A DNA stretch of 63,705 nt, filler included, from Bonamia ostreae (GCA_040357525.1; 10 parts of 10 records of this genome joined end to end with filler, not necessarily neighbours in it), one strand, 5' to 3'. Counted from the whole stretch's first letter, positions 1 to 63,705 are shown. Notes: generated by a model not told the origin, from the sequence alone. Made by a program: numbers and translations.

Positions 1-2
1 TA

Positions 3-2726
3 ATGGCTTATTCTAAAGATGGCGCAGATATGACTTTGGCAAAATTGTGGGATAATGAACTTAAATCATTAAAAAAAACTCTTAAAAGAATCAATCTTGA
101 TGAATTTGATCACCAAAATCTAAATTTAAATTATGAGACCTTTTTTCGTAATGATAAAGGTTTTCAAAGTCGAAATCCATGTGAATTGACTGTTGACAAA
201 GACAAAAATGAAGTGAAACTAGAATTTCGGGAGAATGATATACAAGATAACAAACATCTTCATGAATGTGTATCCACATTTATGAAATACTGTCCTTTAA
301 CTGAAACTCCAACAGGCGATTACCCCCTTTTAAAAGTCGTCCGCCTTAGAGACGGCGAAAAACCATTCAATCCAATAGATTACAGGCATGCAGCTAAAGG
401 TTTCATTTTAAAATTCAAGTTGAGTTCGTAAGATACATTATTACGCTTGCGCTGCTTGCTGATAGTTGTAATCTTAGAATTGTGGAATGCATAAATCCTG
501 ATACTCTTGTAGTTGATAAACACGATCAGCTGAGAATAGTAGCGATTAACTGTGATAAACGAGAAAGCGCAACATTTAATGTCCAAATCGTTCTAAATTT
601 CCTGCAATATCTCTTCGGAAATCCCATAAGAAATTCAATCCATGACGACCTTGTATCTTCATTAAAGGGAAAAGCGATCTCTGGTTTTGAGCTTAACGAA
701 AAACTGTATCAACATCCTTTTTTTCACCAAAGCTCTTTTAACGCACTACCAACGGTAGTTTCAGCTATTAAAAACAACACACTTTGGGTTTGCATAGCCG
801 GAAAAAAGGTAATCGAAAAGTCAAAAATGGCTGGCGAAGTCGTTGCAGAAAAGTTTTTTGGCAAAAACATAATGGTTAAGCCTTGGGACAGGAATAAAAA
901 ACCTTCTGTTGAAATTATCAGTACTGAACTTATCGGTAAACGTTGCGTTCAAATTGTTTCCATTATCTCATTAACTTTTTAGTTTAAAAGCGATCAAGCT
1001 GTTGCAGAAACCGAACAAGTTTCTTTCTCAGTTTTTGTAATTCTGTTCGTTAGACAATGTAAACGATTTTTAACAATTTTAAATTTTTAGCTTGAACACG
1101 AAGTATCCGAGTTTATAATCTTAGACAACCGCATCCTTTTTTGCGACGCAATCTTTACACCTGGTTATGAACGTCTCCACAATCATCTTCCCATGATGGC
1201 AGACTTGAAATATGTACAAACAATTAAAGGTAAAGCAGGTATGCTATCCTATCCCTTAAGAGAAGGCAATTTTATTAGACAAGCGAACAAGGAAGGCGAA
1301 CAAAGAATAGGTTGTTACAAATATTTCTAGCTAAACATTTCAAAACACTGATTTCTGCTGTGATCCTGATGAAAGACCCGCAAATTGGCCTCTGTTTGGA
1401 AAGAGACATCCCTTTGAGCAACATGTATATAGATGGCGATAATTTGGTGATCGCTTTTATGGACGCTTCGTACAGGAGTGCTGACAATGCTAACAGTGCT
1501 ATTAGTGACAGTAAAGAGGTTAAAGCACTCGTGACTACATTAAAAAATATGCAGCATGCGACCGGTGATGAAGATTCCAAAGATTTTGACGATTTTATTG
1601 CAAGATTGGAATCAGAAAATCGGATCTCTTACGAGTGTATGCGCCACGAACTGTTTACTCGATTCAGCGAAAATAAATGTCCAGAATTTAAAACCGTGAT
1701 TAACGGAATGCATGCTTCTGTCTTAGATTTGCGAGAACCTATAGAACAACATTACAAACACGTAATTCGTTTGAATGGCGAAAGGCAAAGCATAAGTTTT
1801 GTTTTTAAACAAGTCAGTTATTGATCGACCGAATAAAATGACCTTTAAGATCACGTTTATTAGAAATGACAACTGGTTATTAGATGAAAATCCCGTTATT
1901 TTGGGAATCGAAACTTATTCGAATTACGAAGTTTACTATTTAAAATGGGTACAATCTAACGCTGTTGTTAGAGATGGCAATTTAAGATCATTTCAATTTT
2001 CTTTATGTGGTGATAGATTTGAATCATCCGTGAAACATTTCATGGAAAAATTCCCGATGACAAGTTTTGGCAATTCAGACCCCAATTTATTTCCGTTAAC
2101 AGATTCACTGGAGTCATTACAAACAGTTACAAAATGTTTTATTAAAAACGTTAGTGCATTATACCAAACTTTTCATTATTCTTTGCCTTCAAATGGAAAA
2201 TTTTGGCTTGTATTTATTTGAACCGATCGACTGCGCGGATATTTTTGAAGGACAAAATTCGAACTTATTGATAACTGCATTGGCATTCACTGTGGACCCA
2301 AATAACCACCAAATGAATGTTATTAGATCTCTGGAAAACTTGAATAAAGTTTTAAAAGTGGAAGCTATTGAAAATCTAAGAACTCAAATTGACTCTAGTG
2401 GTTTAAGCGAATATCTTTTACGAAACGATTGCTTTTGGTCACAAAAAAGATCTAGCGCAATGGAAAAACACACAATGCAATTCTCCACAATGGTTCTTAA
2501 GAATGAAGTAGCATTCATCTGCAGAGGCGATGTTACAAAAATCCCATATCTTAACCAAAATGAATGTCTAATATCACAAGTTAGAATTCCTGGTTTAGGT
2601 AAACTAAATCTTTTAGTCGACCCTCTCTCCTTTCCAATCAAAGTATCTCCAGGTATTGTGCTGTTCGCAGAGAAAACTGGGAATTTTAACATCTATTATT
2701 GGTACAGCAAAAAATACTATTATTAA
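3..2726 (+). CDS. Multi-exon ~850 aa protein with three tandem degenerate protein-kinase-like (pseudokinase) modules; possibly 5'-partial
   Basis: Five track ORFs plus two unlisted exons join into one open frame (2544 nt) after removing GT-AG introns 400-419, 956-982, 1019-1090, 1311-1330, 1796-1817 and 2136-2154. Kinase C-lobe-like motifs: RIAKHFKTLISAV...ERDIPLSNMYID...RISYECMRHELF; INPDTLVVDKHDQLRI...QHPFF; RNDCFWS. Confidence 0.7.
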
Positions 2727-2873
2727 ATCTATGTTTAACGAACCTAACCAAAACATTTTTAAAATTTTGTAATTTGCAGATGTTTTACATTTATTGTATT
2801 TGATAATATTCGTGATATTCGACCAAATTGTTTTTTAGTTGCAATCCATAGCTGCCTTTATAGTTAGTATTCT

Positions 2874-3969
2874 TTAAGTAAAATTTTTTACGATAATGTT
2901 TCCGTTTTTATCAAAATACACTTCAGCTTCACCCTTTTTGTCGCAATATGAATTTTTAACATTTGAATAAAATTTATATTTGACAAAAACGGATCCGTGT
3001 TCTTCATCATCCGCAAATTCCTTCAGTCTTACCATTTTCCCGTTTTTCAAGTAAATCTTTGTTGACAAATATATCTTAATACAATTTACCNNNNNNNNNN
3101 NNNNNNNNNNNNNNNNNNNNNNNNNNNNNNNNNNNNNNNNNNNNNNNNNNNNNNNNNNNNNNNNNNNNNNNNNNNNNNNNNNNNNNNNNNGTTCTTTGAT
3201 TTAGAAATTTGTCTCTTTTATAAACAAAATAAACGATCTGCTTTCCATCTTCGCTATATACCAAAGTTTTTTCAGTCTATAAGTTTATGACATTGTGAAA
3301 TGTTAACAGTGTGTAAAGAATCGGAATAGACTAATGTTAGTTTTTTGAGTTTTTCGTTGTCGCCAAAAACGTAAATTTTTGCTTCCTGCGTATTAATTGT
3401 AATACTAACTTTAGAGTTTTCACCAAATTTATGTTGACTGTGTCTTTCTAAATAGTGCAAAATTTAACTTTTCATTCCGTTTTGATAAAATTTTTCGACA
3501 ACTTTGTAATAATTTAAAAAAACGAATTGAAATTATTTTAAACTCGCTTTTTCTTGGGTTGTACCTATAAGTGCTCATTTTGTGTTTCTGTTGAATTTAT
3601 TAAATATCAAAACTTTGGTAATACCGTTTCTGTAAAAACTTTCGAATTGTCTGGACTATAATTAATGCTTTTAAACTTTTGTGCCATTCAAGAAATACTT
3701 TTCGATGAAAAGGCTCTGAATTAGATATATTAAAACTTTTTTGAGTCCGTTTTCGTAAAAGTGTGTTTTGTAAATCTGGATTTTAAGTTTAAAAACATCA
3801 TTAAATCCATATTTAAAAACGATTGTTCTATTATTCTAAAAAATTTGTTATTGTTACAATTTTTGTTCCGAATCTGCTGAAGGTTAAGAATGTTCTTACC
3901 TTTTGATAATTTTTCACAAACTTTATTTCCAAAACTATTTGTCTTTGTTGATCTTTCCTTTAGTTGCAT
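2874..3969 (-). CDS. Hypothetical multi-exon protein spanning an N gap; repeated short Y-x-x-D-G beta-type segments
   Basis: Chain of short minus-strand ORFs (VYSEDGKQIVYF, VYFDKNGNII) separated by micro-intron-like segments; exon structure not resolved. Confidence 0.3.
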
Positions 3970-4245
3970 ATTAATTTATAAAAGAAGATAAATTTTAATT
4001 CCAAAAATTAATCCCATTTAAAAACTATTTTATTTCCGTTTTTATCAAAACTAACTGATTTTGAAGTGAGACAAGAAAATAGAAATATCATTTTAATCAT
4101 AATCTGAAATTTTGACATTTAAATTATGTAATTAGTAAGAAAACCAACTAAATACAGTTTTCAAACTCAAATTTAAGTTCCCAAATCAGTTTCAAAATTT
4201 AGCTATCGAAAATCAGCTATATTTTAGCTTTCTGTTTTAAACAAA

Positions 4246-4578
4246 ATGGCGTTTACACCGAAAGCAAAAATCGTTCGCCAGGTAACATCTAAAAAACGCT
4301 TTTAGAAAATAAGTGACGACGGTCTTTGCGGCACATTTTATTTTGTAGACGAAGGGCACACTATCGGAAACATTTTAAAATATTTGCTTGCTAAGCGCAA
4401 AGACGTCGCTTTTAGCGGATACAATGTTCCCCACCCGAACAATAATTTGATGACAGTGCGAGTGGAAGCGAAAAAGGGACATTGTCCTGTTCAAATTTTA
4501 AAGGAAACTTTTAAAACGCTGATAAAATTGTGTTCAGTTCTCGAAACAAAATTCAAAAACGCTTTTGACGAAAAATAA
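4246..4578 (+). CDS. POLR1D: RNA polymerase I/III subunit AC19 (RPAC2)
   Basis: ATG 4246, 24-nt intron 4282-4305; EGHTIGNILKYLL...VAFSGYNVPHP matches the RPB11/AC19 family, closer to AC19 (EDHTLGN...GYxIPHP). Confidence 0.85.
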
Positions 4579-4821
4579 ATTTTTCCGTTTTTGTGATTTT
4601 TTAAATTTGTAAAAACAGCAATATTTTCGTTTTTGCGATTTTTCCAAATTTGCAAAAAAGTCAGAATTGAAATTTTTATTTGCCACAATTTTAATCGCCA
4701 GAAAAATTTTTCCAAAATATTGCGAAGACATTGTAACAAAGAGGATAAAAGCAAATTTCACAATTTAAAAATTACATAAAATGTTTTGAAAAAAGCACTT
4801 TAAAAATCGGTTTTATTCAAA

Positions 4822-5388
4822 ATGGGAAATATCTCTTGTCGCGAAAACAATTTGTCACGTCAACTCAACGACATAATCGTCGATATTTCAAATCAATTGG
4901 CCGACACAAAATCAGATGTTTTAGAGAAAAAGAGACATCTCAAAAAACAGAAAGCAACTTTGATATCTTTCAGAAGAAAACTAGAAAAGAGAGAAGAAGA
5001 CATCAAAAAGTACTTGTCAGACATTGAAACGGAAAAAGAAAAAGAAGAGCAAAAGTTGACACAAAAAAGAGATGAGCTCGAGAAAGAGAGTCAATCCATT
5101 AAAATCGCAGTTAAAAAGTTGGCTCAACAAAAGGAAAAATTTGAGCGAGAAAAAGACCTTTTTGAAGAACAAAAGGATAAATTTGAGCGAGAAAAAAAGC
5201 TTTTTGAAGAACAAAAGATAAAATTTGAATGCGAAAAAATAGGTGAAAGTTCTGTTTTGGAGACAAACACAGAATTGGACGAGAAAAAGAACGACATTTT
5301 AAGAAGAAGCCAATTTACAGAAAAGATGGAACAGCCAAAAACGTTTATTTACAAAAAAGAGGATCAGGTTAATTTGCTTGAATTGTAA
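4822..5388 (+). CDS. Coiled-coil protein with possible N-myristoylation (MGNISC)
   Basis: 188-aa ORF, K/E-rich heptads, repeated KFEREKxLFEEQK. Confidence 0.6.
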   Translation: MGNISCRENNLSRQLNDIIVDISNQLADTKSDVLEKKRHLKKQKATLISFRRKLEKREEDIKKYLSDIETEKEKEEQKLTQKRDELEKESQSIKIAVKKLAQQKEKFEREKDLFEEQKDKFEREKKLFEEQKIKFECEKIGESSVLETNTELDEKKNDILRRSQFTEKMEQPKTFIYKKEDQVNLLEL

Positions 5389-5455
5389 AATCGTCACTGT
5401 TTGTCTAAATTATGTAAAATATAATTTGCTTTTTAGCATTTAACGAAATTTATTT

Positions 5456-6043
5456 TTATATATCAGAAGAAGTAGAAGAATATGATCTTCTTTTGGTTTT
5501 CCCTCCTCTGTATTTGACCTGCTCATCTTTTTGCTTTTTGGGCAAAGACGGGCTTTTGTTTTTTCGATAACGCGTTCTTTTTTGCGGGGACGGAGATCGT
5601 ATTCTTTTTTGCGGGGACGGAGATCGTATTCTTTTTTGCGGGGATGGAGATCTTTTTCTTCTTTTTGGGGATGGAGATCGTCTACTTCGCTTTCGACTGC
5701 TTTTCTCGGTTTTTGTTTTCTGTGAATTTTTGGGTTTTGCAGCGCTTCCTCTTTTTTCACTCAAAGAACTCTTTTTTTCAACAAAAGAGATGATGACTTT
5801 CTTCCCATCAATTTCTCCTTCGTCCATCGCTCTTAGGGCGGCATCTGCCGGCGTGGAGGCATCAAATTCAACGATGGCATATCCGAGAGCAATTTGTACT
5901 TTTTTGTCAATAGGAACTATAATTTTAGATGGTTTTCCCCAGATGGAAAAAATTTCTTTGAGATGGGCTTCGGTGACATTTCTAGAAACATTGCGGATTC
6001 GTATCGCAGTTGGTTTTTTTGTTCGTTTGACTTTTTTATCCAT
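5456..6043 (-). CDS. RNPS1: RNPS1/SR45-like RRM plus RS-domain splicing factor
   Basis: RRM RNVTEAHLKEIFSIWG...GYAIVEF followed by RSPSP repeats. Confidence 0.85.
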   Translation of the reverse strand: MDKKVKRTKKPTAIRIRNVSRNVTEAHLKEIFSIWGKPSKIIVPIDKKVQIALGYAIVEFDASTPADAALRAMDEGEIDGKKVIISFVEKKSSLSEKRGSAAKPKNSQKTKTEKSSRKRSRRSPSPKRRKRSPSPQKRIRSPSPQKRIRSPSPQKRTRYRKNKSPSLPKKQKDEQVKYRGGKTKRRSYSSTSSDI

Positions 6044-6319
6044 CAGTTTAGCTAAATTTTAGTAAATTACGTGCCAGAAACTTAAATTAATGCACTTGCT
6101 AAATTTTAAAAAGAATCTGTTAATTTTTTAATTGTTTAAAAAATCGTCAAACTTTAATTTTTAATTTAAAACTCGCCAAATTGGCGGTTGCTCAAATCGG
6201 AAGAAATAATAACAATTCGGATGAAAAATAATAACCGCCAATTTCAGAGAAAATTTTTTCCAATTCGGAAGAAATGACAACAGTAACTTTCTCTAGAAAT
6301 GGTTAAAATGCTAAGACGA

Positions 6320-6419
6320 NNNNNNNNNNNNNNNNNNNNNNNNNNNNNNNNNNNNNNNNNNNNTTAATTAATTAANNNNNNNNNNNNNNNNNNNNNNNNN
6401 NNNNNNNNNNNNNNNNNNN
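6320..6419. other. Artificial scaffold-joining linker (N-TTAATTAATTAA-N, stops in six frames); first of nine
   Basis: Equivalent 100-nt linkers at 12739, 19150, 25559, 31966, 38357, 44741, 51096 and 57401; intervening scaffolds fall in size from ~6.32 to ~6.2 kb. Confidence 0.97.
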
Positions 6420-9400
6420 TTGTGTAGACCAAATCGACGATTCGTTGTTCGTCGCGATAAAAGTCGAATTTGTTTAAAAGACTAAAATCCTAAAATATTC
6501 AAAAAATTTATCAAAATTTAGCTTTTGTTGTTTTTATCGCTTAAATTTTGTTTTTAGACGTGAACAAAAAACAAGATTAAATAAAAGCAAAATAGGCTCA
6601 TTTTTCGAGCGTTTGGCAGTGGTTCCGGCGACACAAATTTTCTTGGTTTTCTGACAAAACGAAATTTTCATCGGAGCGAAATCTAAAATGTTTTACAAAA
6701 TTTTACGAACCATTAAATTTCCTTTTGAAAACGGAATATTTGTTCGGTTCGTCATCAAAGTTGATTTCTCCGATAAGCAATTTGTCGTTTTTCAAAAACA
6801 AGTAATTTTTTGTGTTCTTTAACAAATTTTTGGCAAAAAAATCGATTTTGCAAAATTTAAAAATTGGAACAAAAAATTTTTAAACACAAAATTTTTGAAA
6901 ACAATAAGATTTTTATATGAATGAGAATATCCTTTGTCTAAATTCTCAGAATTGGAAATGTAAAAATAGTCTTTCTTCTCCACATCGAAACAAATCGTTT
7001 CTTCGGACGACGCCAATAAAACTCGTCGTTGGAGGTACTTCGTTGCCGATATTTTTACGGGAAATTGCCCCAATTTGATTTTGCAGAGAATACTAAATTT
7101 TTGACATTTTAATTCAAAATTTGCAAATTTAAAATAAAGCGAAGTCAAAAAACTTGAAATCAAATTTGTAGTCCATATAACCGAAAACACAATTCCCATC
7201 GTCTAAATTTTAAATTTGGTGATAAAACTTAGCCCAAACGCGATAATCAATTTTCCCCCGTCAAAATGACTATCCGCCGAAACAACAAAATTTGGAAATA
7301 CCAATTTTAGATTAATCGGGATTTTGACTAATTTAGAATGTGCAAAATTTTGAATTTGGACACAATTTTGAGTTGAGTCAAAATATCCAATAACAACAAA
7401 AAAAGTTTTAATTGACAGATCGTAGGCGATCGAGAAACTGGAAACTTGCTTTTCGGTTTCAGAAAAAAATGCTATTTGACTAAATGTCATATTTTTTCTG
7501 TTTAAGTTTAGCAGAAGAATTTGGTTTTTGTCGTTCAGAATTAGAATTTTATCGTGTTTTATTGCGCTTTGCGTCGTTTTATGTTGCGTTTTGTGTGTTA
7601 TTAAAACTCTGGCCAGATTTTCAGAATCCAAATTAGCCAAATTTGGACTGAACTCGATCAAATTGATCGAGTTTTCTGTTATCTGAATTAAGTTGTCGTC
7701 GATTTTTTCGAATTTAATCGTTCTGTCAAAATTAAGCCATTTCGGAGTTTCGATTTCTTGTAAACTGTTTTCGGAGAATTTGAATATTCTTGTTTTTTCG
7801 TAAAATGTCTATAATTGAGCAAATTTCAAATTTGGTGAAATCGGGATATTAAAATTTTTTTCAAAAAAACCAACAGAACAAATGGCCCAAAAACAAAAAT
7901 ATCGATGCATTTTCTAATATTTAGCTCTGAGACTTTTGTCATCTCCAAACTTTTTTCTAAAATTCCGATTTGGCCAAAAGTTTTGTGCCCGGTACAAAAC
8001 AGAATTTTTTGATGGTCATTTTCAATTTTTGCTTTGCGAATCAATTCGATGTCTTTTATCGGCCCAACATTCGAAAACGTTTTTAAAGTTTCCACGGTTT
8101 TCCCGATGTTTAAGTTGTCGTTTATTCTCACGATCTAAAATGTCCAGTTTTTGCAATTTTTTTCACAGTTATTTTATCAAAATTTTACTCGAAAAAATAA
8201 AAAACTTGCGAATCATCGCAAATAGAACCGATAAAGAACGTCCTGGGACCTATTTTCGATAAACAGTGTGCAATGTTGGCAAAACCGATTTTTTTGGCAT
8301 TTAATTTTGCAATTTTCCGTTTATTGTTTTTTATAAAAGTGACGTTAATGATTGCCCCGATGTCGTCTGATAACAAAACCGAGTTGTTTTCGTATAAAGG
8401 ACAAGTGGCCAAAATATTAGCGGGAGAAAATGAGATGTTGGCCATGAATTGTCCTTCGTTGTTTAGAAAGGATATTTTGGAATTTGATATTACTAAAATT
8501 CCTTCAATCGGCTTGCACAGACTTTTTAACAATGAAGATGTTGAGGGAACTTTTATCTCTTTTCCTTCTTTAGAAATTTGTTTTCGAGTGATTATTTTTA
8601 AGCAATTTTGTCATTTTCGCGATTTTTTTATTTTGGTAAAATTTTTTTTTAAGTTTGTTAAAATTTTTTGCTTTTTTTAGTTTGTTAAAAATTTTTGCTT
8701 TTTTTTAGTTTGTTAAAAATTTTTGCTTTTTTTTAGTTTGTTAAATTTTTTCTCTTTTTAGTAAATTAATAAAATTGCAAACAAACCAAATTTTAACTCA
8801 AAATTGTCGATATCGACTTTATAAATTTTGATGTAAGAATCGTTTTTATGTTTTGAAAAGTTTGTCGGATTATAAAGAACAGCGATCAAAGTTGTTTTTC
8901 TGTTATGCAGAAACTGAATTGAAGCGATAACATTGTTATCCATTCTTCAAATAAAATTTGTTTCCAAAATTTTTACAAATTAAAATTTTTCCAATTATAA
9001 AATTTAAAATATAAAACAATGAATCGAAAGCTCGGTTATTCCTTTCTTCGGGGAAAATATCAATAATTTTAATTTTGGATTTGTAAAAATTTAACGCGGC
9101 TAAAGATTTTGACGATTCGACATCGCCTTGAATCTTCGCGCCGATAGGATCTCCCCAAAAATCGTTTATATTGTTTACAAAATGGGTGCTGATTTTCGAA
9201 GATTGCGCATTGAACGAAATAGAGACGTATTGGTACTTTTCTGTGACGAAAAAAATGTAATGTTTAGATGTGCTCAGGGGCCTATAAGTGGCTAAAAATA
9301 TTATGTTGCCGTTGATCGGGACATCGAAGAGGTTTGATAACTTTCCGTCGCCATTTTCGATTTTATGAATTTGGAGACAATTGTTTTTTCTGTAATTACG

Positions 9401-9517
9401 AAAAAGTTACGCGAGCACTAGATTTTTGTCGCTGACGCTCGTGAAATTGCAAATCGCAGAATGAGTTACAATTGTTGACGTTGTTAGTTTTTTTACATAT
9501 AAACAATCTTCCGCCAT
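6420..9517 (-). CDS. DDB1: DNA damage-binding protein 1 (beta-propeller), 3'-truncated by scaffold end, many introns
   Basis: N-terminus MAEDCLYVKKLTTSTIVTHSAICNFTSVSDKNLVLA-KNNCLQIH...VPINGNI resembles DDB1; also FFIGSICDDSQ, FSNVGPIKDI and CTGHKTFGQIGIL. Confidence 0.85.
8636..8752. repeat. ~28-bp tandem repeat (TTAGTTTGTTAAAAATTTTTGCTTTTTT, ~4 copies) in a DDB1 intron
   Basis: Directly visible repeat units. Confidence 0.8.
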
Positions 9518-9722
9518 CGTTAAGCTTCGATTTCAATTATTTCCGATTTAAAGGTTTTAGATAAAAAAATTAGCCTTTTATTTAATGGTTGGCAGGTATT
9601 TTTATTTGGTCGGCAGAGATTTAGTCAAATCTCTTTATTTTGATTTTTTGGGCTAGACGACGCTTCGTTTTCGAAGATTTGTCTTTTTGGGCCTTAATCA
9701 TTAGAACACAAAATTTATTCAA

Positions 9723-9862
9723 CAATTTTCATTAAATTGCTTCTTGTTTAACGAATGGAAATCTTTTTAATTATTCGCTGTTTATTTTGCGCCAATTTTT
9801 CATTAAATTGCTTTCTTGTTTAACGAATGGAAATCTTTTTAACGATTCGCTGTTTATTTCGC
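9723..9862. repeat. ~70-bp direct repeat, 2 copies, in the DDB1/CorA divergent intergenic region
   Basis: CAATTTTCATTAAATTGCTTCTTGTTTAACGAATGGAAATCTTTTTAA..ATTCGCTGTTTATTT occurs twice. Confidence 0.85.
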
Positions 9863-9931
9863 ACATATAACATCAATACAATATATAAAAATCTTAATAG
9901 TTAAAGCTCAACCCAAGCTTAAAGTTTTAAG

Positions 9932-12454
9932 ATGAGAAAGCCGAACAAAGAAAAACCGAACAAAACGAAAGAACTGATTTGCGTTAGGTTTCATTAACTT
10001 GAAATAAAAGAATCGCCAAAATGGGCGTCGGCTTCATCGAAGTTGGTCCGAAAGACAATCTGTCCACAGTCCGAGCGATCATTTCCGGAACTTTCGACGA
10101 TGTCCAGAAAGAAATGTTGACGGCGTCGTTCAATTTTCTGTACAACGGCTTCATCATCAGCAAACGCCAAGAGGAAAAACTCATTCCCGTCGAGTTCCTC
10201 AAATTGTCTCGAAGACTGACCTCCGACGGCAAACGGCCACACAGAATCCTCGAAGTGCGCCCGAAAATGAAAGATTTGGACCTGGCCAAGCTCACTTATT
10301 CGACTGAAGACAAATCAGACAACGAAATGAGCAGTCTGATCCACGAGCCTTACGTCAGTCCCAATCTCTCCAACAAAAACATCGGCGGCGTTCATTTTAG
10401 CAACGAACCCGTTTCGACTGAATAACCAAAATTTTNNNNNNNNNNNNNNNNNNNNNNNNNNNNNNNNNNNNNNNNNNNNNNNNNNNNNNNNNNNNNNNNN
10501 NNNNNNNNNNNNNNNNNNNNNNNNNNNNNNNNNNNATCGGCGGCGTTCATTTTAGCAACGAACCCGTTTCGACTGAATAACCAAAATTTTCAATTAAATT
10601 TGTAAAATTTGTAAAATTATCAATATTTTTCGAACAATCGAAAGGAACACAAAGAAGACATGCACTTAGAGCTGCCGCCCACAGTTCTATCGAGAGCGCA
10701 CGACAGAAAACATTTGAAGATAAAAGCGTCGAGCTCAGACTCGTTCACGGTATCCAATTTGTCGGGGGAAAAGCGCACTCGGCGTTCGCGGTTGGATTCG
10801 AACCGTTGTCGGAAAAGAATGACTTTGATCGGCTATCCTTACGGCTCCAAAGCGACATCGTTGGAATATATCGAATCGATCGATCAGTCTGCGACCGAAC
10901 CTTTTTGGTTGGATATTCAAGCTGCGAGCCATTTGGAAATCGAGCGAATCGGAAAAGTCTTCGGCGTCCACCCGCTGACCGTCGAAGACATTTCTCTCCG
11001 CGATTCGAGAGAAAAACTAGAAATTTTTAGCCAGGTTTCGATTCTTGTTCGAATTTAAAGTATTTGCTGTCACCAATATTTAAAGTATTTGCTGTCAACA
11101 ATATTTAAAGTATTTGCTGGTCATATTCTACTCTGAACATTTCATAATGCAACGCGACGCGGTCGAAAACCCGATTTCGTTGCTGTTGTTCTCAAATTTT
11201 ATCATTTCGTTTCATAACGGTTTCTTCAAATTTGAGTAAAAGACGAAGAAAAATCGATCGAGCACTTGATCTCGAAAATAACAAAATTGGAGACGATATC
11301 GATCAGAAGTCCTTCCTGGGTTTGCTACGCGATTCTCGATAGCGTTGTCGACGATTTGATACCGGTTCGAATCGTTTCAATGAAAGGTCGCAGACAAGGT
11401 GTTGAATGAAATTATCTTGGTCGAAGAAATCGGGCACACTTTTGGGGCAGAAGACCACAATGAATTTTTGGCTGTTATTTTACAAAAATTTTTTAGCGGG
11501 TGTCCAAAACGAGGAGAAACATTACAATGCTGCGCCAAAGATTGTGGCCGAAGCAGAACATGTTGAGCAACATGATTAGCAAAACTTATCGGAATTTTTT
11601 GAGAGACGTCTCGCTTCCTTATTTTAGAGATTGCCAAGAACATATCGTTTTTAATTGTTCGACAGCAAATCGAAAAATAAGTTAAACAGAGTCGAAAAAA
11701 CAAATTAAAAAATGTAGAAAATTTAAAAACGTCGAAAATTAAAAAAAAAGTCGAAAATTAAAAAAAAAGTCGAAAATTAAAAAATTTCGAAAATAAAAAA
11801 TAAAAAGTCGAAAAATTAAAAATTTAAAAAAGTCGAAAATTAAAAAAAAGTCGAAAATTAAAAAATGTCGAAAATTAAAAAAAGTCGAAAATTAAAAATA
11901 AAAGAAATTTCGAAAATTAAAAACAAATAAAATCTAAAATTAAAAACAAATAAAATCGAAAATTAAAAATTTAAAAACGTCGTAAATTAAAAAATTTCAA
12001 AAATTAAAAATAAAAAAAGTCGAAAATTAAAAATAAAAAAAAGTCGAAAATAAAATAAAAAAAATCGAAAATTAAAAATAAAAAAAATCGAAAATTAAAA
12101 ATTTCAAAAAGTCTAAAATGATAAATTCGTTGGAAATACAACACGAAAATCTGAATAACATCCAAAGCATGTTTCTTGCAAAAGTATCATTGGAGGTAGC
12201 GGAAAGTTCTCACAAGTTGGACAACGGTTTTTACAAACAAAAAAAAAGTTGCGAAAAGATTCGGATCCTTTGCCACGATAATGCTCCCTTTAACTTTTGT
12301 CACAGGTCTGCTTGGGATGAATGTGACGGTTCCTTTTCAAACTTCCATTGCAGACAGAGATCCTCACGCAATCGCTTTTTACGTTGTCCTACTCGTGATG
12401 GTGATTTGTGGAGCTGGAGCTTCTTTTATTTTAAGGAAGAAGGGGCTTATGTAA
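9932..12454 (+). CDS. CorA/ALR1/MNR2-family Mg2+ transporter with an extra N-terminal beta-grasp-like domain
   Basis: FWLDIQ...FGVHPLTVEDI...REKLE, WVCYAILDSVVD and GLLGMNVTVP (GMN signature); multiple GT-AG introns; stop TAA 12452-12454. Confidence 0.85.
11700..12111. repeat. Degenerate ~16-20 bp minisatellite (AAAAAGTCGAAAATT) filling an enlarged CorA intron
   Basis: Many imperfect TCGAAAATTAAAAA units between donor 11647 and acceptor 12111. Confidence 0.8.
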
Positions 12455-12543
12455 TAAATACGCTTTATTTTTTATCTGTTGTTATAGATATTGGCACAGT
12501 TTAGTCAAAGAGGATATCAATTTATTATTTGAAGTTTTTATTC

Positions 12544-12738
12544 TGCAATTTTTACGTCCAATTTGAATAAAAATTTGATTTTTTTATCAAATAAAAATCA
12601 TCGCGTTTTTATTTGCAATTTTTACGTCCAATTTGAATAAAAATTTGATTTTTTTATCAAATAAAAATCATCGCGTTTTTATTTGCAATTTTTACGTCCA
12701 ATTTGAATAAAAATTTGATTTTTTTATCAAATAAAAAT
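12544..12738. repeat. 70-bp tandem repeat, about 2.8 copies, running into the scaffold end
   Basis: TGCAATTTTTACGTCCAATTTGAATAAAAATTTGAT... starts at 12544, 12614 and 12684. Confidence 0.9.
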
Positions 12739-13100
12739 NNNNNNNNNNNNNNNNNNNNNNNNNNNNNNNNNNNNNNNNNNNNTTAATTAATTAANNNNNN
12801 NNNNNNNNNNNNNNNNNNNNNNNNNNNNNNNNNNNNNNCATTCTCGTCGACGCAATGTGCGCTTTTGCACAAAATGGACACATCGCGATTTCTGAGTTAA
12901 CACTGAACTTTGTCTTTCTGGGTTTCGCTATGAAAAAATTACCCACTCTAAAATCCGAGCCTTTACAGATTGGCGTAGTCGTGCGCTATTTTTATAGAAG
13001 GCAAATTTATTGTTTAAGTAGAAATTTTAATATTGAAAAGTTCCCATAACTTTATTGCTTGGAAAAAAATTTTTTTCCTCAAATAAGTGTTTACAAAAAT

Positions 13101-14391
13101 TTACTTTTCTTCTTTTATTTTCTCCGATCTTCTTTTTTCTATAATTTCATAGGCTCTTTGTATCCGTAGGAAGATATGCTTTTGTTCTTCCTTCGAGTAA
13201 TTCGGTACATTTTTGTCCGGGTGCCATTTTAGCGCCAGCTTGCGATATCTTCCCTTTATCTCTTCCAAACTGGCATTTTCGTCTATTTTCAAGAATCGAT
13301 AAGCTGAAATTTCCTTATTTCGCTCCATTCGATCCACAATCAGATCGTTTAATTCGTCCATCATTCCACGCCATCCTATTCTTTGTATCTCTCTGCTAAA
13401 GAAGTTGTACCCGTTTGTTATAGCTTTCCACAACTTAAAATGCGTATAAAAACATCGGAGCCAACGACCTCGGATATGATGTCTCTGAAATAATATTTGG
13501 TTTTGAGAGTATCCCCTTTCTCTTCGTATGTAAATGTTATTCCGGCATGAAAAACCACCGCGGTTATTATTGAGCAATAGAACAGCAAAATGGAAACCAA
13601 CAATTTTAATTTTGGGAGTAAGAAGTTTAGCAATGCAGTGTATATTTCTTTAAAGCCATAGCGCACTCTTATTACAATAAACTTTTTCGCATCTTCGTTT
13701 ATGTTTTTATGGCCGTCGAGTCTTTTTGATCTATATTGAAAATACGCGACACCCACTTTTAAAAATTATTTCAAGATTATAAAAATTACTTGCGATATTG
13801 AATACGATCGATTCTTCTCCGAAAAAGGCATTCGCTAGATTTAGCACTCCTAAGACCCTCCAGAAATTGCAATCCAAATTTGAAACTTTTCCAACTTTGG
13901 AAATAGCCAACGCAATCCCAAAATTCGCGAGAGCCTCGTTTAGGAGCGAATGAGACGTTTCTAGAATGTTCCGAACATTCTCTGTATCAAACAAATTAGT
14001 TTCTCCCGAATAAAAATATTGCAGCAAATATTCCAAAAAATTTTCAAAGTCTCTTAAAGGCGGCAACAAATAAAAAAATACGTAGTAGAAGTAAAGTCCG
14101 AAAAAAATTTGCCCGAAAATGGCGATGAAAGAAATTTCGGGCGCTAAAGAGGTTGTATTGTTTTTTTGTTTTTGTTTGGCGTACTTTGGAATGTTGAAGA
14201 AATCATAAATTAAGCCGACTGAGAAGAAATTGAAGGATATTAAAGACAGAAAGGCGTGTTCGTAGCGCTCTAATTTTGATTATTTGAGCAAAATTAAATT
14301 TCAATGCAAAACCTAATATAATCAAATGAGAAGCGAAAAGTCCGGAGGTTATATAACAAACATAGGCCGAAACTGCATCAGAATTGATCAT
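13101..14391 (-). CDS. DNAJC22: DNAJC22/Wurst-like membrane protein (N-terminal TM2-like segment, TM helices, C-terminal J domain)
   Basis: N-terminal SAYVCYITSGLFASHLIILG; C-terminal GWRGMMDEL...AYRFLKI...YRKLALKWHPDKN; frames joined by ~20-nt introns (e.g. gtttttatacgcattttaag). Confidence 0.75.
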
Positions 14392-14594
14392 TCTACGATT
14401 TTTTATTTAACTAAATTTGATATAAATGCAAATTCTTTGATTTAACAAAAAATCGAGAAAGAAGTTGTTTTTATGGGTTCCATGTTGCAATAAAATTTTC
14501 CCACATCCCACCCCGCTAAAACCACGCGGACCTCGTTCGTCCGTAGTAAATATTTTAACATGAACCGTTTTCTAAAATAATTCTTGGTCAAAAA

Positions 14595-15250
14595 TCAAAT
14601 CAAATCTCTCCACATTCCTATTCCTCCTTTGTCGATTGTTATTTTTCCTGTAGACTCGAGAAATGTAAAAAATGAATCAAAAAATAGAATCACCTATTTA
14701 CAAAGTCTAGTAAAAATAGAATATCCTCGATTTCAGAGCATTTTCTCAAGGCAAATTGTTTAGACTCATTCAGGTCATCCATTTCTTTGAACATCTAAAT
14801 TAAAAAATTACTTTTTATGGAAACTTTGCCGAGGGACAACAAAAAATCCAATTTGTTTTCAATAACTTTACACTCGTTTTCAAGTTTGGCGACACTATCA
14901 GGCAAATTTGTGGACTGAATATTTTGCCAAAAACTTTTTTTTAATTCAGTTGCACCTATTCTACACTCAAATTTTGGTTTTGTGGCTACAATGTTTTTCT
15001 TTTTGTGAACCGCTTTCGATATTTTTTCAAACTTTTATAATAGTTTAAAAACTGTGTAGGCGAATTTACTTTTATTTGAAAATTCCAAGTTTGTCCGAGA
15101 CAACGTGTTCTTTTCTTTCGCATCTTGATTGAAAACGTCAAATTCAAACATCCTTCTAAATCTTTGCAAATCTTTTAGCAAACAAATTAAATCTAACATC
15201 CTTCTCTCAGAAAAAATAACTTTTCCGTTTTTTCTTTGCAAAATATTTTG
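14595..15250 (-). CDS. Hypothetical multi-exon protein
   Basis: Open segments (MFKEMDDLNESKQFAL..., ...GKITIDKGGIGMWRDLI*) separated by micro-intron-like spacers; start uncertain. Confidence 0.35.
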
Positions 15251-15311
15251 ACGGACTAAATTATATTAAGGCCGTTTATATATTAACGTTTTTAGCCACA
15301 ACCCTTCAGAA

Positions 15312-17461
15312 ATGGCTTCTAATAATCTGGGATTGTATTTTAAAAAGAAAATCGATTTGCTGGTAAACAAGAAGAGTTTTCATTACGTCACATAAACTAG
15401 AAAACAAAATCCGGATAAGCTATGAAACATCGGTTAGTGATAAGTCCCAGAGAATTGCCATTAAAGCAACTCTAAAAAATTCCCCCTTAAAAGCAGACGG
15501 CTTTTTCCAGTGGTTCCATAAAAGCGAAGATTCAAATCGATTAAAACTAATTTTAAACTCCTTCTCCGACAGCCACGTTATATCCGTAGACGATTTTATG
15601 CAAAAGTTTTATAGAGACCATCTTTCCGTTAGCATTCTGATAAGATACAATTTCAACGACAAAAGCGAGCATTCGGAATTCTGTGCTGTCCCGATTGGCG
15701 ATTTCGGCGCCAAATATTATTCCGACTTGACAGACAAAGCAAAAAACGCGCTAAAAAGCTTAATAGATAACGGGCACATAGACTTTCATGTCTTTGACAA
15801 AAGCGACAATTTGTTTTCTTTGAGGTTTCCCTCGTCCGAAGCAATAACAAAAGAGTCGAAAGAGAGCAAATGCGTCTGAACCAACTCGTTCTCAACGAAA
15901 GTTCCGCGCACAACCAAAATTTCGGATTCGGCCGGCCAATCCACGTAAGACTCCCCAACGCTAAAAGATCATCGTCCCGACGGGAAATTCGAAGACTTTC
16001 CAGCTGTTCGATTTGGCGGGCGAAAAGACGATCGCGCAATGTAATCAAATTACCAATCTAGTTAAAGCCAAGTCGCACTTGGAAAGAGACCTGATAACTT
16101 TGCTGCTGCGCAAAAAGTTCAACAACGACCAAAAGTACTTCGACTTCTGCTCCGACCCCCACAAACAACTCGAAAACAAGTCGTTCGTCTTCAACAAAAC
16201 GAACTCGGCCGACTACTTTGCAAACCTGCGGGAAATCAAGGACAAGTCTTCGTTGCACGTTTTTCAACTTAACCGAAAGTTGGACTTGTTCGCAGCGGAA
16301 ATCGATTTTTTGGAGCATCTGAAAAGAGAATGCAGCAGAAACGCGAATAAACGTTTTAATTCCAACGTCAAGTCGCCGCGGAGAACAAAGTCTTGTTGAA
16401 GCGCAAAAACGACATCCAAAACGAAATAAATGTTTTGAGCTTAATCTCCAAAGAAAAGCAGCGTCGACGATTCGATCAAAGACAAAGCTTCCTTGCAACA
16501 CGGAATCAAGTTGTTTGACGAAGAGTCGGCAAAGATCATATCGCAGATAAGAAAAACAAACGAGTCGTCCGTAAAATCGAACAAATTGGAACAGCGATTG
16601 GCCGAAAACAGCAAATCGGCCAAAAAGGATCTCAAACTTGTTATTTTTCGTTTAACGCCAGAGAGTTCTCGAATTGGAAAAACAGAGATCTCAACTTGCC
16701 AAAATGGCCGCAAAAGAAACGACCACTAAAAAACTGGTTTGAAAACTAAAGAACTCAAAAATAGCTCAGAACTCAAGAAGAAAACAAAAACAGCTCGGAG
16801 GCGATTTTGAAAACAGAAAAAGAGGCGATGAAGCGATTTCGCCAAATCGCGAACCAAAGTTTCAGAATCGAACGGGAAAATGCCGAAGCGAAGCAGAGAA
16901 TAAAAAATCTCATCTCCGAGTCCAATCTGTACAAAGAAGTTTTGATTAAAACGCGAAAGCAAAAACGCAGATTGGAGTTTGAAAAGTCGCGAGAAACCGT
17001 CCAGGAAATATTCGATTCCATAACGACGAAATCAGACAACAACCACGTCAGCAATGGCGATAAGTTGGACATCGCAAATTTCGACGATTATGTTGACAAC
17101 TTTTTTCTCCAAAAAGGCTTTTAATGATCAAATTTTGATTTTGTTTTCTGATTTTATGCGGAATGTAAAAATGTTTAGAGATAATGGAGGAAAATCACAG
17201 AAAAGACAAAAAAAGCAGCGGGGGAAACCTTTTTAAAGACAAAAGTTTACAGAAAGAGTTTCTGTTCTAATTTAAAGATGTCTGATCGAATTCGTGAAGT
17301 CCAAAATCAAGGAAATAGAGGAAATGAATGAGAAGATAAGAGAGGTTGACGCGAAAATCGAGCAAATGAAAAATTTGGAAAGCAAAAAGGATGACGTTGT
17401 GCGAAATGTACAGTTTTCGTTAAAAGGGAGCGATGACAGCAGCAGTAGCATCAATGAATAA
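15312..17461 (+). CDS. Ig-like plus PH-like plus long coiled-coil protein (SCAB/AIR9-like cytoskeletal architecture)
   Basis: Spliced reading gives FFQWFHKS...LI...ISVDD (Ig-like), DFHVFD...IIVPTGNSKTFQL...KAKSHLERDLITLLLRK (PH-like terminal helix), then coiled coil. Confidence 0.55.
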
Positions 17462-17589
17462 TTTTTTAAATTTTTTTCTGCGTTTCCAAATTTATTTTTG
17501 TTCAACCAATCTTCACTTTCCTTTTCGAAGCTTTCTTCGTCAAAAATCCCATTCTCTCTGTTTTCAAAATTAACATCAACTAATTTACT

Positions 17590-18300
17590 TTATTGTTTTA
17601 AGAATCTACAAAATGTCTGCTTATTGTTTTATTATTAGGTAGTCGTGACCCAATCTTTGTAAGTTGATGTATCCTTTCCAACCGTCAGTAATAATTCGAG
17701 ACTAAGATTACTTTTCGTGGATAAGGTTACTTCGCATTCTTCTGAAGTTCTTCTTAATGCGAACCTCTCAAAAAGCATCATAATATTCTAATTGTTGTGC
17801 CAACATAAAGGTGACTTCCAAAAAACATAGTCCCGTTTTTGTAATTCTCCCGTGTAGATTTTAAACGATCCAGTTGAGTTACCTCTATATTCATGTTGTT
17901 TCGTAGCTGTTCGTGAACTAGATCTCCATTTGCTTTTTCAGCAAAAATTTTGAATCAACGTTGAAACTTCGTTGAATATTGCTTTTCCTCTAAGCATTTT
18001 GGCGGCTCGGAAAAGTGAACGAGTTCATCTTTAATCTAGAGGAAGAACTCGTGTTTCAAATCTAGATTGAAGATGAACTCGTTCACTTTTCCGAGCCATA
18101 GACATAGTTAAATACCCGTTGAAACTAATAAAGACATAGTTAAATGAATTAAGCCAACTTGTCTCTTCTTGTTTTGGAGATGTCTCCCCAAATTTCTGAC
18201 CTTTATACAAGTGTTTAATATAAATAGCGTGATCTACGTCTGTTAACAACATTCGTCATTAGAATGAGACATTTTCCTTAAAATTGATGATCTAAAGAAC
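17590..18300 (-). pseudogene. Decayed Merlin/IS1595(ISXO2)-like DDE transposase
   Basis: Minus strand 17637-17702 reads SRIITDGWKGYINLQRLGHDYLII, then HFVDS after a frameshift, matching the TDGWxxY..L...GY.H..VNH...FVD motif; stops and frameshifts present. Confidence 0.7.
18004..18097. repeat. 37-bp near-perfect inverted repeat with a 20-nt spacer
   Basis: Arms 18004-18040 and 18061-18097 are reverse complements with one mismatch. Confidence 0.95.
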
Positions 18301-19254
18301 CAAGTGGCTTTTATAAAGTATTTCCAAGTGGCTTACATGGTATTTCCAACGAGGACTCTTATAAAGTATTGTTACCGTCTCTACAAATTAAATTATTCCC
18401 GTCTAAAAGAACTTTGGCGGAAGATAATTTTATTCTCTTTCTTGCAAAAGGAAGAGAATAAAATTAAATTATACTACACATTTCCTATACGAAAATGCGA
18501 GTTCAAGTTTTTTTAACTTTTAAAATTGAAGTATTGTTTAATCTGGATTGACTTACCTCCAGATTTTTGCCCTTTGTCCAGATCGTAAGATCGTCGGCAT
18601 ATTGCGAACAAAACTATAAATGTAGATGTTGGAATTAGTATGGAATAAATAGTATGTTATGGAATAGCATATGGTACCCTCTTTTAAACACCAAGTTTAC
18701 AGACGTTTCATTATTGTAAGGTGTGTTTATTTTTCGTTACTTTTTATTTGTTATTTTGCTATTTCCTTTTTTAAATTTTTTATTCGACTAAACTTATTTT
18801 CCTTTTCAGGTGAAGGCAAATTTAAGAGGACCTCTTGACAATATAAATTATATTTTTATTGTGACGTTTATAGTAAATCATAAAATGTTTATTTGTTTGT
18901 TTCAACTTCGTAAATAAATTTATAGTTTTTTGCATTTAATTTTATACAGGAAGCTATTTGTTGGAATTAAACCCAATCTCGTTTGGTACCACATTTAATA
19001 CAGATATTAATTCCCCCTCTATTATCAATAGATACCGATATTAATTTTCAACAGATATCAATTTCATACAGATATTAATTTTTCCTACCTTGTTTTGAAA
19101 CGTCAAATTTTTTATAATAAAACGACATAATCGCGTACGCAGACGGTTTNNNNNNNNNNNNNNNNNNNNNNNNNNNNNNNNNNNNNNNNNNNNTTAATTA
19201 ATTAANNNNNNNNNNNNNNNNNNNNNNNNNNNNNNNNNNNNNNNNNNNNATTAT

Positions 19255-19848
19255 TTATATTTGGTCAAAATCAAAATCGTCAAAGTTATCGTTGTATTCG
19301 AGAATGTGTTTTTTGATTTTGGAGCCGGGGACCCAAGTGACATAGTCTTCCATTGTGCGCGTTACGAGAAAAGCCGGATCGATGATCGTGTTCGGACCGA
19401 CTCTGACGTCTTAAATTAATTGTTAGAACGGCCTTGCTCGACCAAAGTAGTCGCTTCTTTCAGGTTTTCGGCCATCTTGCTCATTTGCATTATGACTGGC
19501 AAACGGCGTCTGCAGAATGCCGACGCTGGAATTCTGTCGCACTGTTCCAGACTTTTGATTGTTTTGATCACGCCCAAATTGTAGCTTAAAATAGTTTAAA
19601 GCGAACAGCTTAAGTAGCAGCTCTTTGGTGATTTTTTTCCTGATGATGTCTGTTTCGTCCAGCAGTTTCAGTTTCGCGGACAGTTTCCTTATTTTTCCCG
19701 TCAGTCTGTTGTAGCTCACGTAGTCTTCCCTATTTTGTATTCTGTAGCGCCTCAAAATGCGCACTTCCCTCACGTTATCGTCGGATTTCCAATCGTAGAG
19801 ATTGACCTTTTTCAGGAGTTTCTTCTCATGATGTTTGAGCTTCCGCAT
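19255..19848 (-). CDS. IMP3: U3 snoRNP protein IMP3
   Basis: [15 protein letters not shown]...[11 protein letters not shown]; 22- and 20-nt introns restore KLYNLGVI and EQGHVRVGP...[16 protein letters not shown]. Confidence 0.95.
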
Positions 19849-19887
19849 TAAAGCGCAATATACAGAGTTTGTTTAAAAGAGCCAGAA

Positions 19888-21338
19888 ATGGGAAATAATC
19901 CATCCGGAAACGCAAACGACCAAGTTTTCTAAAACAACGAAAAGGAGAAAAAGTACGAAAAGCCGAAGACCACGATCAACTTTGGACGGAAAAAAACTCG
20001 TTACAAAGGCGGAGACAGCAGTCTCTTGAAGCTGCCAGAAATGTTTTTGCATTTAAGTGTAAACGGACAAGATTTCATTTAAAAAACTTGTAATTCCATC
20101 TCGTCGGGAGAGATTTGTAATTCCATCTTTCCAATTAAAACTAAATCGAAAAAAGATTGCCACTCACGAAATGCCGACTCCGCGAACTGAGGCTGGAACG
20201 CGTCAAAGACTACCTTATTATCCAAAGAGCGTACGCAGAAAAACAAGAGAAACTTCTTCGCGAGCGCGAAGGCGGCCAAAACGACCGCACCGCCCAACTG
20301 CGCAAGCAGGTGGAAGACATGCGGGGCGCCTCCATCACGCTCGGAACACTCGAAGAACTTGTGGACGACGGGCACGCCATCGTCTCCTCGAACGTCGGCC
20401 TCAAATACTACGTCAACATCCTCTCCTTCGTCGACCGCGACTTAGTCGAGCCCGGCTGCTCCGTCTTGCTGCACTCGAAAGCCCTCAGCGTCGTCGGGGT
20501 GCTCCAAGGGCGGACCGACCCCCTCGTCAGCGTGATGAAAGTAGACAAGGCTCCGCTGGAGAGCTACTCGGACGTAGGAGGGCTGGAGCAGCAGATGCAA
20601 GAGGTGAAGGAGGCGGTGGAACTGCCGATGACGCACCCCGAGCTCTACGACGACATCGGGATCTCTCCTCCCAAAGGCGTCATCTTCTACGGGCTGCCCG
20701 GGACGGGCAAGACTCTGCTCGCCAAAGCAGTCGCGAACGAAACCTCCGCCACCTTCCTCCACATGGTCGGCTCCGAACTGGTGCAGAAGTACCTCGGAGA
20801 CGGGCCGAAGCTGGTCCGCGAGCTGTTCAAAGCGGCGGAGGAGAACGCGCCCGCGATCGTCTTCATCGACGAAATCGACGCGATCGGCGTGAAGCGCTAC
20901 TCGTCCCAGTCGAGCGGCACGCGGGAAGTGCAGAGGACGATGCTGGAGCTCTTGAACCAACTGGACGGGTTCGACTCGCGCGGCGAAGTGAAAGTCATAA
21001 TGGCGACCAACCGGATCGACTCGCTGGACCCGGCGCTGCTGCGGCCAGGCCGCATCGACAGGAAAATCGAGTTCGGGCTGCCCGACGCGGCCACGCGCCG
21101 CAAGATCTTCTCGATCCACACTGCGCGGATGACGTTCGCGAGCGACGTCGATTTGGAGCCGTTCGTCGCTGCGAAGGAGGACCTGTCGGGAGCAGACATT
21201 AAGGCGATTTGCACGGAGGCGGGGCTCCTCGCGCTGCGCGAGCGACGCATGCAGGTCTCGCAGGAGGACTTCTCAAAGGCGAAGGAGAACGTGCTGTCCA
21301 GAAAGAAATCTGGCTTTGCCGAGAGATTGTATCTGTAA
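19888..21338 (+). CDS. PSMC1: 26S proteasome AAA ATPase subunit 4 (Rpt2)
   Basis: MGNNPSG N-terminus, two introns, [49 protein letters not shown]. Confidence 0.97.
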
Positions 21339-21882
21339 ATATTGCTGTTTGCTTGTTGCTCTTCAATTGATGATCTAGTTGTTGCTCTTTCTTAGCGCTT
21401 CTTTCCTTTATATTTTGCTGCAAACGCTTTCCTTCGCATTTCAATAAGACTTAAAATTTCCTTCTACCACAAGACCTCGTTTTAGTTTCGCCATTCTAAA
21501 AAAGTTTCTCCGTTATATGTTCGGTTTGCATAATCTCGACTTTTAAATCTGAGCGACGAAGATAGAGCAACTGTATTTCCGAGGATATCTTTCAATCAGA
21601 AAGTACATTTCTTTATTTGAACGGATGACTNNNNNNNNNNNNNNNNNNNNNNNNNNNNNNNNNNNNNNNNNNNNNNNNNNNNNNNNNNNNNNNNNNNNNN
21701 NNNNNNNNNNNNNNNNNNNNNNNNNNNNNNGATATTGGTTGCGCATTATGACTAACTTCAACCGAAACTATATAAACTTTTTAAAGAGAAAACTATGTTA
21801 AAAATTTTGCATATTAGAGGTTGGCCCTCTTCTTAGATATCCAAGATCGGATTAAAGATAATGGAAAATGATCAAATACAAA

Positions 21883-24019
21883 TTATTTCGAAAACTCCCT
21901 TAGTAGACTCGTTGCGTAACAGGACGAAGGCAGATCGAATTGCAGTTGCGCGGCGCAAAATTTTTCTCTGTCTATAATTATTCCAGACTTTTTTTCGCAG
22001 TCGACTGTTTTGCTGCTCTGCTCCTCTCCCAGAGTTCTGTCCACTAACTGTTCATTTACCATTTCAGAAAAAGACCCGTTTTCTATTAGTTCCGGTTGTT
22101 CGACCGGCAAACTATTCTCCAGACCAGAACCAAATTTCGATTTGAAATTGAGGCAGCGCATCATCAGCGGCCTGTAGTTCGGGTAAATGATCAGAGACCT
22201 GTCTTTCCGCAACTTCTCGACCAGTTGATCGCTGATTCCTTCTTTCTTCAGCTCTGCCTCGTAACTATTTTTGGAACTCAAAACATTTCCCCGGCTTCGT
22301 TGCGCGGCAATTCGCACCCAGCGCAAGGCAACGGAAGGACTACGTCAAATATGGAGAAGTCGCCGGAATCGACATCGGCCTTTCCCAAAGAGCGCACTAA
22401 CGTTTTCGTTTTGCGGCCCGAACTTTGGGCCATCCCTTGTTCTTTCCCCAAAACGACCAAATCGCCGACGACTGGGGAGAAGCCGTACTTTTTTAGGCGC
22501 GCGGACGCAGCTTTGTTCCAAATGTAACTTTGGAAGGCGTGCACATAGATCGACTTAGTTTGCCTGGCTATCTTCAATTAGCGAATTCAACCGAGTTGAA
22601 CGCGTCTCGACTGTTGATGTTCTGCGACAACCTCTCCAGAACCGGTCTTTCCACGGACAAATGTTTCTGTTTCAAGTTTCAAATTTTAAAAATTTTGGAA
22701 TATTGAGACAGACGATTAGAGACATATAAATTTATAAATTCGCAGCGAAAATGTGAACCGGGCAATGTTTCAAAGCTTCACTGAAACTCTTTTTGTTTTT
22801 TAGTGTTTCTGCGATTTTTCTGTGTTGCGTCGGCAATTTTCCGATTTCGCTTTGAATCACAAAGAAAACTCGGTGAATAGAATCAGCGCGACCAACTCGT
22901 CCCATTGTCTTTTGAGGACCAGCTTCCCGAAGTTGTGCGTGGGGACAGAACAACTCCCGAATCGTTGCAGCCCAAAGTAGTTTATAAACCCGTTTTCCTT
23001 GATCGACTCCGAGATCGCTTCGAAGTCGTTCTTTCTCTTCTTTTCGATTTTGCGGAGAACTATGTTGAAGCGATTTCCGTCCAATTGGCCGAGCGAAAGC
23101 GGGCGGACCTGATATTCAAAATCTCCCACAAAGAGGCGTCTGCTAAATCTTGAAACGTCTCTGACCCGCTTCGCTGTGATTCTTTTGGCGCAAACGCGCT
23201 GGATCGTCACCGCTTTTCTATCCTTGTTGCCGCAAAACGAAAACAGTTTTGGACGCAATCTCATCTTTCTGCACAAAATTTAAATTTGATATATCAACGA
23301 TGAAAGTGCGCTTACAGCGTCCGCCGTCGTGCAGTTGCCCTTCAACACACTAAAGTGCAAATACTGTTTTTCGTTGTCTTTGAAAAAGTTGTCCGCGGGA
23401 TTGCTCCGCAGTTTTGTTCCGTCGACTTTTCTGAAGATCTTAAAATTACTGCAAAACTTTTATGTTTTTCAAAGAAGATTCCGCTTCGCCATTTACCGTT
23501 TCGCTGTCAAAAAGAGAAAAGTTTTTCGATATCATTTGGTGCACCAGTTTTCTGTCTTCTTTGTTGAGCTTTTTTTCTATTTTCAGAGCTGCTTCCTCTT
23601 TGTCGGCCTCTTTGAGAAAAGCCAGAACACTGTTCTTTTCTTTTTGAGGCAATAATTCTCTCAAAATTTTTTCAGCTTCGATGCAAGCTATTTCTTTCGT
23701 CGGATAGTTAGTCCGCTCAAATTTCCTTTTTCGCTTTAGGCGATAAAAATCACATTCCGTTTGCGGCAGTTGGCAATTTTTCAGAACAAGAGGAGCTTTA
23801 GATCGCGGGATTTCTTGCACGAGGAAGTCCCTGCATTTCTGTTTGACTTCAAATTTCATTCCCGGAACCTCTTTGCTAACAAACTCTGTCATTCCGACAG
23901 ACTTTTGATTCGCTTTTCCTGTTCGATATTTTGAGCTTTCAGCTATTTCCAAATAGCGTTCAATCGCAGCTCTAAATTTAAAAATAGTCCAACTTTGATG
24001 CTTCATCCAATAAAGACAT
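21883..24019 (-). CDS. PUS7: TruD/PUS7 pseudouridine synthase
   Basis: VGMTEFVS..KQKCRDFLVQEI, GNKDRKAVTIQ, GFINYFGLQRFG, YVHAFQSYIWN, FDLPSSCYATSLLRE; micro-introns; start 24019 inferred. Confidence 0.92.
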
Positions 24020-24464
24020 TTGAATGTTGGCTAAATTTTTCGCAATGCGCGTATCTAGCGAAGCTTGCTAACTGGAGGACATATGCTGTGATTCTTTGAT
24101 TTTTGTCAAATTTTCGTTTACATAAAAAGTTTATGAACGTTAAACACAGAAGAACTTTGAATTTCGAAGCCATTTTTTAAGTTAAAGTAACTTTATTTAG
24201 TATATTTATATTGAAACTGGGTTTCGAAGGGTTGACTGGAGCCAACAGTGCGAGATCCACCCCTACCACTTTATAAAAGAAGCATATAGTATTTCGTTGG
24301 TACTAAAAAAGTGTTTCGTTGTAGTATATAGAAGAAATGTATACATTATTAATTATAATGCAGTTTACTGACTAGTCATGTATAAACCACGCAAAAAACA
24401 AATGTTAGTTTTTTATTCATATTATATATATTTACTTTGATATAGTTACAAATAAACCCTTTCA

Positions 24465-24998
24465 ATGGATTTCCTTCTAATAGCGAATATCGCTTTAGGA
24501 GTTCTCGCTTTGATCTTCTACATTGTCATGCTTGCAAACCAATTTTGGATTAAAGTCGTTCAAAATAATTCAAGTATCACTTGGCTTACTTTGAAAGGAT
24601 TTTTATTCATTATAAATGGTCAAACCACTACAGCATCTTTTGGAGAAAACGGAACTTGCAACAGTGATTGCGAAACAATGAAAAACGCCTCCAACACAGT
24701 TATGGCCTTTTTGATAATCTCTTTGCTCATTGTATTGTTGGTTTGTGTTGTGCACATTTTGTTGAAATTTGAAATCATTTCTTTCGAGTTAAAGCTTCCG
24801 CTCAGAGTTGTCTCCGTGATATTAATAGTGCTAAGTATTCTGAATCCGATAATTTATTCGGCGACAGTTCTACGACTTGCTAAGAAAAATTTTTCTATAG
24901 CAGATGTCGGCGCAAATTACGTGTTGCTCTGGTTAACGATTCCAATCACAATAGCCTTTAGCGTTTTGAACGAGATGAATATTCGAACAAAGCAATAA
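24465..24998 (+). CDS. Four-TM claudin/PMP22/amastin-like membrane protein
   Basis: Intronless 177 aa; TM1 followed by W, a loop with GF and C-x3-C, then three more hydrophobic helices. Confidence 0.65.
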   Translation: MDFLLIANIALGVLALIFYIVMLANQFWIKVVQNNSSITWLTLKGFLFIINGQTTTASFGENGTCNSDCETMKNASNTVMAFLIISLLIVLLVCVVHILLKFEIISFELKLPLRVVSVILIVLSILNPIIYSATVLRLAKKNFSIADVGANYVLLWLTIPITIAFSVLNEMNIRTKQ

Positions 24999-26071
24999 AG
25001 CATAAAATGGATTTTTTTAATTTTTAAAATAAAAAAATCGTTTTATCAAAACCGCAATTTAATTGAAATATTCACTGTTTATTAAAAAACCTTTTTAACT
25101 CATTTGAAACAGAAATGATATTCGGCATACTAACCGTAGCAAAAATCGCAAATCTAATTCTTTTCAATGTACAAATCGTGGGCGGTTAATTACCTAGACG
25201 TTAACAAATATAAAAAAATTTTATAGAGAATTTTTTTCTAGAAGCCAAGAAAACTTTATATTGAACAGATTTTACTGTAAAATGATCCCTCGTCGATGAT
25301 CAGGTAGTAGCTAAAACATCTATATTAATAAAAAGAGTCATAGAATTAAAAATCTCAAAGAAGTTTAAAAATAAAAGCCTCGAAAAACTAATTTTTCTTT
25401 ATATGATTTAAAGAGTCTAAACTCAAATTAAATTGAACAGATAATAATTAAAAAAATCAATGATAGAATTTATTATACTTTTCAGATCTGATAAAGATAT
25501 TTCAACTTTATCAGATCTGGATACAACAATACCATCTTGGTTTATAAAATCAGAATGTNNNNNNNNNNNNNNNNNNNNNNNNNNNNNNNNNNNNNNNNNN
25601 NNTTAATTAATTAANNNNNNNNNNNNNNNNNNNNNNNNNNNNNNNNNNNNNNNNNNNNCTTCGCAATTCGGTATGGGATGCGGCGTTTTCCTCAAAGTAT
25701 GAACGAATACAAATTTTACAAAAAATTGTTTTATAAAACAATTAATAGTTTGCAAAAGAATTTATTCAAATCCTTCTTCAACGAATATTAAATTTGAAAA
25801 TTGGTGCGAAATGATGGGAAAAGAGAACATATTAATATAGTTGGCTACACAAGTTTAAAAAAAAAGAGAACATTTTTGATTTGTTATTTAAAAACGGAAA
25901 CGCTATTTTTCCGATGTTCCTTTTTATTGCAAAAACATGCGATTTTTATTTCCTTTTTATTTACACAATTGAATTTATTTTGACCGTTCTTTGATATATT
26001 TTTCATTAAATTTAATATGAACTATCATAAAAATCGATAACTTTATCGCTAATTGTAAACGTTAAGAAATA

Positions 26072-26763
26072 ATGACCAAGACACACAAAATCACTAAAAT
26101 GGGAAAAGCCCCCAAACCCCCTAAAATCCACATTCTGCTTCTGAACGCTTCTTTAGAAACACTTAAAACGAAAAATGGCTTCGAACTTCTAGATTGCGAT
26201 GCCCACAGAAGCATTCTTTTGAAGCTCAAAAAAGATCCAAATCTGTTTCGACCCGATATCGTTCACCAATGTCTTTTGACTCTGTTGGACAGTCCCTTGA
26301 ACAAATCGGAAAAAATTTCTATTTTTGTCTCGACTCAAAAAGTTCTAAATTTCACAAAAAGAACGTTTTGATAAAAATAAATTCCAAAACGCGTCTCCCG
26401 AGAACATTCCGAAGATTCAGCGGATTGATGGCTCAATTACTTCACAAAAGAAAAATAAGAGCAGCGGAAAACAAAGAAGTGAAATTAATCCAAATCATTA
26501 AAAATCCCATCACAAACCATTTGCCCACAAATTGCCTAAAAATAGGAACCGCAATGTCCGGAAAGCTTGTAAAACTTTCAGAGTTTTTGCCAAGTCTTCC
26601 TAGAAATTCCCCTGTTTTGTGGACGATTGGGGCAATGGCCCACGGAGAAGCCAGAGCTGATTTTGAGGAGAAATCAGTTTCGCTTTCAGAATTTGCTCTA
26701 TCGGCTGCGACGGCTTTAAGTAGAATTTGTTGTTCGTACGAAGAATTTCTTGGCATTTTATAA
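26072..26763 (+). CDS. EMG1: rRNA pseudouridine N1-methyltransferase Nep1/Emg1
   Basis: RPDIVHQCLLTLLDSPLNK, RLPRTFRRFSGLMAQLL, IGAMAHG; intron 26342-26361. Confidence 0.96.
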
Positions 26764-27204
26764 ACACAAATCACATTTTCTTATTTTACAAGCGCCCAAA
26801 AATTNNNNNNNNNNNNNNNNNNNNNNNNNNNNNNNNNNNNNNNNNNNNNNNNNNNNNNNNNNNNNNNNNNNNNNNNNNNNNNNNNNNNNNNNNNNNNNNN
26901 NNNNAATTGATCTACTATTCAAAAATAATGACGACAAAAACCTCGCCAATTTTTCAACAATAAAATCAACAAAAACAACAATTTTTTGGACAAAAAAATA
27001 ATAATTTCAACAATTAAATCGCCACAAAAACAATAATTTTATCGACAAAAAAAAATAATTTCAACAATTAAATCGCCACAAAAATAATAAAAATCAGTCC
27101 ACCCGGAACAAACTATAAAGAATCATCATTTCGTCGACAGTTTAAATGGCTAAACATGTAATTATAGGATTCTTGCATAGTTATCTCCACAGAAAAGCCA
27201 TTTA

Positions 27205-28844
27205 ATGTCTGCGATTTTTATTTTAGACCAAAACGGCAAGCCGATAATTCAACGAAACTACAAAGGCGACGTCCCGCTCAGCGCCGCAAAGGCTTTCGAA
27301 GAATTTTTGTTTAGAGATTCTGTCCTATTTAATCCAACTCTCTAATCATTCAGAGAAGAAGCAGACGACTATTTGAAGCCGCCCGTCTTTTCGCGCAACG
27401 GGCTTCACTACCTTTTCATTTCGCACAACAATCTATACCGTAACATTTTTCGTGATGCTAAGTGCTCGTGATCAGCAACCAAGACGACAACGTCATGATG
27501 CTGGTTTCTTTTCTGAACGAAACGGTGAGCGTGTTAGAAGACTACTTCAACAAACTGACCGAAGAGAGTCTAAGGAAGAACTTTGTGCTCGTGTACGAGA
27601 TTTTGGACGAAATGATGGATTTCGGGTACCCGCAAACCACTCAGGCCAAAGTGCTCAAGGAGTTTTTATTTAAAAAGTAGTTACATTTGTATAAACGAAA
27701 AATTCAAAATACGCAACGTGAAACCTCCTTCGACCGTCACAAACGCTGTCAGCTGGAGAAGCGAAGGCATTAAACACTCGAAAAACGAAATCTTCCTCGA
27801 CGTGGTCGAAAACATCAACTTGATGGTTTTGGCATTTCCGCGTTGAAGCCATATTTTAGCTCTTCGGATTAAAATCTGTATATATTTTCGATTAACGTTT
27901 TCGTATATTGTAGGTCAACGAACATGGGAAAGTCATTCAATCGGAAATAAACGGCGTCATCAAAATGAAATCGTATCTTAGCGGAATGCCAGAGCTTAAA
28001 CTCGGACTTAACGACAAAATAATGGTGTCTCGAAATGGTGAGACCTTTATATTTTACATTTTTATTACAAAAGCTAGCAAAAAGGTGTCTCCGGCAAAAG
28101 GCGTTGAACTGGACGACATAAAGCTGCATCAGTGCGTGCGATTGTCGCGTTTTGAATCAGATCGCACTATTTCCTTTATTCCTCCGGATGGCGACTTTGA
28201 TTTGATGACCTATCGCCTTAACACACACGTTTTCGCAGTTTAATAATTAGGTTCGACCGCCGTTTTCGGTCAAAGTTCAGACCGATTTCAAACCTCTTTC
28301 CAAAATCGAATATTTTATTCGAATCAAATCCGAATTCAAACAAGTTTCGTGTGCCAATAATGTCCGGGTTGTTGTTCCAGTCCCTTTCGATGCGGATTCT
28401 CCTCGATTCGATGTTTCGTAATCTTCAGATTAGAAACAAAATTTTAATTGTTGCAGCAGAATTTAAAATTCTGACCAAATGGGCAATTGCGACATTAAAA
28501 TCACAGACAAACATTTTAATAACGTTCAGACAATGGCTGGAACCGCAAAGTACGATCCGAGTTCAAATTCTTTCACTTGGTTGATTAGCCAATTCCACGG
28601 ATCAAACGCTTTCGAACTTCGCGCCAAATTCGGATTGCCGAAAGTTGAAAATGAAGAAAGCAAAAAGAACACCGCCATGAATCACATCAAACTTAAATTT
28701 GAAATACCATATTACACCATCAGCGGTATCCAAGTGCGCTATCTTAAAATAATCGAGAAAACGGGCTATTCTGCTCTCCCGTGGGTTCGCTATGCAACAA
28801 AAAATGGCAATTATCTCGTCAAAATACAAAAATTGGACGAATAA
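27205..28844 (+). CDS. AP1M1: AP-1 complex mu subunit
   Basis: MSAIFILDQNGKPIIQRNYKGD, NFVLVYEILDEMMDFGYPQ, SYLSGMPELKLGLND, FIPPDG, IIEKTGYSALPWVRY; several GT-AG introns. Confidence 0.95.
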
Positions 28845-29145
28845 ATTGCATTTCCCAATTTGCTAACTTTTTACGTCCAATTCATTTTTTGTCATTTTTG
28901 ACACTTTTTGCGTCCAATTCATTTTTTAGCGAAGCTGTCGATTGTGTTTAGTGAATCGCTTTCACATAAAAAATTGCATTGCTTTGGCAGACAACGCTTT
29001 GTTTTCGAAGATTTGTCGTTTTATGAATTTTAACCGTTAAAGCAAGTTTGTATGAAGTTAGTCACTTTTTGACGACGGTCTCAAATTCAAAATTAAAAAG
29101 TTGGTCGACGACTAAAATTTTAGTCGACGACAAAATTAGGCAAAT

Positions 29146-29860
29146 TTATTTTGAGTCGACTTTTTGTACTTTTTTGAGTTTGATCTGTTCGCCTTCGTAG
29201 CGAATTCCCTTTCCTTTATAAACTTCCGGTTTCTTTAACCGGCGAATTTTTTTCGCTTCTTCGCAAACTCGTCTTCTATCGCATCCGTAGATCCTAATTC
29301 TAGTCCCTTCTTTAAAAATCTGGATCAGAATGTCCTCGGGCACTTTGTACACGACGTCGTGAGTGGTGCCCAGACGCATTCTCAATTCCGATTTGTTTAA
29401 TCGGCCGTCTTTGTCTTTATCGAAAAAAGCTCTAAATCCGATTCCGTGAAGCTCTAATTTTTTGAAATAGCCGATCGCGGTATCGTAGATCATATTTTGT
29501 ATAACCGTTCTGTAAGTGCCAAGTAGCGCTTTGTCATAAACGGGACTGTCCTTGTCCTGTTTAAGCAAAATCGTGCTGTCTTTCGGCGGCAAGCGGACGT
29601 CGACCTGGTTTTTTATGATTTGGGAGATTTCTCCCAATGGGCCTTTGACGACGACCAGATGTTCGCCGCGATAAATGTCTCTTTTGATGCCTACTGAGAC
29701 ACCTGGAACCAGTTTGATTGGCCTTCGGCCGATAATCGATTCGCCGACTTTCATTGATTTTCGGCCGAAAGTGCTTATTCTACAAATTAGCAAAATAGCA
29801 CCTTCGCGCGAAAGCCAAGTAGACGTTGTTAGGGTTAATCTTGAAAGTCGCCATCAACAT
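29146..29860 (-). CDS. MRPL6: Mitochondrial ribosomal protein uL6m with N-terminal targeting-like peptide
   Basis: VKGPLG, LGTYRTVIQNM, LELHGIGFRA, PEVYKGKGI (bacterial-type L6); MLMATFK...FARR presequence joined by a 22-nt intron. Confidence 0.88.
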
Positions 29861-29962
29861 CGGATATAAAGCTAGCTTATAAATAAAACTATTTAATAAA
29901 ATATTAAAGCTAATTATTTGCAAACGTTATATCGAATATATTTAGTTAAACAAAAAGAAAAA

Positions 29963-31573
29963 ATGTCTTTTATTGAAACATTTTCAAAATCGCTCAGTAA
30001 ACAGCAGTTTGACAAATGGACAGAAAAAGACGAAAAACTGTTTTTCGAGGGAAAATCGTTCAATAAAGAATCGTCGACACAGTTAAAATCGTCAAAGGGA
30101 TTCCCATATTCGGTATGGTCGATTTTCACTTGTTACAAAGACCGCAAATTGGATTACGGGAAGTACATTTCGAATTGCTTCGAGAACGGCATTAAAAGAG
30201 TCGACGTTGTTTTTTAACGTTTAAAGATGGTGGACAGAAAAAAAATTCTGCGAATAATAAAAAACTCCAATTTGACATCGAAAGAACTAGAAAAGAAACA
30301 AACCGGCGGAATTGTAAAAAAATTGAAAAAATCGGTTTTATTTTGAAACAATTCTCCAAACTNNNNNNNNNNNNNNNNNNNNNNNNNNNNNNNNNNNNNN
30401 NNNNNNNNNNNNNNNNNNNNNNNNNNNNNNNNNNNNNNNNNNNNNNNNNNNNNNNNNNNNNNGGAATTGTAAAAAAATTGAAAAAATCGGTTTTATTTTG
30501 AAACAATTCTCCAAACTGTTATTCACATTGAAAATATTGAAAATATTGAAAATATAAAAAAATCGATAATAGAAAATATTGAAAATCCACGACGACGAAA
30601 TCTTCACATATTCGATTAACGGATACAATCAATGTCCTTCTCTGAAACCGAAAGAATGCTTTGTAAAATTTTGTAAAATTTAGGAACTGATCGCAAAATT
30701 TGAAACTGTTTTGAAACGCGAAAGAAGAGGAATTGACATAAAAAGCAAAAAAGTCCAAAACGATCCAGATTCTAAAAATAGTTATTTTTTCGAATCGATA
30801 ATTTTAATAATCTATTTTTGATTTTTAAAAAATTTTTGTTTTTTCGAAAACGGTTTTCGCATTTAAATTTCTGAAAAATAATTTTTTATTAAATCGGAAA
30901 ATTGTCAAAAATCAAAATTTTTTATAAAAAACGTTTAAAGAAGTGCCAATAATATTGGTGCCAAGTGCTGTCACGGCTTTAATAAATATTTACAACGCAC
31001 AAAATTTTTTGGAAAATAACCAATTTGTGGCTTGCGGAGAAGACAATTTGCTCATTCGACAAAAGAATAGAAAAATTAATGTCCAATTGACCAAAAACAG
31101 CGAAAGAAAAATTTTCAGATTGACAGATTCAATACACAACATCGAAGAATGGTCTTCTTAAAATTTAACCAAATTTCAAATTTCCAAAAAGCCGGATTTA
31201 AAAATTAGCCAAAAAATTTTTAGCAAAATATTTGATTAAACGAAAAGTTGAAAAATTTTGTGCAAAAAATTTTAATAAAAAAATTGTGTAAAGGGACAAT
31301 GTAGTGGCTGTGATAGTTTCGGGCAAAAATTGGCAATTCAAAAAATACAAATACAAACCGCCGATGCTTTTCAGCAAAATAAAAGGATTTTATTTTCAAT
31401 GGGACGGCCAGAGCACTGAAAGACATATTCAAAATTGGAACGTCGAGATTTTGAAGGCAAACTTTTTCAATTTTTAGATAAGCAGAAACAACAGAAACAA
31501 AGATCAAAAAGTAGTCTTCGACTTCTGGAAAATTCTGAGCGCTTTTTTGGAAAAAGTAAAATTTTCATACTAA
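29963..31573 (+). CDS. CDC73: PAF1 complex subunit CDC73/parafibromin
   Basis: PIILVPSAVTALINIYNAQNFLE, WDNVVAVIVSGKNWQFK, WNVEILK-ISRNNRNKD..FW; spans an N gap. Confidence 0.88.
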
Positions 31574-32065
31574 TTAAATTTGCAATTTTTGAAAATATTT
31601 TAAACAACAAAAAATGACATTGCCACAATAAAAATACGTCGAAATCTTTAACTTGTTAAAATGTTGACCCAATTTATAATAAATTTTTATTATTTCTTTG
31701 TTCATTTTTACAATAAATTGCGTCATAAGAAAAAAACAATGTCTTCAAATTATAAAAAAAAACAAATTTATGAGATATGGCAGAAACTTCAATATGATCT
31801 TCGCCACACCAAAACATTTTCTCCTTTCCAAATTAACAGCCGTAAAATATTTGTGCCATAAAAAATATTTCCAAGCCAGAAAAAACATTTGTGAACCTGT
31901 TAATCGATTTAGAAAAATGTAAAAAAGTTTATTGAAAGATTAAAAAAAGAGAAAACATTAAAAAANNNNNNNNNNNNNNNNNNNNNNNNNNNNNNNNNNN
32001 NNNNNNNNNTTAATTAATTAANNNNNNNNNNNNNNNNNNNNNNNNNNNNNNNNNNNNNNNNNNNN

Positions 32066-35000
32066 AACAATTCACTTTTCGGTGGAAGCAGCAACAGTTC
32101 TTCAAACTCTCTTTTCGGGAACACGAATAACCAAAACAACAATTTGTTCGGAAACGCTTCCAACAACAGTTTGTTCGGCGGCAACAATGCGACGAACTCT
32201 TCGAAGATTTTCGGGAACGCGAGTGCAAACAACCAATCGAACCAAAATTCAAATTTGTTTGGAGCGCAGAACCAGAGCGGCAGTCTGTTTGGGAGCGACG
32301 CTGCCAAAAGCAACAACACGTCACTGTTCGGAAACACGAGCAGCTCTTCTGGATCGCTTTTCGGGGAAAGCAAAAACAACAACTTGTTCGGAGCCAGCGC
32401 AAACAACAGTTTGTTTGGCGGAGGCAACAGTCAACAAAGTAATAGTTTGTTTGGAAACAACACCGGTTTCGGCGCCAACAGCGGCAGTCAAAACGCACAG
32501 AATTTGTTCGGCAACAGTTCAACTGGTAACAACAACAGTTCTTTGTTCGGCTCCGGAAGCAACGATCTCTTCGGCAACAATAAGCAAATCCAACTCAACT
32601 CGAATTTTCCGAACCAAACCAATTTATCCGGAAGCAAAAATGTCATTGGCGAAGTGTTCGGGAGCTTCATGAATGATTTTGACCGCAACGATCCGCGACA
32701 AATAGAGCGAAAAAGAGTTTTGCTTAAAGCCGTGACAGATACTTTGAACAACGTGAATGTCGAGAACGACGTCGGGCGGATTTTCGATCGTATTTTGGAA
32801 GTGGACTTCACCCAATTCATTGTGCCGACTGCATTAGGCGCTCGCTTTTTAGATTGGAATCCGTCTCAACAAACATCGGCAAATATGTCTCAACACAATA
32901 ATGCTAAATTTGCTCTTCCAACTTCGAGCAATAATTTGTTTGGTGGCAATAACAATGTAACTGGCAACAATAATAGCTCTCTGTTTGGTGGTAACAATAA
33001 CAATTCTTTGTTTGGTGGTAACAACAATACTGCCAACAACACCAATAATAATTCTTTGTTTGGTAGTAACAACAATACTGACAATCCCAATAATAGTTCT
33101 TTGTTTGGTAGTAACAACAATACAGTCAATACCAATATCAGTTCTTTGTTTGGTGGCAACAACAGTGGCACTAGTAATAATAATGCATCAAATCTATTCG
33201 GTGGAAGTAATAACAACGACAACACATTATCGAATTTGTTTGGCGGAAACAATAGTGCAAGTACCAACAACAATTCGTCAAATTTGTTCGACGTCGGGAA
33301 TAGCGTCAAAAACTCAACGAACAATGATATTGGTAACAAAGTAGATGATCCTTATGGATTTGGGTTTAATTAACTTAACTCTGTCTGTAGAATAAAATAC
33401 GATAAAAAAGAGATTTTAAAGCAAAGTTCCGCGCTTTCTTCTGTAATTGTTTCTAATGATAAAAACGAAAACAACATTGAAAATAAAAGTGCAAATGGAA
33501 ATAATATTTTTGGTGACAGCTCCGATAAAAATAAAAACGAAAATAATATTTTTGGTGACAGCTCCGATAAAAATAAAAATGAAAATAATATTTTTGGTGA
33601 CAGCTTCGATAAAAATAAAAATGGAAATAATATTTTTGGTGACAGTTCCAACAAAAATGGAAATGAAAATAATATTTTTGGTGACAGTTCTAACAAAAAT
33701 GGAAATGAAAATAATATTTTTGGAGACAGCTCCGATAAAAATAAAAACGAAAATAATATTTTTGATGGCACAAATGAAAATATACTTAAAAACACAAACA
33801 AATCGACCCCTAAAAAAGATGATGAAACAAATAAAACCAAACCACTCAAAAACTTTTTCGATGATTTAGATAACGAAGACAAAGATATAATTAACAAAAT
33901 CCAAAATCAAGATAACTCAACAAATTCGAACACAAAAAATACTGTCAACGAAAATTTGCCGCAAAAAGAAAACATCAAAGAAAAGTACGAGCGAAACTTG
34001 AGCTTTCCGATATTTACGCGCAAAAACTATTGGACCAAACCGATCAATCTGGAGAATCTGGATTCCTCGATAACGCTCGAAGAACTACAACATGTAGAGA
34101 ATTTTGAAATCGGGAATGAATTCGGGACTATCAGATGGAAAGGTGCTGTCGATTGTTCAAATGTCAATTTTGACAAATTGGTCAAAATCAATAAAACGAG
34201 CGTCGAGGTTTACCCAAATGACGATGAGAAACCGCCGAAGGTTTTTATATTTGTAAAATAATAAACCCGCGCTATTATAATAAATAAAATGTTTAATGTC
34301 GGGAGCTTAAAGTTGAGATTTAATTCTGCCACGCTCGATTTCATCTTTTGATTCGTAATGTGCCAAATCCTCGTACGCCTTAACGTCTGTGATTTCCCTG
34401 TTGTAAATATGATCACCAAACGACTTAGACGTCTGTCCCGGTGATCATGTTTACAACGGGAAATGACAGACGTCTAAGTCGTTTGAGGTTTTTTCGGCAT
34501 CGTTTTAGCTAAATTATATTGCAAAAATCTTAAATTTGGTTAAAATTGGTTTTCCAAAAATCAAATCTTCTGCAAATCAAATTTCCATAAATTAAATATT
34601 GTAAAACAAATGGTTCGATAAATTTAGCAAAATCGATCATAAACTAAAGTTTGAGAGAATTGACTAAAAAAATTCATGTTTAAAACGACTAAAATACAAT
34701 CTGATAAATAAAATGCGCCACATTAACGAAAATTATTAAATATCCGTTTAAAGGGAGATGAATTGAATAAACCTGCAGTGATAACATTTTTTGATGTCGG
34801 AAGACCTAAAAATATAAACGAAGTTAAAGTGCAGCAAAAATTCAAGCAATTCTTAAATAAACAAATCCTAGAAAATAACAAAGAAGCTGAATTTATTTCG
34901 TGGGACCTTGATTCAAACAAGACAGTTTTTGAAGTAAAGCACTTTACAAAATATGCTTTAAATATCGACGATTTTGATGAATCTGAGAAGTTTATAAAAA

Positions 35001-35218
35001 AAATTTAAGGGATTTCGACGAAAGTGAAAGTAGTGATTTTTTCTTTAATAAATCGGGTAAAAACACAGCATTGTGTAAAAGCAAATTAAAGCGATTTTCA
35101 TTTTCACGCTCTGGCGATTTAGTTGGTTTTAAAGAGAGAAGAATATTATTGCAGAAGAATTTTTTAGAAAAGAAAGGTTTTTTTTAAATTTAATGAAGAG
35201 GAGTTTAATGTAAATTAA
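32066..35218 (+). CDS. NUP98: Nucleoporin Nup98-like (FG repeats plus autoproteolytic domain), 5'-partial
   Basis: Many SLFG/NLFG repeats; YWTKP...VENFEIGNEFGTIRW...VEVYPNDDEKPPK-GDELNKPA...FEVKHFTKY. Confidence 0.9.
33490..33770 (+). repeat. Coding 42-bp tandem repeat (NENNIFGDSSDKNK, ~7 copies) in Nup98
   Basis: AATAATATTTTTGGTGACAG recurs every 42 bp in frame. Confidence 0.9.
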
Positions 35219-35371
35219 ATGGAAAAAGTTGAAATATTTAAGTGCATAATTTTTAGGTTTTGTAAAATTTAGGTTGTTGGCAAAAGTTCAATCATTTCGC
35301 TCTCGCCAATATAAACTATACTGTAAACATATAGTTAAAAATTAATAAAGATATTAGCCAAGAGCTTTTTA

Positions 35372-36698
35372 ATGGACAAAACAGTTTTCTGGGCTCAAAC
35401 ATATCGTCAAGAACATCTTATAAATTCGCCATGTAGGCGAGAAATGCCCATAGAATTAGAACTGAGATTAAAAAATCATTCTGTGCAGTATATTTACAAG
35501 TCTGGCACAATGCTTAAATTGTTTAATTTCTATTGNNNNNNNNNNNNNNNNNNNNNNNNNNNNNNNNNNNNNNNNNNNNNNNNNNNNNNNNNNNNNNNNN
35601 NNNNNNNNNNNNNNNNNNNNNNNNNNNNNNNNNNNATTTTAAATTGCAATTATTTTACTTTTAAACAAGTCTTAAAGTTTTGACTTTTTGGCAAATTTTG
35701 CAAATTGCAATTAAGAATTTTTGATTAAATTTCGCAAATTCAATTAATTTGGCGTTTTGAGCAAATTTTGCAAAAAGTGATTAATTTGACTTATAAAACG
35801 GTTTGACATTGTGGCCAAAATTGCTAAAATTCCAGAATAAAAGTTTGTAAAATAGGCCATATCAAGCAATAGCCACCGCATGTGTTTATCTCCACCATTT
35901 TTACATGCATTTTTTGGTAAAAGAAAATGAAAAATATAACGTTGCAAACGCTTGCATTTTCTTGGCCTCGAAGTCAGAAGAATGTAGGAAGTCGTTGAAG
36001 GACATCATCCGTTGCCAATTTTACCTTAGACAATCAAAGTCGCCCCAAAAGAATTCAAAGGTTTCGCGATTTACATCGCCAACTAAAGACATACATGTTG
36101 CTTCACGACGCGATAATAATCTCGGAATCGAAATTGCTTCAAGCCATCGATTTCTGTTTTAGTGTCAGCCATCCGTTTCAGTTTATTCACCCGGCGCTAC
36201 AATTCTTATTCGCCAATTCCAAAAAATCGGTTCTCCAAAACTATCAAAATTAACTTTTTGCGAGCAAAAAATAACTTTAGAAACCGGTTCACCAAAACAC
36301 TTTTTGCAATAAATTAAAAGTTGGACGGAAAGGACGAACAAGAAAAAGTTAAAGGCTTGTCAAAACTTGCATGGAACTTTGCAAACGACAGCTACAGAAA
36401 CACAGTCTGCTTATTTCACCCGCCGCAACACGTTGCGTTGGCTTGTGTCGAACTCGCTTTTCGCTACAACAACTGCGTGGCACAGATATTCGGAAAGGAT
36501 GAAATTTACGTTTCCCTTTATTGGTGGGAGATTTTCGATGATAACTTGAGTGAAAACATGTTGCTCTTCATCTGTGATAAAATTCTCGCGGTCTACAACG
36601 AGCAAGGGAAATATGTCAAAATGAGGCATTTAAGTAATTGTCTTTCGTTTAGAGAAAATCCGCCTTTGGGAGATGACTCAAAGTTGACTAATAAATAA
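35372..36698 (+). CDS. Transcriptional cyclin (cyclin T/K/L family)
   Basis: NSPCRREM..ELRL, ATACVYLHHFY, ACIFLASKSEE, AWNFANDSYR.VCL.HPPQHVALAC. Confidence 0.88.
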
Positions 36699-37137
36699 TT
36701 TTTCGTTGTTCAATTTTTCGTTTTTATTCAATTACGAGAAAAAATATTTAACGCTTTGAATTCTATCTTCTTTTTCAAGTCTTCGTCTCTTTCATTTATT
36801 CGGAAGACCATCTTCTTCGATTGACTTTAATATAAAGTTGCAAATCTCAAACAATCTATTTTCTACCTAAAAGCGATAAATTTTTGTGTTTGAGAATCCA
36901 ATTTCAAGACGTAAATTGCAAATAATCAACAAACACGAAAAATTTTAAATATTGCTGAAAATAATTATCAGGCGAATTAATAATATTTTTGTCGTAAACA
37001 GATTATCATTATCACAGGCGAAGAATTAAATATCTTCCACTTATAAGATGCTATAAATTTGTAGTTTAAAAAGAAATTTGAAAAATAAACGAGTTCAAAA
37101 AACGGCTATTTTTTCTGAACAATTGACGATAAAAAAA

Positions 37138-37203
37138 GGGATCAGAATTTGCGTAACACAACCAATTTAATCATAAATATCATATCACGGTTCATCACAT
37201 CCC
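37138..37203 (-). ncRNA. Candidate box C/D snoRNA (66 nt)
   Basis: Minus strand GGGA-T-GTGATGA...CTGA-TCCC: perfect C and D boxes with a terminal GGGA/TCCC stem in canonical spacing, internal ATGA and ATGATTA as D'/C' candidates; intergenic. Confidence 0.7.
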
Positions 37204-37789
37204 TTTAAGAACCTTTCCACTAGAAAGATCATTATTTGGGCTGTTTTTCGATGTATATATTATTTTTAATCCAATAAAATAAAATGGGATTTTATCAAAA
37301 TTTACTTTGAAAATTTTGAGTTTAAATTGTTTAAATTTTTATTGAAAAGAGTTTGTTTTGGAAGTATGTACAAATTTTTGGCATTTACAGCACTGAACAA
37401 TAGTTTGGTTAATGAAACGAGATATTTTAAACGAACGCTCAGAAACCTTAAAAATTTACTAATTCATAATTTTGTTCATTGAAAAAGTTAAAAAAAATAT
37501 GTGCTAAAATGGAGGTCAATTTTTTTATTTAAAATGTTTTTATTTCTCCTCTAACAAGTTGCTTCCATTGTTTTTTAAATTTATCGGTGGAAAATCATTT
37601 TGTTTAACAAGTTTTGCTTTGCGCGCGTTCCGAGAGATTTCGATGTTTCAGCGGGATTAAATAAGTTTTCGCTATCGTCTATAATAACAAAAAATAGAAT
37701 TCGCATCCCAAAACACAAAACCGGAAAATTATATAAACAGATTAAAAAAGAAAAACCGAGAGCTTAAAATTCTCACATAAACCGACAAA

Positions 37790-38356
37790 ATGAACTTGGC
37801 TTTTTTCTCAAAGATCTCAAAAGGGAAAAAGCACATCACTAATGACCAAATCTGCAAAATCATCCAGTCCCGCGGACTTTGTCTTGAAGACGTGCGCATA
37901 AAGGAAGCTCTCGACAGATTCAAAGAAAAAGAACAAGTTGACTTGGCCGCGTTCTCAGCAGCGCTAGAAAAAAACGATCTGTTGCACCGCATTTTCTCGC
38001 ACGATTTGGTCGTCCCCGAATGGGACGAGTTTGTAGACGAGATCACTTTGATTTTCAAAAGATGCGAAAAATTGAACGAAGGGAAAAAGTCCGTCATCAC
38101 TCCTTCGATCGAATTCGCGGACGACAACGACTTTGGTGTGTCCGTGTGCACCATCGACGGCCAGAGACTCGACCTCGGCGACACCGACGTCGACTTTTGT
38201 TCGCAAAGTTGTTCCAACGTCATTTCCTATTTGCTGGCCGTGCATCATCAAGGAAGTGACTTCGTCCACAAAAATGTCGGGAAAGAAGCTTGCGGCGAAA
38301 CCAACCGAAACCTCAATTTGAAGGAAATCAAAACGGAAGATGACAAGATCAAGTAC
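37790..38356 (+). CDS. Glutaminase-like protein, 3'-truncated, with altered catalytic motif
   Basis: GLCLEDVRI, VVPEWDEF, FGVSVCTIDGQR..GD...F.SQSCSN, VHKNVGKE. Confidence 0.85.
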
Positions 38357-38457
38357 NNNNNNNNNNNNNNNNNNNNNNNNNNNNNNNNNNNNNNNNNNNN
38401 TTAATTAATTAANNNNNNNNNNNNNNNNNNNNNNNNNNNNNNNNNNNNNNNNNNNNA

Positions 38458-39309
38458 ATGGCTATATTTTTGTTAAAATCAGTTAAGACCAACCTGCTCA
38501 ACTCTTTGAGAATACAGGAAATGCTAATGAGGCATTCAATTCATAATTTTATAATAATCAATTCTGGAATCAACACAAAAAACATTGTGATGGGGTTGGC
38601 AGATTCCAAAAACCCTGAAAAACTGATTTCCCTTAGAAACGCCAGAGAATCTGGGATAAATTTGTACAAACGTTTTAGTGGTGGAGGAACCGTTTTTGTA
38701 GACGAAAATACTTTCTTTGTGACTTTTATTTTTAATAAAAGCGGTTTTCTCAAAACTAAACCGGAAATCTGTGATCCGTCTGAAATTCTTCATTGGACTT
38801 TTCCTTTTTACAAAAAGGTTCAAGATTTAATTTAATTGTTCGGGAGAATTTAATTTTTTAAGGTATTCGAGTTTCCAGATTTTGCGATCAATGGCAGTGA
38901 CTATAGTTTCGGAGCCAGAAAGTTTGGCGGCAGTGCTCAAATGATATCGGGGAGACGTTTTGTACACCACACAAGCTTTCTTTGGGACTTCGATCTCGTT
39001 AAAATGGATGGCATTCTGAAAATTCCAAAAAAACAGCCTCAATACAGAAAAGATCGAACACACAAAGAATTTTTAATCGCATTGAAAAACCGTTTTAACG
39101 GCAAAAATGAAATTTTGAGTAAAATCGAATCAGTTGCATTATCTCACGATTTTGGGGAAAAAGTAGATACAAAAATCATTAGTTTGGACGAAGATCGTAT
39201 ATGCAAGTCAATAGACGATACCGACGACAAAAATTTGTTGAAAATCGGCGATTTTGATATTTTTATAAAGAAAAAACCAAAATTTCTTTCGAGAAAAATA
39301 AAATTTTAA
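38458..39309 (+). CDS. Lipoate-protein ligase A-like
   Basis: KRFSGGGTVFVD, KFGGSAQ, HHTSFLWD, PKKQPQYRKDRTHKEFL; one intron. Confidence 0.9.
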
Positions 39310-39681
39310 AATTTTTTTATTCAAATTATTACGGATCTACCAATTTAAAACCGAGAAATGTAAAAATTTACAACATTTACAATTTACAAACGAGTGAAGA
39401 CCTCTAAAAAATATATTTAATAGAACTTTAATCAAAGAAAATTTTTAAAATTTTGGGACTAAAAAAGATAAAGATTTAAATTGGCAATTTTGGAAACGAA
39501 CAAAAAAGATAAATTGAGTTATTGGGAAATGTCAGATCCGTATCTGTAAGGCAAGCCAATAATAGACAAGCCACTTATCAGAATCTGCAAATTTAGGACT
39601 TTCAATACTTTTCAAAGCCCATCGCAAGCCATTAAAATCTAATTTTTAATAACAATTTAAACTACTTTTTATATTGTAAAA

Positions 39682-40054
39682 ATGAGCAACACAGTAATTG
39701 CTCCGTCAAACTTAGTACCATCTAAAAACGCCAACGCGCTAGCTGGCGCGAAAAGCGACCCTTTCGAGCTAATATTAATGTCTCTCGACGAAGTCATTTA
39801 CGTAAAATGCAGAAATGACGTTGAGCTCAAAGGAAAACTTCACGTTTTAGCTGAAAATAAAATTACAAACACAAAAGTCCTACGACGAGCACTTAAACAT
39901 CATTCTCGAAGATGTTGTTGAAACAAAGGCGAAAAAAGAGTTTGACGTTTCGGTGGGAGAAGCTATTTTGCGAAAAGACATAAGGCGAATGGACATGTTG
40001 TTTGTTCGCGGAGACGCCGTAATGATGATATCTCCGCCTAGACGCACCAAATAA
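39682..40054 (+). CDS. LSM3: U6 snRNA-associated Sm-like protein LSm3
   Basis: [41 protein letters not shown]...MLFVRGDAVMMISPP; intron 39844-39877. Confidence 0.95.
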
Positions 40055-40378
40055 ATTTGCTCAAATATTTTCGTTTCGGCCAAATAAATCGTCGAAAAAG
40101 TACCTATTTTGTAAAAAATTGAAATATGCACATGTTTAATTTAATCCGTCGCCATTCAACAAATTCCTCGGTAAACGAGAAAGAAAGATGATGTATTTAA
40201 AAGGCAAATAATGCGAAACTATTCCGTAAAATAGGATAATCATCATTGCAATAATCTAAAAATATTTTTAAAAACGTAGTTCTGCACTAAATGTTTCCAA
40301 TATTGCGACTTGATTTTTTTCTAATTTTTAAGATTGTGAATCTGAACAAATTTAGTTTGATTTTAGATGAGCGAAAAA

Positions 40379-43300
40379 TTAAAAATTTGCAAAAACAGAG
40401 CCCAATTTGTTTAGATAGCACTTATCTTCGTAACTCATAACGTAGCTCATTGATTTGATTTTCTTTTTAATGCCCATTTGATTAAGGAATTGATTCAAGA
40501 GAGCCGATGCTGGTATCAAGGATAGACCGAACAGACAGCAATACAAAGATTGCCATTGTATGCCGACAGCCATTATTGTAGATGTCCAATAAAAAATGGC
40601 TATCCAAAAGAAAAGGTTTAGAAAGCTAACTTTGATTTAAATAGAAAACCCCAACACATTTTCAACTTGCTTTCAAGCTTGACCGAAAAGGTTTGTACGG
40701 CCACTGCATTCGATTCATAAGTATGCGTATTCTTATCCGTGTTTTCTTTAAAATTGCAAAATGGGATTTAAAAAAAAGGTCTATGTCGAAATCGATATCG
40801 AAATGCAATGATACCGCCTACAGCTCAAAACCCTCAACAACGCCTTGGCCTACCACTTCGGTTTGAACCTGGTAGCGTAGACGTTCAAAGGCAATGTAAA
40901 CTTTTAAACTACAAGGTCTCCAAAATTTTATAATATTATGAAGAGCGGCCAAGACGATTTTACATAACCGACGCAATATAAATAAAACCTTTTCGACAGG
41001 CGTCAGGAAAATGATGCCTGTATAATAAAAATAATTTCAAGAACGGTGCTTCATGGTCCTTAAAACCGTTTTCGACACATGTAACCATTGCTTCGATTAG
41101 AAATTTTTCCAAATCTCTAGTTTCCAGCAATTCCTCCGATTTAACTGTTGCATCCCCATAGCGGTTTACGATCAGTTCTACAATTTTCTTGTTATCTCCG
41201 CTATCAAAGAGTTGCTGCATTTCCTCGTTTTGTACTCCTTCCACAAATCTCAGACGTTGGAACTCTTGCGCAAACCCTTTTGTTACGTAAATTTATCAAC
41301 ATGAATCCATGCTGTAATCTATTTCAGTTCTCCAGTCTAAAGCGATAGAAGCTCTTTTTAAAAAGCTTATAGGGCGACTATTCTCTTTTACATATTTCTG
41401 CAATTTTTTGCTCTGTTTTCCTTTTCTGATATTCGGAATAGGAGGAATTTTTTCTACATATACGTTCTCAAGTTTATCGAGAAAGGTTGAATAATGTCTT
41501 TTCAAAAACTGTTCGAATCTATTTTGTTCTGCTCTAACCGCGACTTTCGCGACATATATGCTTTTTTTGAACAATCCAGCGCTTTTTTTCTCTAACGCGA
41601 TCACACGGATCTCATCTGTGCCAATCTTAGCACATAAAAATGGCTGGAAATCAAAATCTTTGTACTGGTGATGCATTCCAAAGATTGAGATGGTATCTTT
41701 TCACGATGTTTTAAAATAAGTTTTAGTACCGTTCGAGAAGATTAAATGGTAAATATTTAAATACAAACCTATGAAGCGCTATAAGAGAAAAAATAAACGT
41801 ATTAAAATAAATTAAATACAATTCAAAGTCTAATAAATAAATGCCGTGAAAAAATAGCAAAGGAGAGAAAATTGGGAAAATAATATAAATAAAAAATTGG
41901 GAAAATAAGAGAAAATAATATAGGAGAGAAAATTAGAGGGTCTCCAAAATTAGAGAAAATAATAAAAACAAATTGTTGCATCATTCGGAACTTGTTTCCC
42001 TTCAAAATCACGAATGGTTTTTCTATATACGTGTAATTCATCACCCCATATTACGGCAACAAAAATATGCATACATAAATCTTCATACAGCACGCTATCA
42101 ACATTATTTCCAATACACAATTCAGTTAATTCTAGCGCCGATTTAAACGGATGATTCATCTTATCTTGTGTTTGAGAACTATTAGTTACTAACGCCGAGT
42201 TTCTTCTGTAAGTTTTATTTTGGCTTATATGATGAAGTCCTTCTTTTTCTTGTGTGCATTTAAGTTGCTCCAAATAAATAGAATGTGTGTCTTGAGATGT
42301 TTTTTCTTTCTTGTCAAAAATTGCATCTCTCGCTTTGTTATGGTGGCTTAGAAAAGAAAATTTATGTTTTGGCTCGAGTTGCTTTGTTAATACAAGTAGA
42401 GTAGTTATAACCCATTTCATAACGCTTTTAATATCGTGTTTATCAGCATCATCGATATTAACCGTCAAATCTGACCATTGTAGTAGTTCTTCCAACAACT
42501 TTTCTTTTTGATAAATTATTAAATTGGAAATATTTTTCATTGCAAATGTTTTAAATCGCAAATTGATTTTTTAATTTGTCGCCTATCTGAGAGTTAATTT
42601 GTAATTTTGTTAACAAACTTAATATCTTACGATAATCTGGATCGTCTGCCAAGAGTAATGTTTTAATAGAGTTTAATTTACTTAATATTTCGTTTTCATC
42701 GGATAATGAATATTTTCTGAAATCCAAAACAACGAAGTGCATTTTAGAATGTGATAGAAGTCCATTTAATACTTCCGCAGTTGCATCTTTTACTGTAAAA
42801 GTATATACGTGATTTGTTTTATCTTTTCTTCCGACTACACAAGAACTGCCTTCATCCGTGAAGGCTTTATTTAATCTTCTTCTTGTTTCATCATCATCAT
42901 AACTGCTCATAACTCGCAAAATAAGATTTTGATCGTTATTGAACCAAGACAAAGGAAAAAAAAAGTCTCCAGCAGCTTTGTCAAAAGCATTTTCGTTATC
43001 TACTTCTTCCGTTATTCCCAATTCCAGCAAACTTCGTTTAATTTTATCTTCGCTCAAGTTGTGAATTCGTAATTTGAGTTTGAGGTCCAGGATAGAATGC
43101 CGAGAAGATTCTGTGACATCAAAAACTATTTTACTACCTAACAGTGCCTCTAAGTCATGAGTGAATTTTCTCAAAAACCAGAAATGGTGTTCATAATAAA
43201 CACTGTGCATTTTACTAAAAATAAAGGTAACTTCAACTGTTTTCAAAATGATTAAAGTCAAACCGCTATTCTCAAACGCTCCTTTGTTGACGAAGAGTTC

Positions 43301-43643
43301 AAGAGCTTTTGCCAAAAGGATGGATATTTCATGGCATGATCTGTAGTGTCTTATCATATCTGTGATTTCGTTTAGAAACAAATCGGACGATGATTTGTAA
43401 GTCTTTTTTCCCCACATACTGTAAAACCCTCCTTAAAGTTTAATTAAAAAACTCGATACTTCTTCCACCAATTCATCTCGACGTTCTAGCAGTTTTCCCG
43501 GCGACATTTTTTTTTCTAAAAGCAACCACGCAGCTTGATTAATATCTGATGCTAAGCTTTCAGATTGGTAGATTTCTGTTTTGTGTACTTTTATTGATTG
43601 GAAAAATGAAACCGAATCGAATTAAATTTTGTATATTATCCAT
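40379..43643 (-). CDS. Large lineage-specific hypothetical gene(s), multi-exon, with an apparent frameshift near 42560
   Basis: Consecutive minus-strand ORFs (288, 203, 126, 94 aa); first exons joined by GT-AG micro-introns from ATG 43643; no recognisable family. Confidence 0.5.
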
Positions 43644-44149
43644 TTTCAATAGTAGATATGGGTTAGTTTGTATTTGAACTAATATAAAACACGATTAAAC
43701 ATTAATTGAAACACATCGAAATCTTCACATGAAGATATCATATAAAACACTCCGTGCCACTTTATTATAAACCCTGTTCCAATTTGATATAACTATCGAA
43801 AATATAGAATTTTGTTACATTGGAGAGAGGATTTTAAAATTTTTTTGTTTTTTGCGTTTTTAGTGTTAGGTAATTATTAGGTAGAAGACATTTTAGACAT
43901 AAATTTAATATAGATTTTGCTGTTTTTGACTTGTTTAAGTGTTCCATTTAATTATAGCTACTGAATGAATTGGTTTTTAACAAATGATAAAAAGCATTTT
44001 TAATTAAAAATTCGCTTTTTATGTTATTGTTTTCTAGTAATTGACGTATCCCTTTTTAAAGGCTATAATATCGAAAATCCTTTTATTCATCGACAGAGTT
44101 AAATATCTAATCAATTTATTTTGTCAATTTGTGAGAAAATTTTGATTAT

Positions 44150-44600
44150 TTATTCCCGTAATTCATTTTTTTGATTTATATTATTTGTATTCATTATTTT
44201 CATAATATTTTTCCATTTTCGTAGATTTTTTTCTTCTAAAAAACCATAAATTTTCTATCGGGTTCAAATCCTATGAATTCGGAGGTCAAATCGTCAAAGG
44301 AACATTTTGTCTAGATATAAAAATACTTGTAATTTTTTCTGTATCAACATCAAATTTGATTTTTTTCAAAAACAGGGAAAAAATTTTCTTCAAAAATTCA
44401 ATATAACGCTCGGATGCCATTTTGACACCACAGTCATCCTAAATGGGCCCAAAAGTAAATCGTCTACGATGCCATCCCAAATAATAATTCTTATATTTAT
44501 CGACGGCTTTACACATCTTTTCTTGTTGTATTTCCAATTAAAACCATGTCTACATTTGCTCGATTCAATAGATTTCATTTCTTCTTCACAATTTTTGCAT
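44150..44600 (-). pseudogene. Decayed Tc1/IS630-type DDE transposase
   Basis: Minus strand gives IIIWDGI, MASERYIEFLKK and I*PPNS*DLNPIENLW (44244-44291), the WPxNSPDLNPIENLW motif with two in-frame stops. Confidence 0.85.
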
Positions 44601-44840
44601 TTCATTGATCTTGAGATCAAATTATTTTTCGCAGTTTTTATAAAAAATATTTTACAAATATTTACAATTGAGATTAAATTTGTCCATAGCAGTGATCTAA
44701 AAACAAAAATAGAATTTAATCGCACAAGGAGCTTCTTTCANNNNNNNNNNNNNNNNNNNNNNNNNNNNNNNNNNNNNNNNNNNNTTAATTAATTAANNNN
44801 NNNNNNNNNNNNNNNNNNNNNNNNNNNNNNNNNNNNNNNN

Positions 44841-45419
44841 TTGCAGTTGTTCGAAGTAGAGGACATCGAAGACGATGAGTATGAAAACGAGGAGGAAGAC
44901 GAAGAAAAACCGATCATGTCGTCGATGATAACAGCAGAAGGCATCCTCAATTCAGCTTTCGACTTTATTTTCCCAGATAACGTCGTCTTGCAACCTGGGC
45001 GGTATCGCTGGGAGATCACCTGCGCTTCTCTGCACGCCTTGATCCTCAGATCGACGGAAAACCGCATTGAAGCAGGCGGGTTCTTCCTTGAAAGAAACGG
45101 GTCGAGAAAAACGGCCTTCGATTTGTACAACGGAGAGCCGTTTTTCTCGTTGATAATGGAAGCGAGATCGCTCCGCCAAAAGAATTTCAACTCGAAGCTG
45201 CGGCGGTCGCTCGATTTGACGCACAGCCAAATGGAAAACTGCGACACGTATGTGTTTGAACGGTTCGCGGTGGAAAGGAGCATGGGTAGCTTCGTTGAAA
45301 GAATCAAAAACGTTAACAAAGAGTTTGAGGAGATTATCATGAATTTGAAGAAGATGTGCAAAGTTTTGTTGAACAGAAAGCTTTTTATCGAATTGGGGTT
45401 CTTGAGATTGTCTAATTAA
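44841..45419 (+). CDS. Hypothetical protein, C-terminal fragment with acidic stretch
   Basis: 192-codon open frame from the scaffold edge with coding-like composition. Confidence 0.55.
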   Translation: MQLFEVEDIEDDEYENEEEDEEKPIMSSMITAEGILNSAFDFIFPDNVVLQPGRYRWEITCASLHALILRSTENRIEAGGFFLERNGSRKTAFDLYNGEPFFSLIMEARSLRQKNFNSKLRRSLDLTHSQMENCDTYVFERFAVERSMGSFVERIKNVNKEFEEIIMNLKKMCKVLLNRKLFIELGFLRLSN

Positions 45420-45817
45420 ATAAATTGTAATTTTTAAAATCTTACAGTTTTTAAATGATATTGACAAACAATTTTTTGTCGTATTAATAAAAATCATAAA
45501 ATTTTGACTTGAAGAGGATTTAAATTTTCATTCGTGTCGACTAATATACAGTTACATCAAATTTGATTGACTCCATTAATAACGAAATTAATAATTTTAA
45601 CACTCAATAATCTGCAATATTTGTATTTAAATTGCTCGTTATTGTTCAAAATTGCAATTACTGTTTCGCGAAATGGCGTTTAATCAATAGACCAGAAGCG
45701 TAAATTGGGAAGGGTTCCTATCAGCTAGAATTCTTACTCTATTCGCGCGTTATATCGCTAAACCCAAACGCGCTTTTTAACAAAACATAAGGATACTCGA
45801 TATACTAAATATCTACA

Positions 45818-48800
45818 ATGAGCTTTGTTATCCGGACATCGAGTTTTCTAAAGGCGACCCAAAGAGTTTCGGTGAAAAATCTCCAGACTCAGCCGAGCAA
45901 TCTCGTTTTCCATGATTAGCATCGGCTTTTTTCCATAATAACTTTTTCAATTTATCGTGTTGCGTTTGCCATCTCTCCAAATCCAAATTTGTCATTTCTA
46001 GGACGAGCACGATTTCTTCTACGACGCCGAGATACTTTCCAGTTTAACCAGTCGCTGGACCGAACCCGTTTTGTCCCTCGGCCGCCTTTCGCAATTGGGC
46101 GGGCCGGAAGGCATCAGCAGAGCCCTGAGAACCGATCTCCGCGAGGGCTTGTTTTCGGACGAAGTCGAAGGAAGCGACTTCAGCAAGCGGGAGTCGGTTT
46201 ACGGCGCCAACCGTTTCGAGAAGAAACCGCCCCGCAACTTCTTCTTGTTTTGTCTCGACGAGCTCAAAAACCCCATTCTCGTCGTCCTTCTGGTCGCCGG
46301 GATCATTTCCGTCGTAACCGGGATCGCCCACAACCCCGAAGAGCACGGCTACACAGAAGGCCTCGCGATCATCTTCACCGCCTTAATCGTGGTCTCGGTC
46401 GCGGCCGGAAACAACTACGCAAAAGAACGGCGCTTCCGCGCTCTCGACGACAAAAATGACGCCAAGTCGGTGATCGTGGTCCGCAGAGGCCGCGAAGAAG
46501 TCGTCGCCAACACCAAAGTGCTGGTCGGCGATCTGATCGCGCTCTCCACCGGAGTCTCCGTCCCGTGCGACGGCATCCTCGTGAGCGGATCTGCCGACTT
46601 GACTTGCGAGGAAAGCGCTCTCACCGGCGAGACCGACGCCGTCCGCAAGTCGCGCCGAAAACCGTTTCTTCTGGCCGGCACAAACGTCGCAGACGGCGAA
46701 GGGCTGATGCTCGCCACAGCCGTCGGAGCGCGCACTTGTTGGGGCGCCCTCTTAAAAGGGCTGTCCGCGGACCACGCAAAAACTCCGCTCGAGCGCAAGC
46801 TCCAGAAACTGGTCAAAATAATAGGAATCGTCGGCGCTGTGCTTTCGGTGCTCATCTTCGTGTTCAAATTTGTTTATTGGGTCGTCGAGAACTACCCGAA
46901 CAACACTTACACCGACAACCTCGAGGAGCCGCTGGAGTACTTTCTGGTGTCGATTTCGTTGTTGGTGGTGGCGATTCCGGAAGGGCTGCCGTTGGCGGTG
47001 ACGATAACTTTGGCGTTTTCGATGAAGAAGATGTTCAGAGACAACAATTTTGTGCGTGTTCTGTCGGCTTGTGAGACGATGGGCAACGCGACGACGATCT
47101 GTTCGGACAAAACGGGGACGCTCACGCAAAACACGATGACGGTGGTGGAAGCGTGGCCGGAGGTGTTTGAGCCTTCGGTGGACGGTCCATGGCCTGTTTT
47201 CAGAGAACCGAGGCCTTCGAGCGATTTCTGCGATGCTTTGTTGGAGGGGATTGCCTTGAACACAAAAGCTTTCGAGATCGAGAGGACTAAATGGAAGAGA
47301 TCAGATCGACCGGTTAATCGCCTTTTCCAGAATTTTATTGCCGATATTTTTCAAACTCATTTTTTATTTAAACTAGTCATTTTCTTATTTAAACTGCAAA
47401 CTTTGCGATAAAACATCTTATTGCAAACTTTGCAAAATCATTTTCTTATTTAAACTGCAAACTTTGCGATAAAAACATTTTCTTATTGCAAACTTTGCAA
47501 AATCATTTTCTTATTTAAACTGCAAACTTTGCGATAAAAACATTTTCTTATTGCAAACTTTGCAAAATTATTTTCTTGTTTAAACTACAAAAATTTAGGA
47601 ATACGCAGGAGGAAACAAAACAGAATGCGCCGTATTTTCTTGGGGACATTGCCTCGGTGCCGAAAATGAAGTGATTAGACAAAGAACTCCCATAGAAAAG
47701 GCTTATCCTTTTACAAGTGCGACGAAAAGAAGTTCGGTACTTGTCAGACATAATAACGCGTACAGGATGCATATGAAAGGTGCTGCAGAAAAAATCTTGA
47801 ACGATTTTTGCACCAAAATAGTTTTTTGCTAAAATTTCCGACTAATTTGTAGCTAACACCAGAAGGCGAAATAGCATCAATAGACGAAAAGAAGAGAATG
47901 CAAATTGAAGAAGAGATAAATTCCAAAGTTTCAAGGGGACTTCGTTGCATCTGTCTCGCTTTCAGGGATTTCGATAGCTCTACCATCTTAAACTCGTACG
48001 ATCAAATTGTCGATCCGCCTTTAGTCGATTTCGTCTTCGTTGCGATAATTGCTCTTAAAGATCCTTTGCGTCCTGATGTCTTGGATTCAGTGCAAAGATG
48101 TCAGCAATCTGGAATAGTGGTTAGAATGGTCACTGGAGATCATCCCAAAACAGCAGAATTTATAGCTGCTGAATGCGGCATTCGACCTACTGAACGCGAA
48201 GATTTACTCGTTATGACAGGCGAGGAATTTCGTGTTATGGACGAAACGGCGTGTAACAAAAAATTACCAAAATTGAGAGTTTTGGCAAGGTCCACCCCAC
48301 AAGACAAAGAGCGACTTGTTAAATGGTATATGAAAAACAATGATGTTTTTAAATTTTCTAATGTTTCTATCGTTTACAAAAAATAATCGTTTACAAAAAG
48401 CAAGTTTTGCTTTTATAAAAATCAATTTTTTATCGTTCACAAAATGCAATTTTGCAAAAATAAAAGACTGTTTCCGTCACTGGAGATGGCGCAAACGACG
48501 CTTTGGCGTTAAAAGAAGCGGACGTCGGTTTATCGATGGGGATTCAAGGAACGGATGTCGCTAAAGAAGCTTCCGATATTATAATTCTCGACGACAGTTT
48601 TGCATCAATCGTTGAAACAGTGAAATGGGGTCGTTGCGTTTATGACAATATTCGAAAATTTGTTCAATTTCAAATTACAATAAACACCGTCGCCGTTTTG
48701 GTCTCTTTCATCGGTGCTTTTGTAAATTATAACGACATCACCGATTTTCCGTTGCCTTTCAACCCGGTGCAGTTGCTTTGGATGAATTTGTTAATGGATA

Positions 48801-49825
48801 CTGGAGTTTTTGAAAATATTTCAGAATTTTAATTGATTATTTTCTTTTTTTTTTGCTAAAAATTTGTAAATTTTAATTGACCATTTTCTTTTTTTTTTGC
48901 TAAAAATTTGAAAATCGATAAATTTAACCACTTACATTTAGGCCGCTGTTGCATATTCGACAGAATCGCCAACAAAAAATCTTCTCAAAAGAAAACCTTA
49001 TAAGAAAAATAGCATGTTGATTAATCCAACGATGTGGAAACATATAATCGGCCAATCTGTCATTCAGGTCAAATTTTATCTTTTTGCAATTAACAAAAAT
49101 TGACCAATCTAATAAAAATTAAAAGATTATTCTTTTATTGATTTTTGTGTTGCCTACAAAAAATCCAATCGGTTTCGCAATTTTTGGAATTTCTTCGCAA
49201 AACAAAAATGATTATTTGTTGTTAAAAACGTGTGTTTTTAACACTTTTGTGTGGTTTCAAATCTTCAATTCTATAAACACAAGACGAGTCAATGATGGTT
49301 TTACCAAAAACTCAAAATTTGAACAATTTTAAAAAATTGCTTAAACTAAAAATTGGTATTTAAAAAATTAATTCAAAGTTGTTATTAAAAAAATTGCGGG
49401 AAAATTTGAAAGCTGAATTCTTCATATTAAAAAAATTAAGAATTGAATATTTTCGAAAACATTTTCTCAAATTTATTTTTCCCGCTCGTTTTCGGATTTT
49501 TTGCGGTAATGCAAATAATTTTGATTACTTTCGGTGGAAGTGTTGTTTCCTTAACAAAACTCGATTTGGCGCAATGGGGTAAATGCATTGCGTTTGGATT
49601 TGTCAGCATGCCATTAGGTTTCACAAAAATCATTATTCATTAATTTAACAAATCTATATTTTATTTTTTTCGATCAAATTGAATTAAAAATAAGGATTGG
49701 TTCTGAGATCGATTCCATTTAAAAGAGAATATGGATTTATAAGCTCGGACGGAGATTTAAATTTAGCGCGGGAAAACAAAAAGAGTATTTACACAAAGAG
49801 CATTAAGCGAAAATTGACTGTTTAA
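45818..49825 (+). CDS. P-type IIB (PMCA-type) Ca2+-ATPase
   Basis: [62 protein letters not shown]; many introns. Confidence 0.95.
47378..47592. repeat. ~60-65 bp tandem repeat (3+ copies) in a PMCA intron
   Basis: CATTTTCTTATTTAAACTGCAAACTTTGCGATAAAAACATTTTCTTATTGCAAACTTTGCAAAAT recurs. Confidence 0.85.
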
Positions 49826-49851
49826 AGATGATTTGCCAATGTTTGATTTTA

Positions 49852-51078
49852 CTAATTAAGTCTATCGACTCTACGTGTCATTTCTTCGTAAGACTCGATT
49901 GTTTCTTCCAAATGCTTTTTGATCGCCGCTAACTCAAACTTTTTCTCTTTTAAATTTCCAATCCGTCTTTTCATAATTTCTTTTAATTTTTAAAATTGAA
50001 ATTTAAAGTGGCAAAATATTAAACTCGTTTTGTTTATCAAGAGAGCCAAGTCCTTTTTTAAAAGCTGATTTTGTCGCTTCAGACTAAGTTTATTTAAATA
50101 AACTTTTTTATCAAATAAATGGCTTTTTCCAATTGGTTTCTAAATTTCTTTCCATCTTTCGCCAAGTAAGAATATTTGTTTACTTTCATTAATAATTTTC
50201 TGTTTTCTTTTTTAAGATTTTGGATTGTTTTGTGCAAATTGTCTTTAGACTTTTTGTTTTTAATAATTAATTGCTATTTCTTTTGAAAACTTAAATGAAA
50301 TTTAAGTTTAAATATTAAACATAATTCAAATTCTCTCTGAGTCTTTCATTTCTTCGTTTATATTTATCTAAAATCATTGTCAAATCATCGATTTGTTTTT
50401 GCAACAAAGGGTAATTTTTTCTTTTATGTCTTCTGTACCTATTCGCACTAGAAATATCCAAATCGTCTTAAAATTTAGAAAAATGTTCCCTAAATTACCA
50501 AAACTATAAAAGTTCTAGTTTTCACAGATTGGCAAATAATAAAAAAGTAAGTGTTGGTAAACCAAAGTCATCTTCAAGATCAGCAACATGTTTTTTTGAT
50601 TTTGTTTTGGCGCTTTTCTTTCTCTCATTTTTAATACAATTTAATTTATGACAAGCCGATTCTTTGTTTTTGCCGGGTTTCTTATTTTTGGTTTTCGACG
50701 ATTTTTTGGTTTTGTTGTGGTGCACCTGTCTTTTTTCCCTAGTTGATGGTTGTTTTTTACGTCGAACTGATTTTTCGTATCTTAGAAAGTCGATCGAAAA
50801 ATCGTCTTTCGCGTGAGGAATTACATCGGTTGAAAGATCAAATCGTTTCGTTTTTAACGAGGAAAGTTCCGAATCTGAAAAAGCGCTTTTTTCGGTAGTC
50901 CATTTTTTTAACTTTCCAAAATTTTGCTGTTTGTTGTATACAATCAAATCACTTCCATTGTTCTCACTTGTTTCAGAACTGTCTGTGTTTTGGAAGTTTA
51001 ACATTTTTTTCTCGCTGTCTGTTACTACTTTAAATAAGTGTTATTGTTGTCGTTTAATATTTTGTTACAGTTGACCAT
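49852..51078 (-). CDS. Lysine-rich/coiled-coil hypothetical protein
   Basis: 160-aa ORF continued by micro-intron-separated coiled-coil exons ending ...EEMTRRVDRLN*; start tentative. Confidence 0.5.
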
Positions 51079-51340
51079 TAACAATAACCTTCAACNNNNN
51101 NNNNNNNNNNNNNNNNNNNNNNNNNNNNNNNNNNNNNNNTTAATTAATTAANNNNNNNNNNNNNNNNNNNNNNNNNNNNNNNNNNNNNNNNNNNNTTTTG
51201 TCCGTTATATGTAATAGATCCCTTTAAAAATTGCCATTAATGAATGGAATCAGAAGGGTCGGTTGGGGGGTGCGTAACTCAGATTTTACCTTTTTATATT
51301 GTAACTCGAGCGATATAAAACCCGAAACGGCAACAAAATA

Positions 51341-52999
51341 ATGGCCGAGTCAAAACCTTCGCAGGTTAAAAAACAAATAGGCATTTATAAAACGGCGGCT
51401 AACCATGTTAATATCGTTTTGGGAAGTTTGCTAACTTTTACAATATCATCAAAGGCGGTATTTTGAGTTTGCCGAAAGCCTTTTCAGAAACGGGGTATTT
51501 CTTCGGCATCGCATTATTAATAATTGTGGCGATAATGTGTGATTATGTCAGTGTGCAACTTGTGAAAATGGCTAAAATAAGTAAATTTTGAGTTTATGAA
51601 AAGAAAATGTGGATAATTACGAGAAACTTTCCGAGGCTGCTTTCAATCGGCACTTTTTCTATTTGACTAATATTTTCTGTTTTCTTTCAGCATTCGGGGC
51701 AATGGTTTGATTTTTCGAAAAAATTTTCCAAAATAATTTAAGATGGGATATTGTCAATTGGTAAACGATTCGATGAAAGAATTTTTAAAAAACTTTATTT
51801 CGGAAAACAGTCAAATCGAAAAATACGCTGTTTACACAACAATAGGAATGATCATCCTTTTTGTGGCTCCATTCGCTTTCTTGAGAGTTTAATCTTTCCA
51901 TTTTCAGAATTTGTCGTCTTTGTCTTTAGTTTCGATACTAAACTTAGTGACATTTAGCATTGTCGCAGTTGTCGTCATTGCAACTGGAATTAGAATAAGC
52001 GACGGAAATTTTGACAAAAACAAAAAAGACTTTGAGTTTAATGGCTTCATATCAGCTTTTGGCACTTTGTCATATGCTTTCGTCTGCCACGACAACACTT
52101 TCCCGGTGTTTGCGGGTCTGAAAAACGGCACGCAAAAACGTTGGGACAAAGTTGTTCATATCACAGTACTTTCATTAACTTTGATTTATTGGATTTTTCC
52201 TTCCTTTTGTTACTTTTTTATACCCGAAATAGTTTTTACAAAATTAATGTTTGTATGTACACACAACACTTGTAACAACAAACATTGATAACAACAATAA
52301 ATTAATTTGTGCTATCGTTTGAATCTCGGTACTGTCGTTTCCAAACTGATGTCAAAACTCCTAATTTGACCGAGGTCGCTGCCCTCAAATTTTAAATAAA
52401 AGCAAAACATTAAAGAACGATTACATCTTGAATTCGCAGAGCATATCCGATTTATTAGAAATAAAGATATCACAGATTTTGCTGGCGATAACCATTTTGC
52501 TGACATACTTGACAAAAGTCCATGTGACAAGAATCTACATAACAAATTTGTTAAAGAGGTTCGGCAAAAACATAGAAAACTTGCCAAGGAGGTGGTTTCT
52601 GTTGGTACATTGCGGGATAACAACAATGTTTTATAAAATATTGTTGCGATTTAGAATAATGATTCTCTCCACAATGCTCGGGATTGTAACGGGAAATTTG
52701 ATGTTCATTGTGGCTTTAACAGGACTGGTGACAAGCACTGCGATCGGGTTTGTTTTTCCGGTCTTAATCATCATCAAGGTTTCAATAGTAAAATGTCTAA
52801 CTGACTGACATCAAAGATAACTACATTTAGGCTTTTGGTAAAAAACTTATTGAACTCGTTTTGCAGAAGAATGTCTATGAAAAGACGTATATCAAATATT
52901 TGGAATTTTTTCTTTCCGCTTTTGGTGCTAGCTTTTGGGATTTTTGGAGTTTGTGTTGGAATGCCGATGATTATCATTGATTTTTTAAACAAAAATTAG
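51341..52999 (+). CDS. Amino-acid transporter, AAAP/SLC38/AVT family
   Basis: ANHVNIVLG-GGILSLPKAF..G, FGTLSYAFVCHDNTFPVF, multiple TM helices. Confidence 0.88.
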
Positions 53000-53564
53000 T
53001 AAAAGGATAATGCTCGTATTTTTACTGTTGGAGAGTTTATGCCTCCATTTTAGTTTTGGTCTGTACAAAAATATAGTAAAAATCTGTTCCTTTTTAATAA
53101 AATTTTAATGCCGCGCAAAAACAAAAGATTTTGTCATTTAAGGATTTAAACAACGAATATGTTGTTAAAGTTGAGTCACCAAATCTAGATTGCCTTAATT
53201 TTTCATTGGAACTTTTGGGTTTCTGTGCCACGTTTCCTTTTTTCTTTCCAATTTAATCGAGTTAGTTTCAGGATGTCGTTTGGGCTGTACTTTTACTGGT
53301 TTGAATTATTTTTTGTTTGTCTGATTTGAACATTGAATAAGATATTTGAAGTGGCGGAACGAAAGAAAATCATTACAGATGTCCAGTTCGGACAAATTGT
53401 GCTATGTAAACAATATCAAGAAAATGTACAAAAAGAATGATGAAATAGAATGAATTTAAAAAAAGTGAAGATGAATAAAATAGCGAAAAAGATGAAAACG
53501 CACACTTTCTAAATATGGCTAAATTTGACATTTCTAAAACATTTATATCATCATAATTACTTTA

Positions 53565-55235
53565 ATGGAGAATTTCAGCACAGGAATCAAAATAGCAGAC
53601 ATCAACGATTATGTAAATTTGGAAACTGATTGCATTTTTGACGAAAGCAAAGAAAGTCCGAAAAACAAATCAATTGTAATTTAAGCTTAAAATTTATTTA
53701 AGAAAATATCTCAGAAAAACTTGGTTAGCATCAAAAGCCAATCAAAAGCAAAAAGCCATTTCAATCAAATTCGAACAAATCCAAAAACTAAAAACGCCAA
53801 AATCACGTTGGAAGACTGTCTCGCTTGTAGTGGCTGCGTCACTTCTGGTTTCAATTCTTAATAAATTGAAAATAATTAAATTAAATTTGAAAAGCGGAAA
53901 CCGTTTTGATAGAACAACAAGACACTGCACAATTTGTAAAAATGGCCAAAAATATACAAAAAGACCACATTTTTATTGTAACAATTTCAACGCAATCAAT
54001 CGTCTCCATTGCCAACAAACTAAAAATAAAACCAGAAGAAGCTTTTAATAAAATCCGAGATATCTTGATAAGAAACTATAATGTTTCTATTGTTGTTGAT
54101 TCGGCAACCGGTTTCGACCAATTTAAATTAAGGGAACTATTTGGCGCTCAAAGAGTCCATAGTCGAATTTTTGAAAAGGTCATTTTTCTTTTAAGTTTAG
54201 ACTAGAACAAAACGAAAATTTGCCGATTTTAAGTTCAGAATGTCCTGGGTGGGTCTGTTACGCAGAAAAAACTCTCGGCAAATCTGTCATCCCATTAATG
54301 AGGTTTGCAAAATTTGTCAAATTTAAGCAAAGTAAAATCCGCTCAAGCGACGATGGGCTCATTAATTAAAAGACATTTTTCGGAAAATTTCAATCCGCAG
54401 AAAATGCTTCATGTAGCAGTGATGCCTTGCCCGGACAAAAAACTTGAATCGTCTCGGAGTCAACTCGCTTTTACCCAAAACGGGAACAAAATTAGAGAAG
54501 TCGATTGTGTTCTCACAACAACAGAACTTTTCGATTTGCTAAATTTTGAGAATTTTGTCAATAATTCTCAAAATCTGGATTTCAAAAGAAACCTCAAAAC
54601 TGAAAACTTTAAAATATTAAAGTCAAATTTTAATGGCAGAATTAACGAAAAATCGTCGTCAGGAGGATATATTCAAAATATTATCGATTATTTTGTTGCT
54701 TCTGAAAATTCAGTTGTGAAGCAACAGAATATCAGTGCAGATTTCAAAATCGTCACTGTTACTGTTTTTAAGGATAACTTTAATGATTATTAGCTTTGCT
54801 GTTTTGTTTTTTGTCATATTAAATTTATTGCAAAATTGAAGACAAAAAAATTTGGCGACATTAACTTAATTTACGCTTACGGGTTTAGAAACATTAGCAA
54901 GATATCTCGACAGATAAAATCAAATTATTTTGGCGATAAAAAAGTACATTTGATTGAAATAATGGCCTGTCCTTCTGGTTATTTTTTAAATTCACAAAAT
55001 TATTTTTAAAGGGTGTTTAAACGGGGGCGGACAACTTCGACCCGAAAGCAAAGGCGTTCGTTTTCAAAAAGAACTTGTCTCCGAGCTTTACTCAGATTTT
55101 AACGCTATCAAAATTATTGATGATAATTTTTCGAAAGATTTGGACTTCATGTACAAAGCTTTAAAAAGAAAGAAAGAATTTTTTAAAACTGATTTTAACG
55201 ATAACACTCCAAAACAAGAGTCGCTATCATGGTGA
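53565..55235 (+). CDS. CIAO3: Cytosolic Fe-S assembly factor NAR1/NARFL
   Basis: [61 protein letters not shown]-terminal W. Confidence 0.95.
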
Positions 55236-55587
55236 TTTTTAAATATTTTTTGATTTTTAACATCGATATTTTTAATATTACCGTTATTATGACTAAAAAG
55301 AATTCAAATTATCTAATTTTGCGAGTTAGAAAATTAACATACAATTACATATTTCACCCTGAAATGCTATAAATTTTGCATCAAAACGATTCTTCGCGAT
55401 TATTAAAATTCCCCTGCGAAGCACGTCATTAAATTTTCAAAGACAAAGATTTAAAGCAAATCCCAGAAAATCTTTTGACAAAAAAACNNNNNNNNNNNNN
55501 NNNNNNNNNNNNNNNNNNNNNNNNNNNNNNNNNNNNNNNNNNNNNNNNNNNNNNNNNNNNNNNNNNNNNNNNNNNNNNNNNNNNNNN

Positions 55588-56272
55588 TGAACTTGAAGCC
55601 GTCATCTCTCGCCGCGACGAAGAGATTAAAGAGCTGTTGTCAAAGTTGAAACAGCAAGAGGAAACAGTCCGCAAGATGGGCCAAAACCTGCTCTCAATGT
55701 CAAGGAGAGATGACGAGTCGAAACACAAAAAGGAGCTCGAATCGGCGTTGGTCGAAATAATGAAATTGAAGTCTCGGATTGCAAATTTGAAGGAGGTGGG
55801 AAAAGACCAACCTGCTTCGATCTCTTCTGCTTTGCAGAAGGGGTTTGAGATTGAGAAGGAATATCTTGGTCTCAAAAAGAGAAACGCAAATTTGAGTTTT
55901 TTCGATAAATTTGCAAAAAATTGAAATTAACAAAATTCAGTAAAAGAAACAGAGTCGCAAAGAACGGAAATAAAGCGCCTCGGAAAACGCATCGCCGAGA
56001 CGGAAAACAGTTTTGTTGTGTTCCGAGAAGACTGTGAACAGCGAACGGCTTTTTACCGCTCCGTGACGCAATCCGTCTTGAAGAGGTTCAAAAAGTCGTT
56101 TGAAAAACTCGGCGAACAGGCCAAAGTCTCCGGGCTGGAAGAGATGTACGCCATTGTCACAGAATGCGAGAGCAATGATTTGGCCACGCCGCGATTGAAG
56201 AGAATAGTCGGCAAATTCGACTACAAGCGAGCGTCGAGTGAGCCGAGAGAAGCTAGCCTTTCTTCAAAATAA
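55588..56272 (+). CDS. Coiled-coil hypothetical protein (5' part lies across an N gap)
   Basis: E/K-rich ORFs joined by a short GT-AG intron. Confidence 0.5.
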
Positions 56273-56463
56273 ATTATCTTTCTGTAAAAATTTGTCCTAA
56301 TTTGTGACTGTTCCGTTCAGTGCTTTTAAAATAATCGTTCCGTCCCGAAAAAGTGGAATCTTGAAAAATTTTATCGTTAGAACATTTTCAAACAGTTTCT
56401 CGTTTAAATAATTAGAACAATTTTATTAGTTTGAAACATATCGAACAATTTTTGTTTTTAATA

Positions 56464-57183
56464 ATGTCATTAGTTTTCTATTTCGTGTTTGCAACTATAG
56501 CCAAATCTTTTATCGCAGAAGAATGCGATGTTCCAAATCCCGCCTTCGTTTCGACAAGAACAACCGGAAACGGTTCGAAGATTACGAAAAAGAAAGTTGG
56601 AACCGGATATTATTTTGTCGAAACAATATCTTATTTCGATCTTATTCATATCGATGATTCACTTGTGCGCAAATCAAGAGTCTCCTGTGATGTTTCTGGG
56701 CAATGGAACTTTTTGCTGGTCAACTTTTCTTCCGAGTTGTCTAAACAGGACATCTTTTCGCCCGATTCGTTCATTCGAAACAACAGAACTTTCAAAGTAA
56801 AGTACCCTGCGAGCATTTACGACTATAACAGCCACGATTACTGTTTAATATTGTTGCCTCGGAACTCGTTTTTGGTGGCGCCGAAAACAGGAATGTTTGA
56901 GACGACCAGTGGAAGAGTAGCTTATCTAGGGAAAAGCAGTTTTATCGGGAAATGTTATCCTGGATATGTTGTCAAAAACACAGATGCCAGGATCGTCTCC
57001 TTTTCGATAGAATGTAACAAGGGGGAGCCAGATAAAGTAGTTGAATGTGTTTGGAAGAAAAACATTAAATATAGACTGCCAAAAGGAGAGTTTTGGAACC
57101 AATCGTTCATTTTGACTCTTTTAACCTTGGACGCGTTTGGATTTTTATTTGGATTCTCATATCGAATTTTCTTGGCTACTTAA
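56464..57183 (+). CDS. Predicted type I surface protein (signal peptide, sushi/CCP-like Cys domain, C-terminal TM)
   Basis: Intronless; MSLVFYFVFATIAKS signal; C-LILLP...C-YPGY...IEC-NKG...VEC; hydrophobic FILTLLTLDAFGFLFGF tail. Confidence 0.65.
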   Translation: MSLVFYFVFATIAKSFIAEECDVPNPAFVSTRTTGNGSKITKKKVGTGYYFVETISYFDLIHIDDSLVRKSRVSCDVSGQWNFLLVNFSSELSKQDIFSPDSFIRNNRTFKVKYPASIYDYNSHDYCLILLPRNSFLVAPKTGMFETTSGRVAYLGKSSFIGKCYPGYVVKNTDARIVSFSIECNKGEPDKVVECVWKKNIKYRLPKGEFWNQSFILTLLTLDAFGFLFGFSYRIFLAT

Positions 57184-57968
57184 ATTGTTGTACAACTACT
57201 ATTTGAACTAATTAGATTTTTATTAGAAAAATTATTTTTGTAAAGTTTATTTTGATATTAAAATCGAGAAAAGTACTTTGAATTATGTGTTATATTAAAA
57301 ATCAAATTTTAATAAAATCGATATTTCGATGTAACTAACTCAATTGATACATGTTGAAATTAGATAAATTTTTAGATAAATTGTAGCCGTTTTGGGTTTT
57401 NNNNNNNNNNNNNNNNNNNNNNNNNNNNNNNNNNNNNNNNNNNNTTAATTAATTAANNNNNNNNNNNNNNNNNNNNNNNNNNNNNNNNNNNNNNNNNNNN
57501 TATCCATTAAACAAGTTAAACAATTGTGCAAAATTAAAAGTGCAAAATTGAAATAAGAATAATAAAAAAATTACTCTTAAGCAATGTGGCAAAATAATCA
57601 TCAATTATTCAATTGAAAAAATGTTTGACGAATATAAAACTAAACATAATGATAGTTTATTTTTCATTTATAGAAATTAATACTTTTTTCCTTATTTTGT
57701 ATAATTTGATTGAATAATAATGTGCAATATAAATTTTTAGCCAATATCTTGTTCTGATTATATTCTTTAAGTGGTTATCCATAGCTGGAACCAGAAGGTT
57801 CGCTTTATTTTGGGTGGGGGTCAAACAATTTAGATTTTACCGCGCGCACATAGTCATCGCACCTAATTTTACCTTATTTAGTATACACAATTTTTACATT
57901 TTTTTAAAATTCTGTTTGATGAAAATTTAGTATGATTTAAATTATTTTAATTAATACTACATATATTT

Positions 57969-58380
57969 ATGAGTGGCATTAAAATTCCTAGAAATTTTAA
58001 GCTTCTAGAAGAACTCGAAAAGGGAGAAAAGGGAAACCAAGCTAATAACGTCAGCTATGGCTTAGATAGAGACGATCCAAAACATTCCTTTTGGAGTGGC
58101 ATTATAATCGGACCTAAAAACGTTTTAAAACCAATTTCAGACTATTTACTCTGACAAAATGTACCGCCTTAAAATTTTTATTGGCGAAGATTACCCTGAT
58201 GTGCCCCCAGAAATACATTTCGTAGACAAAATAGATTTAAAATGTGTTGATTCTCACGGAAAAGTCTTCATAAACAAAATTCCAAAATTTAATTGGACTA
58301 GAGACAAAAGCATCGAACTTGTGTTACTGCAAATACGTCAATTAATGACTAAAAATGTTTATAGACAACAAAGACGATGA
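57969..58380 (+). CDS. UBE2V: Ubiquitin-conjugating enzyme variant MMS2/UEV1
   Basis: [17 protein letters not shown]...VSYGL...WSGIIIGP; 19-nt intron 58122-58140; no catalytic Cys region typical of active E2s. Confidence 0.95.
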
Positions 58381-58993
58381 ATTTGATTAAATTTAAATTG
58401 CTCATTCACACTAATTATTTTAATTGAGCTTAACTTCGTTTTCTTTGGTTCTTGAAATCGGTTAAATAAATTTGTAAACAAAAATACTTTGCATTTTTGT
58501 AATTTGCTTAGAATTTATACTATTCCAAACATCTTTTTATGACATAATCGTTTAGAATGTGTTTAGAATTATAAACGAGAATCTACTTGGATAAGCAGAC
58601 GCTTTTGTGATATCTGTGAGCGATAAGGATGCACCTTGCGGAATTTACGATAAGGACGCAAAGCAGCGAAGACATGAGAGAATTTTTAAGAGAGACAGCA
58701 ATCGATATTCGGCACAGCTCATCTCTTTTTAGCTATTTTCACAATAAATGCAAACTAAACGACAAAAATCCTCAAAAAGACAAATGACTTTGTCGTAATT
58801 TAAAATGAAGTTCTTATGACATAGACTCAAAAATTGAAAAATCCCCGAAAAGAGCCACAGAAGGCTCAGTCGACTGAGCGCATTAAATAAATGACTTTGT
58901 CGTAACCAGAAGAAACGGTTTGTACGCAACAACTTCATTTTTACCAATAAAATATGTCAGAATTAATTTTATCATAAAAACTTAAAACCCAAA

Positions 58994-61616
58994 ATGGACA
59001 ATATCCACGTTTTCTTTTGATAAAAAAGGAGCTGATAAGGAAAACTAGAAGAGCAAATTCAATCGCGAACGAGAAAATAATACTCGACAACGAATGCGCC
59101 TTAATACGAACCGCGTTCAAAAACGAGTCCTTCAATTGCTTCAGACGAGTAAACGTGGAAAAGTTGATTTATTTGAGCGTCCTCGATTATCCGACCTACT
59201 TTGCTCAAATCGAAGTGCTCAAACTCTGCGCTTCGAATAGCTTCACCGGTTGCCAACATGTTATAATCAGACAAGAGAATCGGCTACCTCGCGCTTAGTC
59301 TGTTGCTCAACGAAAAGTCGGAAACGCTGATGCTCGTGACTCAGACTCTGAAGAAGTTTAATTATAACGGCAAGCGATCTGCACGGGCCCAACTCGTACA
59401 TAACATCGTCTGCCCTCGGCGCCATAACATTCATCGCGTCCGAAGAAATCACGAGTTTTCTAAGACACCAAAAACAACTTTCAAGGGGACATCGTGCCGA
59501 TTATCGAACGGTTGATGTTGAGCGAACATGCAATTGTCAAGAAAAAGGCCATTATGTGCGCAGCGAAAATGATGCGGAAAGTTCCGGATTCGATCGAAGC
59601 GATAAATTTCCACAAAATGAAGCTTTTTAGCGAGAAAAACAATTCCGTGTTTTTGACTCTTTGCCATCTTTTGCAGGAATTGCGGAACTACGAAAACTAC
59701 GAGACTCAGCTTTATCAGGCGAAACAGCAGTTATCGTATTTTGAAAAGTTTTTCAAAAAACTGGTCACTGCAGATTTCAATCCGGTTTCTGATTTCTATT
59801 AAGCCATTTCCGGATTTTTGCATTTAACTTAAAACGATATTTTTTCGATTTTAGTGATATCGCAGTGTCAATTAAATAACCGAGTATTGTCAACAGTAAA
59901 ATTTGGATTAAATAATGGATTTGGCTAAAATGACAAATTTAGGATTATAGTGTCAACGGAGTGAACGACCCGTTTTTGCAGGTGAAAATAATTCAGTTGC
60001 TGAAAAGTTTTCGTCCAGGGAGAAATGGCTCCAAAGAAGAGTTTTCGACTGTCATACAAATCGCTTCGAGTGCCGAAAACAGTTCCAATTCGAACGGAGC
60101 GAGGCTCTTCGAGTGTGTAAAGGTTGACTGATTTGCATTCCAGTTCGCTAAGCTTACTTTTTAACTAAAGACAATGTTGTCCCACGTGAGCGAAAGTTGC
60201 TTTAAAGCGATGGCGATCGACATTTTGGCTCGCTTTTTGAATTCGAAAGACAACAATTTTAAGTTTGAATGACCAAATTTAGGTTCGTCTCATTAAACAC
60301 TCTTTCGGATTCGATCAGAGAAAAAGAAATGATTTTGCAGCATCAATTCACTATTATGGACTGTCTTTGGGACAAAGACAGTTCTATTTCCAACAGAGCT
60401 TTGGTTTTTATCCTGAAAAACATTCTGTTGATCATTTTTATTCTGACAAATTTGGCCGCGATGACTCAGTTATTCGAACTTAGTGTGCACATTCGGGTGA
60501 GCACGGGTTCAAATACCGGTGTTGTCGTTTCCTAATTTGACTGGATTGCCCTAAAAATCTCAGACTTTGAATGTCTGTGTTAAACTATGGACAATTTAAA
60601 AATACAAAATTTGTAAATTTTTGGATTTTTGCAAATGGTAAAATTTTTACAAATGCACAACAAATGGTTAAATATCTTCAAAAACGAAGTGTTGACATTC
60701 ACAACGAAAAATTTACTAAAATATTTATTTTAAAACTGACGAAGAGATTGATTAAATTATAAAAAGAAACAAAAATCGTTAAAAAAATTTTAAAACTGTC
60801 AAAAAACTGTAAAAATATTGACAAAAATAAAAAAAAATTTCCTAAAAACTGTAAAAAAGAATTTAAAAACTATTTAAGGATTTGCTGCACAATTTGACGT
60901 GTGAAAAGAACTACAAAATAACGATAAAAGAATTTTTAAAATTTATGTCTAAAAAAAATTTGGACTCCGAGTCATCCAAGTCACTTTTGATCAAAATTTT
61001 TAATACTCTTGAAAAACATGAGAAAGACAGCAAACGATATATCGACTTGCTCTCAGCAGCCATTTCAAAAGTTTAAGTTTTGGCTAAAATGCCTTTATTT
61101 TAGACAAGCAAAACAGACGAATTCGTCAATAGAAAATTCTCTAACTTCATTAAACGCGGGGACGCTAAAACGCAAAAATACTTTGTAGACAAAATGGCCG
61201 AGACGATTTTCGAGCATATCTCGGAACCCATTCTGAATCTGGCTTTTTGGGGAATGGGCGAATACTTTGATTTGGCAGTTTTGTTTTATTGAAATTTAGG
61301 AAACGCAGAATAAGAAAAAGGTTTTTTTAAATTGTCTCTAAAGATAATAAAGGCGATGGATTTAATTGGCGCAGACCCACTTTTAGTCTTGTCGGAGAAA
61401 TCGATCTATTTTTACGCGAACACTTTGTTTAAGATTTTATTGGCGAACAATAAAAAGTTACGATTTCAAATAAAGAGCACATCACTAAAATTCATCATTT
61501 TATAAAAAAGATACAACGAAAAAGTAGAAGGATTGCTAAATGCCCTGTTAGTCACGAGCGATTTGACTTTAAAACAAAGATTGATTTCTTACAAATTGGC
61601 ATTAAAAGCAATATGA
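58994..61616 (+). CDS. AP1G1: Gamma-adaptin (AP-1 gamma)-like, trunk domain only
   Basis: ELIRKTRRA...ECALIRTAF, YPTYFAQIEVLKL, KRIGYL, GVNDPFLQVKI, FLNSKDNN; ends LKQRLISYKLALKAI*. Confidence 0.85.
60454..60560 (+). mobile_element. tRNA-derived SINE-like element; second partial copy at 52309-52390
   Basis: A-box-like TGACTCAGTT and B-box GGTTCAAATACC; shares TGTCGTTTCC, CCTAATTTGAC and TGCCCT blocks with 52309-52390. Confidence 0.55.
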
Positions 61617-61723
61617 AATTTTTATTTTTCATCAAATTTTTAAATTGGAAAATTATTTTTTTTTGAAGGAGATTGCGTGATTTTTGTGGCTGAAAATTTC
61701 ATTAATCTTAAAAAATGGACAAT

Positions 61724-62772
61724 CTAAAGATGCAAATTTAATTGTTTAAAATGCTCAAAAATTTGTTTTAGGCTGTCAAATAATTTTTCTATTGGAATTG
61801 GAAGCACTCCTTTTTTTAAAAGATAGCAAATTTTGCCATCTTTTGAAAATGCAGCGGAGCAAAAAGCATTGCTGGCGAACTCTTCTGCGAGAGAAGGATC
61901 CAAAACGAAGCGATTTTCAAAATAAGCCATTTTCTGCATAAAAACATGTCCATTCACTTTCAATTTTGTCGACTTTTTATTGACAATAGCTCAATATTAA
62001 CATTCAAGCTAATATATCTAAGCGAAAATCCGCAATTTAAAATAATGACTAAATTAGTTTTAATCAAATTTAAACCTTTTCTTTTATGATTGAAATTTGG
62101 TCGTTTTGAATAAAAGTAAAAGGAAGCAAAAAATCATTTAGAGCCAAAGAAACTGCATGGACTGCACAACTGGCACTATTTCCATCGTCAGCAAAAATAT
62201 CCGCATTAATCTTCAAAGCCCAAACTTTTCTTCCAGACATAACGCATAAAGATTCTGCATCGATTAAATTGTTTTTCTTGAATACTTTTTATTTTGAATT
62301 TTATTTTGTTACAGTCTATAAAAGCGACAAACAATTTAATAAAAAACAATTTAATAATTAACAATTTAATAAAAAACAATTCAATAAAAAATAAAATCTT
62401 CAAAAACAAAATTTAAAACCACTAAAGTTTAAAATTAGAAAAACTATTATCTAAAATAGAATTCAATTCAGTTTCTTTGAGCATTTTCTGGCTAAATTCA
62501 CTCAGATTAAAACTGGAAGAAAAGTTTATAATTCCTTCATTCGGTTTATCTGGAAACGGATTTTTAAGACTTTCTTTTATCGAAACAACACATCTGTAAA
62601 TATTGTGTATAGCTAACTTTGTTTTCCCAAACGAAGTCGTAATAATTCCATTTGCTATTTTTTCATGTTTAATTTGACGGTGCTCCAAATTTGTTCGGCC
62701 GTCCAAGCGCATGTTTTCTTTTGCTGTATTCCGTATCAGTTCCAAGACATTTTTGCTTTTGTAAACAGCCAT
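61724..62772 (-). CDS. EXOSC9: Exosome complex RNase PH-like subunit RRP45
   Basis: RLDGRTNLEHR...FGKTK-CVV...PFPDKPNEG, DDGNSASC, LDPSLAEE. Confidence 0.8.
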
Positions 62773-62978
62773 TCTGATTTCAGAAACTCAATATACTTTA
62801 AAGCTTGAGCTTTAAATAATTTTAGCGTTTTGATATAGAATAGTTATCTTTGTCTAATTATTTTTAATATTTTTCAATATAACACTTATTAGATTCAATG
62901 ACCGAACGTAATTATTAACTATTATTAGATAACGTTCACGCAAGTTTCGCGAAGAGGTACTACACACCAAAAGCTTCA

Positions 62979-63705
62979 ATGTCTGAAAGAGATAGAAATT
63001 TAAAACGCTTCAAAGCTATAGAGAATTCTCCAAAAACGAAAAAACATTTGATTATCGAAAATATCAATTTTAAAGACCATTTTGACAAAATTAAATCCGA
63101 AAGTTTCAACGAAAGAATCGAGAAAATGGCACTCCAAATCAATCAACAAATTTATGAAAATCCGACGAATACTAAAAAATGGCTTAAATTAGTCAATTTA
63201 GAAGACGAAAAAGTACTCGACAACAGACAATTAAAAAGCTTTGTTATATTATTTCTTATTTTTAGAAAAACGAAAAGAAACTTCTTATATTAGAAAAGGC
63301 TCTGAACAAAAATCCGGACGACATTACATTATTGCTGCAATATCTAAACATCGCTGAAGAAATTTACAGCATTGAACGAACAGAAAAATTGTGGAATCTA
63401 ACAATAAGACATAACCCAAATTTAGTTAAAATTTGGAAGAAATATTTGTTCTTCGAGGTCCACTCAACTTTGGAAATTTTGAACGTCAATTATTGTCGAG
63501 CTAAATTTGAGAAATTAGTTGACTTGGCAACATCTTTGTTTAAAGAAGAACAATTAACCAAACTGAATTTTCAACGAGTGCTCGAAATGATCTTTTTACA
63601 ACGAATCTTGTTTGAATTGAGCGTTTTTTTGTCATTTTTAATTTAAAAAATTATATTCCAAAATTTTTGTTTTTTAGTCAATAAAGATTTAATCAAATAT
63701 TGAAT
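62979..63705 (+). CDS. NRDE2: NRDE2-like HAT-repeat nuclear RNA factor, 3'-truncated
   Basis: ENPTNTKKWLKLV, KLLILEKALNKNPDDITLLLQYL, LWNLTIRHNPNLVKIWKKYL. Confidence 0.75.

Follow-up and report, generated by a model that had tools for sequence, protein, structure and literature searches.

Spliceosomal introns usually begin with GTA or GTG, and the donor that pairs canonically with U1 is GURAGU, matching the ACUUAC at the U1 5' end. Bonamia ostreae is a parasite of oysters (Haplosporida, Rhizaria) which belongs to the same class, Ascetosporea, as the mikrocytids. In the available part of the account of the mikrocytids Mikrocytos mackini and Paramikrocytos canceri, all introns are either 16 or 17 nt long (217 and 7 of 224), they are few per gene and highly conserved in sequence, and the spliceosome is very reduced, with U2, U4 and U6 the only snRNAs found (PMC10245619). 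The same text cites introns of 18–21 nt in the chlorarachniophyte nucleomorph and of 15–16 nt in heterotrich ciliates. Median lengths of 22–27 nt and a 5' signal reduced to GTa are given for myxobolid myxozoans and Dicyema japonicum in the accessible sections of a further report (PMC13644364). Entamoeba, according to the portion of a preprint available, is intron-poor and uses GUUUGU(U) donors, 88%–90% of them exactly GUUUGU, together with a co-evolved U1 (preprint 10.1101/2022.06.08.495308). Splicing of ultra-short introns is known in a few other organisms, and the GTT-start form in Bonamia is apparently undescribed; no publication describing GTT micro-introns in Bonamia was found, and the genome paper (supplements aside) calls the introns "canonical".

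The stretch of DNA analysed here (the window, 63,705 nt, 32% G+C) consists of ten B. ostreae contigs of ~6.3 kb joined by artificial linkers. A catalogue of 44 introns in 12 genes, a small sample, was compiled from it (Table 1). Thirteen introns came from comparison of RNA-derived with genomic DNA contigs; a further 22 were placed where four annotated Bonamia proteins (P0002, P0121, P0122, P0123) mapped exactly, and nine were derived from reading frames, continuity of Pfam profiles and breaks in the tblastn alignment of a homologue with 46% identity (P0124). In the latter two groups, 31 introns in all, the method itself required GT/GC..AG ends, and the gene predictors behind the annotation which supplied half of the catalogue may already have picked up the GTT signal. 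Intron density was 22 introns per 6.1 kb of exactly mapped coding sequence. Each of the examples named in the original prediction (two in IMP3 and one each in EMG1, RPT2, LSM3, AP1G and UEV1) was located, the AP1G example being frame-consistent only. A 33-nt alternative for the second IMP3 intron was disfavoured, as the weak S4 match reaches the last residue of exon 2.

Table 1. Introns of the 44-member catalogue and two probable introns outside it. Positions are those of the window.
Gene	Position	Strand	Length (nt)	Ends	Evidence
RPB11	4282..4305	+	24	GTAACA..TAG	frames; Pfam RNA_pol_L_2 on downstream exon
DDB1-like	9390..9410	-	21	GTAACT..CAG	P0122 mapping
DDB1-like	8945..9017	-	73	GTTTTA..AAG	P0122 mapping
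DDB1-like	8568..8786	-	219	GTTTGT..AAG	P0122 mapping; mostly 28-nt tandem array (TRF)
DDB1-like	8135..8205	-	71	GTTTTT..TAG	P0122 mapping
DDB1-like	7809..7870	-	62	GTTTTT..TAG	P0122 mapping
DDB1-like	7203..7228	-	26	GTTTTA..TAG	P0122 mapping
DDB1-like	7093..7153	-	61	GTTTTT..TAG	P0122 mapping
DDB1-like	6817..6902	-	86	GTTTTC..AAG	P0122 mapping
DDB1-like	6683..6710	-	28	GTTCGT..TAG	P0122 mapping
IMP3	19585..19606	-	22	GTTCGC..AAG	frames; Pfam Ribosomal_S4 1-72 on upstream exon (exon 1)
IMP3	19410..19429	-	20	GTTCTA..AAG	frames; weak Pfam S4 1-26 (E 0.096)
RPT2	19924..19944	+	21	GTTTTC..AAG	P0002 exact mapping; 89%-identical P0003 reads across
RPT2	20043..20155	+	113	GTTTTT..AAG	P0002 mapping
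PUS7-like	22850..22869	-	20	GTTTTC..AAG	P0121 mapping
PUS7-like	22667..22758	-	92	GTTCAC..CAG	P0121 mapping
PUS7-like	22572..22591	-	20	GTTGAA..AAG	P0121 mapping
PUS7-like	22265..22284	-	20	GTTTTG..TAG	P0121 mapping
EMG1	26342..26361	+	20	GTTCTA..AAG	absent X3, kept X1; Pfam EMG1 1-79 and 78-197
AP mu-subunit	27309..27353	+	45	GTTTAG..CAG	joint in X3 contig
AP mu-subunit	27662..27680	+	19	GTTTTT..TAG	missing in X3, retained in X1
AP mu-subunit	27826..27913	+	88	GTTTTG..TAG	joint in X3
AP mu-subunit	28038..28073	+	36	GTGAGA..AAG	joint in X3
AP mu-subunit	28229..28250	+	22	GTTTTC..TAG	missing in X3, retained in X1
AP mu-subunit	28413..28529	+	117	GTTTCG..CAG	joint in 2 X3 contigs
CDC73-like	30206..30226	+	21	GTTGTT..AAG	missing in X3, retained in X1
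CDC73-like	30335..30572	+	238 as assembled (includes 100-N gap)	GTTTTA..TAG	joint in X3
CDC73-like	30663..30683	+	21	GTAAAA..TAG	missing in X3, retained in X1
CDC73-like	30781..30940	+	160	GTTATT..AAG	joint in X3
CDC73-like	31152..31293	+	142	GTCTTC..AAG	joint in X3
CDC73-like	31457..31477	+	21	GCAAAC..TAG	missing in X3 and RNA-seq X8, retained in X1
LSM3-like	39844..39877	+	34	GTTTTA..AAG	frames; Pfam LSM 5-26 and 27-66 on two exons
P-type ATPase	47821..47852	+	32	GTTTTT..TAG	sole GT..AG candidate joining two Pfam-supported frames
UEV1/UBC-variant	58122..58140	+	19	GTTTTA..CAG (TTCAG)	sole candidate joining both frames; Pfam UQ_con begins at profile position 40, residue 1 of following exon
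AP1G	59249..59270	+	22	GTTGCC..CAG	frames; Pfam Adaptin_N 7-57 and 58-86; P0124 tblastn break
AP1G	59356..59374	+	19	GTTTAA..AAG	frames; P0124 tblastn break
AP1G	59455..59485	+	31	GTTTTC..AAG	frames; P0124 tblastn break
AP1G	59785..59942	+	158	GTTTCT..TAG	P0123 mapping
AP1G	60123..60170	+	48	GTTGAC..AAG	P0123 mapping; stop-containing insertion vs P0124
AP1G	60263..60282	+	20	GTTTGA..TAG	P0123 mapping; P0124 tblastn break
AP1G	60404..60878	+	475	GTTTTT..AAG	P0123 mapping; P0124 tblastn break
AP1G	61071..61103	+	33	GTTTAA..TAG	P0123 mapping
AP1G	61278..61299	+	22	GTTTTG..TAG	P0123 mapping
AP1G	61321..61343	+	23	GTTTTT..AAG	P0123 mapping
AP1G (probable first intron)	59009..59028	+	20	GTTTTC..AAG (AAAAAG)	frame-consistent; outside the 44
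Nar1/Fe-hydrogenase-like (probable)	54303..54327	+	25	GTTTGC..AAG	site model trained on the 44; Pfam Fe_hyd_lg_C 65-90 and 98-197 on adjoining exons; outside the 44

The many B. ostreae introns of about 20 bases which start with GTT are real spliceosomal introns, and it is probable that they follow a lineage-specific splice code. On the one contig compared (25659–31965), 13 of 13 segments were missing from RNA-derived contigs (run X3, joined at one intron by run X8) and retained in genomic DNA contigs (run X1). All 13 end in GT/GC..AG, and here the ends were not imposed by the method. Run X3 was classed as RNA on a guess made by the tool, the skips which it displays being themselves the grounds for taking it as RNA, and the best DNA match may be the window's own source sample, so that assembly indels, strain differences or excision at the DNA level might be proposed in place of introns. 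This is scarcely credible given the uniform ends of the 13 segments and the long reading frames and contiguous Pfam profiles restored by their removal. In addition, run X8, which is on record as RNA-seq and comes from a separate study, contains one of the same micro-intron skips (21 nt) as well as a poly(A) end, and the homologues with 46% (P0124) and 89% (P0003) identity read across the intron sites uninterrupted. Retention would place a stop codon inside the intron in 33 of 42 cases, including 10 of 11 among introns whose length is a multiple of three.

The ends were GT..AG in 43 of the 44 introns and GC..AG in the other, and the minor (U12-type) donor [AG]TATCC was seen in none of the 44. 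GTT donors, as predicted, made up 38/44 (86%), with GTTTT in 21 (48%) and the commonest hexamer, GTTTTT, in eight; in the RNA-only subset the GTT count was 9/13 (p = 0.07 against the window background). U was also frequent at +4 (29/44), +5 (26/44) and +7 (25/44), while a purine at +3 and a G at +5 were each present in only five of the 44 introns, so that the catalogue does not conform to the U1-complementary donor GURAGU. This misfit lowers the case for a canonical consensus and not the spliceosomal status of the introns. At the 3' end the acceptors were AAG (20), TAG (18) and CAG (6), with no GAG. A pyrimidine tract followed by YAG was absent from the 44 introns, the pyrimidine fraction at -15 to -4 being 0.48–0.53 and the A fraction 0.40–0.44. 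The original prediction had thus described these sites well, both in the frequent AAG acceptors and A-rich 3' ends and in the poor U1 match from +3 to +6 and the missing pyrimidine tract. A was enriched at -8 (25/44, p = 0.013) and at -7 (23/44, p = 0.06), and may mark a branch point near the 3' splice site, or may reflect plain composition.

Base composition might also account for the GTT and AAG signals as a whole, as by-products of introns rich in T and A, with no special recognition and a machinery that needs only GT and AG. The low G+C content of the window agrees with this, as does the finding that 45% of its GT dinucleotides have T as the next base, and the AAG, TAG and CAG frequencies fit the base composition of the introns (p > 0.3 each). 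However, U at +3 is well above the 37%–45% expected (p = 1.3e-8 against all GT in the window, 3e-11 against intron composition), and A is depleted there (p = 3e-5), with 4/44 compared with 38% expected. At -5, U reaches 31/44 (70%, p = 1e-5), and G is excluded at -3. We consider an origin of the signals in composition very improbable.

Intron lengths ranged from 19 to 475 nt. No intron was shorter than 19 nt and 18 of the 44 (~40%) measured 19–22 nt, a pile-up at the lower limit of the kind found near 15–21 nt in lineages with a fixed-length regime. The range of 19–30 nt originally put forward holds for the 22 introns of 30 nt or less, but 27 introns in all measure up to 36 nt, the remaining 17 measure 45–475 nt, and one of the examples itself, that in LSM3, is 34 nt long. 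The long introns, in which AT-rich tandem repeats are frequent, carry GTT in 16/17 and U at -5 in 14/17 cases, as do the micro-introns, and both size classes occur within one gene in 6 of the 12 genes. Since long and micro-introns in the same genes share their signals, one machinery appears to serve the whole 25-fold length range. Within 7.7 kb of verified exon we found 27 unspliced GTT..HAG decoys of 19–24 nt, which differ from true introns in G+C (0.45 compared with 0.20) and are not separated from them by length.

These data bear on the proposal that splicing here is defined by length, the intron being measured by a reduced spliceosome, with U1 missing or vestigial and U2AF changed, and sequence signals being secondary. 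Measurement of this kind seems to occur in lineages whose introns are all 15–17 nt, and in the available text on mikrocytids the uniform 16–17 nt introns go together with 17–19 spliceosomal proteins and the three snRNAs found (PMC10245619). The sharp pile-up at 19–22 nt, the donors that misfit canonical U1 and the absent pyrimidine tract would all suit it. Against it stand the long introns with the same signals in the same genes and the decoys that have the right length and ends and are left unspliced; moreover, in the accessible part of a study of Ascetosporea, loss of splicing genes is enriched on the paramyxid and mikrocytid ancestor and not on Bonamia (PMC11069148). The length-defined mechanism of the original prediction was not upheld, and we regard it as unlikely. 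Its other suggestion, an altered U1, U6 or U2AF, remains a plausible idea in view of the reduced mikrocytid spliceosome and the re-written U1 of Entamoeba; no snRNA genes were found in the 63,705-nt window.

Our preferred reading is that the introns are ordinary in kind (GT-AG, major-spliceosome type) and that the code by which they are recognized would be specific to the lineage. About 40% have shrunk to a floor of 19–22 nt while the rest extend to ~500 nt, and both classes carry a GU plus U-run donor, an AT-rich body (~20% G+C compared with ~45% in exon decoys), A at -8/-7, U at -5 and HAG (A = U > C, never G). Introns would then be defined by sequence signals and by the contrast in composition between exon and intron and not by length, and the A at -8/-7 would be a branch point kept near the acceptor. 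The GUUUU donor could be read by a co-evolved U1 5' end (NAAAAC instead of ACUUAC), comparable to the reading of GUUUGU in Entamoeba, or mainly by U6/U5 with the U1 step weakened; we lean slightly to the former. More broadly, and tentatively, haplosporidians may have re-tuned recognition of the 5' splice site in an intron-rich genome, with U1 either re-written for GUUUU(N) or its pairing largely dropped in favour of U6/U5 and proteins that bind U-runs. A re-written U1 would be the second independent case of co-evolution between snRNA and splice site after Entamoeba, and the first such case to abandon the otherwise near-universal +5 G. If re-tuning did occur, the lineage would stand midway from ordinary rhizarian introns to the 16–17-nt, U1-less mikrocytid system.

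Set beside what the available portions of the published accounts describe, Bonamia resembles each of the known systems in part. With the mikrocytids it shares class, parasitism, extremely short introns and an AT-rich reduced genome (PMC10245619), but its introns span 19–475 nt and are dense and degenerate apart from GUU, whereas those of mikrocytids are fixed in length, few and conserved. The chlorarachniophyte nucleomorph and heterotrich ciliates show a similar pile-up at a minimal length of ~20 nt; there nearly all introns lie within a range of 2–4 nt, whereas in Bonamia the 18 introns at 19–22 nt coexist with long ones, and the 17 above 36 nt set it apart from any regime, mikrocytids included, with a range of 1–4 nt. 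Myxobolids and Dicyema are likewise parasites with many introns below 30 nt, reduced logos, no pyrimidine tract and a weak A-run before the AG, there taken as the branch site (PMC13644364), but these are animals with A at +3, and Bonamia is a rhizarian protist with U at +3 in 86% of introns. Entamoeba comes close in its donors, with U at +3 and +4 (38 and 29 of 44 in Bonamia) and a preference for U at +7. Its introns, too, are AT-rich, lack a pyrimidine tract and keep a branch-like signal ~8 nt ahead of the acceptor, near which Bonamia has its candidate branch-point A. Unlike Entamoeba, which keeps the +5 G, Bonamia favours U at +5, its commonest hexamer accounts for only 8 of 44 donors, and its genes are rich in introns.

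Sampled words of the window were recovered at 93% and 85% in DNA runs, at 52% in X3, a probable RNA run whose RNA nature is a guess by run classification, and at 9% in X8, an RNA-seq run on record from a different study ('mollusc metagenome'). Read contigs were compared over a single window contig (25659-31965). At six sites all covering X3 contigs were without exactly 19-22 nt which were retained in X1, a DNA run, and one of these segments was skipped in X8 too. Seven longer segments of 45, 88, 36, 117, 238, 160 and 142 nt, the 238-nt one spanning an N gap, were also skipped in X3. The ends of the skipped segments were GT..AG in 12 of 13 cases and GC..AG in the remaining one. Because of the skips in X3 and X8, the retention in X1 and the GT/GC..AG ends, these segments are excisions at the RNA level with spliceosomal ends, not indels and not DNA elimination, which demonstrates GT-AG removal from RNA. 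The GC..AG micro-intron was present in DNA but was skipped in both X3 and X8, RNA runs which come from different studies, so that a GC donor variant is also tolerated by minimal introns. A poly(T) loose end in X8 was observed 14 nt beyond the stop codon of a minus-strand ribosomal protein L6-family gene, indicating a poly(A) tail and a very short 3' UTR on this gene.

Four annotated Bonamia proteins were placed letter-for-letter on the window with gaps allowed only as GT/GC..AG. The RPT2 frame gave 100% identity to the 438-aa 'ATPase of 26S proteasome regulatory subunit 4 [Bonamia ostreae]', and a dicyemid source, considered in view of the 'mollusc metagenome' run and the 26-nt introns known in dicyemids, was rejected on this identity. 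Exact mapping returned two introns for RPT2 (P0002), four for the PUS7-like protein (P0121), nine for the DDB1-like protein (P0122) and seven for AP-1 gamma (P0123, which covers the C-terminal two thirds), that is 22 introns per 6.1 kb of mapped CDS or about 3.6 per kb. The P0121 mapping was run with a minimum exon length, since without one a string of very small exons was falsely placed upstream. P0122 as the U2 snRNP protein SF3B3 was ruled out, and PDB comparison identified it as DDB1-like. A single-exon RRM protein with a tail of charged-residue-rich 27-nt repeats had nucleolin and RNPS1 as its nearest PDB RRMs; it may be a splicing or EJC-type factor. Neither protein is informative on the spliceosome.

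Nine further introns were defined by reading frames together with independent support. Three in the N-terminal part of AP1G lie at the same places as the tblastn breaks of P0124, a 46%-identical homologue which is continuous across them. The LSM3-like intron divides the Pfam LSM profile (5-26 and 27-66) and the EMG1 intron divides its Pfam profile (1-79 and 78-197). In IMP3, exon 1 matched Ribosomal_S4 1-72 and exon 2 gave a weak S4 match up to the final residue, and in UEV1 the first residue of the next exon corresponds to UQ_con position 40. The introns of RPB11 and the P-type ATPase were the sole candidates joining their frames. All the example introns named in the original prediction were located in the window; that in LSM3, expected to be no longer than 30 nt, measured 34 nt, and for the AP1G example the support is the reading frame.

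The resulting sample consisted of 44 introns from 12 genes on ten small contigs. The short introns were 19 (three), 20 (six), 21 (five), 22 (four), 23, 24, 26, 28, 31, 32, 33, 34 and 36 nt in length and the long ones 45, 48, 61, 62, 71, 73, 86, 88, 92, 113, 117, 142, 158, 160, 219, 238 and 475 nt; none of the 44 was shorter than 19 nt. The donor was GTT in 38 of 44, GTA in three, and GTG, GTC or GC in one each, with GTTTT in 21. U was found at +4 in 29/44 and at +5 in 26/44, while G at +5 and A at +3 were found in 5/44 and 4/44, respectively. In the window 45% of GT dinucleotides are followed by T, and the T content of introns is 37.5%; the excess of U at +3 was significant against both the window GT background (p=1.3e-8) and intron composition (3e-11). 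Half of the catalogue derives from annotation, whose predictors may have learned the signal; by evidence class, GTT was present in 9/13 RNA-supported, 21/22 annotated and 8/9 frame-plus-homology introns, and against the window background the RNA class alone gave p=0.07 and the RNA and homology classes together p=0.002.

Acceptors were AAG (20/44), TAG (18/44) and CAG (6/44), at frequencies which fit intron composition, and GAG was never used, an exclusion of G with p=3e-5 when compared with NAG in the window and p=0.002 when compared with intron composition. The acceptor is thus HAG, not YAG. No pyrimidine tract was present in the 44 introns, the pyrimidine fraction being 0.48-0.53 at -15 to -4. 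At the 3' end the conspicuous bases were U at -5, present in 31/44 (p=1e-5), and A at -8, present in 25/44 (p=0.013), and the exon side was nearly free of signal (G at -1, 16/44).

The proposal that splicing of these introns is 'length-defined' was not borne out, as both size classes occurred in 6 of the 12 genes with the same signals and decoys of the same size were left unspliced. Long introns were in fact stricter in their donor (GTT 16/17, U at +4 14/17) and kept U at -5 in 14/17; the signals are common to all lengths. Within a 7.7 kb exon set of fully known splicing there were 27 unremoved GTT..HAG segments of 19-24 nt, with a mean inner G+C of 0.45 compared to 0.20 in 20 true introns of like size and little overlap between the two. 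True introns are told from decoys by composition and the 3' motif, not by length. Retention would place an in-frame stop inside the intron in 33/42 introns and in 10/11 of those with a length of 3n.

Tandem arrays of at least 20 nt were present in 6 of 15 introns above 60 nt and in none of 29 shorter ones, and made up 18% of bases in introns above 60 nt versus 4.5% of the window. This suggests that minisatellite expansion turns short introns into long ones. AT-rich arrays often account for most of a long intron: the 219-nt DDB1 intron has an array of 28 nt x 5, and the 238-nt CDC73-like intron contains a copy of the exon end and donor. An array was also observed in a candidate intron of the P-type ATPase (65 nt x 3.4, 95% identity).

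Coordinates of the features discussed, along the whole stretch
Feature	Position	Strand	Remark
Artificial linkers	6320-6419, 12739-12838, 19150-19249, 25559-25658, 31966-32065, 38357-38456, 44741-44840, 51096-51195, 57401-57500
Skips of 19-22 nt in X3	26342 (20), 27662 (19), 28229 (22), 30206 (21), 30663 (21), 31455 (21)		Length in nt in brackets; 31455 also in X8
GC..AG micro-intron	31457-31477	+	21 nt
Long introns with AT-rich tandem arrays	8568-8786, 8945-9017, 6817-6902	-
Long introns with AT-rich tandem arrays	30335-30572, 30781-30940, 60404-60878	+
L6-family gene	29146-29853	-	X8 poly(T) end at 29132
RRM protein	5459-6058	-	Repeats at 5575-5681
RPT2 frame	20145-21335
RPT2 coding region	20063-21391		G+C-rich
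P-type ATPase coding region	44841-47411		G+C-rich
P-type ATPase candidate intron	47313-47598	+	Junction excluded
P-type ATPase second junction	48318-48466		Excluded
Nar1-like frames	54302-54790, 54794-55006	+	Stop codon at 54791-54793
Nar1-like junction	54764-54841		Excluded
Gap in Nup98-96-like gene	34253-34753	+
Rfam miRNA-model matches	25470-25529, 34377-34480		Second is the hairpin in the Nup98-96-like gap
AP1G example intron	59009-59028
AP1G upstream exons	58994-59514	+	P0123 begins at 59515
PUS7-like upstream frames	23265-24006	-	P0121 begins at 23262

Bonamia ostreae is a parasite of the flat oyster and belongs to the Haplosporida (Ascetosporea, Rhizaria). The window consists of ten pieces of 6,205-6,319 nt split by nine artificial joints (44 N, TTAATTAATTAA, 44 N), and since the pieces are separate contigs no feature can be read across the joints; within the pieces there are another seven scaffold gaps of 100 N. 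G+C was approximately 32% window-wide and 40-46% over highly conserved genes, including the coding regions of RPT2 and the P-type ATPase, with introns at approximately 20%, a strong contrast in base composition between exon and intron. Long frames end at TAA, TAG and TGA alike, which indicates the standard genetic code. No snRNA or tRNA was found in the window using Rfam, at gathering thresholds and at E<=1, or ARAGORN, and the Rfam searches left only matches to miRNA models below threshold, four in number and confined to two loci.

Attempts were made to extend the catalogue. Counts of GT..AG segments linking two open frames gave no excess at any length over seven control dinucleotide pairs, because chance candidates swamp the counts. 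A Viterbi gene finder, run in variants with codon log-odds alone, a length prior, Pfam hints or a site model for which the 44 introns were the training set, recovered 4/11, 4/11 and 18/44 known introns; its 29 extra predictions were kept outside the counts, with a Nar1-like one entered as probable. Two P-type ATPase junctions and one Nar1-like junction were excluded as each had several GT..AG solutions. A single stop codon divides the Fe-hydrogenase/Nar1-like region into two frames of equal phase, which likely results from an intron of 3n length, and several GT..AG solutions (30-129 nt) fit. In the Nup98-96-like gene the Pfam Nucleoporin2 match is contiguous (positions 76 and 78) across a gap of approximately 500 nt, which is presumably one long intron; the hairpin within it, with its sub-threshold miRNA-model matches, was taken as chance.

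Canonical U1 has a 5' end, ACUUAC, which pairs with GUAAGU, and the U6 ACAGA box pairs with +2 to +6 (10.1101/2022.06.08.495308). At +3 to +5 a GUUUU donor should be unable to pair with a U1 of canonical sequence. Such a donor could be recognized by a U1 with an end of the NAAAAC type, or it could rely on U6, since at +2 and +4 the pairing with the A residues in ACAGA would be better for GUUUU than for GUAAGU. The first route is known to happen, since Entamoeba, whose donors are GUUUGU(U) and whose branch point lies approximately 8 nt before the 3' end, has a co-evolved U1 with ACAAAC (10.1101/2022.06.08.495308). The second kind of outcome is exemplified by the mikrocytids, of the same class as Bonamia, which have 16-17 nt introns and in which only U2, U4, U6 and 17-19 spliceosomal proteins were found (PMC10245619). 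Splicing-gene loss was placed on the paramyxid and mikrocytid branch, with Bonamia described as having 'canonical introns' (PMC11069148). With the Entamoeba precedent, and a loss branch within Ascetosporea which excludes Bonamia, we would regard a re-written U1 as slightly more likely than a U1-poor mechanism in Bonamia.

In the main text of PMC11069148, where funannotate was used with default settings, the mean number of introns per mRNA is put at 2, lower than in the four proteins mapped exactly here, which have 2-9 introns each. Upstream of the AP1G model P0123, the homology to P0124 continues in exons which are broken by three micro-introns with homology support and by a probable fourth supported by frame, and upstream of the PUS7-like model P0121 there are frames with an R3H_PUS7L match and PUS7-like sequence. 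Both models look truncated on this comparison. Bonamia is a notifiable oyster pathogen, and with truncated models and a low published intron count its gene catalogues would gain from splice-aware re-annotation.

Neither ultra-short introns nor donors with U at +3/+4 were found in print for Bonamia or any haplosporidian in a search to which subscription papers on haplosporidian actin genes were external, and the words 'intron' and 'splic' occur nowhere in the Bonamia transcriptome paper. Ultra-short introns are known from chlorarachniophyte nucleomorphs (18-21 nt) and heterotrich ciliates (15-16 nt) (cited in PMC10245619), and from myxobolid myxozoans and Dicyema, where the donor is reduced to GTa (PMC13644364). 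For donors, U at both +3 and +4 was already known in Entamoeba (10.1101/2022.06.08.495308). What appears to be new is the combination of U at +3/+4/+5, no G at +5, a degenerate consensus, high density and a floor of 19-22 nt beside long introns. Transformed donors which do not match U1 have been tied to intron-poor lineages (10.1101/2022.06.08.495308), and a transformed donor at the intron density of Bonamia would test the idea that few introns allow co-evolution. As the introns at the floor and the long introns share their signals, Bonamia may show the origin of the mikrocytid extreme within one parasite class.
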